Positions 1 through 32,000 of a stretch of DNA of 32,000 nucleotides are shown in pieces. Under the pieces are notes generated by a model. It ran no database searches. It was not told the origin of the DNA and saw only the letters and a list, made by a program, of their open reading frames with translations. Within the stretch, counting starts at the first letter, position 1, and each line of letters begins with the position of its first letter. Location: positions 10,737 to 42,736 of the forward strand of contig CAYSNH010000004.1 in assembly GCA_964432405.1 (NCBI GenBank). The letters run 5' to 3'. A program made the position numbers and the translations under genes. This DNA comes from an uncultured Candidatus Saccharibacteria bacterium. GTDB lineage: Bacteria > Patescibacteriota > Minisyncoccia > UBA6257 > UBA11618.

Positions 1-47
1 TGGTCGTATCAATGTGGCCGCTGAACCACCACAAGACTTTCAAGACG

Positions 48-1880
48 CTATAACTTCTTTAGCTGGAGACTAATTATTTCTTTTGCCGAGGGCCTCTCAT
101 TCTTATAGATAAAATAAGGACCACCTGATTCTTGCCAGATAAAGCCAGGAGGTGCTTCTATGGAAAATTCTAGACTGGTATTAACACCTGACTGTTTATC
201 AAAGATAAAATGATATAAGCCACTTTTTTGTTTTTCAATATAAAAACGGTTTTTATTCTTATATCTAACCTCTAAGCTTTTTGTTTTGCCAGCTGGCACA
301 TTGAACCAGGTATCAAAAACCTGCTTGCCAAACTGCTCACCATTTTCAATAGCAGCTAGATCAGGATCGGTCCTATAACCCCTTTTATAATTAACCCGAG
401 GTTTTATCTTCTTCTTGCTATCTCCAGTAATGCTTAATAATTTTGATCCTAGCGGAGTGAGAATCTGAATGTAGTTTTGGTTAGTTTTTCTGTACCAAGA
501 GTCTTTTTCATTTTGACCATTATGAGAGCGGGTAATTGTTAGATTATTTAATACCTCCCCCTTCTCATTTATCTTGCTTTCCAGATTGATTTTTTGATTG
601 ATAAAGGCATCACTTTTTCCACCAGCAATATTGGCATTAACTACCGCCAAATATTCACCAAAGAAATCTTCGGGTAGGCGAGTAACTTCTCCGCCAACGC
701 CCATGTTCTGAATAAAATTCTCCATTATCAGATCATCTAGATAGATCATAATGTCTTTTTTCTCAATTCGGTCTTTTACAATCTCTACCAAAGCCATCTT
801 TTCTTTTTCTTCTAACTTACCCAGTTTTTCAAAAACAATAGGGGTGGCGGTTTTAAGAACGTTTTTATTCTTATTAGTCTCAACATTAAGTTGAATTTCT
901 GAAAGGAAATTGTTGTGATCTAAAGTCATTTCATACTCCTTTAATTCAATGGGGCCGATTATTTTCAAAATATCGTTAATAACATGAACATTAATTGCTA
1001 CCACTCCATCAAACTTAGTTCCCTTGTCTTGATAAGTTTGAGAGATTTCTAATAGTTCAATAATTTTTTTGGCTGAGGTAGGAAAGTCAAAGAACCAGTT
1101 AGCATCTCTAGCTCCCCAGTTAGGAGTGATAGTTTGAAGAGCTTTAGGAGGAATAATCTTTTTCTTTAACTGACCATCAATATCATAAATATCATTAACC
1201 TCTAAATTGGTCATGCTAGCTTGATGAAGGGTTAGCTGTGCAAAGCTGCCGATAAATCCTCCAGCCGGCCTCATCTCAGAGGGGTTTTGAAAAATAACTA
1301 CCAAGTGATGAGGCTGCTTATCCTTCAGCCAGCCAATGAAGGATTCAAGAAATATTTTTGATGATTGAAGTTGATGGCTCATGGTCATTAACTCACCTCC
1401 AAGATTGAAATCAACCTCCTTGGCTTGTTTTTTAAGGTCATTTGTTAGAAGGGTTAATTTATTGATATCTCTTAACACCTCTTCCATCACTTTTATTAAT
1501 GATAGGCCTTTTTCTTGCAACACTAGCTCTGCCCCTTCTTTCTTTAGATGGTCTAATTTAACAGTGAGATTGGCGGCTGTGTTTGTGATCTCATCGATAT
1601 TATTGAATATAGGAGGCAGATTCCTTAAAACCGGTATAAATTTTGTGAGAGTAGGTAGTTGGTCTTGTAGTAGGTCAATCTCTTTTTTAACCATATCAAA
1701 ATGAGCAATCGCTCCATTTGGCTCCAGGTTAAATAAAGAAGCCAGCGCTTCTTTAAAACTTAGAGAGACGTTATCAGCGGAGGTTAGGGCTTGATCTTTA
1801 AACTCCTTCAAACCCACAAAAAAGACACCCGCTCCTATAGCCATTATTAGTATTAAAAAAATAATCGTTCTAAGCCTCAT
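48..1880 (-). CDS. DUF4012-domain membrane protein: N-terminal TM helix, coiled-coil region, large extracytoplasmic domain
   Basis: 610-aa ORF. N-terminal hydrophobic helix (IIFLILIMAIGAGVFFVGL). The motif NPSEMRPAGGFIGSF resembles the DUF4012 signature as I recall it. Start overlaps the stop of the upstream glycosyltransferase gene by 11 nt. Confidence 0.7.
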   Translation of the reverse strand: MRLRTIIFLILIMAIGAGVFFVGLKEFKDQALTSADNVSLSFKEALASLFNLEPNGAIAHFDMVKKEIDLLQDQLPTLTKFIPVLRNLPPIFNNIDEITNTAANLTVKLDHLKKEGAELVLQEKGLSLIKVMEEVLRDINKLTLLTNDLKKQAKEVDFNLGGELMTMSHQLQSSKIFLESFIGWLKDKQPHHLVVIFQNPSEMRPAGGFIGSFAQLTLHQASMTNLEVNDIYDIDGQLKKKIIPPKALQTITPNWGARDANWFFDFPTSAKKIIELLEISQTYQDKGTKFDGVVAINVHVINDILKIIGPIELKEYEMTLDHNNFLSEIQLNVETNKNKNVLKTATPIVFEKLGKLEEKEKMALVEIVKDRIEKKDIMIYLDDLIMENFIQNMGVGGEVTRLPEDFFGEYLAVVNANIAGGKSDAFINQKINLESKINEKGEVLNNLTITRSHNGQNEKDSWYRKTNQNYIQILTPLGSKLLSITGDSKKKIKPRVNYKRGYRTDPDLAAIENGEQFGKQVFDTWFNVPAGKTKSLEVRYKNKNRFYIEKQKSGLYHFIFDKQSGVNTSLEFSIEAPPGFIWQESGGPYFIYKNERPSAKEIISLQLKKL

Positions 1881-2967
1881 ATTCGTTAAAAATATTCAAT
1901 AATTGATGAGCTGATTTATCCCAACTAAATCGCTGTCTATTAATGAGCCCCGCCTCCTTTAATTTGTTTTTTAAGTTGGTAGTTAAGACTTCTTCTATCG
2001 TACCAGCTAGATCATGAATTCGCCATGGATCTATTAATCGGGCCGAATCACCCAAAACCTCAATCAAAGAGGTTCTTCGACTAGCAATAACCGGACAGCC
2101 ACAAGCTTGAGCTTCTAGGGGTGGTAGGCCAAAGCCTTCAAAAAAAGAAGGAAATATTAATGCTTCGGCTAGATTATATAATAATGGTCGATCTTTATCT
2201 TCCACTGACCCCCATAGAATAATATCTTCTTTATAGGGCGAGGCTTCGTAGGTCTTTAAAGTTTTTTTATACAACCATCCTAGGCGACCAGCCAAGACCA
2301 GCTTTAGATCCTTTAACTGACCATTGGCTTTCACGATATTAAAAGCTTTAATGATTGCGGCAACATTCTTTCTTGGCTCAATAGTACCGAGGTATAAGAT
2401 GAAAGGGGCTTGTAATGAAGAGGGTCTTTTAACATTTAAAACTTTAAACTTCTCATCAATTCCCAAAGGCACCACTCTTATCTTCTCCTCAGGCACTTTT
2501 AGAGTTTCAATTAGGTCTTGCTTGGTAAAGTTAGAGACGGCGGTAATTAGAGAAGCTTCTTTTATTTGAGATTTATAGTCTTGCAGCCAATGCCAGATCT
2601 GTGATTGGCGAGGAAAGAGGTGGGGGTAATGAATAAAAGAAAGATCATGAATAGTTAATATTCTTGGAACCTTGGTTTTTAATAGATTGAGATTAGGGCT
2701 AAATATCAGATCTGCTGGAGGGAGGGGAGATTTTTTCATAAAATGACTATTTAAATCAAACAACTTATTAGGCATTTTCCTATCAATTATTGTTGCCTTG
2801 TTAGGCCAGGTTGTTGGTAGCGGATGCTTTTTCCAGCCGTTATAAAATAGTTGATAGGAATTCTTTTTATCAATAGCTAAAAGATTGGATACCAAGTGCC
2901 TAGTATACTCCTCAATCCCTGATTGACCTCCTTTACTCAAAAGGCGAATATCGATAAGAATCTTCAT
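1870..2967 (-). CDS. Glycosyltransferase, GT-B fold family 4 (group 1 glycosyltransferase)
   Basis: 365-aa ORF with the C-terminal signature FPSFFEGFGLPPLEAQACGCPVIAS typical of GT4 enzymes. Co-oriented with and overlapping the DUF4012 gene. Confidence 0.85.
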   Translation of the reverse strand: MKILIDIRLLSKGGQSGIEEYTRHLVSNLLAIDKKNSYQLFYNGWKKHPLPTTWPNKATIIDRKMPNKLFDLNSHFMKKSPLPPADLIFSPNLNLLKTKVPRILTIHDLSFIHYPHLFPRQSQIWHWLQDYKSQIKEASLITAVSNFTKQDLIETLKVPEEKIRVVPLGIDEKFKVLNVKRPSSLQAPFILYLGTIEPRKNVAAIIKAFNIVKANGQLKDLKLVLAGRLGWLYKKTLKTYEASPYKEDIILWGSVEDKDRPLLYNLAEALIFPSFFEGFGLPPLEAQACGCPVIASRRTSLIEVLGDSARLIDPWRIHDLAGTIEEVLTTNLKNKLKEAGLINRQRFSWDKSAHQLLNIFNEYEA

Positions 2968-3010
2968 TGCCTTAAGAAAAGCAGAAAATAATCAGATACT
3001 CAATTTTTAC

Positions 3011-3039
3011 TTGCCAATCTAATAAAAATACTCTATTAT
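3011..3039 (+). promoter_or_regulatory. Putative sigma70-type promoter of rplS (TTGCCA-17-TATTAT) in leaderless-like geometry
   Basis: TTGCCA at 3011-3016, 17-nt spacer, TATTAT at 3034-3039. The ATG at 3049 is 9 nt downstream, with no Shine-Dalgarno in between. Confidence 0.45.
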
Positions 3040-3048
3040 CTAACTACT

Positions 3049-3372
3049 ATGATTGATGAGAAAATTATTGATCAAATAAGGCCCGGCGCTACAGTTCTCG
3101 TACAGGAGATCATTAAAGATGGTGATAAAAAGAGAGCTAGTAACTTCAAGGGTATCGTTTTAGCTAGAAAGCACGGTAAAGAAATCGGAGCTACTTTTAC
3201 CGTTCGCTCAATTATCTCTGGTGAGGGTGTAGAGAAGGTTTATCCTATTAACTCGCCAAGGATTGGTAAAGTGGAAATTATCTCTACTCCTGGTAGAGTA
3301 CGTCGTTCTAAACTATACTTTTTACGTAGCCTGTCAGCTAAGCAGATTAGACAGAAGCTAGGTTCAAAATAA
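3049..3372 (+). CDS. rplS: 50S ribosomal protein L19
   Basis: 107-aa ORF; sequence (RPGATVLVQEIIKDGDKKRASNFKGIVLARKHG...RIGKVEII) matches the bL19 family pattern. Confidence 0.95.
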   Translation: MIDEKIIDQIRPGATVLVQEIIKDGDKKRASNFKGIVLARKHGKEIGATFTVRSIISGEGVEKVYPINSPRIGKVEIISTPGRVRRSKLYFLRSLSAKQIRQKLGSK

Positions 3373-3455
3373 GCGCGAGTGGCGGAACGGTAGACGCGCA
3401 AGCTTGAGGGGCTTGTGGGAGCAATCCCGTGGAGGTTCAAATCCTCTCTCGCGCA
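3373..3455 (+). tRNA. tRNA-Leu (anticodon GAG), class II with long variable arm
   Basis: Hand-folded cloverleaf. Acceptor GCGCGAG/CTCGCGC. Anticodon stem CAAGC/GCTTG with loop TTGAGGG gives GAG. Long variable arm. T-arm GGAGG-TTCAAAT-CCTCT. Discriminator A. No encoded CCA. Confidence 0.9.
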
Positions 3456-3470
3456 CTATATAATATAAAT

Positions 3471-3986
3471 ATGAAACATTTAGACCCTAAAGCCATTTGG
3501 CTCTTCTTTATTGGATTAGTAATTGGTTGGACTATTATGATGTTCTTTTTATCTTTTTGGATTGCTGGTGTTACAATCGCCTCTTTGCAAATAGGAGAGG
3601 ATTATAGTGTGGGCCCCTTTCTTACACTCTTCATGATATTTCTGGTTGGTTTTTATGCTGCTCTTTATTTCTGGGCTAAGCTATCATACCAAAATTATAA
3701 GTATCAATTGAGACCCGAAGGTTTTTATAAAGAATACGGCGTTATTTGGAAGAAGTACGTCACCATTCCTTATAGTCGCATTCAAAACGTTGATATCTAT
3801 AGAGGTTTAATCGTTCGTCTTCTAGGCCTTTCTGATCTTCACATTCAAACCGCTGGCATGAGCTTTACGGGCAAAAGAGGATCTCGTTCAGAAGGTCGTC
3901 TTCCGGGCCTTAGCATCAAAGAAGCTACTATGATTAGAGATGATTTAATCAAACGCTCTCAAAAGTCTAGTGCCCAGGGGCTTTAA
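3471..3986 (+). CDS. Membrane protein with bacterial PH domain (bPH_2 / YdbS-like, DUF304)
   Basis: Two N-terminal TM helices followed by YSRIQNVDIYRGLIVRLLGLSDLHIQTAG, typical of bPH_2. The track start at 3429 lies inside the tRNA-Leu gene, so I trimmed to the ATG at 3471. TATAAT at 3459-3464 sits 6 nt upstream. Confidence 0.7.
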   Translation: MKHLDPKAIWLFFIGLVIGWTIMMFFLSFWIAGVTIASLQIGEDYSVGPFLTLFMIFLVGFYAALYFWAKLSYQNYKYQLRPEGFYKEYGVIWKKYVTIPYSRIQNVDIYRGLIVRLLGLSDLHIQTAGMSFTGKRGSRSEGRLPGLSIKEATMIRDDLIKRSQKSSAQGL

Positions 3987-3992
3987 GTTTAT

Positions 3993-4020
3993 TTGACTTT
4001 TTTAATAAAAGTAGTATAAT
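3993..4020 (+). promoter_or_regulatory. Promoter of small-ORF module A (TTGACT-16-TATAAT)
   Basis: TTGACT at 3993-3998, TATAAT at 4015-4020. Followed by a leader of about 35 nt and AAGGAG at 4054-4059. Confidence 0.5.
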
Positions 4021-4065
4021 ATAGGCAGTTCTTCAGTTTTTGTAACCTGCATAAAGGAGTAATGC

Positions 4066-4320
4066 ATGTTTTGTCAATATTGTGATGTTGATTTGAACGA
4101 AGAAAACTCTTCGGAGGTGACAGTGATGTATAATCTCTGTTCCGAATGTTTTCATAATTCTGACACCTTGATTTATTTTAGTCATGGTGAAACGGCTGAT
4201 CAGTCTCAGTCATCAGGAGAGAATCAAGACTTTCCTCTTTTGAAACCAAGAAAAGAAGAAGCGGTTGAGGAGTTTGATTCTTTTGATGATTGGAATTTGA
4301 AAACACAAAAGCCTCGTTGA
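4066..4320 (+). CDS. Small hypothetical protein with an N-terminal CxxC...CxxC zinc-ribbon-like motif and an acidic tail (module A)
   Basis: 84-aa ORF. CQYC...CSEC pair. AAGGAG 6 nt upstream of the ATG. Own promoter and terminator. Host-like AT-rich composition (21 G+C in line 4141-4200). Confidence 0.5.
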   Translation: MFCQYCDVDLNEENSSEVTVMYNLCSECFHNSDTLIYFSHGETADQSQSSGENQDFPLLKPRKEEAVEEFDSFDDWNLKTQKPR

Positions 4321-4324
4321 GCTT

Positions 4325-4353
4325 GGGCCCACGCTAGTGTGGGCCCTTTTTTT
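4325..4353 (+). terminator. Rho-independent terminator of module A
   Basis: GGGCCCAC / GTGGGCCC 8-bp GC stem with a 6-nt loop, followed by TTTTTTT. Confidence 0.75.
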
Positions 4354-4386
4354 ATTCTTTAAATTAGTTATATTAAATATTACCTT

Positions 4387-5232
4387 ATGTCCAAGATATT
4401 AATTGTTGATAGTGGAGCAACTAAGACCAGTTGGCTTTATTGCTGCGATGGAGAAAAGAAGCTGCTTAACACCAAGGGGCTTAATCCTTATTTTGTTAGC
4501 GTTTCTGACATTACTAAAATCATTCAAGATACCTTTGCTCCTTTAGGAATTAAAGAGATTGATCATTTATTTTTTTATGGAGCCGATTGTGATGGCGAGC
4601 TTTCAAAGCAGAAGATTAGCCAGGGCTTGAAAAACTATTTTGTTGTAAAGGATCTTTATATAGAGGGAGATCTTTTAGGATCTGCTCGGGCTGCGTGTGG
4701 CAATGAATCAGGAGTCTGTTGCATTTTAGGGACCGGGTCTAACGCTTGTATTTATGATGGAAAAGAAATAACACAGTCTATTGGTGGGCTGGGGTATGTT
4801 TTAGGCGACGAGGGTAGTGGCGCTTATCTAGGTCGCCTATTAGTTCGCAAAGTTTTGAATAGACAGTTGAGCAACGATTTATTAAATAAATTTTTCAAAG
4901 AGTATTCGCTAACCCCTGCCCTTATTCTTGACCAAGTTTACTCTCCTAATCGATCCAGTTATTTTCTAGCTAGCCTAACTCACTTTCTTAAGCAAAATAA
5001 CGACCAACCTGAGATTAGGGAGATTATTAAGCAAAGTTTCGATGACTTTATTAAAGCCAACATTCTTCTTTTACCTAAGTACAAACAATATAAGATTAAC
5101 TCTATTGGCTCGATCGGCTTTTATTTCAAGGAGTTCTTTATATTAGCCTGCAAGGATCATGAGTTGGAGGTGGGGCAGGTGATAGATAGGCCGATAGATC
5201 TCTTGTATCAATTTCACATTAATAATAGCTAA
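4387..5232 (+). CDS. BadF/BadG/BcrA/BcrD-type ATPase, N-acetylglucosamine kinase-like sugar kinase
   Basis: 281-aa ORF with the ASKHA-fold motifs DSGATKT, ILGTGSN and GGLGYVLGDEGSGAYLG. Confidence 0.75.
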   Translation: MSKILIVDSGATKTSWLYCCDGEKKLLNTKGLNPYFVSVSDITKIIQDTFAPLGIKEIDHLFFYGADCDGELSKQKISQGLKNYFVVKDLYIEGDLLGSARAACGNESGVCCILGTGSNACIYDGKEITQSIGGLGYVLGDEGSGAYLGRLLVRKVLNRQLSNDLLNKFFKEYSLTPALILDQVYSPNRSSYFLASLTHFLKQNNDQPEIREIIKQSFDDFIKANILLLPKYKQYKINSIGSIGFYFKEFFILACKDHELEVGQVIDRPIDLLYQFHINNS

Positions 5233-5267
5233 AATCTAACATTGACAGAAAATGGCTTTAGGGGGGG

Positions 5268-5295
5268 TTGACTTTTTTTTATATTAATATATAAT
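5268..5295 (+). promoter_or_regulatory. Promoter of GC-rich module B (TTGACT-16-TATAAT)
   Basis: TTGACT at 5268-5273, TATAAT at 5290-5295. The leader contains the hairpin CGTACC(5304-5309)/GGTACG(5318-5323). AAGGAG at 5344-5349. Confidence 0.55.
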
Positions 5296-5357
5296 AGGGC
5301 AATCGTACCTGAGGATGGGTACGGAGTACGTTAACTTTTTTAGAAGGAGTGCATGCT

Positions 5358-5882
5358 ATGCACGAAGGCGAACAAGTTGGTCAAGGCGGAGCAACGGCAA
5401 CTATTGATCGTTCAGTCCCGGCGGAAAAGAGCGGCGACGGTTTCAAGGCTGTCATTGCGGATTTGATCACTACTCCTGACAGAGTGGCGCTGATCATCTC
5501 GACCAGGCTCACCGGCCAGGAAATGCCCGAGGAGACGAGCGAACTTTCCGCTTCGGAAGTCCAGTTGGTCAAGTATCTTGATCAGCTCGTCCAATGTGGC
5601 AACGAAAAGGCGTTGTCGGAGATACAGGTCGTTGTGAAAAGCGAGGCTTTTCTTCATCAAGTGGATGATGCTGTGAAGCTCATCCAAGGCGACCAGGAAA
5701 GCGTCGCAATTGAAGAGAGGGCTCACGAATCCTCCGAGAAGCTGAAGAGCTTCATTATTGAGGGAGCGATGAAGGCCGCAACTCCGGCTGAGAGCTGGGA
5801 AGTTGAATCGACGCAAGAAGCCAAGACGATTACTGCGATAGCAAGATTGCTGCAGCATCTCGTGTCCTTGCGCTGCGCTTGA
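5358..5882 (+). CDS. Orphan acidic 174-aa protein, GC-rich (module B)
   Basis: The ATG at 5358 is 8 nt after AAGGAG. The track GTG at 5349 overlaps the SD, so I rejected it. G-rich first codon positions (GAA/GGC/GTT/GCG) support coding. 34 G+C in line 5401-5460. No signal peptide or TM segment. No family recognised. Confidence 0.55.
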   Translation: MHEGEQVGQGGATATIDRSVPAEKSGDGFKAVIADLITTPDRVALIISTRLTGQEMPEETSELSASEVQLVKYLDQLVQCGNEKALSEIQVVVKSEAFLHQVDDAVKLIQGDQESVAIEERAHESSEKLKSFIIEGAMKAATPAESWEVESTQEAKTITAIARLLQHLVSLRCA

Positions 5883-5922
5883 TCCTTCTGATCGACGACC
5901 TCTTTTTTGAGATGTCGTGCCG

Positions 5923-5954
5923 CCCCCTGTAGCTTAGGCTGCAGGGGGTTTTTT
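5923..5954 (+). terminator. Rho-independent terminator of module B
   Basis: CCCCCTGTAGC / GCTGCAGGGGG 11-bp stem (one G-U pair), loop TTAG, then TTTTTT. Confidence 0.8.
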
Positions 5955-6003
5955 ATTTCAATAAAGCTTTCCAAAAGCAGTTTTTTGTTTTATTATTTTC
6001 AAT

Positions 6004-6549
6004 GTGAAAGAGTATTGTACTGAGGCTATCGTTTTAGATAAAGAAGATCTTGGGGAGCTTGATTCACGAGTCTTTTTTTATACTAAGAGTCTTGGCAAGG
6101 TGGTTGGTAAAGCCACTAGTGCTCGAAAGATAACATCAAAACTCAATGCTCATTTAGAACCCTTAAATCTAGTTCAATTAAGACTGATTCATAAGAATAA
6201 TTTTCAGATTATTGACGCCCTAACTATTGATCGTTTTTCTGCCTTGCGTCATCCAGATCGACTTCCTCAGATTCTCAATCTCTTGTCTTTTATAAAGGAA
6301 ATGACTTTTGAGGAACAAGATGATTTCGAATTATGGAGTGCTTTCAAAGACATTCTCTATTCAGAAAAGATTACTTATCAGTTCTTATTAAGATCATTAG
6401 GCTTTGATCCGCAGTTTGCTCTTTGTGACACTTGTCAGAAAAAACCTCATTATTTTATTGCTCAAGACTTCAGTTTTTGTTGTCAGCAATGTCTAACCGA
6501 AGCAAATAATAATAAAGTATGCTTAAAATCCTATATACCATTGTCTTAA
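6004..6549 (+). CDS. recO: DNA repair protein RecO
   Basis: 181 aa. N-terminal OB-fold-like sequence (AIVLDKEDLGELDSRVFFYTKSLGKVVGKA). C-terminal Cys pairs (CDTC...CCQQC). GTG start. TATTAT at 5991-5996 is 7 nt upstream. Confidence 0.8.
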   Translation: MKEYCTEAIVLDKEDLGELDSRVFFYTKSLGKVVGKATSARKITSKLNAHLEPLNLVQLRLIHKNNFQIIDALTIDRFSALRHPDRLPQILNLLSFIKEMTFEEQDDFELWSAFKDILYSEKITYQFLLRSLGFDPQFALCDTCQKKPHYFIAQDFSFCCQQCLTEANNNKVCLKSYIPLS

Positions 6550-8189
6550 TAGTTATTTTAGCCGGTTTGGCCTATTTCGGCTTTTACTGGTTCACTCATG
6601 ATAATAGTGGGTTGGTTTTGGAGTTTAATGGTCCAGAATCGGTACCAATTGGTATGCCTTTTGATTTAGAGGTTGGAGTCAACAACAACTCCAGTCAGGT
6701 TTTGAATAATGCTAAACTTCTTCTTTCGGTACCTAAGGGCATAGTTTTTGTTGGTAGGTCGATTGATGAAAATATCATTTCTCGCAAGATTGGTAATGTT
6801 GGCGTGGGTAGTTTAACTAGTCAAAAATTTAAATTATTAATTCTTAAAGGAAAAGAGGATGATATTAAAAATATCACAGCGACCATTGATTATTCGCCAG
6901 AGGATGTCAAAACTCGTTTTCAAAAAAGATCGAGTTGGCAAACACCAATTATGGGAGAGGCTCTTGAGTTAATAGGCGTGCTACCAGAAAAAATTACCAG
7001 CGGCAAAGTGGTTGAGTTGAAGATAGATTATAAGAACAATAGCCCTATTGATTTAGATGATCTTATTTTAAAGATTAAATACCCAGAATCATTCCAATTT
7101 CAAAGAGCTACCTTAAAGCCTGATGAGGGTAATAACGAGTGGCATCTTGGAGGTCTTCACCCTGGCTCATCTAATGACTTCGTTATTATTGGTAAGCTGG
7201 TTGGTCCAGAAAACGGATTTTTTGATTTTAAGGCCACCGTCACAAGTGAGTTAGATGGTCGCAAATATATTATTAGCGAAAAGGTTATCAATACCTCTAT
7301 TAAAGTTGCTCCTATAGATCTAGGCTTTTCAGTTAACAACTCTACCAATCACATCGCCAAAACCGATGAAGAATTAAATTACTCTATCAATTATCGCTAC
7401 CTCACCCGTTCTCAGGGCAATGATCCTGTGGTTAAGGCTAAGTTAAGTGGCAAGATGTTTGATTTTGAATCTCTTAAGATAGGTGATAATGGCCAGTTAG
7501 ATGATCGGACCAATACTATCATCTGGCAATTAGATGACGGGGTTCAGTCTGGTAGTGTTAATTTCTCCATAAAAACTCAACCTAAATATCCTATTAGAAG
7601 AGCTGGTGATCGCAACTTTGTTTTAAAGGTGGACGCTCAGTTTGAAGATAGTTCTCACGCAACTGTTAGCCGCTCTGAAACAAAGGTTGCTGGTCAAATA
7701 GAAGTTGATACCAAGGGCTACTTCCGCGACGCAAAGGGCAAGGTGGTTAATAATGGCTCTCTTCCTCCTCAGGTTGGTAAGCCAACTGAGTTTAGTATTC
7801 ATTGGGATATTACCAACTACGCTACCGATGTTAGCGATGTTAAAGTTACCGCCCGACTTCCTAGTCATGTAGAATTTGTTGGAGTTAAGAGTGAGACGGA
7901 TGGGAGTCTTAGTTTCGACGAAGATTCTCCAGAATTCTTAACTTGGGAGATAGATAAGATTTCTGCTACCAAAGGAGTTATTAGCAAGCCGGTCACAGCT
8001 ATTTTTCAGATAAGAGCCGTACCAACTAAGGAGATGATTGGTAAGCACATGTCATTAATAGGGCCAACTACTATTAGCGCTACCGATAAATTTACCGACT
8101 CTCCATTGAGTGGCGGTGATGATTCTTTAACTACCGAGCTAACTGATGACCCTACTTTAAGTGCTTCGGATGGAATTGTGGTAGAATAA
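6519..8189 (+). CDS. Large N-terminally anchored extracytoplasmic protein, beta-rich repeats (tentatively DUF11/CARDB-like)
   Basis: 556-aa ORF with a single N-terminal TM helix (ILYTIVLIVILAGLAYFGFYWF). Repetitive beta-strand-like segments. No catalytic motif recognised. Overlaps the recO 3' end by 31 nt. Confidence 0.6.
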   Translation: MLKILYTIVLIVILAGLAYFGFYWFTHDNSGLVLEFNGPESVPIGMPFDLEVGVNNNSSQVLNNAKLLLSVPKGIVFVGRSIDENIISRKIGNVGVGSLTSQKFKLLILKGKEDDIKNITATIDYSPEDVKTRFQKRSSWQTPIMGEALELIGVLPEKITSGKVVELKIDYKNNSPIDLDDLILKIKYPESFQFQRATLKPDEGNNEWHLGGLHPGSSNDFVIIGKLVGPENGFFDFKATVTSELDGRKYIISEKVINTSIKVAPIDLGFSVNNSTNHIAKTDEELNYSINYRYLTRSQGNDPVVKAKLSGKMFDFESLKIGDNGQLDDRTNTIIWQLDDGVQSGSVNFSIKTQPKYPIRRAGDRNFVLKVDAQFEDSSHATVSRSETKVAGQIEVDTKGYFRDAKGKVVNNGSLPPQVGKPTEFSIHWDITNYATDVSDVKVTARLPSHVEFVGVKSETDGSLSFDEDSPEFLTWEIDKISATKGVISKPVTAIFQIRAVPTKEMIGKHMSLIGPTTISATDKFTDSPLSGGDDSLTTELTDDPTLSASDGIVVE

Positions 8190-8199
8190 ATAAAATATT

Positions 8200-9474
8200 A
8201 TGGATCTAATGGAGAAAATTGTTAGTTTAGCTAAGCGCCGAGGCTTTATATTTCCCGGTTCAGAGATTTATGGTGGTCTAGCTAACTCATGGGATTATGG
8301 ACCTTTGGGGGTGGAGTTGAAGAATAATATCAAGCAAGAGTGGTGGAAGCGCTTTGTTCAGAGTCGAGATGATGTTATTGGTATCGAGACCGCCCTTATT
8401 ATGAATCCTAAGGTTTGGGAGTCTTCTGGTCATCTCAAAACTTTTTCTGATCCTTTGGCAGATTGTAAGGGGTGTCGGAGGCGTTTTCGAGCTGATCAAT
8501 TAAAAAATAAAAAGAAGTGTCCTGACTGTGGAGGAGAGCTAACCAAAGCTCGCCAATTCAATTTAATGTTTAAGACTTTTATTGGTCCATCTGAGGAGTC
8601 TTCTAATGTTGCTTATTTTCGACCAGAAACCGCTCAAGGAATGTTTGTTAATTTTGAGCAGGTGATTAATAGCACTCGTAAAAGACTGCCTTTTGGTATT
8701 GCTCAGATTGGAAAGGCTTTTCGTAATGAGATTACTCCCGGCAACTTTATCTTTCGTACGCTTGAGTTTGAGCAAATGGAGATAGAATATTTTATTAAAA
8801 AAGAGGAGTGGGAAAAGCAGTTTGAAAAATGGTTGAAGGAGATGAAGCAATGGATCAAGCATCTAGGAATTGCTAATAAAAATATCGAGGTCATTGATAT
8901 TCCCAAGAAAGAGCTAGCCCACTATTCCAAGAGAACTGTCGATATATTTTACAAATTCCCTTTTGGTCATGAAGAATTATATGGTTTAGCTTATCGTTCT
9001 GACTTTGATCTTAAGAATCACAATCAAAGCTATCAAGACCCTAAAACAGGTAAGCAGTTTACCCCTCATATTATCGAGCCAACTTTGGGAGTTGAGCGAA
9101 CCGTATTGGCGGTAATGGTGGAGTCGTATAAGGAGGAAAGTGTAAAAGGAGAGACGCGAGTTGTGATGAACTTTCCTAATTGGCTAGCACCTTATAAAGT
9201 AGCTATATTGCCTTTATCTAAAAAAACTCCATTAACCAAACTAGCTAAAAGCATATATAAAGATCTCCTCCCTCACTTTACTTGCGAATATGATGAAACG
9301 CAGAGTATTGGTAAGCGTTATCGACGTCAGGATGAGATCGGAACCCCTTTCTGCATTACGGTTGATTTCGATAGCCCTAAGAAGAAAGACGTTACTGTTA
9401 GAGATCGTAACACTATGAAACAAAAGCGCGTTAAAATTAATAAATTACAACAATACTTAAATGAAGCCCTTTAG
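8200..9474 (+). CDS. glyQS: Glycine--tRNA ligase (class II, alpha2 homodimeric type)
   Basis: 424 aa. N-terminus KRRGFIFPGSEIYGGLANSWDYGPLGVELKNNI plus FRNEITPGNFIFRTLEFEQMEIEYF are diagnostic of GlyRS. Confidence 0.95.
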   Translation: MDLMEKIVSLAKRRGFIFPGSEIYGGLANSWDYGPLGVELKNNIKQEWWKRFVQSRDDVIGIETALIMNPKVWESSGHLKTFSDPLADCKGCRRRFRADQLKNKKKCPDCGGELTKARQFNLMFKTFIGPSEESSNVAYFRPETAQGMFVNFEQVINSTRKRLPFGIAQIGKAFRNEITPGNFIFRTLEFEQMEIEYFIKKEEWEKQFEKWLKEMKQWIKHLGIANKNIEVIDIPKKELAHYSKRTVDIFYKFPFGHEELYGLAYRSDFDLKNHNQSYQDPKTGKQFTPHIIEPTLGVERTVLAVMVESYKEESVKGETRVVMNFPNWLAPYKVAILPLSKKTPLTKLAKSIYKDLLPHFTCEYDETQSIGKRYRRQDEIGTPFCITVDFDSPKKKDVTVRDRNTMKQKRVKINKLQQYLNEAL

Positions 9475-10735
9475 CAGAAAGGTTCTTAAAAACGGATTAC
9501 GTATTATTACCGTTCCACAAAAAGACAGTTTATCAGCTACCGTTCTAGTTTTAGTTGAGGCAGGTTCTAAATATGAGACCAAGAGAATCAGTGGCCTTTC
9601 TCACTTTCTAGAACACATGTGTTTTAAGGGCACTTCTAATCGTCCCAGCGCTCTTCACATCACTACCGAGCTAGATCAGTTAGGAGCTCAGTATAACGCT
9701 TTTACCGGTCAGGAGTATACTGGTTATTATGCAAAAGTTCGATCGGAAAAATTAACAGATGCGGTTGATATTATTGCCGACCTGTACAGCAATCCGCTCT
9801 TAAATGAGGAGGAGATTGAAAGAGAGAAGGGCGTTGTTATTGAAGAGATTAATATGTACGAAGATCTTCCACCTCGAAAGGCTCCAGAATTATTTGAAGA
9901 GCTTCTTTATGGTGATCAGCCTGCTGGTTGGCCAATTGGTGGACTTAAAGACGTTATTCGTAAATTAAATAGAAAAGATTTGGTTAAATATCGCAGTCAG
10001 CACTATGTCGCTCAAGCCACCTCTATTGTTGTGGTCGGATCCTTTAATGAGAAGAAGCTGATTAAGCAGCTAGAAGAAGCTTTTGCCAATGTTCCTTCTA
10101 ATAAAAAGTTTGGCAAGGTTAAAACCAGAGAATCTCAGAAAAAACCCCAACTGTCTATTCAGTACAAAAAATCAGATCAGACTCATTTAGTTATTGGCTG
10201 TCGGTCTTTTGCTGAAGATGATGAGAGGCGTTTTGCTCTAAGGGTCATGAATGATATCTTGGGTGGTGGTATGAGCTCTCGTCTTTTTCAAAGAGTCAGA
10301 GAAGAGTTAGGTGCGGCTTATTATGTTCGTTCAGGAGCTAGTCTCTACACAGATCATGGTTATTGGGCCGCTGGTGCTGGAGTTGATCATAAAAAACTTA
10401 ATCTAGTTATCAAGGCCATTCTAGAAGAGATGAGGCGTTTAACTAGAGAGCCTGTTTCCAAAGAAGATCTTCAGCGTGCTAAAGATCATTTGAGCGGTAA
10501 CTTGGTTTTGGGATTGGAGTCGTCTGATGATCTAGCGCTTTTTTATGGCATGCAAGAAATATCTAATAGACCTGTTATGACACCCCAGCAAATTTTAAAG
10601 AAAATTATTGATGTTAAGCCAAATGATATTATGAAGGTGGCTAAGCATATATTTACTAATAAAAAATTAAACTTGGCTTTGATTGGACCAACTAGAAGTA
10701 AGGGTACTTTAATTAAAAATTTGCGTTTTGATTAA
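9461..10735 (+). CDS. M16-family zinc peptidase (insulinase-like)
   Basis: 424 aa. Inverted zinc motif HFLEHMCFKGT (HxxEH). Overlaps the glyQS stop by 14 nt. Confidence 0.85.
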   Translation: MKPFSRKVLKNGLRIITVPQKDSLSATVLVLVEAGSKYETKRISGLSHFLEHMCFKGTSNRPSALHITTELDQLGAQYNAFTGQEYTGYYAKVRSEKLTDAVDIIADLYSNPLLNEEEIEREKGVVIEEINMYEDLPPRKAPELFEELLYGDQPAGWPIGGLKDVIRKLNRKDLVKYRSQHYVAQATSIVVVGSFNEKKLIKQLEEAFANVPSNKKFGKVKTRESQKKPQLSIQYKKSDQTHLVIGCRSFAEDDERRFALRVMNDILGGGMSSRLFQRVREELGAAYYVRSGASLYTDHGYWAAGAGVDHKKLNLVIKAILEEMRRLTREPVSKEDLQRAKDHLSGNLVLGLESSDDLALFYGMQEISNRPVMTPQQILKKIIDVKPNDIMKVAKHIFTNKKLNLALIGPTRSKGTLIKNLRFD

Positions 10736-10756
10736 AAACGAGTTTTAATTTATTTA

Positions 10757-11782
10757 ATGGAGAATAAATCTACCAACGAAGTATTCAGCTGGATAGCTCT
10801 ATGGAGAATAGTGGCTGTCGCTGCTTTTGTTTGGGTTATTTTCAGTGCTCTTAATGTTGTTTTGGCGATCTTTGTTGCTTTTGTTATTGCTGCTGGTTTG
10901 GATGCTCCCGTTAGTTATTTGAGTAAGAAAGGCATTCCTAGAATTCTAGGCACTTTAATATTTTTTATCATCGGTTTATCGTTTTTAGCAGGTTTAGTTT
11001 ATACAATCGTTCCCCTTGCTATCTCCGACTTCACTCAATTATTCCTCAATCTTAAGGATTACGCGGGACCGTTTCTTGATAATTTTCAAGCCGGTGAGAC
11101 TTTAGATATTATCAATCAGAGACTCAATGCTTTTTCAGACACCTTAGTTAGTGGCACCATACCTCTAACATCGGTTATCGGTTCACTTTTTGGCAACATC
11201 TTCTTAGCTATTACTGTACTTATGATCTCTTTTTATCTCACCGTTGGGCAAGATGGAATCGAGCGCTTCTTAGTAGCTGTTCTACCTACCGCTTATGAAG
11301 AGTCAGCTATCGATCTTTATTTAAAAACTAGAAAAAAGATTGGTCAGTGGCTGAAGGGTCAGATGCTATTAAGCCTAGTGATAGGTCTCTTAACTTTCAT
11401 CGGTTTATATTTCCTTGATGTTAAATACGCCCTTCTTCTAGCTTTATTAGCCGGCGTCTTTGAATTGATTCCTTTTGTAGGGCCGGTCTTCAGTGGTGGT
11501 ATAGCGGTCTTGATTGGTCTTTCAACCTCCTTCAATCTCGCCCTTTATGTATTAATACTCTTTGTTATTATTCAGCAATTAGAAAACAACTTACTAGTAC
11601 CAATAGTTATGAAATATACTACCAATCTTAACCCAGCTGCTATTCTGATATCTATTTTGATTGGTGGTACCGTCTTTGGCTTTACCGGTCTAGTTCTTGC
11701 CGTTCCTGCCTCAGTGTTAATTCAAGAGGTTATTGAAAAATGGGCTACGGCCAAGAGAAGAAAAAAAGGTTTGGGCCTATAA
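10757..11782 (+). CDS. AI-2E family transporter (PerM/UPF0118 permease)
   Basis: 341 aa, multi-TM. Conserved C-terminal region LAGVFELIPFVGPV...LLVPIVM typical of the family. Confidence 0.85.
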   Translation: MENKSTNEVFSWIALWRIVAVAAFVWVIFSALNVVLAIFVAFVIAAGLDAPVSYLSKKGIPRILGTLIFFIIGLSFLAGLVYTIVPLAISDFTQLFLNLKDYAGPFLDNFQAGETLDIINQRLNAFSDTLVSGTIPLTSVIGSLFGNIFLAITVLMISFYLTVGQDGIERFLVAVLPTAYEESAIDLYLKTRKKIGQWLKGQMLLSLVIGLLTFIGLYFLDVKYALLLALLAGVFELIPFVGPVFSGGIAVLIGLSTSFNLALYVLILFVIIQQLENNLLVPIVMKYTTNLNPAAILISILIGGTVFGFTGLVLAVPASVLIQEVIEKWATAKRRKKGLGL

Positions 11783-11803
11783 AAAAACCCCGCTAAAGCA
11801 GGG
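11781..11803 (-). terminator. Rho-independent terminator oriented for minus-strand module E
   Basis: Minus-strand reading: CCCTGC-TTTA-GCGGGG followed by TTTTTTT. The mismatch seen on the plus strand becomes a G-U pair on the minus strand. The TAG stop of ORF E lies in the loop. The permease stop is immediately adjacent. Confidence 0.6.
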
Positions 11804-12026
11804 TTGTAACTCTATCTTTTCTGATCAACGTCACCCTTCCTGAGGGTGATTCTTCTATAATGATGAATTGATCTAAAGCAAAAGTTTTTTCCTCGTGCCA
11901 TCTCTGAGGTCTTTTGTACCCATAGATGAAGGCGGTGAGAAAGGAACAGAGCAGACGACGATCTCTTGATCGTACCCAGAGGACGATGTGATCTTCGTCT
12001 TGCAGGTTAAGTTTAAGTTGTTGCAT
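11793..12026 (-). CDS. Orphan 77-aa protein, GC-enriched (module E)
   Basis: The ATG at 12026 is 8 nt after AAGGAG (12040-12035, minus strand). The track TTG at 12032 is only 2 nt from the SD. 30 G+C in line 11941-12000. Own promoter and terminator. No family recognised. Confidence 0.5.
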   Translation of the reverse strand: MQQLKLNLQDEDHIVLWVRSRDRRLLCSFLTAFIYGYKRPQRWHEEKTFALDQFIIIEESPSGRVTLIRKDRVTTLL

Positions 12027-12068
12027 TTTCAACTCTCCTTAGTTGTGTGATTTTAAATTCCAGGCCAT

Positions 12069-12097
12069 ATCATATAATAATTTAATAAAATTGTCAA
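12069..12097 (-). promoter_or_regulatory. Promoter of module E (TTGACA-17-TATGAT, minus strand)
   Basis: Reverse complement gives TTGACA (12097-12092), a 17-nt spacer and TATGAT (12074-12069). Leader of about 30 nt to the SD. Confidence 0.5.
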
Positions 12098-12138
12098 TTC
12101 TGGAAAAAAACCAGCAAAAGAACTATAATCCTTATACA

Positions 12139-13515
12139 ATGTCAAAATTTTATATCACCACCTCAATCGCTTATGTTAACGGAGCGCCTCATATAGGTTT
12201 TGCTTTAGAGTCCGTCCAGGCTGATGCTATCGCTCGTTATCATCGTCAACAAGATGACCAAGTCTTCTTTTTAACTGGTACTGATGAACATGGTGCTAAA
12301 ATATCTCGTACAGCCGAGGCATTAAAGATAACACCTGAGGAGCTAACCGATACGAACGCTGCTAAGTTTAAGGCTCTGAAAGAGTTACTAAACCTTTCCT
12401 GGGATGATTTTATTAGAACTAGCGATAAAGAAAAACATTGGCCAAATGTTGTTAATCTTTGGCACAAGTTAGAAGCTAGGGGTGATATTTATAAAAAGGT
12501 ATACAAAGGTCTTTATTGTGTAGGTCACGAAGCTTTTGTAACGGAGAAGGATCTGGTTGATGGGCAGTGTCGAGATCATCAGAGTAAACCAGAGATTATT
12601 GAAGAAGAAAACTACTTCTTCCGTCTCTCTAAGTACGCTGATCAGATTAAAAGTCTGATAGAGAGCGAAGAGTTAAAAATCTATCCTCAGAGCAGAGCTA
12701 ATGAGATTATCAGCTTTATTAATCAAGGCATTGAGGATATTAGCTTTTCCCGACCCCGAAAAGATCTAAGTTGGGGCATTCCCGTTCCTGGTGATGAAAC
12801 GCAGACTATCTATGTTTGGTGTGATGCTCTTTCCAATTATCTTTCTCAGCCTGATCAGTGGCCAGCCGAGCTGCAAATCATTGGAAAAGATATTTTGCGC
12901 TTTCACGCTCTATTTTGGCCTGCCATGTTACTCTCCGCCAAACTACCTTTACCCAAAGCCCTTTTTGTTCACGGTCACATTACGGTTGATAATCAGAAGA
13001 TGTCTAAAAGCTTAGGGAATGTTATCGATCCGGTAGAGTTAGTGAACAGGTATGGTGTTGATGCTGTCCGTTACTACCTCCTACGAGAAATTCCTCCTTT
13101 TAATGATGGGGATTTTAGTTATAAGAAGTTTGAGGAGCGCTATAACGGTGATCTAGCTAATGGCTTAGGTAACTTTGTTTCTCGAGTTTTTGCCTTGCAG
13201 AAAAGATTAGAGGTTTCGGCTGCTGATAAAAGCTCTGATGATGTTGGTGACTTTATCAAACGAGTACGGGAACAGATGGGCTCTAGAATGGAGCAGTATC
13301 GTCTTAACGAGGCCCTAGAAACTCTCTGGGAGTTGATTAGTCGCGGTGATAAGTATATAAATGAAAAAAAGCCTTGGGAGACGGGTGATAAGAATGCGGT
13401 AGCTAATGCTCGGGAGTTGGTTGATCAGGTTGCAGAATTATTAAAGCCCTTCCTTCCAGAAACAGCAGAAAAAATAATTAAAGGAGAGCCAGGAACTTTA
13501 TTTCCTCGGTTGTAA
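12139..13515 (+). CDS. metG: Methionine--tRNA ligase (short form, no C-terminal tRNA-binding extension)
   Basis: HIGH-type motif (APHIGFALE) and KMSKS (KMSKSLGN). True start is the ATG at 12139 (MSKFYITTSIAYVNG). The 32-codon TTG extension in the track covers the divergent promoter region. TATAAT at 12124-12129 is 9 nt upstream. Confidence 0.95.
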   Translation: MSKFYITTSIAYVNGAPHIGFALESVQADAIARYHRQQDDQVFFLTGTDEHGAKISRTAEALKITPEELTDTNAAKFKALKELLNLSWDDFIRTSDKEKHWPNVVNLWHKLEARGDIYKKVYKGLYCVGHEAFVTEKDLVDGQCRDHQSKPEIIEEENYFFRLSKYADQIKSLIESEELKIYPQSRANEIISFINQGIEDISFSRPRKDLSWGIPVPGDETQTIYVWCDALSNYLSQPDQWPAELQIIGKDILRFHALFWPAMLLSAKLPLPKALFVHGHITVDNQKMSKSLGNVIDPVELVNRYGVDAVRYYLLREIPPFNDGDFSYKKFEERYNGDLANGLGNFVSRVFALQKRLEVSAADKSSDDVGDFIKRVREQMGSRMEQYRLNEALETLWELISRGDKYINEKKPWETGDKNAVANARELVDQVAELLKPFLPETAEKIIKGEPGTLFPRL

Positions 13516-13521
13516 CAGATT

Positions 13522-14328
13522 ATGACTTTATTTGATGCCCATACTCATATTCATTTTCCCGCCTATGATCAAGATCGAGAGGAGGTGATTAAGCGTGCTC
13601 AAGCGGCTGAGGTTAAGATGATTACCGTCGGCACCAATCTAGAGACCTCTCAGGGCGCTATCGCTTTAGCTAATCAGTATCCAGATGATATCTGGGCTAC
13701 CGCTGGCTTTCACCCTGCTCATGCTGGTGAAAATTGGCATCACGATAAGAAGGAGCAAAAGAAATCTCAACAGGAAAGCTTTGATAAAGAAGCTTTGCTA
13801 GCACTAGCTAAAGATGAGCGAGTGGTAGCGATTGGGGAGTGTGGTTTGGATTATTTTCGTGGTCGAGAAAGTGAAGCAGCTCAAAAAGATATTTTTCAAC
13901 AACAGCAGGTGATTGCTCAATCACTTAGCAAGCCTCTTATGATTCACTGTCGCCCTACCTCCAACACTGATGACGCTTATGAGGACCTAGTTGAGTTATT
14001 AAATCCTAATACTCCCACTATTATACATTTCTTTGTTGGTTCAGCTGATGTGGCTAAGAAGTTGTTAGCTAAAAAATGTTACTTTACTTTTGGCGGGGTA
14101 ATTACATTCGTCAGTGACTATAACGAAGTTATCAAGGCGATTCCTTTATCTAATATAATGCTGGAGACCGACGCCCCTTATGTCACCCCTCATCCTCATC
14201 GAGGAAAAAGAAATGAGTCGTCTTATGTAGTTGAGGTGGCTAAAAAAATAGCCGAAATCAAAGATATTGATTATGATGAAGTAGTGGCGCAGACTACTGC
14301 TAACGCAAAGAAAGTTTTTAATATTTAA
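13522..14328 (+). CDS. tatD: TatD-family metal-dependent hydrolase (DNase)
   Basis: 268 aa with the motifs DAHTHIHF, GECGLDYF, MIHCR and LETDAPY. Confidence 0.9.
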   Translation: MTLFDAHTHIHFPAYDQDREEVIKRAQAAEVKMITVGTNLETSQGAIALANQYPDDIWATAGFHPAHAGENWHHDKKEQKKSQQESFDKEALLALAKDERVVAIGECGLDYFRGRESEAAQKDIFQQQQVIAQSLSKPLMIHCRPTSNTDDAYEDLVELLNPNTPTIIHFFVGSADVAKKLLAKKCYFTFGGVITFVSDYNEVIKAIPLSNIMLETDAPYVTPHPHRGKRNESSYVVEVAKKIAEIKDIDYDEVVAQTTANAKKVFNI

Positions 14329-16637
14329 TGAGATACAATCATCAACAAGTAGAAAAGAAGTGGCAAAAGGTTTGGGAGAAGGAAAAGGTTTGGCAAGCCA
14401 ATGACAAATCTAAAAAGAAAAAATATTATTCATTAATTGAATTTCCCTATCCTTCTGGACTTGGTTTGCACGTGGGTCATATAAGGAGTAATACGGCCAT
14501 GGATATAATTTCTCGTAAGAGGAGAATGGAAGGTTATAACGTTCTTTATCCTATCGGCTGGGATGCTTTTGGTCTACCAACCGAAAACTACGCTATCAAA
14601 ACTGGCATCTCACCCCAAAAAGCCACCAAAGAAAATACCGATAATTTTCGTAAGCAATTAAAATCCTTAGGTTTTTCTTTCGATTGGGATCGGGAAATCA
14701 ATACAACCGACCCCAAGTATTATAGATGGACTCAGTGGCTCTTCCTGCAATTCTTCAAACACGGCCTAGCATACAAAGATTCGGTAGCTGTTAACTGGTG
14801 CCCTTCTTGCCTAACTGGTTTAGCTAATGAGGAGGTGGTGGGTGGTAACTGTGATCGTTGTGGTTCAGAGGTAGAGAGAAAACTTAAGAGTCAGTGGATG
14901 CTTCGTATTACCGCTTATGCCGACAAGCTTTTAGATGGTTTGGCGAGCGTTGACTTTTTAGATGAGATAAAAACTCAACAGAAGAATTGGATCGGTCGTT
15001 CTGATGGGCGATTAATTAAATTCCCTATCACCGGTTCCAAATTAGAGATCGATATCTTTACCACTCGTCCCGACACAATCGATGGCGCCACTTATATGGT
15101 CCTAGCTCCCGAGCATCCTTTTATTAGTGAGCTCAAGATTAAGAATGAGAAAGAGGTGGAGCGATATATAAAGAAAGTTCAGAAGAAGAGTGATCGAGAG
15201 CGTCAGGAGAATAAAATCAAGACAGGTATTGAGTTGAAAGGAGTAAAGGTTGTTAATCCTTATAACAACAAGAAGATTCCAGTCTGGGTTTCCGATTATG
15301 TATTAATCGGCTATGGCACTGGAGCTATCATGGCCGTCCCTTTTCATGATGAGCGAGATAGAGAATTTGCTGAGAAGTTTAAGTTACCTATCGAAGATCG
15401 TCCTTTAGTTACTAAAAAAAGAGAGTGGCCGGGCAAGTCTCAAATCAATTACAAACTTAAAGATTGGGTCTTCTCACGCCAACGTTACTGGGGCGAGCCT
15501 ATTCCTATTGTTAATTGTAAGAGTTGTGGCTTTGTGCCTGTTCCAGAAAAAGACCTTCCTATCAAATTGCCTAAGGTTGATAGTTATCGACCACGACCTG
15601 ATGGTCAATCACCGCTAGCCTCTGTTGCTAGCTGGGTAGATGTGAAGTGTCCTAATTGTAAAGGAAAGGCTCGGCGAGAAACTGATACCATGCCTAACTG
15701 GGCGGGTTCTAGTTGGTATTTCTTGCGTTACACCGACTCTCAAAATAATAAAGAATTTGCTGATAAGAAAAAGTTGAAATACTTTATGCCAGTTGATTGG
15801 TATAACGGTGGTATGGAGCACGTCACCTTACACCTCCTCTATTCTCGTTTCTGGAACATCTTTCTTCACGACGTCGGTCTAGTTCCTTGTTCTGAGCCGT
15901 ACAAGAAGAGAACCGCTCACGGTATGATTTTAGGAGAGGGTGGTGAAAAGATGGCTAAGTCTAAAGGCAACGTTATTAACCCAGATGGAGTGGTTAAAAA
16001 GTTTGGAGCAGATTCGCTTCGTCTTTATGAGATGTTCATGGGTCCTTTTGATGAAGCTATTCCATGGGACGACCAAGGAGTGATTGGTACCAGTCGCTTT
16101 ATTAATCGTGTTTATAATATTGGCATGAAAGTGGCTCAGCATAAATCAAAAGCCTCTATCGACAAGGAGTTGGAAAAGCTACTTCATCAAACTATAAAGA
16201 AGGTTAGTCAGGACATTGAACTAATGCGCTTCAATACCGCTATCTCCACCATGATGATTTTTATTAATGAGGTAGAGAAGCACAGCTCTCGAACTGTGAT
16301 CGGTCAGAAATTCTTCTCAGATTTTCTTAAATTACTCTTTCCTTTTGCTCCACATCTGTCACAGGAGCTCTGGAAGGCCGTTGGCAACGACGATTTATTA
16401 GATTTTAAGGCTTGGCCTAAGTGGAAGGAAGGTCTAACTGTTGAGGAGCGATTTGAGCTGATTATACAGATTGATGGTAAGTTGCGAGGTACAGTGGTTG
16501 TTAAGAAGGGATTAAGCAAAAAGGAGGCGATAAAGTTGGCTAATGATCACAAGGTGGTTAAGGGCTATTTAGAAGGGCAGAAAATCAAGAAGGTGATTTT
16601 TGTACCTGATAGGTTAATTAACTTCATTATTGGTTGA
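14328..16637 (+). CDS. leuS: Leucine--tRNA ligase
   Basis: 769 aa. HIGH-type motif (GLHVGHIRS), CP1 editing motifs (TTRPDT, GTGAIMAVPFHDERD), KMSKS-type motif (KMAKSKGN). Its ATG overlaps the tatD stop codon by 1 nt (TAATG). Confidence 0.95.
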   Translation: MRYNHQQVEKKWQKVWEKEKVWQANDKSKKKKYYSLIEFPYPSGLGLHVGHIRSNTAMDIISRKRRMEGYNVLYPIGWDAFGLPTENYAIKTGISPQKATKENTDNFRKQLKSLGFSFDWDREINTTDPKYYRWTQWLFLQFFKHGLAYKDSVAVNWCPSCLTGLANEEVVGGNCDRCGSEVERKLKSQWMLRITAYADKLLDGLASVDFLDEIKTQQKNWIGRSDGRLIKFPITGSKLEIDIFTTRPDTIDGATYMVLAPEHPFISELKIKNEKEVERYIKKVQKKSDRERQENKIKTGIELKGVKVVNPYNNKKIPVWVSDYVLIGYGTGAIMAVPFHDERDREFAEKFKLPIEDRPLVTKKREWPGKSQINYKLKDWVFSRQRYWGEPIPIVNCKSCGFVPVPEKDLPIKLPKVDSYRPRPDGQSPLASVASWVDVKCPNCKGKARRETDTMPNWAGSSWYFLRYTDSQNNKEFADKKKLKYFMPVDWYNGGMEHVTLHLLYSRFWNIFLHDVGLVPCSEPYKKRTAHGMILGEGGEKMAKSKGNVINPDGVVKKFGADSLRLYEMFMGPFDEAIPWDDQGVIGTSRFINRVYNIGMKVAQHKSKASIDKELEKLLHQTIKKVSQDIELMRFNTAISTMMIFINEVEKHSSRTVIGQKFFSDFLKLLFPFAPHLSQELWKAVGNDDLLDFKAWPKWKEGLTVEERFELIIQIDGKLRGTVVVKKGLSKKEAIKLANDHKVVKGYLEGQKIKKVIFVPDRLINFIIG

Positions 16638-16662
16638 CAAAAGGGTTAATAATGGTTAAAAT
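16634..16662 (+). promoter_or_regulatory. Putative promoter (TTGACA-17-TAAAAT) overlapping the leuS stop
   Basis: TTGACA at 16634-16639, TAAAAT at 16657-16662. The signal-peptide ATG at 16670 is 7 nt downstream with no SD. Confidence 0.4.
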
Positions 16663-16669
16663 ATGGCCG

Positions 16670-17707
16670 ATGAAAAATATAAAGGTTTTCGCGGCCATTT
16701 TAATTTTAAGCAATATGTTTATGGGCTTAACAGCTCATGCTTATCATGAATATTATTACCGACCCGAATGGAATCCGGTAACTTATAATTCTGCTCCAAG
16801 ATGGAATGCTGAGACCGTTAAATATGCTCACGTTGGTCAAAATATGACATTTACCGTTTCTGCTAATGATGTTGACGGTGATCGTCTATCTTATTACGGT
16901 ATGTTCTTACCAATAGGAGCTCGTTTTGACAGTCATAGTAGAACTTTTACTTGGACCCCTAGAAAGACTGGAACTTATGATCTACAATTCCGAGTTTATG
17001 ATGGTGGTTATAGTCACTCTGATCTTTATGTTACCGTTGTTGTTGGTAATAGATTGCCAGAGTTTAACAATATAACTCCAGTTGATTATGACTATCCTAC
17101 ACATAATCCAACCAATCCTTCTAGTACTTATTTAAACTTTGTTAACTTTAATCCAGTTAGTACCGCTACTGAGAACCAGCTTTACACTTACACGGTTCAG
17201 ACGAATAGTAGCCATAAGGTAATATACTCTTTACCAAGAGCTCCTCAGGGAATGACCATTAACCCAGACCTAGGTATTATTATCTGGCTACCAAATCAGA
17301 ATCAGGCTCAGCTAGCTCCTTATTTGGTAACGGTTAAAGCTACCAATGGTTATCAGGACATTCAGCTCAACTACAATCTAACTGTTGGTGAGGGTGGTAC
17401 GATCACTCCTCAGCCAAAACCAGATCCTACCCCTCAGCCTACCCCTGGTCCTGTAGTACCAGATGAGCCAGCTGATGATAAGGATGATCAAGACGAAGTT
17501 GAAACTGATGAAGATAAGACAGGTTTTCTAGCTAGCATATTTATTGCTGGTATAGACTTCCTCTTTAGTCCTTGGTTCTTGCTCTTCTTAATCTTTTTAC
17601 TTCTAATACTTTTATTTCTTTGCAAAAGAAAAGGTAAAGGAGAAAAGCAATTAATTGCTTTCATGGAAGAGAGAGATAAAATGGAAGATAAAGAGTTAGA
17701 GGAATAA
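16670..17707 (+). CDS. Secreted surface protein with cadherin-like / putative Ig (He_PIG-type) domains, Pro-rich acidic stalk and C-terminal TM anchor
   Basis: Signal peptide MKNIKVFAAILILSNMFMGLTAHA. VSANDVDGDRLSY...FTWTPRKTGTYDLQFRVYDG resembles cadherin-like Ig repeats. PQPKPDPTPQPTPGP linker and a DE-rich stretch. Hydrophobic C-terminus followed by KRKGKGEK. Confidence 0.65.
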   Translation: MKNIKVFAAILILSNMFMGLTAHAYHEYYYRPEWNPVTYNSAPRWNAETVKYAHVGQNMTFTVSANDVDGDRLSYYGMFLPIGARFDSHSRTFTWTPRKTGTYDLQFRVYDGGYSHSDLYVTVVVGNRLPEFNNITPVDYDYPTHNPTNPSSTYLNFVNFNPVSTATENQLYTYTVQTNSSHKVIYSLPRAPQGMTINPDLGIIIWLPNQNQAQLAPYLVTVKATNGYQDIQLNYNLTVGEGGTITPQPKPDPTPQPTPGPVVPDEPADDKDDQDEVETDEDKTGFLASIFIAGIDFLFSPWFLLFLIFLLLILLFLCKRKGKGEKQLIAFMEERDKMEDKELEE

Positions 17708-17710
17708 TAA

Positions 17711-17735
17711 AAGAAGCGGCTCAGCCGCTTCTTTT
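17711..17735. terminator. Bidirectional intrinsic terminator between convergent genes
   Basis: AAGAAGCGGC / GCCGCTTCTT perfect inverted repeat, flanked by an A-run upstream and a T-run downstream. Confidence 0.7.
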
Positions 17736-17756
17736 ATTATCTTTTATAAACTAAAA

Positions 17757-18068
17757 TTAAAAGTCTCCAAAGTCTCCAAAGTCTCCAAAGTCTCCAGAAT
17801 CTCCAAAGCCTCCAGAACCTCCTTCTCTACTGAAGCCCTCATTATTACATTTGTGAGCTCTAAAATGTAAATGAGCGCCATGAGCTGGTCCACAATGAAA
17901 GAGTCCGCCACCAGACGACCCTCCACATCCTTGGGAGTTTCCATCTGGAAGAGGAGTACCCCCAGCCTCTACATGAGTTGATCTAGAAGGTGCTCCAAGC
18001 CAAATTAATAATACGGCGATTGCTATAACAACTAACCAAACAAGACTTTTGTTTTTCTTTTTTGTCAT
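17757..18068 (-). CDS. Small secreted/anchored His-Cys-Gly-rich protein ending in (GDF)n repeats
   Basis: 103 aa. N-terminus MTKKKNKS followed by a hydrophobic helix. Core HCGPAHGAHLHFRAHKC. C-terminus GGSGGFGDSGDFGDFGDFGDF. TATAAT (18082-18077, minus strand) is 8 nt upstream of the ATG. Confidence 0.55.
   Translation of the reverse strand: MTKKKNKSLVWLVVIAIAVLLIWLGAPSRSTHVEAGGTPLPDGNSQGCGGSSGGGLFHCGPAHGAHLHFRAHKCNNEGFSREGGSGGFGDSGDFGDFGDFGDF
17760..17822 (-). repeat. 9-bp in-frame tandem repeat (AAAGTCTCC x4 plus 3 degenerate units) encoding GDF/GDS/GGF triplets
   Basis: Directly visible: four perfect units at 17760-17795, then AGAATCTCC, AAAGCCTCC and AGAACCTCC. Confidence 0.9.
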
Positions 18069-18115
18069 ATCTATTAATTATAATAAATTAAATTATCAAT
18101 TAGGTGTGTATAACT

Positions 18116-19165
18116 TTATTTTCTTTCTGCTAACATAGCTTTCTTCTCAAACTCTCTGCTACCACGTCTTACCTTTAAGAGAACGTAGTCACCAACACCT
18201 TTTTCTTCTAAGAAGTCTTGAATAGTTCTTTCTTTAGTTACCTTCTCACCATTAAACTCTAATACAATATCTTTTTCCTTGAGACCGGCTTTGGCAGCTG
18301 GACTGCTAGGAATAATAGCTGGTTGCTTAGAGCTATGCCCTAATACCAAGGCACCATAATCAACTGGTAATTTCATCTTAGCTTGAAGATTTTCATCAAC
18401 CATTACATAACGAAGACCTAATAATGGTCGTTTTATTCTTCCAAATTTATTGAGATCACTTAGGTCTCTTTTTGCGGCGTTGATAGGAATGGCAAAACTA
18501 AGGTTTTGTGCTCCAAAGACTATAGCAGTATTAATACCAATAACTTGCCCCTTTGCGTTAATAAGTGGTCCACCTGAGTTACCAGGATTAACAGCTGCAT
18601 CGGTTTGGATTAAACCTCTCAATTCTTGCATAGGAGTATTAGGGGCTACCGCAGCTGCGATCGAACGAGAGAGTCCAGAAACAATACCTGAGGAAACAGT
18701 ATTTTTAAATAAGCCTAATGCTGTACCAATAGCTAATACTGGTTGACCAAGGGCTATGGCGTCCGAGTCTCCCAAGCCAATTACAGGCAAACTGCGACCG
18801 GTAATTTTTAAAATCGCTACATCCTCAATTGGATCACGAGCTAAAATAGTGGCTTTATATTTCTTGTTGTCGTTAGTAACGACGGTATAGTCTGATTTAG
18901 CATCCGCCACCACATGCTTGTTAGTTAAAATAATACCCTTAGAACTGACAATGAACCCAGAGCCGCTACCAACCTTAATCATACCGTGGGCATCAGTCAT
19001 TTGTTCGAGTTGTTTTTTAGGGTTTAAAAAGGGAAAGAGGGGAAGCAGTTCACGAGGAATTTCTTTTTCCACGTTCTCCAAACTTTTGGAAATAACAATG
19101 CTAACCATGGAGGGCATATTTTTTTGAATAACCTTTTCCCAACTTACCTGTGCCATCTCTAACAT
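18116..19165 (-). CDS. htrA: HtrA/DegP-family serine protease (S1C) with C-terminal PDZ domain
   Basis: 349 aa. Trypsin-fold motifs (TNKHVV, DVAILK, GNSGGPL). PDZ-like C-terminus (SPAAKAGLKEKDIVLEFNGEKV). Confidence 0.9.
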   Translation of the reverse strand: MLEMAQVSWEKVIQKNMPSMVSIVISKSLENVEKEIPRELLPLFPFLNPKKQLEQMTDAHGMIKVGSGSGFIVSSKGIILTNKHVVADAKSDYTVVTNDNKKYKATILARDPIEDVAILKITGRSLPVIGLGDSDAIALGQPVLAIGTALGLFKNTVSSGIVSGLSRSIAAAVAPNTPMQELRGLIQTDAAVNPGNSGGPLINAKGQVIGINTAIVFGAQNLSFAIPINAAKRDLSDLNKFGRIKRPLLGLRYVMVDENLQAKMKLPVDYGALVLGHSSKQPAIIPSSPAAKAGLKEKDIVLEFNGEKVTKERTIQDFLEEKGVGDYVLLKVRRGSREFEKKAMLAERK

Positions 19166-19200
19166 CTTACCAAATATTTATAATAAATTTTATCAACAGG

Positions 19201-19228
19201 TTGACTTTATTTAAAAAGCTGATATTAT
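19201..19228 (+). promoter_or_regulatory. Promoter of GC-rich module C (TTGACT-16-TATTAT)
   Basis: TTGACT at 19201-19206, TATTAT at 19223-19228. Leader of about 30 nt, then AAGGAG at 19261-19266. Confidence 0.5.
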
Positions 19229-19273
19229 CATTTAATATCGTTCTTTGCACAATTGTAGAAAAGGAGTTTCAAG

Positions 19274-19579
19274 TTGGAAACTGGAGTTAAGGAAGGGCTT
19301 GATCGTTGCTATGTGATTCTCAGACGTCCCGAGCGTCAGGATACGGCTATCGTATTGTGTCCGGGGATGGAAATGCACATTTTCGATCAAGACGAGGAGT
19401 CTTTTGACAGATTGTTTAACCAGATTGAGGAGGCTACCGGATGCAAGTTTGTTCCAAGAGGTGATTTAACCTCAGTCGTTTTATATGCAAGAGAAAAGCT
19501 GGAAGACGACTTGCAAGAAAAAGTGGAATTGCTTGAAGACGCTACTTATGCGTCGGCTGAGACCGTTGTACTTGGTTAG
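19274..19579 (+). CDS. Orphan acidic 101-aa protein, GC-rich (module C)
   Basis: TTG start 7 nt after AAGGAG. 33 G+C in line 19321-19380. No signal peptide or TM segment. No family recognised. Confidence 0.5.
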   Translation: METGVKEGLDRCYVILRRPERQDTAIVLCPGMEMHIFDQDEESFDRLFNQIEEATGCKFVPRGDLTSVVLYAREKLEDDLQEKVELLEDATYASAETVVLG

Positions 19580-19598
19580 GGTCTGACAAGCAACACCC

Positions 19599-19631
19599 CC
19601 CGCTTAAGCTGTATAGCTGAGCGGGTTTTTT
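19599..19631 (+). terminator. Rho-independent terminator of module C
   Basis: CCCGCT...AGCGGG outer stem with an inner AGCT/AGCT pairing, followed by TTTTTT. Confidence 0.75.
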
Positions 19632-19641
19632 ATTACACCCC

Positions 19642-19670
19642 TTTACAAAAATAAACTTTTGTTGTATAAT
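19642..19670 (+). promoter_or_regulatory. Promoter of GC-rich module D (TTTACA-17-TATAAT)
   Basis: TTTACA at 19642-19647, TATAAT at 19665-19670. AAGGAG at 19697-19702. Confidence 0.55.
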
Positions 19671-19708
19671 GGCAGATAGTTACTTCACATTTCGAAAAGG
19701 AGTTAGAA

Positions 19709-20101
19709 ATGACTACGTTTTCTGTTACCTTTCCTTCCGCAGTGATGGTTCCTGGTTATGGCGTTATTGATGACGTCGAGCCGGTACGAGGCGCTCATGA
19801 TGCGTGCATCAAGCCAGTGTTGCGGCAAGGAGAAAAGAATCGTGTCCTCAGCTTAGACGAGCTGAAGATGAGAGCTATCGAAGAAAGAGGTGACTTGGGG
19901 ATCAGAGATCTCAATTTCATCATGCAGACCAGCGTCCTACCTGAGGATGGTCTGGTGTACATCTTTCCGGGAACTATCTTGGAAAGAGATGGTGAGGTCT
20001 TCGTGCCTTATACTTACTTCGACAGCGTAGGTCTGACAAGAGGTTTTCGCAATCTCAAGGAAGGCTTCACTCAGCACGACAGGTTTTTCTGTCTTTGTTA
20101 A
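19709..20101 (+). CDS. Orphan 130-aa protein, GC-rich (module D)
   Basis: ATG 6 nt after AAGGAG. 32 G+C in line 19741-19800. No signal peptide. No family recognised. Confidence 0.55.
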   Translation: MTTFSVTFPSAVMVPGYGVIDDVEPVRGAHDACIKPVLRQGEKNRVLSLDELKMRAIEERGDLGIRDLNFIMQTSVLPEDGLVYIFPGTILERDGEVFVPYTYFDSVGLTRGFRNLKEGFTQHDRFFCLC

Positions 20102-20127
20102 AGAGATGGAGAGCTGAAAACACAAAA

Positions 20128-20157
20128 CCCTATCGGTTTTTCCGATAGGGTTTTTTT
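20128..20157. terminator. Bidirectional intrinsic terminator (module D on plus strand, tRNA operon on minus strand)
   Basis: CCCTATCGG-TTTTT-CCGATAGGG perfect 9-bp stem, with AAAA upstream and TTTTTTT downstream. It lies 7 nt from the 3' end of the minus-strand tRNA-Ala. Confidence 0.8.
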
Positions 20158-20163
20158 ATTGTG

Positions 20164-20236
20164 TGGACCGTAGGAGAATCGAACTCCTGACCTCCTCATT
20201 GCAAATGAGGCGCTCTACCGACTGAGCTAACGGCCC
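20164..20236 (-). tRNA. tRNA-Ala (anticodon TGC)
   Basis: Reverse complement GGGCCGTTAGCTCAGTCGGTAGAGCGCCTCATTTGCAATGAGGAGGTCAGGAGTTCGATTCTCCTACGGTCCA. Has the G3:U70 identity pair. Anticodon loop TTTGCAA. Confidence 0.9.
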
Positions 20237-20239
20237 ATG

Positions 20240-20321
20240 CGGAGGGTATAGGAATCGAACCTATGAGGGATTGCTCCCGCCGCTTTTCGAAAGCGGTGCA
20301 TTACCATTCTGCCAACCCTCC
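20240..20321 (-). tRNA. tRNA-Ser (anticodon CGA), long variable arm
   Basis: Reverse complement begins GGAGGGTTGGCAGAATGG. Anticodon stem CCGCT/AGCGG with loop TTCGAAA. Long variable arm. T-arm ATAGG-TTCGATT-CCTAT. Confidence 0.85.
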
Positions 20322-20323
20322 TG

Positions 20324-20396
20324 TGTCCCTACCAGGAATCGAACCTAGATCTAGAGTTTAGGAAACTCTCGTTTTATCCATTAAACTACAGGGACA
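20324..20396 (-). tRNA. tRNA-Arg (anticodon CCT)
   Basis: Reverse complement GTCCCTGTAGTTTAATGGATAAAACGAGAGTTTCCTAAACTCTAGATCTAGGTTCGATTCCTGGTAGGGACA. Anticodon loop TTCCTAA. Confidence 0.85.
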
Positions 20397-20486
20397 AGTT
20401 TTCAATCAACCCTATTATACCGAATTGTCAATTATTTAACAATAGCTGTACAAAGGATATCTAATATTATATATTTTTTTAGTATT

Positions 20487-20559
20487 GGGCCATTAGCTCA
20501 GCTGGCAGAGCGCTTCTATGGCATAGAAGAGGTCATCGGTTCAAATCCGATATGGTCCA
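20487..20559 (+). tRNA. tRNA-Ala (anticodon GGC)
   Basis: GGGCCATTAGCTCAGCTGGCAGAGCGCTTCTATGGCATAGAAGAGGTCATCGGTTCAAATCCGATATGGTCCA. G3:U70 present. Anticodon loop ATGGCAT. Confidence 0.9.
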
Positions 20560-20566
20560 CAGTCAA

Positions 20567-20602
20567 ATAGTACATACTATAGTACATACCTTAGTATATA
20601 CT
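20567..20602. repeat. Three tandem 12-bp units (ATAGTACATACT / ATAGTACATACC / TTAGTATATACT) between convergent tRNA genes
   Basis: Read directly from the sequence. Confidence 0.8.
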
Positions 20603-20614
20603 ATTTTTAATTGG

Positions 20615-20697
20615 CGGAGGGTATAGGATTCGAACCTATAAGGGATTGCTCCCGCCGGTTTTCAAGACCGGTGCATTAGCCGTTCTGCCAACCCTCC
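20615..20697 (-). tRNA. tRNA-Ser (anticodon TGA), long variable arm; genomic CCA follows (to 20612)
   Basis: Reverse complement begins GGAGGGTTGGCAGAACGG. Anticodon stem CCGGT/ACCGG with loop CTTGAAA. 3' end is ...ACCCTCCG followed by CCA. Confidence 0.85.
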
Positions 20698-20718
20698 AAT
20701 TTCACTATTATACCACTT

Positions 20719-21429
20719 TTATCTCGCTCTGGCAATCACCAGGGCTGTTATCTTATTAGCCCCCGCTAACTTTAATACTCGAGCTGCTTCTTTGAGCGTG
20801 GTACCTGAGGTGAAGATGTCATCTATCAATATTACATTCTTTTTCAAAAACTGCTCTGGATTATTAATAAAGAAGGCGTCCTCAACATTCTTTTCTCGAG
20901 CTCCCCAGTCAGGTTGAGCTGCCTGAGAGGCGGTGTTTTTAACTCTTTCTAAATTATCTGGTGACCAGACAAGATGGAGTTGGCCTTTAACAATATCAGC
21001 CATTAGTTCTGATTGATTAAAACCTCTTTTTCTTTTCTTTGAGGAATGGAGTGGCAAGGGGACAACGATAGCATTATCAAGTTTTAGGTTATTGTCTTTT
21101 GCGGCTTTAACCAATAAATGAGCTAAAGGCATAGCTAGACTTTGCCAGCCCTCGTATTTTAACTGCCAAACCATTTTTTTGATAATAGGATTGTCATAAC
21201 TGGTAGCGGGGACTAGTGAATAGAGGGCGTGAGGATGACAGGTATCGTCAGCACTTCTTAAAGTGTTTAAGCAGATAGGGCAGAAGAGCTTTTGATAACG
21301 AGCCGGTGAGGCGAGACAGGTGGTGCAAACAGGTCCATCATCTTGCTCTTTAGCCAGGTGTTTTTCGCAAGTTAAACAAAGCGGAGGAAAGATCAGATCC
21401 AAGAGGCGATTTTTGGTAGCTTTCAACAT
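20719..21429 (-). CDS. comFC: ComF-family protein (ComFC-like phosphoribosyltransferase-fold competence protein)
   Basis: 236 aa. N-terminal Cys clusters (CLTC...CTTC...CPIC). C-terminal PRTase motif VILIDDIFTSGTT. Divergent from pilM. Confidence 0.8.
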   Translation of the reverse strand: MLKATKNRLLDLIFPPLCLTCEKHLAKEQDDGPVCTTCLASPARYQKLFCPICLNTLRSADDTCHPHALYSLVPATSYDNPIIKKMVWQLKYEGWQSLAMPLAHLLVKAAKDNNLKLDNAIVVPLPLHSSKKRKRGFNQSELMADIVKGQLHLVWSPDNLERVKNTASQAAQPDWGAREKNVEDAFFINNPEQFLKKNVILIDDIFTSGTTLKEAARVLKLAGANKITALVIARAR

Positions 21430-21473
21430 ACCTTAACTCTATCCCTACAGGGGAAAATTGTAAATTGAAAATC

Positions 21474-21482
21474 TGTTATAAT
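21474..21482 (+). promoter_or_regulatory. Extended -10 element (TGtTATAAT) for pilM
   Basis: TG at 21474-21475, TATAAT at 21477-21482. The ATG at 21489 is 6 nt downstream with no SD. Confidence 0.4.
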
Positions 21483-21488
21483 TTACTT

Positions 21489-22577
21489 ATGCCATTTGAC
21501 CTATTTAAAAGAGCAGCTAACCCCTCTTCATTTTTAGGGGTAGATATTGGAACTACCTCAATCAAGGTGGCTGAAGTTAAGCGGGGCAAGGATCAGCCTG
21601 AGCTCATTAACTATTCACTTTTTGAAACCTATGATCACCTTGAAAGAACCAATACCGCTCTTCAAACTAGCACTCTTAAGTTGTTTGAAAATGAGATTGC
21701 TGAATATCTTAAGATAATTATTCAAAAAGGAAATTTTAAATCTCGAGAGGTGACAGCCTCTCTACCCTCCTTTTCCGCCTTCACTACCATCATCGACATT
21801 CCTAGTAACATACCAGAATCAGATATTGCTAAGACATTAGGCTTTAAAGCTCGACAATATATTCCTCTGCCTTTAACCTCGGTCACTTTGGATTGGGTGA
21901 AGGTGGGTGAGCGAACAGATGAGCGGGGCAATAAGACTCAACAGATCTTTTTGATATCTGTTCCTAATGATCAAATAAAAAAATATAAAACCATCTTTAG
22001 TAACGCCGGCTTAAATCTTTTAACTTTAGAAGTTGAGGGTTTTAGTTTGGCTCGTATCTTAACCGCTACTATTGATAAGCCCACCTTGATCATCGATATT
22101 GGTTCTCGCTCCACTACTTTCTTAGTGGCTCAAAACGGTCTCCTCAAATACGTTAGTCAATCTGACTTTGCTGGGAGCTCCCTTACCCAAAGCATCGCCT
22201 CAGGTTTAGGGATTAATATTAGAAGAGCTGAAGATTTGAAGCGTAAAAAAGGTTTGGCTGGTTTAGGATATGGTCCGGATAAAGAGTTATCCACATTATT
22301 GGTGCCTTTGCTGGATGTTATAATTAATGAGGCGAAAAGAGTCAAAGATAATTATCAGCATAGCTATCAACAGAAGGTAGCGGGTGTTATTTTATCTGGT
22401 GGCGGAGCTAATCTTTTGAATGCAGAACAGTATTTCAAAGATAAGTTAGAGCTGCCAGTTAGCAAGTCCAATCCGTTTTCTCTTATAGACTACCCACCCA
22501 AACTAGCACCACTGACTGATAAACTTGGACCATCATTATCTGTTGCCCTCGGATTAGGCATCAAACCATTTATTTAA
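21489..22577 (+). CDS. pilM: Type IV pilus assembly protein PilM (actin-like ATPase fold)
   Basis: FLGVDIGTTSIKVAEV and IIDIGSRSTT motifs. Start moved to the ATG at 21489, because the track TTG extension covers the promoter. Confidence 0.85.
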   Translation: MPFDLFKRAANPSSFLGVDIGTTSIKVAEVKRGKDQPELINYSLFETYDHLERTNTALQTSTLKLFENEIAEYLKIIIQKGNFKSREVTASLPSFSAFTTIIDIPSNIPESDIAKTLGFKARQYIPLPLTSVTLDWVKVGERTDERGNKTQQIFLISVPNDQIKKYKTIFSNAGLNLLTLEVEGFSLARILTATIDKPTLIIDIGSRSTTFLVAQNGLLKYVSQSDFAGSSLTQSIASGLGINIRRAEDLKRKKGLAGLGYGPDKELSTLLVPLLDVIINEAKRVKDNYQHSYQQKVAGVILSGGGANLLNAEQYFKDKLELPVSKSNPFSLIDYPPKLAPLTDKLGPSLSVALGLGIKPFI

Positions 22578-23116
22578 TGTCCCCACGAAATACTAATAAT
22601 CAATTTCAAATAGGGCCGGAAAAAAGAGGTGGTTGGTCATGGCGACTAACCGTTTTTTCATTCTTAGTTTTAATAACTGTAGCGGTCATATATCTTGGTC
22701 TAGAGATTGGATATAAGATCTATTTAAATTCTCAGATTGAAGAGACTGATGCAGCAATCGCTCAGCTTTCTGAAACCATTCCCAAAGAAGATCAGGAGAG
22801 ATTTGTCAGCTTTTATTCTCAACTAGCTAATCTTCAATTGTTGTTAGATAAACATAATAAGACTTCTAGCGTGATGCCCTTTCTAGAGAGGAATACTAAT
22901 CGCTCAGTTTATTTTGATTTTGTTGATTTGAGATACAAAGATCGACGCCTTACCTTAGGCGGAGTTGCTACCTCTTACGCTATCTTTTCTCAGCAACTGG
23001 AAGCTTTCAATCGAGCTCCAGAGGTAGAGAGATTGGTAGTTAGCGAGTCACAGTCGATAGGTGGTCGAGTCAATTTCAGACTCTTCGTCACTTTGAAGCC
23101 ATCAATTTTTGAATAA
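22577..23116 (+). CDS. pilN: PilN-like pilus assembly protein (bitopic, coiled coil)
   Basis: 179 aa. One TM helix, then a coiled-coil and ferredoxin-like region. Position after pilM. TAATG overlap with pilM. Confidence 0.65.
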   Translation: MSPRNTNNQFQIGPEKRGGWSWRLTVFSFLVLITVAVIYLGLEIGYKIYLNSQIEETDAAIAQLSETIPKEDQERFVSFYSQLANLQLLLDKHNKTSSVMPFLERNTNRSVYFDFVDLRYKDRRLTLGGVATSYAIFSQQLEAFNRAPEVERLVVSESQSIGGRVNFRLFVTLKPSIFE

Positions 23117-23685
23117 TGAAACCAGCTACAAGAAGAACATTTAGTTTATTGCTCAGCCTAGGCGTTTTGGTTTTGGCTGCGGTTGTTCACGTTCTTTTTG
23201 TGCGACCGGTCTATACAGAAGTAGTTGAGTTAAGAGGCTCCTTAAAGGCTAAGGATAATTTTTATCAAGAACAGGGGCAGGCGATTACTAGAGTCAATGA
23301 TCTGATCGCTCAGTATCAGGGCGCTGGTCAATTGCAACAAACCGTCTCAATGTCCTTTCCTAATAGTGAAAACCTCTCGTCAATTTTTAATCAGTTAAGA
23401 ACATTGGCTGAGATCAATGGTTTATCAATTAGGATTTTTGGTGTAAAGCCGCTGGCTCTTCAACCGCTATCAGAAAGATCATTGGTGAAGAATGTTGGAA
23501 CCCTACAGCTCTCCCTCAAAGTCACCGGTCCTTATGAAAACTTTAAGAACTTTCTTCGGGGAGTAGAGACCAATATTCGGATAATGGACACCCAGCAGAT
23601 AACGATCGAACAGGCGGGTAAGCCAGGTTCTAATTTATACTCATACAAATTATCAATCGATACCTATTATCAAAGCGAAGAATAA
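23116..23685 (+). CDS. pilO: PilO-like pilus assembly protein
   Basis: 189 aa. N-terminal TM helix, coiled coil, C-terminal alpha/beta region. TAATG overlap with pilN. Confidence 0.6.
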   Translation: MKPATRRTFSLLLSLGVLVLAAVVHVLFVRPVYTEVVELRGSLKAKDNFYQEQGQAITRVNDLIAQYQGAGQLQQTVSMSFPNSENLSSIFNQLRTLAEINGLSIRIFGVKPLALQPLSERSLVKNVGTLQLSLKVTGPYENFKNFLRGVETNIRIMDTQQITIEQAGKPGSNLYSYKLSIDTYYQSEE

Positions 23686-23690
23686 ATTAT

Positions 23691-23981
23691 ATGGCAATTG
23701 TAGTAAAAGAAACTAAAAATGGAGTAAATTGGTTTAGCCTGCTTGTAACGGTTTTCTTTTTAATAGTTATTATCGGTGGTGGTTATCTACTTTTCTTCAC
23801 CGAAACTCCTGGTATCGAGGTAGTTTCTCCATCCGTGTTACGCTCCACCAGCGAGATTGCTGAAATTCAGTTAGACCCTTCCGGCGTTGTTAATCATCCC
23901 GAACTAAAGGGTCTCAAGCAGTACGGTGGTCTTCCTAGCGTTGGTAACGTTGGTAGACCCAACCCGTTGTTAGGGTTCTAA
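23691..23981 (+). CDS. Small bitopic membrane protein of unknown function inside the pilus operon
   Basis: 96 aa with a single TM helix (WFSLLVTVFFLIVIIGGGYLLFF). Sits between pilO and pilB. Confidence 0.5.
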   Translation: MAIVVKETKNGVNWFSLLVTVFFLIVIIGGGYLLFFTETPGIEVVSPSVLRSTSEIAEIQLDPSGVVNHPELKGLKQYGGLPSVGNVGRPNPLLGF

Positions 23982-23985
23982 AGTC

Positions 23986-25719
23986 ATGGAAGATAAACAG
24001 TTACTAGATAAGTTAGTAGAGGTTGGCTTGTTATCTCAGAGTAGAGCAGGCAAGTTGTTAGAAGAAGCCGACCTAGTTAAAAAACCTGTTGAGGATATTA
24101 TTTATGACCGCCGCTTGGTTGAGGAGGGTGACTTAGCCAAGGTTAAGAGTGAGTTGTTAGGTGTGCCTTATAAAAAGATTGATGTTAGTCAGATAGATGA
24201 TAAGACCTTATCTTTGTTGCCAGAGGAGACGGTTAATAACTATAAGGTAATTCCTCTTAGTAAAGAGAAGAAGATGTTAGTAGTGGGCATGCTTAATCCT
24301 CAGGATCGATCTGCTCAAGAGGCTCTACGTTTTATTGCTAAGCAAAAAAAGATGAGCTTAGGGGTTTATCTTATTACTCCCTCTAATTTAGAAGCGGTAA
24401 TGCGCCGTTACTCACCAATGAGCGGTGAGATAGAGCGTGCGGTTCGCTCTTTACAGATAAAACCTGGTAGTGGCGCAGGAATCAAAAAGATTAAGTTGGA
24501 AGAGGCTACGGCAGTAGCTGAGGAAGCTCCTATTATTAAGATCGTCTCCGCAACATTGAAAGAGGCCGTTACAACCGGCGCCTCTGATGTTCATATCGAA
24601 CCTCAAAAAACTAGATTAAGAATTCGTTTTCGTATGGATGGCGTATTACAAGAAGTCCAATCCCTTCCTCCTGAACTGCATCGGCCCGTTGTTTCTCGAG
24701 TTAAGATAATGTCTAATCTGAAAATTGATGAGACTCGTATTCCTCAAGATGGGCGCTTTAGAACTGAGATTTATGGCAGAGATATAGATTATCGTGTTTC
24801 AACTTTTCCTACTCCCGCTGGTGAAAAGGTAGCTATTCGTGTTCTCGACCCTCAAATCGGCTTGAAGCAGTTAGACGATCTAGGTCTGGGTGGTAAGTCG
24901 GCTCGTTTGGTTAATGAGAGTATTGAGCAGCCTTTTGGAATGATCCTTATCACTGGCCCTACTGGGTCTGGTAAGACGACGACTTTATATGCTGTGATGC
25001 AACGTTTAAATAAAGATGATGTAAATATTGTTAGTTTAGAAGATCCGGTAGAATACTCTATCGAAGGCATTAACCAGTCTCAGGTTCGACCTGAGATCGG
25101 CTATACCTTCGCCTCCGGTTTACGCCAAATTCTTCGTCAGGACCCTGATGTCATGATGGTGGGTGAGATTAGAGATGGTGAGACGGCAGAACTATCAGTT
25201 CACGCCGCCCTTACAGGCCACATTGTTTTAGCCACTCTGCATACTAATAATGCCGTTGGCGTCATTCCTCGTTTAATAGATATGAAGGTGGACGCCTTCC
25301 TCCTACCCTCGGTTTTGAGCGTCATGATATCTCAACGCTTAGTTGGCCAACTCTGTCAGAAGTGCAAGCAGATTGAGCCGGCGCCGGCTAAGATAGCCAA
25401 TATAATAAAAAAAGAGCTAGCTGCTCTTCCAGAAGAAGTTCAAAAAACCATTAAGCATAAAGAACCTTATCAAGTTTGGAAATCACCGGGGTGTAAGGAG
25501 TGTAAAAATAAGGGGCGAGTTGGTAGAATCGCTATTTTTGAAGCTTTATCAATGACGTCAGAATTAGAGCAGATCATTAATGATGAGCCTACCGAAGGCA
25601 ATATTTTAAAAGAGGCCAAGAGACAAGGTATGGTCACTCTCCGCCAAGATGGAATTCTTAAAGCCTTAGAAGGCTTGGTTAGTATTGAAGAGATTATTAG
25701 AGAAACATCTGAAGCATAA
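23986..25719 (+). CDS. pilB: Type IV pilus extension ATPase PilB (GspE family)
   Basis: 577 aa. N-terminal T2SSE_N-like domain. Walker A GPTGSGKTT, Walker B DPDVMMVGEIRD, His box TGHIVLATLHTN. Tetracysteine motif (CQKC...CKEC). Confidence 0.9.
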   Translation: MEDKQLLDKLVEVGLLSQSRAGKLLEEADLVKKPVEDIIYDRRLVEEGDLAKVKSELLGVPYKKIDVSQIDDKTLSLLPEETVNNYKVIPLSKEKKMLVVGMLNPQDRSAQEALRFIAKQKKMSLGVYLITPSNLEAVMRRYSPMSGEIERAVRSLQIKPGSGAGIKKIKLEEATAVAEEAPIIKIVSATLKEAVTTGASDVHIEPQKTRLRIRFRMDGVLQEVQSLPPELHRPVVSRVKIMSNLKIDETRIPQDGRFRTEIYGRDIDYRVSTFPTPAGEKVAIRVLDPQIGLKQLDDLGLGGKSARLVNESIEQPFGMILITGPTGSGKTTTLYAVMQRLNKDDVNIVSLEDPVEYSIEGINQSQVRPEIGYTFASGLRQILRQDPDVMMVGEIRDGETAELSVHAALTGHIVLATLHTNNAVGVIPRLIDMKVDAFLLPSVLSVMISQRLVGQLCQKCKQIEPAPAKIANIIKKELAALPEEVQKTIKHKEPYQVWKSPGCKECKNKGRVGRIAIFEALSMTSELEQIINDEPTEGNILKEAKRQGMVTLRQDGILKALEGLVSIEEIIRETSEA

Positions 25720-25723
25720 AAAG

Positions 25724-25744
25724 AGACCTCATCCGATGAGGTCT
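25724..25744 (+). other. Stem-loop directly after the pilB stop (AGACCTCA / TGAGGTCT) with no clear U-tract
   Basis: Inverted repeat at 25724-25733 / 25735-25744. The 3' arm GATGAGGTCT is repeated exactly at 25801-25810. Confidence 0.4.
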
Positions 25745-25909
25745 TCCTTGAGCGCGATCTTCATGATCAAAAAAATAATCCATTAACAAATCCATTCGCG
25801 GATGAGGTCTCCAAAGGCTTTATAAGAACTAATTTAGAGTCTACTGAATCAATTTGTCGCTTGTCAAGAATGCTTGGGGAAAAATACGCAACTATTGTTT
25901 TTAAGGTTG

Positions 25910-25918
25910 TGGTATAAT
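25910..25918 (+). promoter_or_regulatory. Extended -10 element (TGgTATAAT) for pilT
   Basis: TATAAT at 25913-25918, preceded by TGG. The ATG at 25926 is 7 nt downstream with no SD. Confidence 0.4.
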
Positions 25919-25925
25919 TTAAGCA

Positions 25926-26996
25926 ATGAATTACAAGCAGCTACTTGATGACTTGCTTTTAACAACGGCTCGTCAGAGTGCTTCTGATTTGCATATTGGT
26001 GTTGGTCGTCGACCTTCTTTGAGGATTGATGGTGTTTTAGTACCTTTGGAAAAATCTCCCATGGTTACCCCAGAAATTGCTGAGGGCTTGGTATCTGCTC
26101 TTATTTCTCCAGAGCAGAAAAAATCTTTTTTAGAGCGCAAAACTCTAGATTTTTCTTATAGTTTTGAAGATAAAGCTCGGTTTAGGGTGAACATTTTTTT
26201 TCAAAGAGGTTTTATGGCCGCTGCTCTGCGTCTTATTCCAGCTAAGATAAGAACTGTTGAAGAGCTTAATTTACCAGCTATTCTTCATGATTTTACCAAG
26301 CTTTCCCAAGGCTTTGTCTTGGTGGTGGGTCCAGCTGGTCATGGCAAGTCAACTACCTTAGCCGCTCTTATTGATGAGATCAATAGAAATTATTCCAAGC
26401 ATATTATTACCGTTGAAGATCCAATCGAATATATGTTTACTCAAGATCGCTCTATCATCTCTCAAAGAGAGGTGAAGTTGGACACGATAGATTTTCATGA
26501 TGCCTTACGCTCCCTTTTGCGTCAGGATCCAGATGTTTTAATGATTGGTGAGATGAGGGATGCGGAGTCTATTGCTACTGCTATGACCGCTTCAGAAACC
26601 GGGCACGTTGTCTTTTCTACTCTACACACCAACTCAGCTGCTCAGACGGTTGATCGTATTATCGATAGTTTTCCTCCTGAACAACAGGGCCAGATTACCT
26701 CTCAGTTAGCTGCTACCTTAGTGGCAATTGTTTCTCAGCGATTGATTCCTCGTATTGATGGTGGGCGAGTGCCAGCTTCTGAAATTATGATTGTTAACTC
26801 GGCTGTTAGGAACTTGATTAGAGAGAGAAAGTCCTATCAGCTAGATCTAGTTATTGAAACTAGTCTTAAAGAAGGTATGATTACCTTGAATCGTTCTTTA
26901 GCTAATTTGGTTAAGCAGAGGATAATCTCTTTAGATAAAGCATTGTTATATTCAAAAAACACTTCCGAATTAAAGGTTTTAGTTGAAAAAGTATGA
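25926..26996 (+). CDS. pilT: Type IV pilus retraction (twitching) ATPase PilT
   Basis: 356 aa. ASDLHI, Walker A GPAGHGKST, DPDVLMIGEMRD, TGHVVFSTLHTN. Confidence 0.9.
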   Translation: MNYKQLLDDLLLTTARQSASDLHIGVGRRPSLRIDGVLVPLEKSPMVTPEIAEGLVSALISPEQKKSFLERKTLDFSYSFEDKARFRVNIFFQRGFMAAALRLIPAKIRTVEELNLPAILHDFTKLSQGFVLVVGPAGHGKSTTLAALIDEINRNYSKHIITVEDPIEYMFTQDRSIISQREVKLDTIDFHDALRSLLRQDPDVLMIGEMRDAESIATAMTASETGHVVFSTLHTNSAAQTVDRIIDSFPPEQQGQITSQLAATLVAIVSQRLIPRIDGGRVPASEIMIVNSAVRNLIRERKSYQLDLVIETSLKEGMITLNRSLANLVKQRIISLDKALLYSKNTSELKVLVEKV

Positions 26997-28201
26997 AGTT
27001 TAAATATAGCGCAAGAACTAAATCAGGAGAGTTGCAGGTTGGTAACATCGAGGCTGTTAATAAAGAAGCGGCCTTGAATATCTTAAACACTCACGACCTA
27101 TACGTCTTAAGTATTGAGGGTGTTGTAGCGCCAGTTTGGTATAGGCAGTTACTAAGTTTTTTTAATCGGGTGAGGAGTAAGGATCTGATGATCTTTACTC
27201 GTCAATTTGCTGTCATGCTAGAGGCGGACATTCCATTGAATGATACTTTAAAATCTTTATATCGTCAGACTAGAAATCAAATTTTAAAGGAGGCTGCTTT
27301 TGATATATCTTCCGATGTTGATTCTGGACTATCTTTATCTCAAGCCTTAGAAAAGCAATCCCACGTTTTTTCTGAGTTTTATATCAATCTTATTCGCTCA
27401 GCTGAAGTTACAGGTCAAGTTGAGTCAGCTATGACTTTTCTAGCCGATTATATTGAAAAAGAAAATGCTTTGATTTCTAAGATTAGAAATGCTCTCATCT
27501 ACCCTATTTTTGTGATAGTGCTCTTCTTTATTACCGCCGCTGTTTTGTTAGGGGTAGTCTTTCCTCAGTTAGAGCCAATCTTTACCGATGCCCAGGTTAA
27601 GTTGCCAGTTATTAGTCAGTTTTTCCTTAGCTTAGGAGGCTTTATCGCTAGTTGGTGGTGGGCTCTCGCAATCGGTCTTTTTGTGGTGACTTTAATTTTG
27701 ATTGATTATTTTCGAGGCGAGGAGGGGAGATTTGTTTTTGATCAGTTGGCCTTAGGGATGCCGGTTTTCGGCAAGCTCTTTCGTCAATCTTACGTCGCCC
27801 GATTTTCTGAAGCTACTAGTATTTTAATCAAGGGAGGCATTCCAATTGCTCAGGCTATTGAGATTGGCTCACATACGGTTGATAGCCCTATTTATAGAGA
27901 GGCATTGCATGAAGTGGCTAATAGTATTCGTCAGGGAGAGTTGTTATCAGTTGCCTTAGAAAGGAACGAGGAGTTCTTTCCACCCCTTACCAGCCAGATG
28001 GTGGCTATTGGTGAAAAGACCGGACGTTTAGAAGAGATGTTGGGTAAGGTTTATGATTTTTATAGTCGCGAGGTTGATAACTTGGTCAATAACTTAGTTG
28101 AGTTAATTCAACCTATTCTCATCTTGATTATAGGGGGATTCGTTGGCTTGTTATTTGCTTCAATCCTTCTTCCTATTTATAATTTAGTACAAGTATTCTA
28201 A
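26993..28201 (+). CDS. pilC: Type IV pilus platform protein PilC (GspF family)
   Basis: 402 aa with two T2SSF repeats and three TM segments. ATGA overlap with pilT. Confidence 0.9.
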   Translation: MKFKYSARTKSGELQVGNIEAVNKEAALNILNTHDLYVLSIEGVVAPVWYRQLLSFFNRVRSKDLMIFTRQFAVMLEADIPLNDTLKSLYRQTRNQILKEAAFDISSDVDSGLSLSQALEKQSHVFSEFYINLIRSAEVTGQVESAMTFLADYIEKENALISKIRNALIYPIFVIVLFFITAAVLLGVVFPQLEPIFTDAQVKLPVISQFFLSLGGFIASWWWALAIGLFVVTLILIDYFRGEEGRFVFDQLALGMPVFGKLFRQSYVARFSEATSILIKGGIPIAQAIEIGSHTVDSPIYREALHEVANSIRQGELLSVALERNEEFFPPLTSQMVAIGEKTGRLEEMLGKVYDFYSREVDNLVNNLVELIQPILILIIGGFVGLLFASILLPIYNLVQVF

Positions 28202-28212
28202 ACTTAGATTAT

Positions 28213-28650
28213 ATGAAAAGAAAAGCTGGTTTCACATTAATAGAAGTCTTAGTCGTTATCTTTATTATCGGCCTTTTGGCTTCGGTAGTTTTAGTGGGGC
28301 TAGGTACCTTTAGAGCTCGGGGTCGGGATGTAAGGAGGATTGCTGATCTACGCTCCATGCAAAATATTCTTGAACTGTATTATGCCAAGAACGGTGAGTA
28401 CCCTACCACCATGCCTTGGGATAGTTTAGAGAATTCTTTGAAGAGTGCTGGCATTGGAGTTAGTAATATCCCAGAAGATCCTGTTCCTAGTGGCCAGTAT
28501 AAATTCGCCTCTAGTCCTAGCCGTCAGAGTTATGTCTTGTCAGCTAATATTGAAGACCCTGATCATCGTGTCTTGAATGATGATATAGATCCCCCTACCG
28601 AAACCTATGGAGTTGATTGCTCAGATCCCGTTTACTGCATTAAGTTCTAG
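28213..28650 (+). CDS. Type IV (major) pilin with class III signal peptide
   Basis: MKRKAG|FTLIEVLVVIFIIGLLA, with Gly-1, Phe+1 and Glu+5. C-terminal Cys pair (CSDPVYC) consistent with a disulfide-bonded D-region. Confidence 0.85.
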   Translation: MKRKAGFTLIEVLVVIFIIGLLASVVLVGLGTFRARGRDVRRIADLRSMQNILELYYAKNGEYPTTMPWDSLENSLKSAGIGVSNIPEDPVPSGQYKFASSPSRQSYVLSANIEDPDHRVLNDDIDPPTETYGVDCSDPVYCIKF

Positions 28651-29494
28651 CGTCCTACTCTTCGCATTAGGCGTTATCTTAGGTAGTTTTGTTAATGCTG
28701 TTGGGCTCCGCTATTATGGCGAGGGTCGTCTTTTTGATTTGTCGGTAATTGGGGGGCGCTCTCAATGTCCTCAGTGTCAGAAGCAACTCTCTTGGTATGA
28801 GCTGATCCCTGTTATTAGTTTTCTAATTCAACAAGGAAAATGTCGTTATTGTGAACGGCCGCTTTCTTGGCAATATCCTTTAGTTGAGATAGCTGGTGGT
28901 TTGATCATGCTTCTGCCCGTTTATTTTTATAATTACTTTGATCTAGCTCACAAAGTTTTATCGGGTCAAAGCATCACTCCTTATCTCATTATTGCTGCTG
29001 TTTGGACCTTTGCGGCCTTTGCCATGTTGCTACTCACCATTATTGATTGGCGTCTGCAAATAATTCCTGATCAGATTAATTTATTCCTAGCTGGTTTAGG
29101 AGTTGTTATGATCTACCTACCCACCACCTCTTTTCTAAAAAACTACGCCCTCATTTTCGGCGGACCAATGAGTCTTTTTGCCAATCATCTGTTAGCTGCT
29201 TTTATTGGGCTAGCTTTTTTTGGAGCGATTATCGCTCTTAGCCGAGGGAAGGCGATGGGCGGTGGGGATATGAAGTTAGCAGGTGCATTAGGCTTGCTGA
29301 TTGGTTATCCAGATATTATTGTGGTGATTATCTCCGCCTTTGTTATCGGCGCCATCTGGGGTTTGTATCTCATCGCTTCTCATAAGAAGAAGTTTAAGGA
29401 AAATGTTCCCTTCGGACCGTTTATTGTCACAGGGGTTTTTGTAACGATCTTTTTTGGACATACGTTAGCTAACTGGTATTTTACTTTGATTTAG
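28607..29494 (+). CDS. pilD: Prepilin peptidase (A24 family) PilD
   Basis: 295 aa. N-terminal CPQC...CRYC zinc motif. Catalytic-Asp context GGGDMKL. Polytopic. Overlaps the pilin 3' end by 44 nt. Confidence 0.9.
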   Translation: MELIAQIPFTALSSSVLLFALGVILGSFVNAVGLRYYGEGRLFDLSVIGGRSQCPQCQKQLSWYELIPVISFLIQQGKCRYCERPLSWQYPLVEIAGGLIMLLPVYFYNYFDLAHKVLSGQSITPYLIIAAVWTFAAFAMLLLTIIDWRLQIIPDQINLFLAGLGVVMIYLPTTSFLKNYALIFGGPMSLFANHLLAAFIGLAFFGAIIALSRGKAMGGGDMKLAGALGLLIGYPDIIVVIISAFVIGAIWGLYLIASHKKKFKENVPFGPFIVTGVFVTIFFGHTLANWYFTLI

Positions 29495-29540
29495 TAATTA
29501 TGCCCCTCACAGAGAAGAGCTTTTTTGCTATACTTTCTTT

Positions 29541-30059
29541 ATGAACAAGGGCTTTACCTTAATCGAGTCATTAACCGTCATTGCCATCCTGGCTCTAATG
29601 ACCTCTTTCTTGATTTTATATAATAGAACTGGTGAACGACAGATTGTTTTGTTAAGAGAAAAAGCTAATTTAATTAGTACCGTCCTTAAAGCCAAAAATC
29701 TGGCTTTAGGTGGTTTTATTCGGGAGCCTTTAGGAGAGGTTGTTTGTGGTTACGGTGTTCATTTTGAGGATGACAAGTACTTCATCTATCGAGACCTAGC
29801 TGTTGATTGCAATGCTAGTGATATGCGTTATACGGCCGATAACCCTAAAGAGTTATTTGGTGATATAATAGAAATATTGCCAGTTGTCAGCTTGAAGATT
29901 GATGAGGTGTCAGATATTTTATTTGCTCCACCAACACCCGATGTTTTTTTTGATGGTAGTGAGGCCTTGTTAGAAAAAAACATTATTCTTTCTGATATAG
30001 ATAATACAACAGAGGTGGTTATAAATATTAATAATGCGGGACAAATCAGCACACAATAG
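29541..30059 (+). CDS. Minor pilin / pseudopilin with prepilin-type N-terminal cleavage/methylation motif
   Basis: MNKG|FTLIESLTVIAILALM. TGcTATACT (29526-29534) ends 6 nt upstream of the ATG. Confidence 0.75.
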   Translation: MNKGFTLIESLTVIAILALMTSFLILYNRTGERQIVLLREKANLISTVLKAKNLALGGFIREPLGEVVCGYGVHFEDDKYFIYRDLAVDCNASDMRYTADNPKELFGDIIEILPVVSLKIDEVSDILFAPPTPDVFFDGSEALLEKNIILSDIDNTTEVVININNAGQISTQ

Positions 30060-30540
30060 AGGTTATATTCTAATGGAGGCTTTGGTAGCTATGACGATCG
30101 TAGCTATCGGTCTTTTAGGAATTTTTTCGTTGCTTTCTCGTTCTTTGAGTTTGAACCGAGTGGTTTCGGACCGTTACATAGCTGGTTATTTATCTGCTGA
30201 AGGAATCGAGTTAGTAAAGAACAAGATTGATAATAACGTTATTAATCGAAGAGCTTGGAATGCTGGCATTACAAACGGAGATTTTGAGATCGATCCTTAT
30301 GGCAATCTGACTCTCAATTCGATTAGTGGCAGTCAAGCTTCTCTTTTGCGTTTTAATAGTGGAAATGGGCGATATTCCTATGCTGGTGATCAAGTGACTC
30401 GTTTTCGGCGTAGGATTAATATTCAGTTATTAGGCGGGGGTGATGAGTTGAGGGTGACCTCTAAAGTCTCTTGGTTGGGTCGAGGAGATTCTGATTTTGA
30501 GGTCTCTTTAGAAGATAGGTTTTTTAATTATTGGAAATGA
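30034..30540 (+). CDS. Minor pilin (PilV-like)
   Basis: NRG|YILMEALVAMTIVAIGLLG fits the prepilin motif with Glu+5. Overlaps the preceding gene by 26 nt. Confidence 0.7.
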   Translation: MRDKSAHNRGYILMEALVAMTIVAIGLLGIFSLLSRSLSLNRVVSDRYIAGYLSAEGIELVKNKIDNNVINRRAWNAGITNGDFEIDPYGNLTLNSISGSQASLLRFNSGNGRYSYAGDQVTRFRRRINIQLLGGGDELRVTSKVSWLGRGDSDFEVSLEDRFFNYWK

Positions 30541-31025
30541 TGAATAAAAAAGGCTTTACAATGATCGAGTTGTTAGTGGCTATGAGCTTGTTTGTGGTGG
30601 TGATGGGGGTCGCATCCACCGTTTTCATTCAATCTTTACGAACCCAGCGTTCTATCGTAGCTCTGATGGCGGCTAATGATAACGCTAGCTTATCTATTGA
30701 GCAGATGATGAGAGAGATTCGTATTGGCTCTAATTTCACGACTAATATGGAAAAAACAGAACTGAGCTTTGTGAGTCAGCGCAAGGGCAATGTTGTTTAT
30801 CGTTGGAATAAGGATGAGAAGACCATCGAAAGAAATGGAGTGGCTTTAACGAGCAAGAATGTAGCGGTTGAGTATCTTTATTTTGATCTTTTTGGGGCTG
30901 GTCCTAACGACGGCGCTTCTACCAGAGCAGTTATTAGATTAGGAGTTAGTTCTAATGAGGAGCGAGCTACTGACATCATCACCAATATACAAACTACCGT
31001 TAGCTCAAGACAATTAGATGTTTAA
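30537..31025 (+). CDS. Minor pilin (PilW-like)
   Basis: MMNKKG|FTMIELLVAMSLFVVVMG. I chose the ATG at 30537, which gives an ATGA overlap with the upstream stop, over the track TTG at 30531. Confidence 0.7.
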   Translation: MMNKKGFTMIELLVAMSLFVVVMGVASTVFIQSLRTQRSIVALMAANDNASLSIEQMMREIRIGSNFTTNMEKTELSFVSQRKGNVVYRWNKDEKTIERNGVALTSKNVAVEYLYFDLFGAGPNDGASTRAVIRLGVSSNEERATDIITNIQTTVSSRQLDV

Positions 31026-31027
31026 AT

Positions 31028-31402
31028 ATGAATAAAAAAGGCCAAGTTATGATATTAACCGTATTGATTATCTCAGGAACTATTCTGGGCGCTACCACTA
31101 TCGCGGGTATTTTAATGCTTAATCAGATTCGTCAGGCCACTAATGTGGGTCACTCCTTGCAAGCCATCTTTGCAGCTGATGCTGGCTTAGAGTGGGAGCT
31201 ATATAATAATTTTGTTGGTAGTTATGATAAGCCTCAGATGAGAAATGCTAATTTTGTTACCGAGGTTATTGGTAGCGATAATAGTATCGAATTTCGTTCA
31301 GTGGGTTGTGCGGGAGCTCCTATCGAAGGTCAGGTTCCAGCCAATATTTGTTCTCGCAAGATCAATCGTTCTCTTCAATTATTCTTTCAAGTGGTCCGTT
31401 AG
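31028..31402 (+). CDS. PilX-N-like pilus-associated protein (uncleaved hydrophobic N-terminus)
   Basis: 124 aa. MNKKGQVMILTVLIISGTILGATTIAG resembles the PilX N-terminal domain. Last gene of the minor-pilin block. Confidence 0.55.
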   Translation: MNKKGQVMILTVLIISGTILGATTIAGILMLNQIRQATNVGHSLQAIFAADAGLEWELYNNFVGSYDKPQMRNANFVTEVIGSDNSIEFRSVGCAGAPIEGQVPANICSRKINRSLQLFFQVVR

Positions 31403-31437
31403 TTGACTGTTTTTATAAAATTCAGTATTTTTAATAA

Positions 31438-31603
31438 TATTAAGCGATTGTTGAATCAATTACTTTTTGCACCTTTGATAGACAGAGCTTAGTTGACTCT
31501 ACATCAACTTGGTTTTTGTGCTGTGTCCGAGACTGATTAGAGTGGCCCCTAAGATGTCTTGGATAGACCCCGTTTCGCATGAGAGAGCGAAGCGGGGTTT
31601 TTT
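31438..31603 (+). ncRNA. Candidate small RNA, or alternatively a long structured 3' UTR of the pilus operon
   Basis: TTGACT (31403-31408)-17-TATTTT (31426-31431) just after the stop codon. About 165 nt with no convincing ORF or SD. Internal stems AGTTGA/TCAACT (31491-31509) and CCGAGAC/GTCTTGG (31527-31562). Ends in a strong terminator. Confidence 0.25.
31568..31603 (+). terminator. Strong rho-independent terminator
   Basis: CCCCGTTTCGC / GCGAAGCGGGG 11-bp stem (one G-U pair), 8-nt loop, then TTTTTT. Confidence 0.8.
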
Positions 31604-31647
31604 ATCCACAGTTCTTTAATAGCTTATTTCAGGTTACAATAAAGCAA

Positions 31648-32000
31648 ATGCCTAAAAAGAAGAATAATAAACAAGCTTTTTGGATTGTTCTAGCTCTAGT
31701 ATTAACCGTCCTTTTATTTGGCGGTTTTTTCTCTAAGGGAGATGTTGCTGTTGAGGCTGAAAGCGGGTGTGAGGAGGGGTATGAGTGTCAGTCTAAAGGA
31801 AGTTGTTCTGGGGATGTGGGTAAGTTTTGCGATGAAGGAGGGATAAAAGGGTATTGTTGTAAGAGTAAAACATGCCAAGGAGAGGGTTGTTGCGGTGATG
31901 ATGCCAAATGGAAAGATGGTAAATGTGTTGGCAATTGTGATAACGGTGATAACGGTGATAACGGTGATAACGGTGATAACGGTGATAACGGTGATAACGG
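31648..32000 (+). CDS. Partial (3'-truncated by window) secreted/anchored Cys-rich protein with (GDN)n repeats
   Basis: My own translation, since this ORF is absent from the track (no stop in window): MPKKKNNKQAFWIVLALVLTVLLFGGFFSKGDVAVEAESGCEEGYECQSKGSCSGDVGKFCDEGGIKGYCCKSKTCQGEGCCGDDAKWKDGKCVGNCDNGDNGDN... TACAAT at 31635-31640 is 7 nt upstream of the ATG. Confidence 0.55.
   Translation, partial: MPKKKNNKQAFWIVLALVLTVLLFGGFFSKGDVAVEAESGCEEGYECQSKGSCSGDVGKFCDEGGIKGYCCKSKTCQGEGCCGDDAKWKDGKCVGNCDNGDNGDNGDNGDNGDNGDN
31936..32000 (+). repeat. 9-bp in-frame tandem repeat: GGTGATAAC x6 perfect, plus a leading TGTGATAAC, continuing past the window edge
   Basis: Directly visible; the array is still running at position 32000. 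Confidence 0.95.

Follow-up and report, generated by a model that had tools for sequence, protein, structure and literature searches.

Leaderless-type operon starts and Shine–Dalgarno-led orphan cassettes in a Patescibacteria genome

Bacteroidota reportedly translate independently of the Shine–Dalgarno (SD) motif, apart from rare strong-SD genes such as rpsU. Their messages carry leaders, and autoregulated ribosomal protein genes are among those led by an SD. Another arrangement is that of 'group C' in the GeneMarkS-2 scheme, in which leaderless transcription is frequent and a dual start model applies, as in Actinobacteria, Deinococcus-Thermus and some Mycoplasma (PMC6028130). About half of Parcubacteria have been reported to lack the CCUCCU motif in 16S (Tsurumaki et al. 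2022, PMC9297842). Here we analysed gene starts in a 32,000-nt stretch of contig CAYSNH010000004.1 (hereafter the window). The locus is similar to Bacteroidota in the genome-wide scarcity of SD motifs and the very small set of strong-SD genes, but its SD-led set consists of orphans and its core genes appear leaderless. It resembles group C in the TANNNT −10 element about 10 nt from the start of operon-first genes and in a second, SD-bearing gene class. However, the host combines a low GC content (40%) with standard stops, in contrast to code-11 members of group C, almost all of which are high-GC; its internal genes are SD-free (0/17), and its SD use is limited to a handful of orphan single-gene cassettes. 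With the anti-SD-reduced Parcubacteria it shares the lineage and the near absence of SD before ordinary genes, but the perfect, conserved and optimally spaced SDs that precede a few of its genes are an argument for retention of a usable anti-SD. We propose, with a probability of about 0.6, a joint picture of leaderless operon-first genes, internal genes without SD and SD-dependent orphan cassettes.

A previous, sequence-only reading had placed a −10-like hexamer, and no SD, shortly before every first gene of the host. The ten hexamers and start codons that it listed are all present where it had put them:

3011–3051, plus strand, rplS start: TTGCCA, 17 nt, TATTAT (3034–3039), 9 nt, ATG 3049
3436–3473, plus strand, bPH-domain gene start: TATAAT 3459–3464, 6 nt, ATG 3471
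5968–6006, plus strand, recO start: TATTAT 5991–5996, 7 nt, GTG 6004
12101–12141, plus strand, metG start: TATAAT 12124–12129, 9 nt, ATG 12139
16634–16672, plus strand, surface (He_PIG/Big) protein start: TTGACA, 17 nt, TAAAAT (16657–16662), 7 nt, ATG 16670
18066–18082, minus strand, start of the 103-aa gene 17757–18068: TATAAT 18082–18077, 8 nt, ATG 18068
21474–21491, plus strand, pilM start: TGtTATAAT (hexamer 21477–21482), 6 nt, ATG 21489
25910–25928, plus strand, pilT start: TGgTATAAT (hexamer 25913–25918), 7 nt, ATG 25926
29526–29543, plus strand, first minor-pilin start: TGcTATACT (hexamer 29529–29534), 6 nt, ATG 29541
31635–31650, plus strand, Cys-rich protein start: TACAAT 31635–31640, 7 nt, ATG 31648

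A TATAAT-like −10 at a spacer of 6–9 nt from the start codon was found for 10 of the 14 non-orphan unit-first genes in the window. Shuffling the upstream 40 nt (5,000 rounds) gave 1.0 such gene on average and never more than 5, and every other 4-nt spacer bin, up to 61 nt, held at most 2 of the 14. Before internal genes such a −10 occurred once in 17 cases. Eight of the ten starts also had a −35 element (at most 2 mismatches, 16–18 nt away) or a TGn extension. In a sister species with ~81% DNA identity, the metG promoter and its spacing are identical; at the surface-protein gene this species destroys the alternative ATG at 16652 and keeps TTGACA-17-TAAAAT-7-ATG, confirming the start at 16670. 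Further leaderless-type starts lie in the flanks of the window, at AhpC, VTT, a 338-aa pilin-like gene and LigA. These data establish leaderless-type starts by sequence architecture, statistics and conservation. Given this promoter geometry, with −10 elements at first and not internal genes, −35 or TGn partners and spacing conserved in the sister species, the host units look leaderless.

Alternatively, the hexamers could serve translation instead of transcription, as AT-rich ribosome-binding or enhancer elements unrelated to SD and like those of Bacteroidota, on messages that are ordinarily leadered. The genome is indeed AT-rich and SD-poor, and AT-rich sequence is also found upstream of internal genes. 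We think this improbable, because it does not account for the difference between first and internal genes, for the −35 and TGn partners or for a spacing peak at 6–7 nt, the usual distance from a −10 to the transcription start, and because genes lying 1–3 nt from tRNA 3′ ends independently show that very short 5′ ends are tolerated. The same spacing peak is seen in relatives: across 80 Patescibacteria, −10-to-start spacers of 6, 7, 8 and 9 nt occurred 55, 25, 19 and 16 times, against mostly fewer than 10 cases per position past spacer 20. SD use in these relatives was at background level, and an SD preceded 5 of 65 metG orthologs. The leaderless, SD-poor regime therefore appears to be a property of the lineage.

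The claim for every first gene did not extend to four genes of the window, which have leaders of ~5–27 nt and no SD: GT4 (2967, minus), gene 4387 (plus), HtrA (19165, minus) and ComF (21429, minus). In the flanks, about seven further unit-first genes likewise lack both a −10 at 6–9 nt and an SD. Leadered messages here thus do not strictly need an SD, and a strict two-regime picture is too simple. Two features from the rplS end of the window concern these exceptions and the tRNA junctions:

2968–3048, minus strand, GT4 upstream region: unit-first host gene, leader, no SD
3373–3456, plus strand, tRNA-Leu(GAG): abuts the rplS stop codon (3372) with zero gap

The 3′ part of this tRNA gene is the −35 region of the bPH-domain gene promoter. 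Two genes begin 1–3 nt past a tRNA 3′ end. Mitochondria show tRNA punctuation with leaderless mRNAs. Similarly, only 0–3 nt separate tRNA genes from coding genes here, so that messages released by predicted tRNA processing would begin at the AUG or beside it; however, the setting is a bacterial chromosome, the arrangement is limited to some genes and the processing is putative. For internal genes, the earlier description of starts mostly by stop/start overlap was slightly generous, since 9 of 17 overlap (five as TAATG or ATGA) and 8 of 17 follow gaps of 2–21 nt; that they lack an SD held for all of them (0/17).

The distribution of the SD motif is markedly different at the orphan genes. AAGGAG occurs 39 times on both strands of the window and only five copies are intergenic, all of them before the five orphan starts. 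They precede the starts at 4066, 5358, 12026 (minus), 19274 and 19709 by 6, 8, 8, 7 and 6 nt, respectively, and the remaining intergenic AGGAG copies are all within tRNA genes. Duplex energies calculated against the canonical anti-SD, an assumed sequence, lay between −8.3 and −8.8 kcal/mol in all five orphans, whereas 30 of the 31 other genes stayed above −6.4 kcal/mol; only the gene at 30034 did not, owing to a motif that falls within the preceding gene, 15 nt upstream. The five modules had been described as carrying AAGGAG 6–8 nt from the start behind a leader, and each proved to be an autonomous unit of a near-consensus promoter, a 32–56-nt leader, an SD, an ORF and a strong intrinsic terminator:

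3993–4353, plus strand, o1: −35 TTGACT 3993–3998, −10 TATAAT 4015–4020, leader ~39 nt, SD AAGGAG 4054–4059, CDS 4066–4320, terminator 4325–4353; product of 84 aa, CxxC...CxxC then acidic tail, pI 4.2
5268–5954, plus strand, o2: −35 TTGACT 5268–5273, −10 TATAAT 5290–5295, leader ~56 nt, SD 5344–5349, CDS 5358–5882, terminator 5922–5954; GC 0.53, product of 174 aa, pI 4.7
11781–12097, minus strand, o3: −35 TTGACA 12097–12092, −10 TATGAT 12074–12069, leader ~36 nt, SD 12040–12035, CDS 12026–11793, terminator 11805–11781; basic product of 77 aa
19201–19631, plus strand, o4: −35 TTGACT 19201–19206, TGa-TATTAT 19223–19228, leader ~39 nt, SD 19261–19266, TTG start, CDS 19274–19579, terminator 19598–19631; product of 101 aa, pI 4.3
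19642–20157, plus strand, o5: −35 TTTACA 19642–19647, −10 TATAAT 19665–19670, leader ~32 nt, SD 19697–19702, CDS 19709–20101, terminator 20124–20157; product of 130 aa

Six promoters within positions 3000–22000 share the top score of 11/12; four of them belong to cassettes, as do the strongest terminators of this interval. Because all three signals are strong, cassette expression is predicted to be high and insulated. A sixth SD-led orphan (o0) lies in the flank, just outside the window. Genome-level statements here draw on 52 kb of one genome and on loci picked around metG in relatives. In those 52 kb, SD-led genes formed a distinct class, with no Pfam domain in 6 of 6 versus 12 of 51 other genes (p = 5e-4). 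Among SD-poor relatives, 25 of 36 strong-SD genes had no homologue in other loci, as against 22 of 129 leaderless-type genes and 35% of the rest (p = 1.7e-5), although this link between SD and orphans was not significantly different from that of a control motif set, which was itself small and imperfect.

It is conceivable that the organism belongs to a Parcubacteria subgroup without a canonical anti-SD and that something else reads AAGGAG, for example a heterologous ribosome or a regulatory protein or RNA. The published CCUCCU loss (PMC9297842) and the essentially SD-free host genes would fit. Yet both motif and spacing, and the extension of the motif to AAGGAGGAG in the o3 ortholog, are exactly SD-like, and relatives carry GGAGGTG-type sites upstream of starts, making this explanation barely credible beside SD-dependent initiation of the cassettes.

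The cassette proteins are species- or genus-restricted and mostly acidic. No protein family match was found for o1, no homologue of o2 among 1.84 billion representative proteins and only same-species variants of o4; the sole relative of o5 is a 55%-identical paralog (o5′), which adds a third cassette to the tandem in a sister strain (L101, 9918–10470), so that in this family a whole tandem cassette was gained or lost between strains. UBA11618 (L008) has an o3 ortholog of 70% identity in which both promoter and SD are conserved. Orthologs of o0 in L103–105 keep the SD, and that of one sister species has the leader and no SD. Within species, nonsynonymous and synonymous SNPs numbered 14:5 in cassettes versus 18:88 in host genes (p = 2e-6), indicating that cassettes evolve fast.

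Some of the orphan ORFs might be small RNAs, decaying genes or proto-genes in which SD-like hexamers have no translational role. SNPs in o2 (8 nonsynonymous, 1 synonymous) and o4 (5 and 0, with promoter and leader SNP-free) amount to 13:1, no confident folds were obtained for cassette proteins, and o2 has a long antisense ORF with 5 of the 9 o2 SNPs on its wobble phase. The near-exclusive nonsynonymous polymorphism fits diversifying selection and also near-neutral drift of marginal genes. On the other hand, all five intergenic AAGGAG copies sit at SD distance from ORFs that fill the space up to the terminator, the frames are intact in every strain variant, and a 174-codon frame staying open at 53% GC has an estimated chance of ~6e-4. 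No promoter, SD or leaderless signal was found for the o2 antisense ORF, and no module matched an Rfam family. With dN/dS of 0.22 for o3 and 0.25 for o5, which mark these two cassettes as protein-coding genes, we consider a non-coding nature very unlikely.

Phage 'morons' are autonomous promoter–gene–terminator insertions. The cassettes are alike in having a single ORF between its own promoter and terminator, among unrelated genes and often of atypical composition, but their neighbours are housekeeping genes, outside any prophage. They could be recent foreign DNA, either morons or genes of SD-using donors, that retains donor ribosome-binding sites in a non-SD host. GC3 is raised in four or five of seven cassettes (o2 0.60, o5 0.52, o5′ 0.46, o4 0.43 and o3 0.42; host mean 0.344, s.d. 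0.04), strains differ in the presence of one cassette, and SD-led genes of SD-poor relatives are enriched among non-conserved genes, including enzymes untypical of CPR (an AccA-like protein and an acyltransferase). Conversely, GC3 of o1 and o0 is host-like, so the difference in composition noted earlier applies to most modules and not all. No donor or phage homologue was found in 5.8 billion and 1.84 billion proteins, PHROGs, GenBank phages or IMG/VR, and neither flanking repeats nor an integrase was seen at the cassettes. No promoters of the region match the host-type sigma-70 pattern better than those of the cassettes, and o3 and o0 are syntenic in sister species at dS ~0.9. The accessory gene 17757–18068, which has no counterpart in the sister species UBA11618, is leaderless and not SD-led. 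Recent foreign origin is therefore possible but doubtful as a general explanation. Of the two options offered by the sequence-only reading, a distinct SD-led class stands, whereas only for some of the cassettes is a foreign origin plausible.

The preferred reading of leaderless first genes and SD-dependent cassettes would have the window host, a tiny, uncultured marine Paceibacteria-type Patescibacterium (CPR), use several translation-start routes. Most operon-first genes would be transcribed from sigma-70-type promoters whose −10 ends 6–9 nt before ATG or GTG, so that the mRNA would begin at, or within ~3 nt of, the start codon and be initiated leaderless without SD; transcription start positions and the mode of ribosome loading are predicted. 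Internal genes would follow by overlap or short AT-rich gaps without SD, presumably by coupling or reinitiation. A small set of autonomous single-gene cassettes would rely on classical SD-dependent initiation, which would be explained if a leadered message is barred from the 5′-end route, and the organism would then keep an anti-SD able to pair with AAGGAG. The cassettes are accessory genes, some probably acquired horizontally as judged by raised GC3, and one family changes copy number through whole-cassette duplication or loss. Start-signal diversity of this kind is real but partly anticipated, the dual model of leaderless and SD-led starts being already known.

Every -10 hexamer and start codon that a sequence-only reading had tabulated for ten host (non-orphan) genes lies at the position given there, with spacers of 6–9 nt between them, and eight of the ten promoters also carry a -35 element (at most 2 mismatches, 16–18 nt) or a TGn extension. 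With a TATAAT-like hexamer defined by A2, T6, at most one mismatch and a spacer of 6–9 nt, 10 of the 14 non-orphan unit-first genes of the window are positive, and every other 4-nt spacer bin up to 61 nt contains two at most. Shuffled upstream regions gave a mean of 1.0 and a maximum of 5 in 5000 trials, against the 10 real cases. The hexamer stands at this distance before 1/17 internal genes. Because a translational motif would not be present at first genes and absent from internal ones, this distribution points to the hexamers being promoters.

The 32-kb window has a GC content of ~40% and carries housekeeping genes (rplS, recO, a class II aminoacyl-tRNA synthetase, metG, leuS, TatD, HtrA) together with a DUF4012/GT4 pair, a type IV pilus cluster and six tRNAs. 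Its nearest genome representative is the Patescibacteria MAG UBA11618 (metG 91% identical), followed by Parcubacteria-type MAGs (Harrisonbacteria, Wolfebacteria, Nealsonbacteria) at no more than 66%. Contigs nearly identical to the window were found in many marine metagenomes and supplied 20 kb of additional same-organism sequence (flanks L001 and L002) and several strain variants. Within these flanks the arrangement recurs at AhpC, at genes for a VTT-domain and a pilin-like protein, and at LigA. UBA11618, at ~81% DNA identity, keeps an identical metG promoter and 9-nt spacer; before its surface-protein gene the upstream ATG (window 16652) is destroyed and TTGACA-17-TAAAAT-7-ATG is kept. Last, a start-agnostic scan from each promoter-like site to the next ORF-opening ATG, run on loci of 80 relatives (1.3 Mb), peaked at spacers of 6 (55 cases), 7 (25), 8 (19) and 9 nt (16), with spacers above 20 nt mostly below 10 per position. 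Together, four lines of evidence indicate that the hexamers near the starts are promoters.

From this promoter geometry we infer leaderless initiation, predicted for 10/19 units in the window and ~15/28 non-orphan units in 52 kb. The tRNA genes fit the same picture. They adjoin same-strand protein genes with gaps of 0–3 nt (window 3372-3456; L001 4086-5238 and 7052-7465; L002 17932-19275), in these abutting sets:

rplS/tRNA-Leu
AhpC/tRNA-Val/RluA-like gene
tRNA-Met/Mur ligase gene

The RluA-like pseudouridine synthase opens with an ATG 3 nt past the tRNA 3′ end and the Mur ligase with one 1 nt past it, neither with its own promoter; tRNA-Tyr is overlapped by one ORF. As in mitochondrial tRNA punctuation, processing of the abutting tRNAs would yield leaderless messages here. 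The flank starts of leaderless type and the tRNA-abutting genes thus suggest that messages of this organism normally begin at the start codon.

Public gene calls place the start of metG at TTG 12043 (490 aa) and that of the surface-protein gene at ATG 16652 (348–351 aa), and in both cases homology and sister-species comparison favour the downstream start (12139 and 16670, respectively); in this lineage, leaderless genes seem prone to being annotated too long by automatic callers. The sequence ATGCCTA(A/G)AA (MPK/MPR) opens three consecutive genes (192, 268 and 428 aa) and LigA (window 31648-32000, L002 10622-15386), with leaderless-type promoters at the first two of the three and at LigA. The genes may share this N-terminus as paralogs, or because it is a favoured context for leaderless starts.

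A scan of -10-to-start distance and Shine–Dalgarno (SD) energy over the genes of the window, a check that the sequence-only reading had proposed for the whole contig, gave the peak at 6–9 nt and an SD only in five orphan cassettes (o1–o5), to which the flank and a sister strain add two more.

SD-led orphan cassettes
o1, window, CDS start 4066
o2, window, CDS start 5358
o3, window, CDS start 12026, minus strand
o4, window, CDS start 19274
o5, window, CDS start 19709
o0, upstream flank L001 5914-6312, sixth SD-led unit, 132 aa, AAGGAG 7 nt before ATG, own terminator
o5′, sister strain L101 9918-10470 (site at about window 20157-20163), third tandem cassette, 139 aa, 55% identical to o5

AAGGAG precedes all five window starts by 6–8 nt, as had been read, and would pair with a canonical anti-SD at -8.3 to -8.8 kcal/mol; canonical SD initiation likewise places a purine-rich motif, complementary to the 16S 3′ tail, 4–10 nt before the start. 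The motif occurs 39 times on both strands, and its five intergenic copies are those of the orphans, which bears out the earlier impression that all copies outside the modules are coding; the remaining intergenic AGGAG copies of the window lie inside tRNA genes. Anti-SD pairing energy sets the five orphans apart from all other genes with one exception: the motif of the minor-pilin gene at 30034 falls within the gene before it, 15 nt from the start. A correctly spaced SD is found in 0/17 internal genes, in agreement with the initial reading. The added claim that these mostly start by overlap holds for 9/17 junctions; the other eight have gaps of 2–21 nt. The four leadered unit-first host genes of the window (GT4 at 2967(-), HtrA at 19165(-), ComF at 21429(-) and the gene at 4387(+)) also have no correctly spaced SD (0/4), and S2, SecA and GatC in the flanks are of the same kind. 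The proposed split between leaderless host units and SD-led modules is therefore not a clean one.

The closest described model is GeneMarkS-2 group C (PMC6028130), which combines leaderless first genes with SDs for other genes and whose code-11 members are reported to be almost all high-GC. Group C has a -10 box (TANNNT) ~6–10 nt before first-gene starts, as found here in 10/14 genes and in the spacer peak of the 80 relatives, and 25–50% or more of its transcripts begin at the start codon, compared with a predicted 10/19 units in the window. In group C, however, the remaining genes use SDs, whereas here 0/17 internal and 0/4 leadered host genes do. Group B, with its Bacteroidota-type non-SD motif, differs in another respect: one motif precedes first and internal genes alike, in contrast to 10/14 versus 1/17 here.

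Each cassette is a single-gene unit of promoter, leader, AAGGAG, 6–8 nt, start codon, small ORF and strong intrinsic terminator. The leader noted earlier for the orphan modules is predicted to be 32–56 nt long. The promoters consist of TTGACT, TTGACA or TTTACA, 16–17 nt, then TATAAT, TATGAT or TATTAT. Four of the six promoters scoring 11/12 within 3000-22000 belong to cassettes (the other two serve the surface-protein gene and one tRNA), and the best terminators of that region are also theirs. Leader folding gave no consistent SD occlusion, and neither leaders nor modules matched a known RNA element at thresholds as loose as E = 1. Around the cassettes, whose neighbours are housekeeping genes, a search for shared repeats or mobile-element ends found only the recurring promoter hexamers. 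A five-tRNA cluster (20163-20697; Ala-TGC, Ser-CGA, Arg-CCT, Ala-GGC, Ser-TGA) lies directly downstream of o4/o5, so that the variable cassette array adjoins it. Two independent assemblies break at cassette borders (window 4158-4160 and 19238): two Logan SRR8062335 contigs have an end and a start within o1, and that of UBA11618 stops immediately ahead of o4. These breaks may reflect strain heterogeneity or chance.

The cassette proteins had no match in Pfam, PHROGs, PADLOC or NCBIfam, and over 52 kb a Pfam domain is absent from 6/6 SD-led genes versus 12/51 others (p = 5e-4). No homologue of o2 was found among 1.84 billion representative proteins; o4 returned only same-species variants and o5 only its 55%-identical paralog, whereas o3 has an ortholog in UBA11618 and o0 has orthologs 65–70% identical in sister species. 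Structure prediction with AlphaFold yielded a mediocre model for o5 (pLDDT 66) that matched no PDB fold, and an unusable one for o0 (pLDDT 32). Six of the seven cassette proteins are acidic (pI 4.2–5.0). The compositional difference first reported for the modules stands for o2, o5, o5′, o4 and o3, whose GC3 (0.60, 0.52, 0.46, 0.43 and 0.42) lies 2–6 sd above the host mean of 0.344 (sd 0.04), but not for o0 (0.37) and o1 (0.30), which are host-like.

These ORFs evolve rapidly. The dN/dS of o3 against its ortholog (0.22) and of o5 against its paralog (0.25), compared with 0.03–0.15 in neighbouring host genes, indicates that the cassettes encode proteins, though under weaker constraint. Pooled N:S polymorphism within the species is 14:5 in orphans versus 18:88 in host genes (p = 2e-6), an excess driven by o2 (8:1) and o4 (5:0); the promoters, leaders and SDs of the cassettes are almost invariant. 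An antisense ORF in o2 (5412-5858(-), 148 aa) was rejected as a real gene, being without start signals and having the Leu/Arg/Ser-rich composition typical of antisense frames. Five of the nine o2 SNPs fall on the first codon position, the antisense wobble, an odd phase whose bias is not statistically significant. Copy number also varies: o5′ occurs in some strains and is absent from the window. It brings a promoter, leader, AAGGAG and terminator of its own, nearly identical to those of o5, and 39 nt of its N-terminal coding part are the same in o5, a sign of possible recombination between the paralogs. Whole cassettes thus appear to be duplicated, lost and possibly recombined. At the same time, every same-species contig has o1, o2, o4 and o5, and o3 and o0 are syntenic in sister species.

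Foreign origin or a specialised expression class had been offered to explain the modules. Composition and copy number support accessory status, and some cassettes may be foreign. Against foreign origin stand the host-type promoters, the synteny of two cassettes across species and the search for a donor: protein sets of 5.8 billion and 1.84 billion gave nothing beyond the same species or genus, and GenBank phages, IMG/VR, PHROGs and JGI metagenome contigs gave no donor homologue. Phage morons resemble the cassettes in having their own promoter and terminator around a single ORF; the cassettes, however, do not lie in a prophage or mobile element, and no phage or other-taxon homologues were found. 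Accessory status and SD use are distinct, because the gene at 17757-18068(-) (103 aa, no Pfam domain), which has no counterpart in the UBA11618 contig despite the synteny around it, is of leaderless type.

We also followed SD use through the relatives. SD-like tetramers before genes of at least 80 aa are no commoner than background in almost every one of the 80 relatives and precede 5/65 metG orthologs, which fits the reported detection of the CCUCCU anti-SD motif in only 48% of Parcubacteria 16S genes (PMC9297842). The Parcubacteria subgroup lacking the anti-SD motif would be expected to show no SD enrichment, and none is seen for the non-orphan genes here or in most relatives. The cassettes point the other way. 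The SD of the o3 ortholog is AAGGAGGAG and that of the o0 orthologs at L103–105 is TAAGGAGAG, whereas the o0 orthologs at L107–109 keep the leader and have lost the SD. The extension to GGAGG, together with GGAGGTG-type sites seen before starts in relatives, would match a canonical anti-SD, and the conserved SDs argue against membership of that subgroup. No rRNA gene was present in the window, the 20 kb of same-organism flanks or the 100 fetched loci. A first SD scan of the relatives (5-mers, any early start codon) gave hits at about the estimated chance level and was replaced by 6-mers, which show a modest excess over control motifs (43 versus 28). In SD-poor bacterial relatives, 25/36 genes with a 6-nt SD have no homologue in other loci, compared with 22/129 of leaderless type and 35% of the rest (p = 1.7e-5); the control motif set in this test is small and not significantly different from the SD set. 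Some SD-led genes of relatives encode small zinc-ribbon proteins or acidic orphans like o1, and others encode enzymes unusual for CPR. This trend is supportive, not proof.

We propose a lineage-wide start system, largely SD-independent, in which first genes would be leaderless, internal genes coupled and some short-leader genes SD-free, and in which a retained anti-SD would serve a few strongly signalled, insulated cassettes for fast-evolving accessory proteins. The cassettes might even form a separate translational channel, with a core proteome made from leaderless or coupled messages that can do without the anti-SD and a small, strongly signalled regulon of fast-diversifying small acidic proteins translated via 30S/anti-SD; we consider this improbable, at roughly one chance in eight. 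Were it so, the cassette proteins would be candidate host-interaction or anti-phage factors, and their output could switch independently, for example with free 30S supply, IF3 or availability of the 16S tail.

The start-signal pattern itself is real and statistically solid. SD loss has already been noted in this lineage and leaderless initiation apparently has not; no paper describing it in CPR was found in the literature searched. The most original part is the tie between SDs and fast-evolving orphan cassettes, seen in six cassettes and a supportive cross-genome trend. The CPR, or Patescibacteria, account for much of bacterial diversity; their ribosomes are reduced, and hardly any of them have been cultured. 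If the pattern is genome-wide, such an organism would combine leaderless first genes and SD-free internal genes with a few SD genes for lineage-specific, fast-evolving proteins. With this finding it can be tested concretely whether Parcubacteria have truly or only partly lost the anti-SD, as has been reported, and in CPR genomes the SD would be an easily read marker of genes that are candidates for an accessory or symbiotic role.

Follow-up and report, generated by a model that had tools for sequence, protein, structure and literature searches.

A fast-evolving, GC-rich gene with conserved expression signals next to recO in a clade of marine Patescibacteria

The comC and agrD pherotype loci, the central domains of flagellins and the pilin genes are hypervariable allelic loci with conserved bounds. 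Small acidic orphan inhibitors are known in the form of DNA-mimic anti-restriction proteins and anti-CRISPR proteins. GC-rich islands in AT-rich genomes mark structural RNA genes, and in the ompA leader and the cryIIIA STAB-SD a 5' stem-loop or a sequence resembling a Shine-Dalgarno (SD) element stabilises the mRNA.

The locus that we describe here resembles each of these in part. No other island in the window, the whole 32-kb stretch of DNA that was analysed (~38% G+C), exceeds 48% G+C. We find a fast-evolving, taxonomically restricted accessory gene, with the twist that near-invariant expression signals are combined with an apparent, maintained local G+C equilibrium. The explanation that we favour, with a probability of roughly 0.6, is an autonomous, clade-restricted coding unit in which conserved signals enclose a hypervariable, recombining body.

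A GC-rich transcription unit 5' of recO

Over positions 5250-5850 the G+C content is 0.50-0.53, against 0.31-0.47 in the rest of the window, and positions 5401-5460 contain exactly 34 G+C in 60. An earlier, sequence-only reading had pointed to this jump above AT-rich flanks. It had also described a TTGACT-16-TATAAT promoter, a leader of about 50 nt with a 6-bp hairpin, an AAGGAG 8 nt from the ATG, a 525-nt ORF for an acidic protein of 174 aa with no hydrophobic segment, and an 11-bp GC-rich terminator, all between a sugar kinase gene and recO, and had noted three long ORFs on the opposite strand. We recover every one of these elements, and the island is an autonomous transcription unit made up of promoter, leader, SD, a 174-codon ORF and terminator, all on the + strand.

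The sigma-70-type promoter at 5268-5295 (TTGACT at 5268-5273, a spacer of 16 nt, TATAAT at 5290-5295) has 11 of 12 consensus matches and is the top of 5 sites in the region, where shuffles give a mean of 2.5. Immediately 5' of the -35 box is a G7 homopolymer (5259-5265), which is G6 in several near-identical contigs, position 5261 being deleted in L002-L005 and L026. The 5' leader spans 5302-5357, with a start near 5302 placed from the -10 box, and gives 56 nt to the ATG at 5358. Near its 5' end a hairpin is predicted at 5304-5323 (CGTACCT and GGGTACG around a GAGGAT loop), with seven pairs, of which six are Watson-Crick and one is G-U, and with an SD-like GAGGA in the loop. The SD itself, AAGGAG at 5344-5349 with a spacing of 8 nt to the ATG, is common to all alleles. 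An upstream GTG at 5349 was rejected as the start of the ORF, since that codon overlaps the SD. The coding sequence occupies 5358-5882 (TGA at 5880-5882) and is followed by an intrinsic terminator at 5922-5954, in which a GC-rich stem of 11-12 bp (5922-5949) with a TTAG loop precedes a T-run; this is the sole terminator-like site within 4800-6400. In the 3' UTR a second hairpin is predicted at 5895-5918 for the allele type of the window (type A, see below), and a different hairpin is predicted in the same place for the other type.

The encoded protein has a pI of 4.7 and a net charge of -13. Its highest 19-residue Kyte-Doolittle mean is 1.25, so that it contains no hydrophobic segment, and nothing in it, neither a signal peptide nor a membrane segment, points to a location at the cell surface. 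AlphaFold2 models about seven helices behind a disordered N-terminal tail of ~25 residues, at low confidence (pLDDT 49.6 from the single sequence and 45.4 from a 7-sequence alignment), and the fold is probably all-helical. The fold search that had been suggested with the sequence-only reading was run with this low-confidence model and gave no match with E ≤ 0.001 in PDB or BFVD; because the pLDDT of the model is low, that result is uninformative.

The 5' neighbour, outside the module, is a BadF/BadG/NagK-like kinase gene (4387-5232, + strand), with a Pfam E-value of 2.9e-7, just below the family threshold, and an NCBIfam NagK match at E=1.5e-10 (41 bits against a cut-off of 370). Its matches among GTDB representative genomes are to Bacteroidota only, at 32-40% identity. 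The kinase gene is variably present in sister species and is missing in L020, L023, L033 and L034. The 3' neighbour is a short recO (6004-6549, + strand; RecO_N at E=3e-11), whose nearest named relatives are in Patescibacteria/Parcubacteria MAGs and which serves below as the calibration gene for divergence. Further upstream, tRNA-Leu(GAG) (3373-3456, + strand) forms the left edge of a variable interval that ends at recO and that, in this clade, holds bPH, a gene for a small zinc-ribbon protein, the optional kinase gene and the gene under study. No partner, defence or mobile-element gene was found adjoining it. The window also contains a type IV pilus cluster, and this, with the RecO relatives, marks the genome as that of a Patescibacterium.

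Relatives, divergence, recombination and base composition

A single-sequence search by k-mers and phmmer in 5.8 billion proteins returned the gene's own cluster only, and a full phmmer search of 1.84 billion representatives returned only the gene itself. Searches of the protein against Pfam, NCBIfam, PHROGs, PADLOC and PDB sequences found nothing at curated cut-offs, in line with the initial impression that it belongs to no recognised family. Because the protein searches gave only the gene itself, we inspected the same genomic slot in relatives, with RecO as the guide. The L020 locus (RecO identity 90%) has a GC-rich ORF of 188 aa 5' of recO, with the same promoter, leader hairpin, SD and terminator as the window and a body that is barely recognisable. 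Scanning metagenomes with the invariant 20-nt hairpin sequence then gave six further loci. In five of them the ORF is complete, lies in the same frame and is 155-196 codons long; in L028 it ends at the contig edge after 37 codons. The relatives were thus found because the non-coding leader sequence is conserved, and not via the protein.

The alleles fall into two classes, type A (the window) and type B, with 27-31% amino acid identity between them. An hhalign comparison shows the two to be homologous (E = 7.6e-5, 33% identity over 138 columns). With a profile built from every allele, 6 clusters (at 90% identity) are found among the 5.8 billion proteins, none of them annotated. There is no homologue outside the clade among ~15 billion proteins, and the viral contigs and the phage and plasmid collections contain no relative of the protein; the leader 20-mer is likewise missing from the viral contigs. 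A search of the literature on similar loci in Patescibacteria gave nothing relevant. All member loci examined share the syntenic context, and in every member genome the unit lies directly 5' of recO. The gene family is confined to one small clade of marine Patescibacteria. The label of orphan, as used in the sequence-only reading, is correct in that the protein matches no known family, and incorrect in that the gene is not strictly unique, being a member of a small family within a single clade. That reading had also asked whether the gap between kinase and recO is empty in related genomes. It is not: in close relatives the slot 5' of recO (kinase-recO, or sm84-recO where the kinase is missing) holds a very divergent homologue with the same promoter, leader and terminator. 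A gene that seems to occur in a single genome may have relatives too diverged for sequence search.

To describe the divergence we use the sister-species locus L029 as the reference. By blastn, positions 3-5366 and 5922-15887 align to it at 80-81% identity, and the hyper-divergent segment at 5367-5921 (+ strand) is the only part of 3-15887 that fails to align. Homology at the DNA level is thus lost at codon 4 and returns only at the base of the terminator. Among the syntenic genes 22 of 23 have 65-93% protein identity to L029, and the ORF is without a tblastn match; the gene is ~30% identical to its sister-species counterpart. The expression signals behave in the opposite way. Promoter, leader and terminator, at ~90% identity, exceed the flanking coding DNA (80-81%) in conservation; the leader has this level of identity between types A and B, and the first ~15 codons together with the expression signals likewise have ~90% DNA identity. 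The promoter is kept in all alleles, as TTGACA or TTGACT followed by TATAAT or TACAAT. The hairpin 20-mer does not vary in any allele, so that its structure could give no covariation signal. In the terminator stem 100% of cells are paired across 7 alleles, with one compensatory change of C-G to U-A between the allele types. Within the otherwise conserved syntenic block of ~16-20 kb, no other sequence diverges nearly as much as the body of the gene, and none recombines as much.

Among type-B alleles dN/dS (omega) is 0.37-0.59, where recO of these genomes has 0.04-0.13. The gene is under only weak purifying selection, with dN/dS ~0.4-0.5 (recO 0.05), and it tolerates large in-frame indels. The divergence between the types is larger: dN is 0.8-1.0 for A versus B, compared with 0.12-0.28 for type-B pairs that are equally distant by recO dS. 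Given this excess at equal recO dS, type A is an old allele class, or else it arose by a burst of change or by replacement. Within type A, the window and L026 have 9 differences in the 525-nt ORF versus 9 in ~1820 nt outside it (Fisher p = 0.009); for this ORF pair dN is 0.020 and dS 0.008, and recO is identical. The non-synonymous excess within type A involves ~9 sites and is not significantly off the neutral 3:1 ratio. Omega is 0.4-0.5 between species, and the values of 0.9 and 2.4 within type A come from fewer than 10 sites and few alleles. In all inter-species comparisons omega is below 1, a result compatible with diversifying selection and equally with relaxed constraint.

Distances in the ORF conflict with those in recO. 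One allele, L033, tracks L020 at informative sites save for columns 174-338, where it tracks L024, and this tract bears a 105-nt in-frame deletion. L033 is a mosaic allele, formed by intragenic recombination between lineages. With its conserved flanks, discrete and divergent allele classes, mosaic alleles and divergence far above the background, the locus is very probably a hypervariable, recombining one.

The base composition of the gene is shared by all alleles, which have 50-54% G+C and a GC3 of 0.51-0.62, against a GC3 of 0.27-0.35 for recO in the same genomes. In the window GC1/2/3 of the ORF is 0.61/0.40/0.59. One alternative explanation is that a foreign gene was recently acquired in the variable tRNA-Leu interval, GC-rich from its donor and fast-evolving because it is dispensable. 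This would account for a GC3 of 0.59 next to neighbouring genes at 0.27-0.38, and it agrees with the Bacteroidota as the source of the closest GTDB representative relatives of the kinase. The interval itself also points this way, since its gene content differs between genera. Relatives of 58% RecO identity are without the four interval genes of this clade (the bPH-sm84-kinase-ORF block) and have, between tRNA-Leu and recO, small genes that stand alone and are unrelated, one with 60% G+C; the small ORFs found there in L021 and L022 show no homology to the gene family. That the slot varies in gene content suggests that it accepts foreign genes and that the family may have entered in this way. 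A tRNA-linked integrative element was considered and rejected, as there is no att-like repeat of the tRNA 3' end in 3300-6100 and no integrase.

This absence also counts against a recent acquisition, as does the lack of any homologue outside the clade or in the viral, phage and plasmid collections. The promoter, leader and terminator are conserved and of the AT-rich host type. Moreover, saturated alleles (dS > 1.5) are still at 50-54% G+C and show no excess of GC>AT changes. When changes are polarised by crude parsimony with an outgroup and few sequences, the counts of AT>GC versus GC>AT are 33 vs 26, 36 vs 21, 62 vs 44 and 73 vs 44, and recO likewise shows a mild AT>GC excess by this polarisation. 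AT>GC changes are thus at least as frequent as GC>AT changes, where a foreign gene would drift toward 38% G+C, which indicates that the composition is maintained. We consider a recent foreign acquisition unlikely on balance, though to be kept in mind; it addresses the origin of the gene, and so is partly compatible with the recombining coding unit that we favour. The upkeep of the high G+C may be due to GC-biased gene conversion at a recombination hotspot, to selection on the mRNA, or to a GC-rich pool, as yet unsampled, from which alleles are repeatedly imported. For bacterial genes that recombine, GC-biased gene conversion has been documented (PMC4450053).

Evidence for translation

The sequence-only reading had weighed a large structured RNA against a protein and had preferred coding, citing among other things the bias for G at first codon positions. 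This bias is real (G makes up 42% of codon position 1), and the preference is borne out by the comparison of alleles. The periodicity check proposed at that time gives a period-3 signal-to-noise ratio of 7.4 for the ORF, equal in strength to that of neighbouring genes of like length, and favours coding. The ORF is intact in the window allele and in L001, L026, L020, L023, L024, L025, L027 and L033. Each allele has 0 stops in the sense frame over 155-196 codons, and 3-13 stops in the off-frames. In the DNA alignment of type-B alleles the indels in the coding sequence are of 24, 6, 105, 6, 6, 9 and 12 nt, all multiples of three, and those in the 3' UTR are of 1-2 nt. Substitutions in type-B alleles rank 3 > 1 > 2 by codon position. 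Of the six frames, it is the sense frame that has the lowest dN/dS (0.37-0.53) for 5 of the 7 more divergent type-B pairs; in the pairs L023-L024 and L023-L027 the value for the codon-aligned antisense frame falls slightly below it. SD and start codon are conserved across alleles. The conserved frame, the multiples-of-three indels, the codon-position pattern and the minimum of dN/dS in the sense frame together argue for a translated gene, and we regard it as nearly certain that the GC-rich island is protein-coding.

On the opposite strand there are three ORFs, of 63, 148 and 83 aa. The 148-aa ORF corresponds to the codon-aligned antisense frame, which is almost stop-free in all alleles and stays open thanks to the scarcity of TTA, CTA and TCA codons. 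It was rejected as a real gene, since its omega is above that of the sense frame in 5 of 7 pairs and it has no expression signals.

A further possibility is that the ORF is decaying or functionless, a transcribed remnant near neutrality that is open by chance through its G+C richness. The omega values of 0.4-0.9 (0.9 and 2.4 within type A), the tolerance of a 35-codon deletion, the low confidence of the predicted fold and the lack of homologues elsewhere would all suit such a remnant. Against this, G+C richness leaves 3-13 stops per allele in the off-frames and none in the sense frame, the coding indels never depart from multiples of three, and omega is consistently below 1 between species and at its minimum in the sense frame of most of the more divergent type-B pairs. 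The near-consensus expression signals, moreover, are ~90% conserved beside flanking coding DNA at 80-81%. We therefore hold decay to be quite improbable.

The idea of a large structured non-coding RNA, with an incidental ORF, draws on the position of a GC-rich island within an AT-rich genome, on the antisense frame being likewise near stop-free in all alleles, and on the folding z-scores, which are -2.15 for the coding sequence and reach -4.26 when the full transcript is folded with its two terminal hairpins. However, the antisense strand has a z-score of -3.23; as it folds as well or better, the folding signal is not strand-specific. Rfam, searched at the gathering threshold and at E up to 10, gives tRNAs only and none in the island, and over 5100-6100 there are only sub-threshold chance matches, the best at 22 bits versus a gathering score of 54. 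The check for covariation and frame-breaking indels in homologous loci, which had been named as a way to overturn the coding reading, found neither and gives no support to an RNA: RNAalifold puts the covariation term at +0.05 kcal/mol, and compensatory changes occur in 8 of 201 pairs. A frame that stays open across near-saturated divergence with only multiple-of-three indels, a codon-position pattern and a frame-specific omega minimum that signify translation, and the retention of SD and ATG also speak against it. A structured RNA is essentially excluded, and we give it hardly any weight; a structural RNA need not lie behind every GC island of an AT-rich genome.

Directed hypermutation by a diversity-generating retroelement (DGR) or the like, in place of recombination and selection, has a negligible probability: diversity is indeed concentrated in one gene with conserved flanks and DGRs are common in Patescibacteria, but no part of the transcript recurs in the 32-kb window as a second copy or template repeat, no reverse transcriptase is found among the window genes with Pfam scans or Pfam annotations, the type-A polymorphisms (T>C, G>T, A>G and G>A) show no restriction to adenines, and variability extends across the whole ORF and is not limited to a C-terminal ~100 nt.

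Possible role and comparison with known systems

For the favoured coding unit with its recombining body, we can propose how the parts would work together. The consensus promoter, 5' hairpin, strong SD and one or two 3' hairpins would yield an abundant, stable mRNA and ample protein; it is from the conservation and strength of these signals that we infer that the protein is made in quantity. By analogy with known 5' stabilisers, the leader hairpin may stabilise the mRNA. The product would be an abundant, acidic, helical protein, either cytoplasmic or exported by a non-classical route. If it meets a fast-changing partner, such as a phage or host-cell factor, variants could be favoured, and the conserved flanks could act as recombination handles by which alleles are swapped through homologous recombination. 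The gene might then be held GC-rich by frequent recombination with GC-biased gene conversion, by selection on the mRNA, or by the two together.

A conflict or partner-specific function of the protein is a tentative proposal; the lack of surface-targeting signals and of an adjoining partner, defence or mobile-element gene speaks against it. More speculative still is the full picture, in which the gene would determine specificity or conflict in an episymbiotic Patescibacterium, its abundant acidic product meeting a rapidly changing target in a host cell or phage, its sharply different allele classes exchanged from species to species via the promoter/leader and terminator handles, and its G+C held in equilibrium ~14 points above the genome at a hotspot of GC-biased gene conversion. 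Patescibacteria are uncultured and genome-reduced, and their host and phage interactions are mostly obscure. With near-invariant expression signals, a body that diverges and recombines more than the rest of the block, and a base composition apparently in equilibrium far from that of the genome, the gene is a concrete candidate for conflict-driven evolution. It also lends itself to asking whether local G+C in an AT-rich bacterium can be raised by GC-biased gene conversion.

Of the known systems, the GC islands that mark RNA genes share with this locus a sharp rise in G+C (~52% vs 38%), an own promoter and terminator and ORFs on both strands. In contrast to them, the present island is translated, with codon periodicity, indels in multiples of three and a dN/dS minimum in the sense frame, and has no covariation and no Rfam match. 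With the acidic orphan inhibitors the resemblance lies in the properties of the protein, which is shorter than 200 aa, is likewise acidic (pI 4.7, net charge -13), has no detectable homologues, evolves rapidly and is expressed from a strong stand-alone promoter. It differs from them in occupying a fixed chromosomal site between housekeeping genes, syntenic in all members, and not a phage or plasmid; the anti-CRISPR context is lacking, with no mobile element and no adjacent HTH regulator of the aca type. There is also no structural or sequence match, and the protein is known from sequence alone. With the ompA and cryIIIA stabilisers the transcript would share an invariant hairpin ~2 nt from the presumed 5' end, with GAGGA in its loop, and a strong 3' hairpin; unlike in those systems, the start site and the stability are here deduced from the DNA.

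In its behaviour the locus is like the hypervariable loci with which we began. The gene differs from comC, agrD, flagellin and pilin genes in standing without an adjacent cognate receptor or processing gene, in having no signal peptide or hydrophobic N-terminus, in a C-terminus that is not conserved, and in belonging to an unrelated family. It agrees with them in its conserved expression signals and gene ends, in its discrete, divergent allele classes within otherwise similar genomes, and in its recombinant mosaic alleles.

Allele structure of the 174-aa gene family

At the metagenomic locus L033 (2306-2779), comparison with the alleles of two other loci, L020 and L024, reveals a mosaic: the backbone is L020-type, while a tract of approximately 165 nt is L024-type and carries a 105-nt in-frame deletion. 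Because the L024-type tract with its deletion sits in an L020-type backbone, a single 105-nt deletion is found on two allele backgrounds; long and short forms of the allele occur in both lineages. A different change is present in the allele of locus L025, where a 24-nt tandem duplication (L025:2870-2917) repeats the unit AGAAGGAGTGCAGCTATGCACGAA, which covers the SD and the ATG plus two codons. The result is two SD-ATG starts in frame and an N-terminus that is longer by 8 residues.

The promoter region and the zinc-ribbon gene

Directly 5' of the -35 box of the 174-aa gene is a G7 run (window 5259-5265), which is G6 in several contigs nearly identical to the window (L002-L005 and L026). This difference could reflect a length-variable homopolymer, or an artefact of assembly or sequencing; in either case the spacing from -35 to -10 is unchanged. 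The sequence GGCTTTA...TTGACTTTTTT is common to this promoter region (window 5254-5278) and to window 3979-4003, 5' of a small gene (window 4066-4320) whose 84-aa product contains a CxxC...CxxC zinc ribbon. Judged from this shared sequence, transcription of both stand-alone genes may start from related promoters. The zinc-ribbon protein has an acidic tail (pI 4.2) and no family match, and at 65-69% identity in sister species its gene is among the more divergent of the block.

recO and genes farther downstream

The 3' end of recO, which encodes a short RecO of 181 aa with a Cys-rich motif at the C-terminus, overlaps the start of the next gene by 31 nt (window 6519-6549), and this overlap is kept in all relatives. 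The overlapped gene encodes a 556-aa DUF11/CLIPPER-repeat protein with a hydrophobic segment at its N-terminus. Elsewhere in the window are a cluster of five tRNA genes (20163-20697) and a type IV pilus gene cluster (21465-28201; PilM, PilO-like, PilB-type ATPase, PilT-type ATPase and PilC (T2SSF)).

Variable content of the tRNA-Leu to recO slot

In two relatives with ∼58% RecO identity, this slot is occupied by unrelated stand-alone small genes. One, L021, has a 110-aa ORF (L021:5282-5614) equipped with an SD and a terminator of its own; the ORF has 60% G+C (GC3 0.78), compared with ∼43% for the genome. In the other (L022:4695-5280), an acidic 85-aa ORF is flanked by a TTGACA promoter and a terminator, and ∼300 nt of non-coding DNA containing an inverted repeat lie 3' of this unit. 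No Pfam family matches either ORF.

The BadF/BadG/NagK-like kinase gene (window 4387-5232) varies in presence among sister species: it is found in the window, L024, L025, L027 and the syntenic sister-species locus L029, and is absent from L020, L023, L033 and L034. Among GTDB representative genomes, the kinase has its closest relatives in Bacteroidota (32-40% identity). This affinity suggests that the kinase was acquired separately, although the G+C content of its gene is host-like.

Follow-up and report, generated by a model that had tools for sequence, protein, structure and literature searches.

The closest described systems to the locus studied here are the DGR targets of CPR bacteria, namely those of DGR clade 2 (Roux et al. 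2021) and the unclassified VR classes of the 'CPR set' (Wu et al. 2018). CPR DGR targets typically have no transmembrane or known domains, new C-type-lectin variants are expected among them, and DGRs are reportedly rare in the open ocean (PMC8144416). A GC-rich hairpin placed 4-34 bp downstream of the VR is conserved among DGR targets (PMC3240598). In Mtd from the Bordetella phage BPP-1 and in TvpA from Treponema denticola, the variable residues are found in the last ~40 of a compact alpha/beta domain. As for self-contained genes, Hendrix and colleagues are said to have described phage 'morons' as autonomous promoter-ORF-terminator units of deviant composition.

In the window, the 32 kb stretch of Patescibacteria DNA analysed in this work, two monocistronic units named modules C and D, occupy the interval that separates htrA from five tRNA genes; each comprises a promoter, a Shine-Dalgarno sequence, an ORF and a terminator. 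Profile comparisons indicate that protein D is homologous to the CPR DGR targets over their whole ligand-binding domain, including the C-terminus equivalent to the VR. Like them, D has no signal peptide, transmembrane segment or Pfam domain, and a GC-rich hairpin follows its stop codon. D and its paralogue E, encoded in related strains, differ from these targets by the lack of the ~55-aa N-terminal helices, of a nearby template repeat, Avd and RT, of VR variation and of most scaffold tryptophans; unlike CPR DGR targets, they behave as fixed paralogues. The variable residues of Mtd and TvpA occupy the same position as their equivalent in D, whose compact alpha/beta domain is modelled as beta-beta-alpha-alpha-beta5, and the top Foldseek matches of the D model are C-type lectin domains. 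However, D is much smaller, has no significant sequence or structure match (E = 0.69, TM 0.37) and does not carry the FGE-sulfatase and DUF1566 signatures.

Like phage morons, C and D each have their own sigma-70-type promoter and intrinsic terminator and deviate from their neighbours in base composition, but they are located between chromosomal housekeeping genes, with no prophage, and are fixed in the species. A whole unit gained or lost, and a location where a tRNA gene has its 3′ end, are reminiscent of tRNA-linked islands and integron cassettes. The interval differs from both by the absence of an integrase, of an att duplication of the tRNA end, and of attC and intI, by the promoters that the units themselves carry and by indel breakpoints located in homologous terminator tails. 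This makes the interval an interesting variation on the known DGR-target system rather than a novel type of mobile cassette. It probably consists of two ordinary, independently transcribed chromosomal genes of a marine Patescibacteria bacterium, of which D would be an orphaned relative of DGR targets.

Layout and expression signals of modules C and D

The left neighbour of the modules, htrA (18116-19165, minus strand), encodes a trypsin-like protease with a PDZ domain according to its Pfam matches, and is under strong purifying selection. On the other side, the five tRNA genes identified by ARAGORN and Rfam (20163-20697) are Ala-UGC, Ser-CGA, Arg-CCU (minus strand), Ala-GGC (plus strand) and Ser-UGA (minus strand), with tRNA-Ala(UGC) beginning at 20163, next to the D terminator. 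The neighbours in the window (htrA, tRNAs, comF-like, pilM/O and aaRS genes) are chromosomal, with no prophage, and the Rfam search over the window returned tRNAs only, with no riboswitch or leader family.

All the elements that the first-pass annotation had listed for the two modules were found in place. The promoter of module C (19201-19228, plus strand) is composed of a -35 TTGACT (19201-19206), a 16-nt spacer and a -10 TATTAT (19223-19228); it matches the consensus at 10 of 12 positions and has an extended -10 TG upstream of TATTAT. The htrA-C spacer that carries this promoter is 96% identical to that of strain L006, itself the 95%-identical strain. On the same strand, the Shine-Dalgarno sequence AAGGAG (19261-19266) precedes by 7 nt the TTG start, at 19274, of gene C, which the ORF list places at 19274-19579 (101 aa). 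An intrinsic terminator follows on the plus strand at 19599-19634, formed by a hairpin (19599-19625) and then a T-run, with a fold of -16.3 kcal/mol (z = -3.95). Alignment of the C-to-D spacer with the D-to-E spacer revealed that the D/E repeat unit is bounded on the left by the tail of this terminator, GGGTTTTTTATTAC.

Module D begins with a promoter at 19642-19670 (plus strand) comprising a -35 TTTACA (19642-19647), a 17-nt spacer and a -10 TATAAT (19665-19670), with 11 of 12 consensus matches and homology to the promoter of module E in the related strain locus L001. The Shine-Dalgarno sequence AAGGAG (19697-19702, plus strand) is located 6 nt before the ATG, and AAAGGAGTTAGAAATG at this site is identical in module E. 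Gene D itself extends over 19709-20101 on the plus strand (130 aa in the ORF list). Downstream, a bidirectional terminator occupies 20124-20160 on both strands (stem 20124-20154 plus T-run), which is also the site of the E indel and putative recombination. Its perfect core, CCCTATCGG/CCGATAGGG, extends to 13 pairs; it scores on both strands and folds at -20.1 kcal/mol (z = -5.58). The 5′ leaders of C and D display no unusual structure.

A match to the promoter consensus at 11 or more of 12 positions occurs at only six sites of the 32 kb window; four of them precede small stand-alone ORFs and one precedes a tRNA gene. Because such sites are few and mostly found before small stand-alone ORFs, the promoter-ORF pairing is more than chance. 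The layout common to the modules is what any stand-alone gene needs.

Family membership and structure of protein D

Searches of Pfam, PHROGs, NCBIfam and PADLOC gave no match for C, D, the 174-aa protein (m174) or the 79-aa and 103-aa ORFs. Neither C nor D had been placed in any family by the first-pass annotation. This holds for C, for which no family or PDB match was found, but it was wrong for D, whose profile matches assign it to a family of Patescibacteria DGR variable proteins. An exhaustive hmmsearch with the D/E profile recovered 41 proteins at E <= 1e-3, most of them 150-200 aa long, with a full-length match over their C-terminal domain. Single members of the family matched the D/E profile at E = 1e-4 to 3e-7 only, and the proposed homology of D to the family rests on profile-level evidence. 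Comparison by hhalign of D/E with the DGR-linked subfamily gave a probability of 97.3% and E = 2.6e-11 over D residues 35-126. As judged from these alignments, D is a truncated, DGR-less member of a Patescibacteria DGR-variable-protein family without a Pfam model.

The scaffold motifs conserved in the family (V-x-DDVEP, GE, ELKMRA, G-x-LG-x-RD, FPGT, VPY, and DR) are still present in both D and E. The ~55-aa N-terminal helical region of their relatives is missing, and most scaffold tryptophans of the variable region have been lost. The segment of D equivalent to the VR, residues ~91-130 (19979-20098, plus strand), was delimited by the hhalign columns that align it with the VR of P0051, residues 141-182. 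D has no hydrophobic N-terminus and a pI of 5.0, from which a cytoplasmic location is predicted. It would be a small soluble protein reduced to the C-terminal ~115-residue domain of a CPR-specific family.

The AlphaFold2 model of D rose from a pLDDT of 66 with three sequences to 90.9 with the family alignment. Foldseek was uninformative on the former model. With the confident one, the top PDB matches were C-type lectin domains (BDCA2, EMS16, rhodocetin, and aggrecan G1), all of them weak (best E = 0.69, TM 0.37; E of at least 0.69 and TM of at most 0.40 throughout), and no significant match was found in PDB or BFVD. Neither the family profile nor C or m174 had a meaningful match in searches of PDB. 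We infer that D could be a fixed-specificity binding protein located in the cytoplasm.

The family as DGR variable proteins

The family was analysed at 34 genome loci, all from Patescibacteria MAGs. At the L007/L012 locus, the 3′ 125 nt of the gene are repeated 417 nt downstream with 83% identity, and 21 of the 21 mismatches fall where the downstream copy has an adenine; next come genes for bAvd and RVT_1. This full layout of template repeat, Avd and RT was found at no fewer than 11 of the 34 genome loci, with adenine mismatches of, for example, 23/23, 24/24, 15/15 and 21/21. L016 constitutes a twelfth locus with template repeat and Avd, with no RT match, and L019 harbors Avd and RT with no adenine-pattern repeat. 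Apart from the template repeat, Avd and RT, no neighbour recurs beside the family genes. From this pattern, members of the family are DGR variable proteins in many genomes, and the last ~40 residues of the DGR-linked members would be rewritten from the template repeat by Avd/RT through adenine-specific mutagenesis.

Roughly half of the family loci lack an RT within 5 kb; in MAG CAYHBW01, a single DGR-linked copy is accompanied by three others that have no local RT. Decayed DGRs adjoin family genes in L017 and L032, and L037 carries a three-gene tandem array without RT; these loci show a route to orphan copies. D and E, with no retroelement nearby, are probably such orphaned members and are not being diversified. 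A hairpin plus T-run was present downstream of the gene at 16 of the 34 family loci, versus 44 of 531 control ORFs. The combination of a strong promoter, a Shine-Dalgarno sequence and a GC-rich hairpin terminator ~25 nt after the stop would be the usual expression mode of the family, and the terminator hairpin of D may descend from a DGR target-site hairpin downstream of the VR.

One family member was observed in a phage genome (L009/L056), together with RecT, HNH, YopX and RusA. The profile search of viral contigs with the family alignment A4 gave no match. The D/E alignment found no match in the metagenome contig and viral contig collections, and the organism therefore seems absent from them.

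Module E and variation among strains

The presence/absence polymorphism that had been envisaged for the htrA-tRNA interval was observed, and it concerns a whole unit. Module E, encoding a 55%-identical paralogue of D, separates the D terminator from tRNA-Ala in 4 of the 11 strain contigs. It is present or absent among strains that are ~99.5% identical. C and D occurred in all the strains observed, even in the one with just 95% identity. The D and E units are homologous from the terminator tail through the promoter, leader and Shine-Dalgarno sequence. Positions 20117-20160 of the window align with both L001 7874-7917 and L001 8419-8462, and the breakpoints of the E indel lie inside the shared terminator tails, which suggests that module E is gained or lost by unequal recombination. 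The near-identical terminator tails (GGGTTTTTT(T)ATT) would recombine unequally with one another, through their homology, and so shift the copy number. A long-ago duplication of the D unit may have given rise to E, if we read the direction of the event correctly. The dN/dS between D and E is ~0.27, and both are therefore maintained as proteins.

Protein C

Protein C is an acidic protein of 101 aa (pI 4.3), for which only near-identical homologues were found. Relative to the closest strains, it carries five non-synonymous substitutions and no synonymous one, a pattern that sets it apart from housekeeping genes (Fisher p = 4e-4). With the 95% strain, the pN/pS of C was 0.43, while the pN of HtrA was 0. 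These comparisons indicate fast evolution of C, an acidic orphan unrelated to D, equipped with its own signals and fixed in the species.

Alternative readings of the interval

Several results bear on whether D is an active DGR target. Neither the 32 kb window nor 16 kb of L001 contains a template repeat of 19979-20101. A tblastn search of the window with four RTs and four Avds gave nothing below E = 1, Pfam detected neither on the larger ORFs tested, and RT, Avd and template repeat were all absent from the tested related strain loci L001, L046 and L053. Across the 11 strain contigs, from at least six samples, the 120-nt VR equivalent displays a single synonymous C/T SNP and no amino-acid change, with no contig-level hypervariability confined to it. 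Within the window, the tested strain loci and the 11 contigs, D is thus predicted not to be an active DGR target. One could nevertheless consider that a DGR located in another part of the genome acts remotely on D (and E) as active targets, with the post-stop hairpin as recognition element and a diversified C-terminal surface, given the homology that D shares with genuine DGR targets across the variable region, the family loci devoid of a nearby RT, including the three copies in CAYHBW01 that lack a local RT in a MAG with a DGR-linked one, and the GC-rich hairpin ~25 nt after the stop codon, as described for DGR targets (PMC3240598). The near-invariance of the VR equivalent and the absence of RT, Avd and template repeat from the window and the tested strain loci argue against this, as do the loss of tryptophan scaffold positions in D and a comparison by eye of the E-like proteins P0005 and P0002, which differ more N-terminally than in the VR equivalent. 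The hairpin itself, GC-rich and 13 pairs long, starts 22 nt after the D stop codon; its loop is TTTTT rather than GRNA, another point against this reading, and a T-run follows, hence it is also a terminator. We regard remote targeting as very unlikely.

A second reading, which builds on that of the first-pass annotation, takes the modules for recently acquired, moron-like cassettes that landed beside a tRNA gene and form part of a dispersed mobile set. Their own promoters and terminators, their deviant GC, the position at the 3′ end of tRNA-Ala, the whole-unit polymorphism of E, the family member in a phage genome (L009/L056) and a C-D segment less diverged from the 95% strain than htrA at silent sites are in line with such an origin. 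The first-pass annotation had seen no integrase or att-like direct repeat, and the Pfam and repeat searches agree: no integrase domain was detected on the larger window ORFs tested, no flanking direct or att-like repeats were found around the modules, and the 3′ 21-mer of tRNA-Ala occurs once even with three mismatches allowed, leaving no att copy. Likewise, no attC-like site, transposase or intI was found, the only inverted repeats being simple terminators. The tRNA adjacency, proposed as a landing-site clue, is not a family feature either, since none of the family genes at 35 other loci directly abuts a tRNA gene, and the GC-richness taken as a hint of recent foreign DNA is a trait of 32 of 35 family loci. 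Every strain carries C and D, even the 95% one, and the E breakpoints lie in homologous terminator tails, as for unequal crossing-over. The "dispersed set" did not survive as a single family: no mutual similarity between C, D and m174 emerged when C and m174 were compared with the family by hhalign and with each other by BLASTP, and a fourth comparable unit, an 84-aa ORF at 4066-4320, is AT-rich instead of GC-rich. A tblastn search with C, D and m174 gave no match in 50,697 phage records. Recent insertion thus appears unlikely. A two-gene conflict module, for instance one in which C is an acidic inhibitor or antitoxin and D a binder or effector, would fit the adjacency and co-orientation of C and D in every strain, the small size, marked acidity (pI 4.3) and fast protein-level evolution of C, and the variable copy number of E. 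Against it, C and D are transcribed separately with a strong terminator between them, PADLOC and Pfam returned no match, and no C-like gene lies beside any other family member (35 loci), which makes this pairing highly improbable.

Base composition and significance of the family

C (GC 45.4%, GC3 0.44) and D (GC 48.1%, GC3 0.52) are true outliers relative to 30 other ORFs (GC 39.5 ± 2.1%, GC3 0.349 ± 0.036), with z values of 2.8 for GC and 2.6 for GC3 in C and of 4.1 and 4.7, respectively, in D; the excess is more modest than the initial claim of "far more GC-rich". With their own signals and outlying GC, C and D do stand as autonomous monocistronic genes of a composition unlike their neighbours, as first proposed. 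Elevated GC was found in family members at 32 of 35 loci, with a mean of +11.9 points, and the GC-richness of D is therefore no sign of recent insertion; D would have inherited it along with the family. In the DGR cassettes of the family, the target gene is GC-enriched throughout, and the RT and Avd genes of the same cassette are AT-rich. Adenine depletion was considered as the cause of the GC-richness and rejected, third positions being depleted in T more than in A.

The profile matches link D, formerly an orphan gene, to the DGR variable proteins of CPR bacteria. They also suggest that the family outlives its retroelement, truncated and non-diversifying paralogues persisting in an open-ocean lineage. 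When CPR genomes are searched for islands, a small self-contained gene that is GC-rich and next to a tRNA should not automatically be read as a recent insertion. The whole-gene GC excess of the targets, relative both to the genome and to their own RT and Avd, could provide a detection signature, if general, and could bear on how DGR targets are maintained. It is conceivable, although doubtful, that the D family represents a new minimal cytoplasmic ligand-binding fold of Patescibacteria DGRs, that whole-gene GC marks an undescribed targeting requirement or by-product, and that D, E and perhaps C are domesticated fixed-specificity descendants in a fast-turnover array for symbiont-host or anti-phage recognition. 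The genes for C and m174 are also GC-rich yet stand outside the D family, and a "family trait" does not cover these two.

Two stand-alone units between htrA and a tRNA cluster

The window has a GC content of 39.9% and resembles the chromosome of a small-genome bacterium, with genes for ribosomal protein L19, RecO, the Gly-, Met- and Leu-tRNA synthetases, TatD, HtrA, a ComF-like protein and a type IV pilus cluster. Between htrA (18116-19165, minus strand) and five tRNA genes (20163-20697) lie genes C (19274-19579, 101 aa, TTG start) and D (19709-20101, 130 aa), in the same orientation. The promoter-SD-ORF-terminator structure described for both in the first-pass annotation is real, and all its signals were located: a near-consensus sigma-70-type promoter (10/12 plus an extended -10 TG for C, 11/12 for D), an AAGGAG box 6-7 nt upstream of the start codon, and a hairpin followed by a T-run (-16.3 kcal/mol for C, -20.1 kcal/mol for D), which no shuffled sequence equalled. 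Promoter matches of at least 11/12 occur at just six sites in the 32 kb, four upstream of small stand-alone ORFs and one upstream of a tRNA gene. Within the cluster, tRNA-Ser(CGA) (20239-20303) and tRNA-Ser(UGA) (20614-20678) are 91% identical over 65 nt, and several of the tRNAs read G/C-ending codons, rare in this AT-rich genome.

Gene D and the DGR targets of Patescibacteria

Library scans with C and D (Pfam, PHROGs, NCBIfam, PADLOC) gave no match, and a word-indexed search with D returned near-identical copies and E, its paralogue in some strains, nothing more. An exhaustive profile search with D and E retrieved 41 proteins at E <= 1e-3, none with a Pfam domain; most are 150-200 aa long and match D along the full-length C-terminal domain (consensus LIPxGWxVxEDVxP ... 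GE ... GxEMRxRA ... ANLGLxDA ... IP ... FPGTxLR ... VPYLxWxGxRWxLxFxWL ... W ... RLxR). A second search identified named members from Parcubacteria and Yanofskybacteria MAGs. One further member, P0057 (154 aa; L009 6001-6465, the same locus as L056, IMGVR_UViG_3300012925_000005), comes from a phage genome of 41 kb, its gene lying among RecT, HNH, YopX and RusA genes; that gene is AT-rich (GC 0.31), contrary to the cellular members.

The gene of the family protein P0051 is followed by bAvd and then an RVT_1 reverse transcriptase (RT), and its last 125 nt recur 417 nt downstream with 83% identity. The two copies differ at 21 positions, every one of them an adenine in the downstream copy, a pattern that defines a diversity-generating retroelement (DGR). 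A genome scan for D's family yielded 34 loci, all in Patescibacteria (CPR); in 11 of them the target is followed by a template repeat, Avd and RT, and L016 has a template repeat and Avd with no RT match. In these 11 loci and L016, nearly all mismatches between template repeat and variable region (10/12 to 24/24 per locus) are at adenines of the template, and Avd and RT are the sole conserved neighbours of family genes. Two loci (L017 5707-5997, L032 5751-5984) have a family gene followed merely by short RT remnants, as in decayed DGRs, and in another (L037 3367-5971) three family genes stand in tandem and no RT is present.

Alignment of the D/E profile with the DGR-linked subfamily by hhalign gave a probability of 97.3% (E = 2.6e-11) and placed D residues ~91-126 against the variable region. 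An AlphaFold2 model of D built with the family alignment (pLDDT 90.9, pTM 0.83) has the element order beta-beta-alpha-alpha-beta5. Foldseek found nothing significant with the D model; its top PDB matches were C-type lectin domains (E = 0.69, TM 0.37). DGR variable proteins are known to have this fold, and the resemblance is suggestive only. The placement of D fits the literature, according to which most CPR DGR targets have no recognisable domain and new variants of the C-type lectin are to be expected among them (PMC8144416). The earlier view that neither protein could be assigned to a family thus holds for the orphan C and fails for D, which profile search and hhalign place in a DGR-target family.

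No RT, Avd or template repeat was found in the window or in the strain loci tested (L001, L046, L053). The locus recurs in ten more contigs (99.2-99.6% identity), drawn from several metagenomes of marine origin, one of them a Tara Oceans mesopelagic 0.1-0.22 µm sample, and in one additional contig at 95.4% identity. Over 11 contigs, the 120 nt of D equivalent to the variable region vary at one synonymous C/T site, and the encoded amino acids are unchanged. Unlike typical family members, D lacks their ~55-residue N-terminal helical region and most scaffold tryptophans. A DGR located elsewhere in this organism's genome and acting on D is considered unlikely; within the loci searched, D appears to be an orphan and not an active DGR target. 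We consider D a new, truncated, retroelement-less variant of CPR DGR variable proteins, themselves known.

Composition, terminator and the mobile-cassette reading

C (GC 45.4%, GC3 0.44) and D (GC 48.1%, GC3 0.52) are true compositional outliers (z of 2.6-4.7 across both genes and both measures) against the 30 other window ORFs (GC 39.5 ± 2.1%, GC3 0.349 ± 0.036), although "far more GC-rich" overstated a difference of 6-9 points. The elevated GC of D is a family trait: in 32/35 loci the member gene exceeds the remainder of its locus in GC, by 11.9 points on average, with GC3 of 0.52-0.91 over target genes. The excess is even along the whole length of target genes; within the same cassettes, RT and Avd do not rise above genome background (GC of RT 0.27-0.42 in 9/10 loci; compare the target at L012 5001-5546 with 6402-7379). 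Adenine mutagenesis alone was rejected as its cause, because the depletion at third positions is stronger for T than for A.

The hairpin terminator of D is likewise a family trait: no more than 160 nt from the stop codon, 16/34 family genes have a T-run preceded by a long perfect hairpin, as do 44/531 control ORFs. DGR targets need a GC-rich hairpin 4-34 bp past the variable region (PMC3240598), from which D's bidirectional terminator may have descended.

The first-pass annotation had taken C, D and other units for a dispersed, perhaps acquired, set of expression cassettes, with the tRNA genes as a possible landing site. Further stand-alone units do occur. An acidic 174-aa orphan (5358-5882, true start ATG 5358; unit 5268-5958) has an 11/12 promoter, AAGGAG and a 12-pair terminator (-25.5 kcal/mol), and is the third GC-rich unit (GC 53%, GC3 z = 6.8). 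A Cys-rich 84-aa ORF (4066-4320; unit 3993-4346) and a 77/79-aa ORF (11793-12032, minus strand; unit 11786-12097) each have an 11/12 promoter and a strong terminator. A novel, dispersed family of mobile cassettes is not supported: the proteins of the five units are unrelated and the 84-aa ORF has a GC of just 36.5%. The 174-aa protein had no homologue in any library tried, neither small ORF matched a family, and C, D and the 174-aa protein had no phage homologues. The 174-aa gene keeps its position in the other strain contigs carrying it. As already noted from the sequence, C and D have no integrase or att-like repeat, and the tRNA-Ala 3' end has no att copy; a family gene directly abuts a tRNA gene in 0/35 other loci.

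Variation of the array among strains

Presence/absence polymorphism in the htrA-tRNA interval concerns the whole unit E; C and D do not vary in this way. E (139 aa, 55% identity to D) follows the D terminator in L001, L002, L050 and L052, and is absent from the window, L005, L046-L049 and L051, where that terminator runs directly into tRNA-Ala. With dN/dS of ~0.27 between D and E (dS saturated), both are therefore maintained as proteins. Homology between the two units starts in the tail of the terminator before each of them, GGGTTTTTT(T)ATTAC, and continues through both promoter boxes (-35 and -10), the leader and AAAGGAGTTAGAAATG to the unit's own terminator. Because window 20117-20160 aligns with both terminators of L001, the breakpoints of E lie inside the repeat, which speaks against site-specific insertion. 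The indel bears the likely signature of unequal homologous recombination, namely an old duplication and, more recently, loss or re-gain, and the array would alter by recombination between terminator repeats. That E occurs on at least two SNP backgrounds points to recombination or to its repeated loss.

Relative to its closest strains, C has five non-synonymous and no synonymous changes, as against 8 and 41 in eleven pooled flanking genes (Fisher p = 4e-4). Against the 95% strain L006, pN/pS is 0.046/0.107 for C and 0/0.254 for HtrA. C is coding but fast-evolving, and remains an acidic (pI 4.3) orphan. Divergence along L006 1-1081 (window 18746-19826) is mosaic: pS is 0.25 in htrA but falls to 0.11 in C, and the spacer between C and D has 99.2% identity, which hints at recombination or a sweep of the C-D segment.

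Left of htrA, a 103-aa ORF (17757-18068, minus strand) contains about six copies of a 9-nt tandem repeat (17760-17822); it is 97 aa long in L001-L004, to which window 17740-17982 does not align. A He_PIG/Big_9 Ig-domain protein (16634-17707), with a hydrophobic C-terminal tail, ranges from 327 to 357 aa among strains ~99.5% identical.
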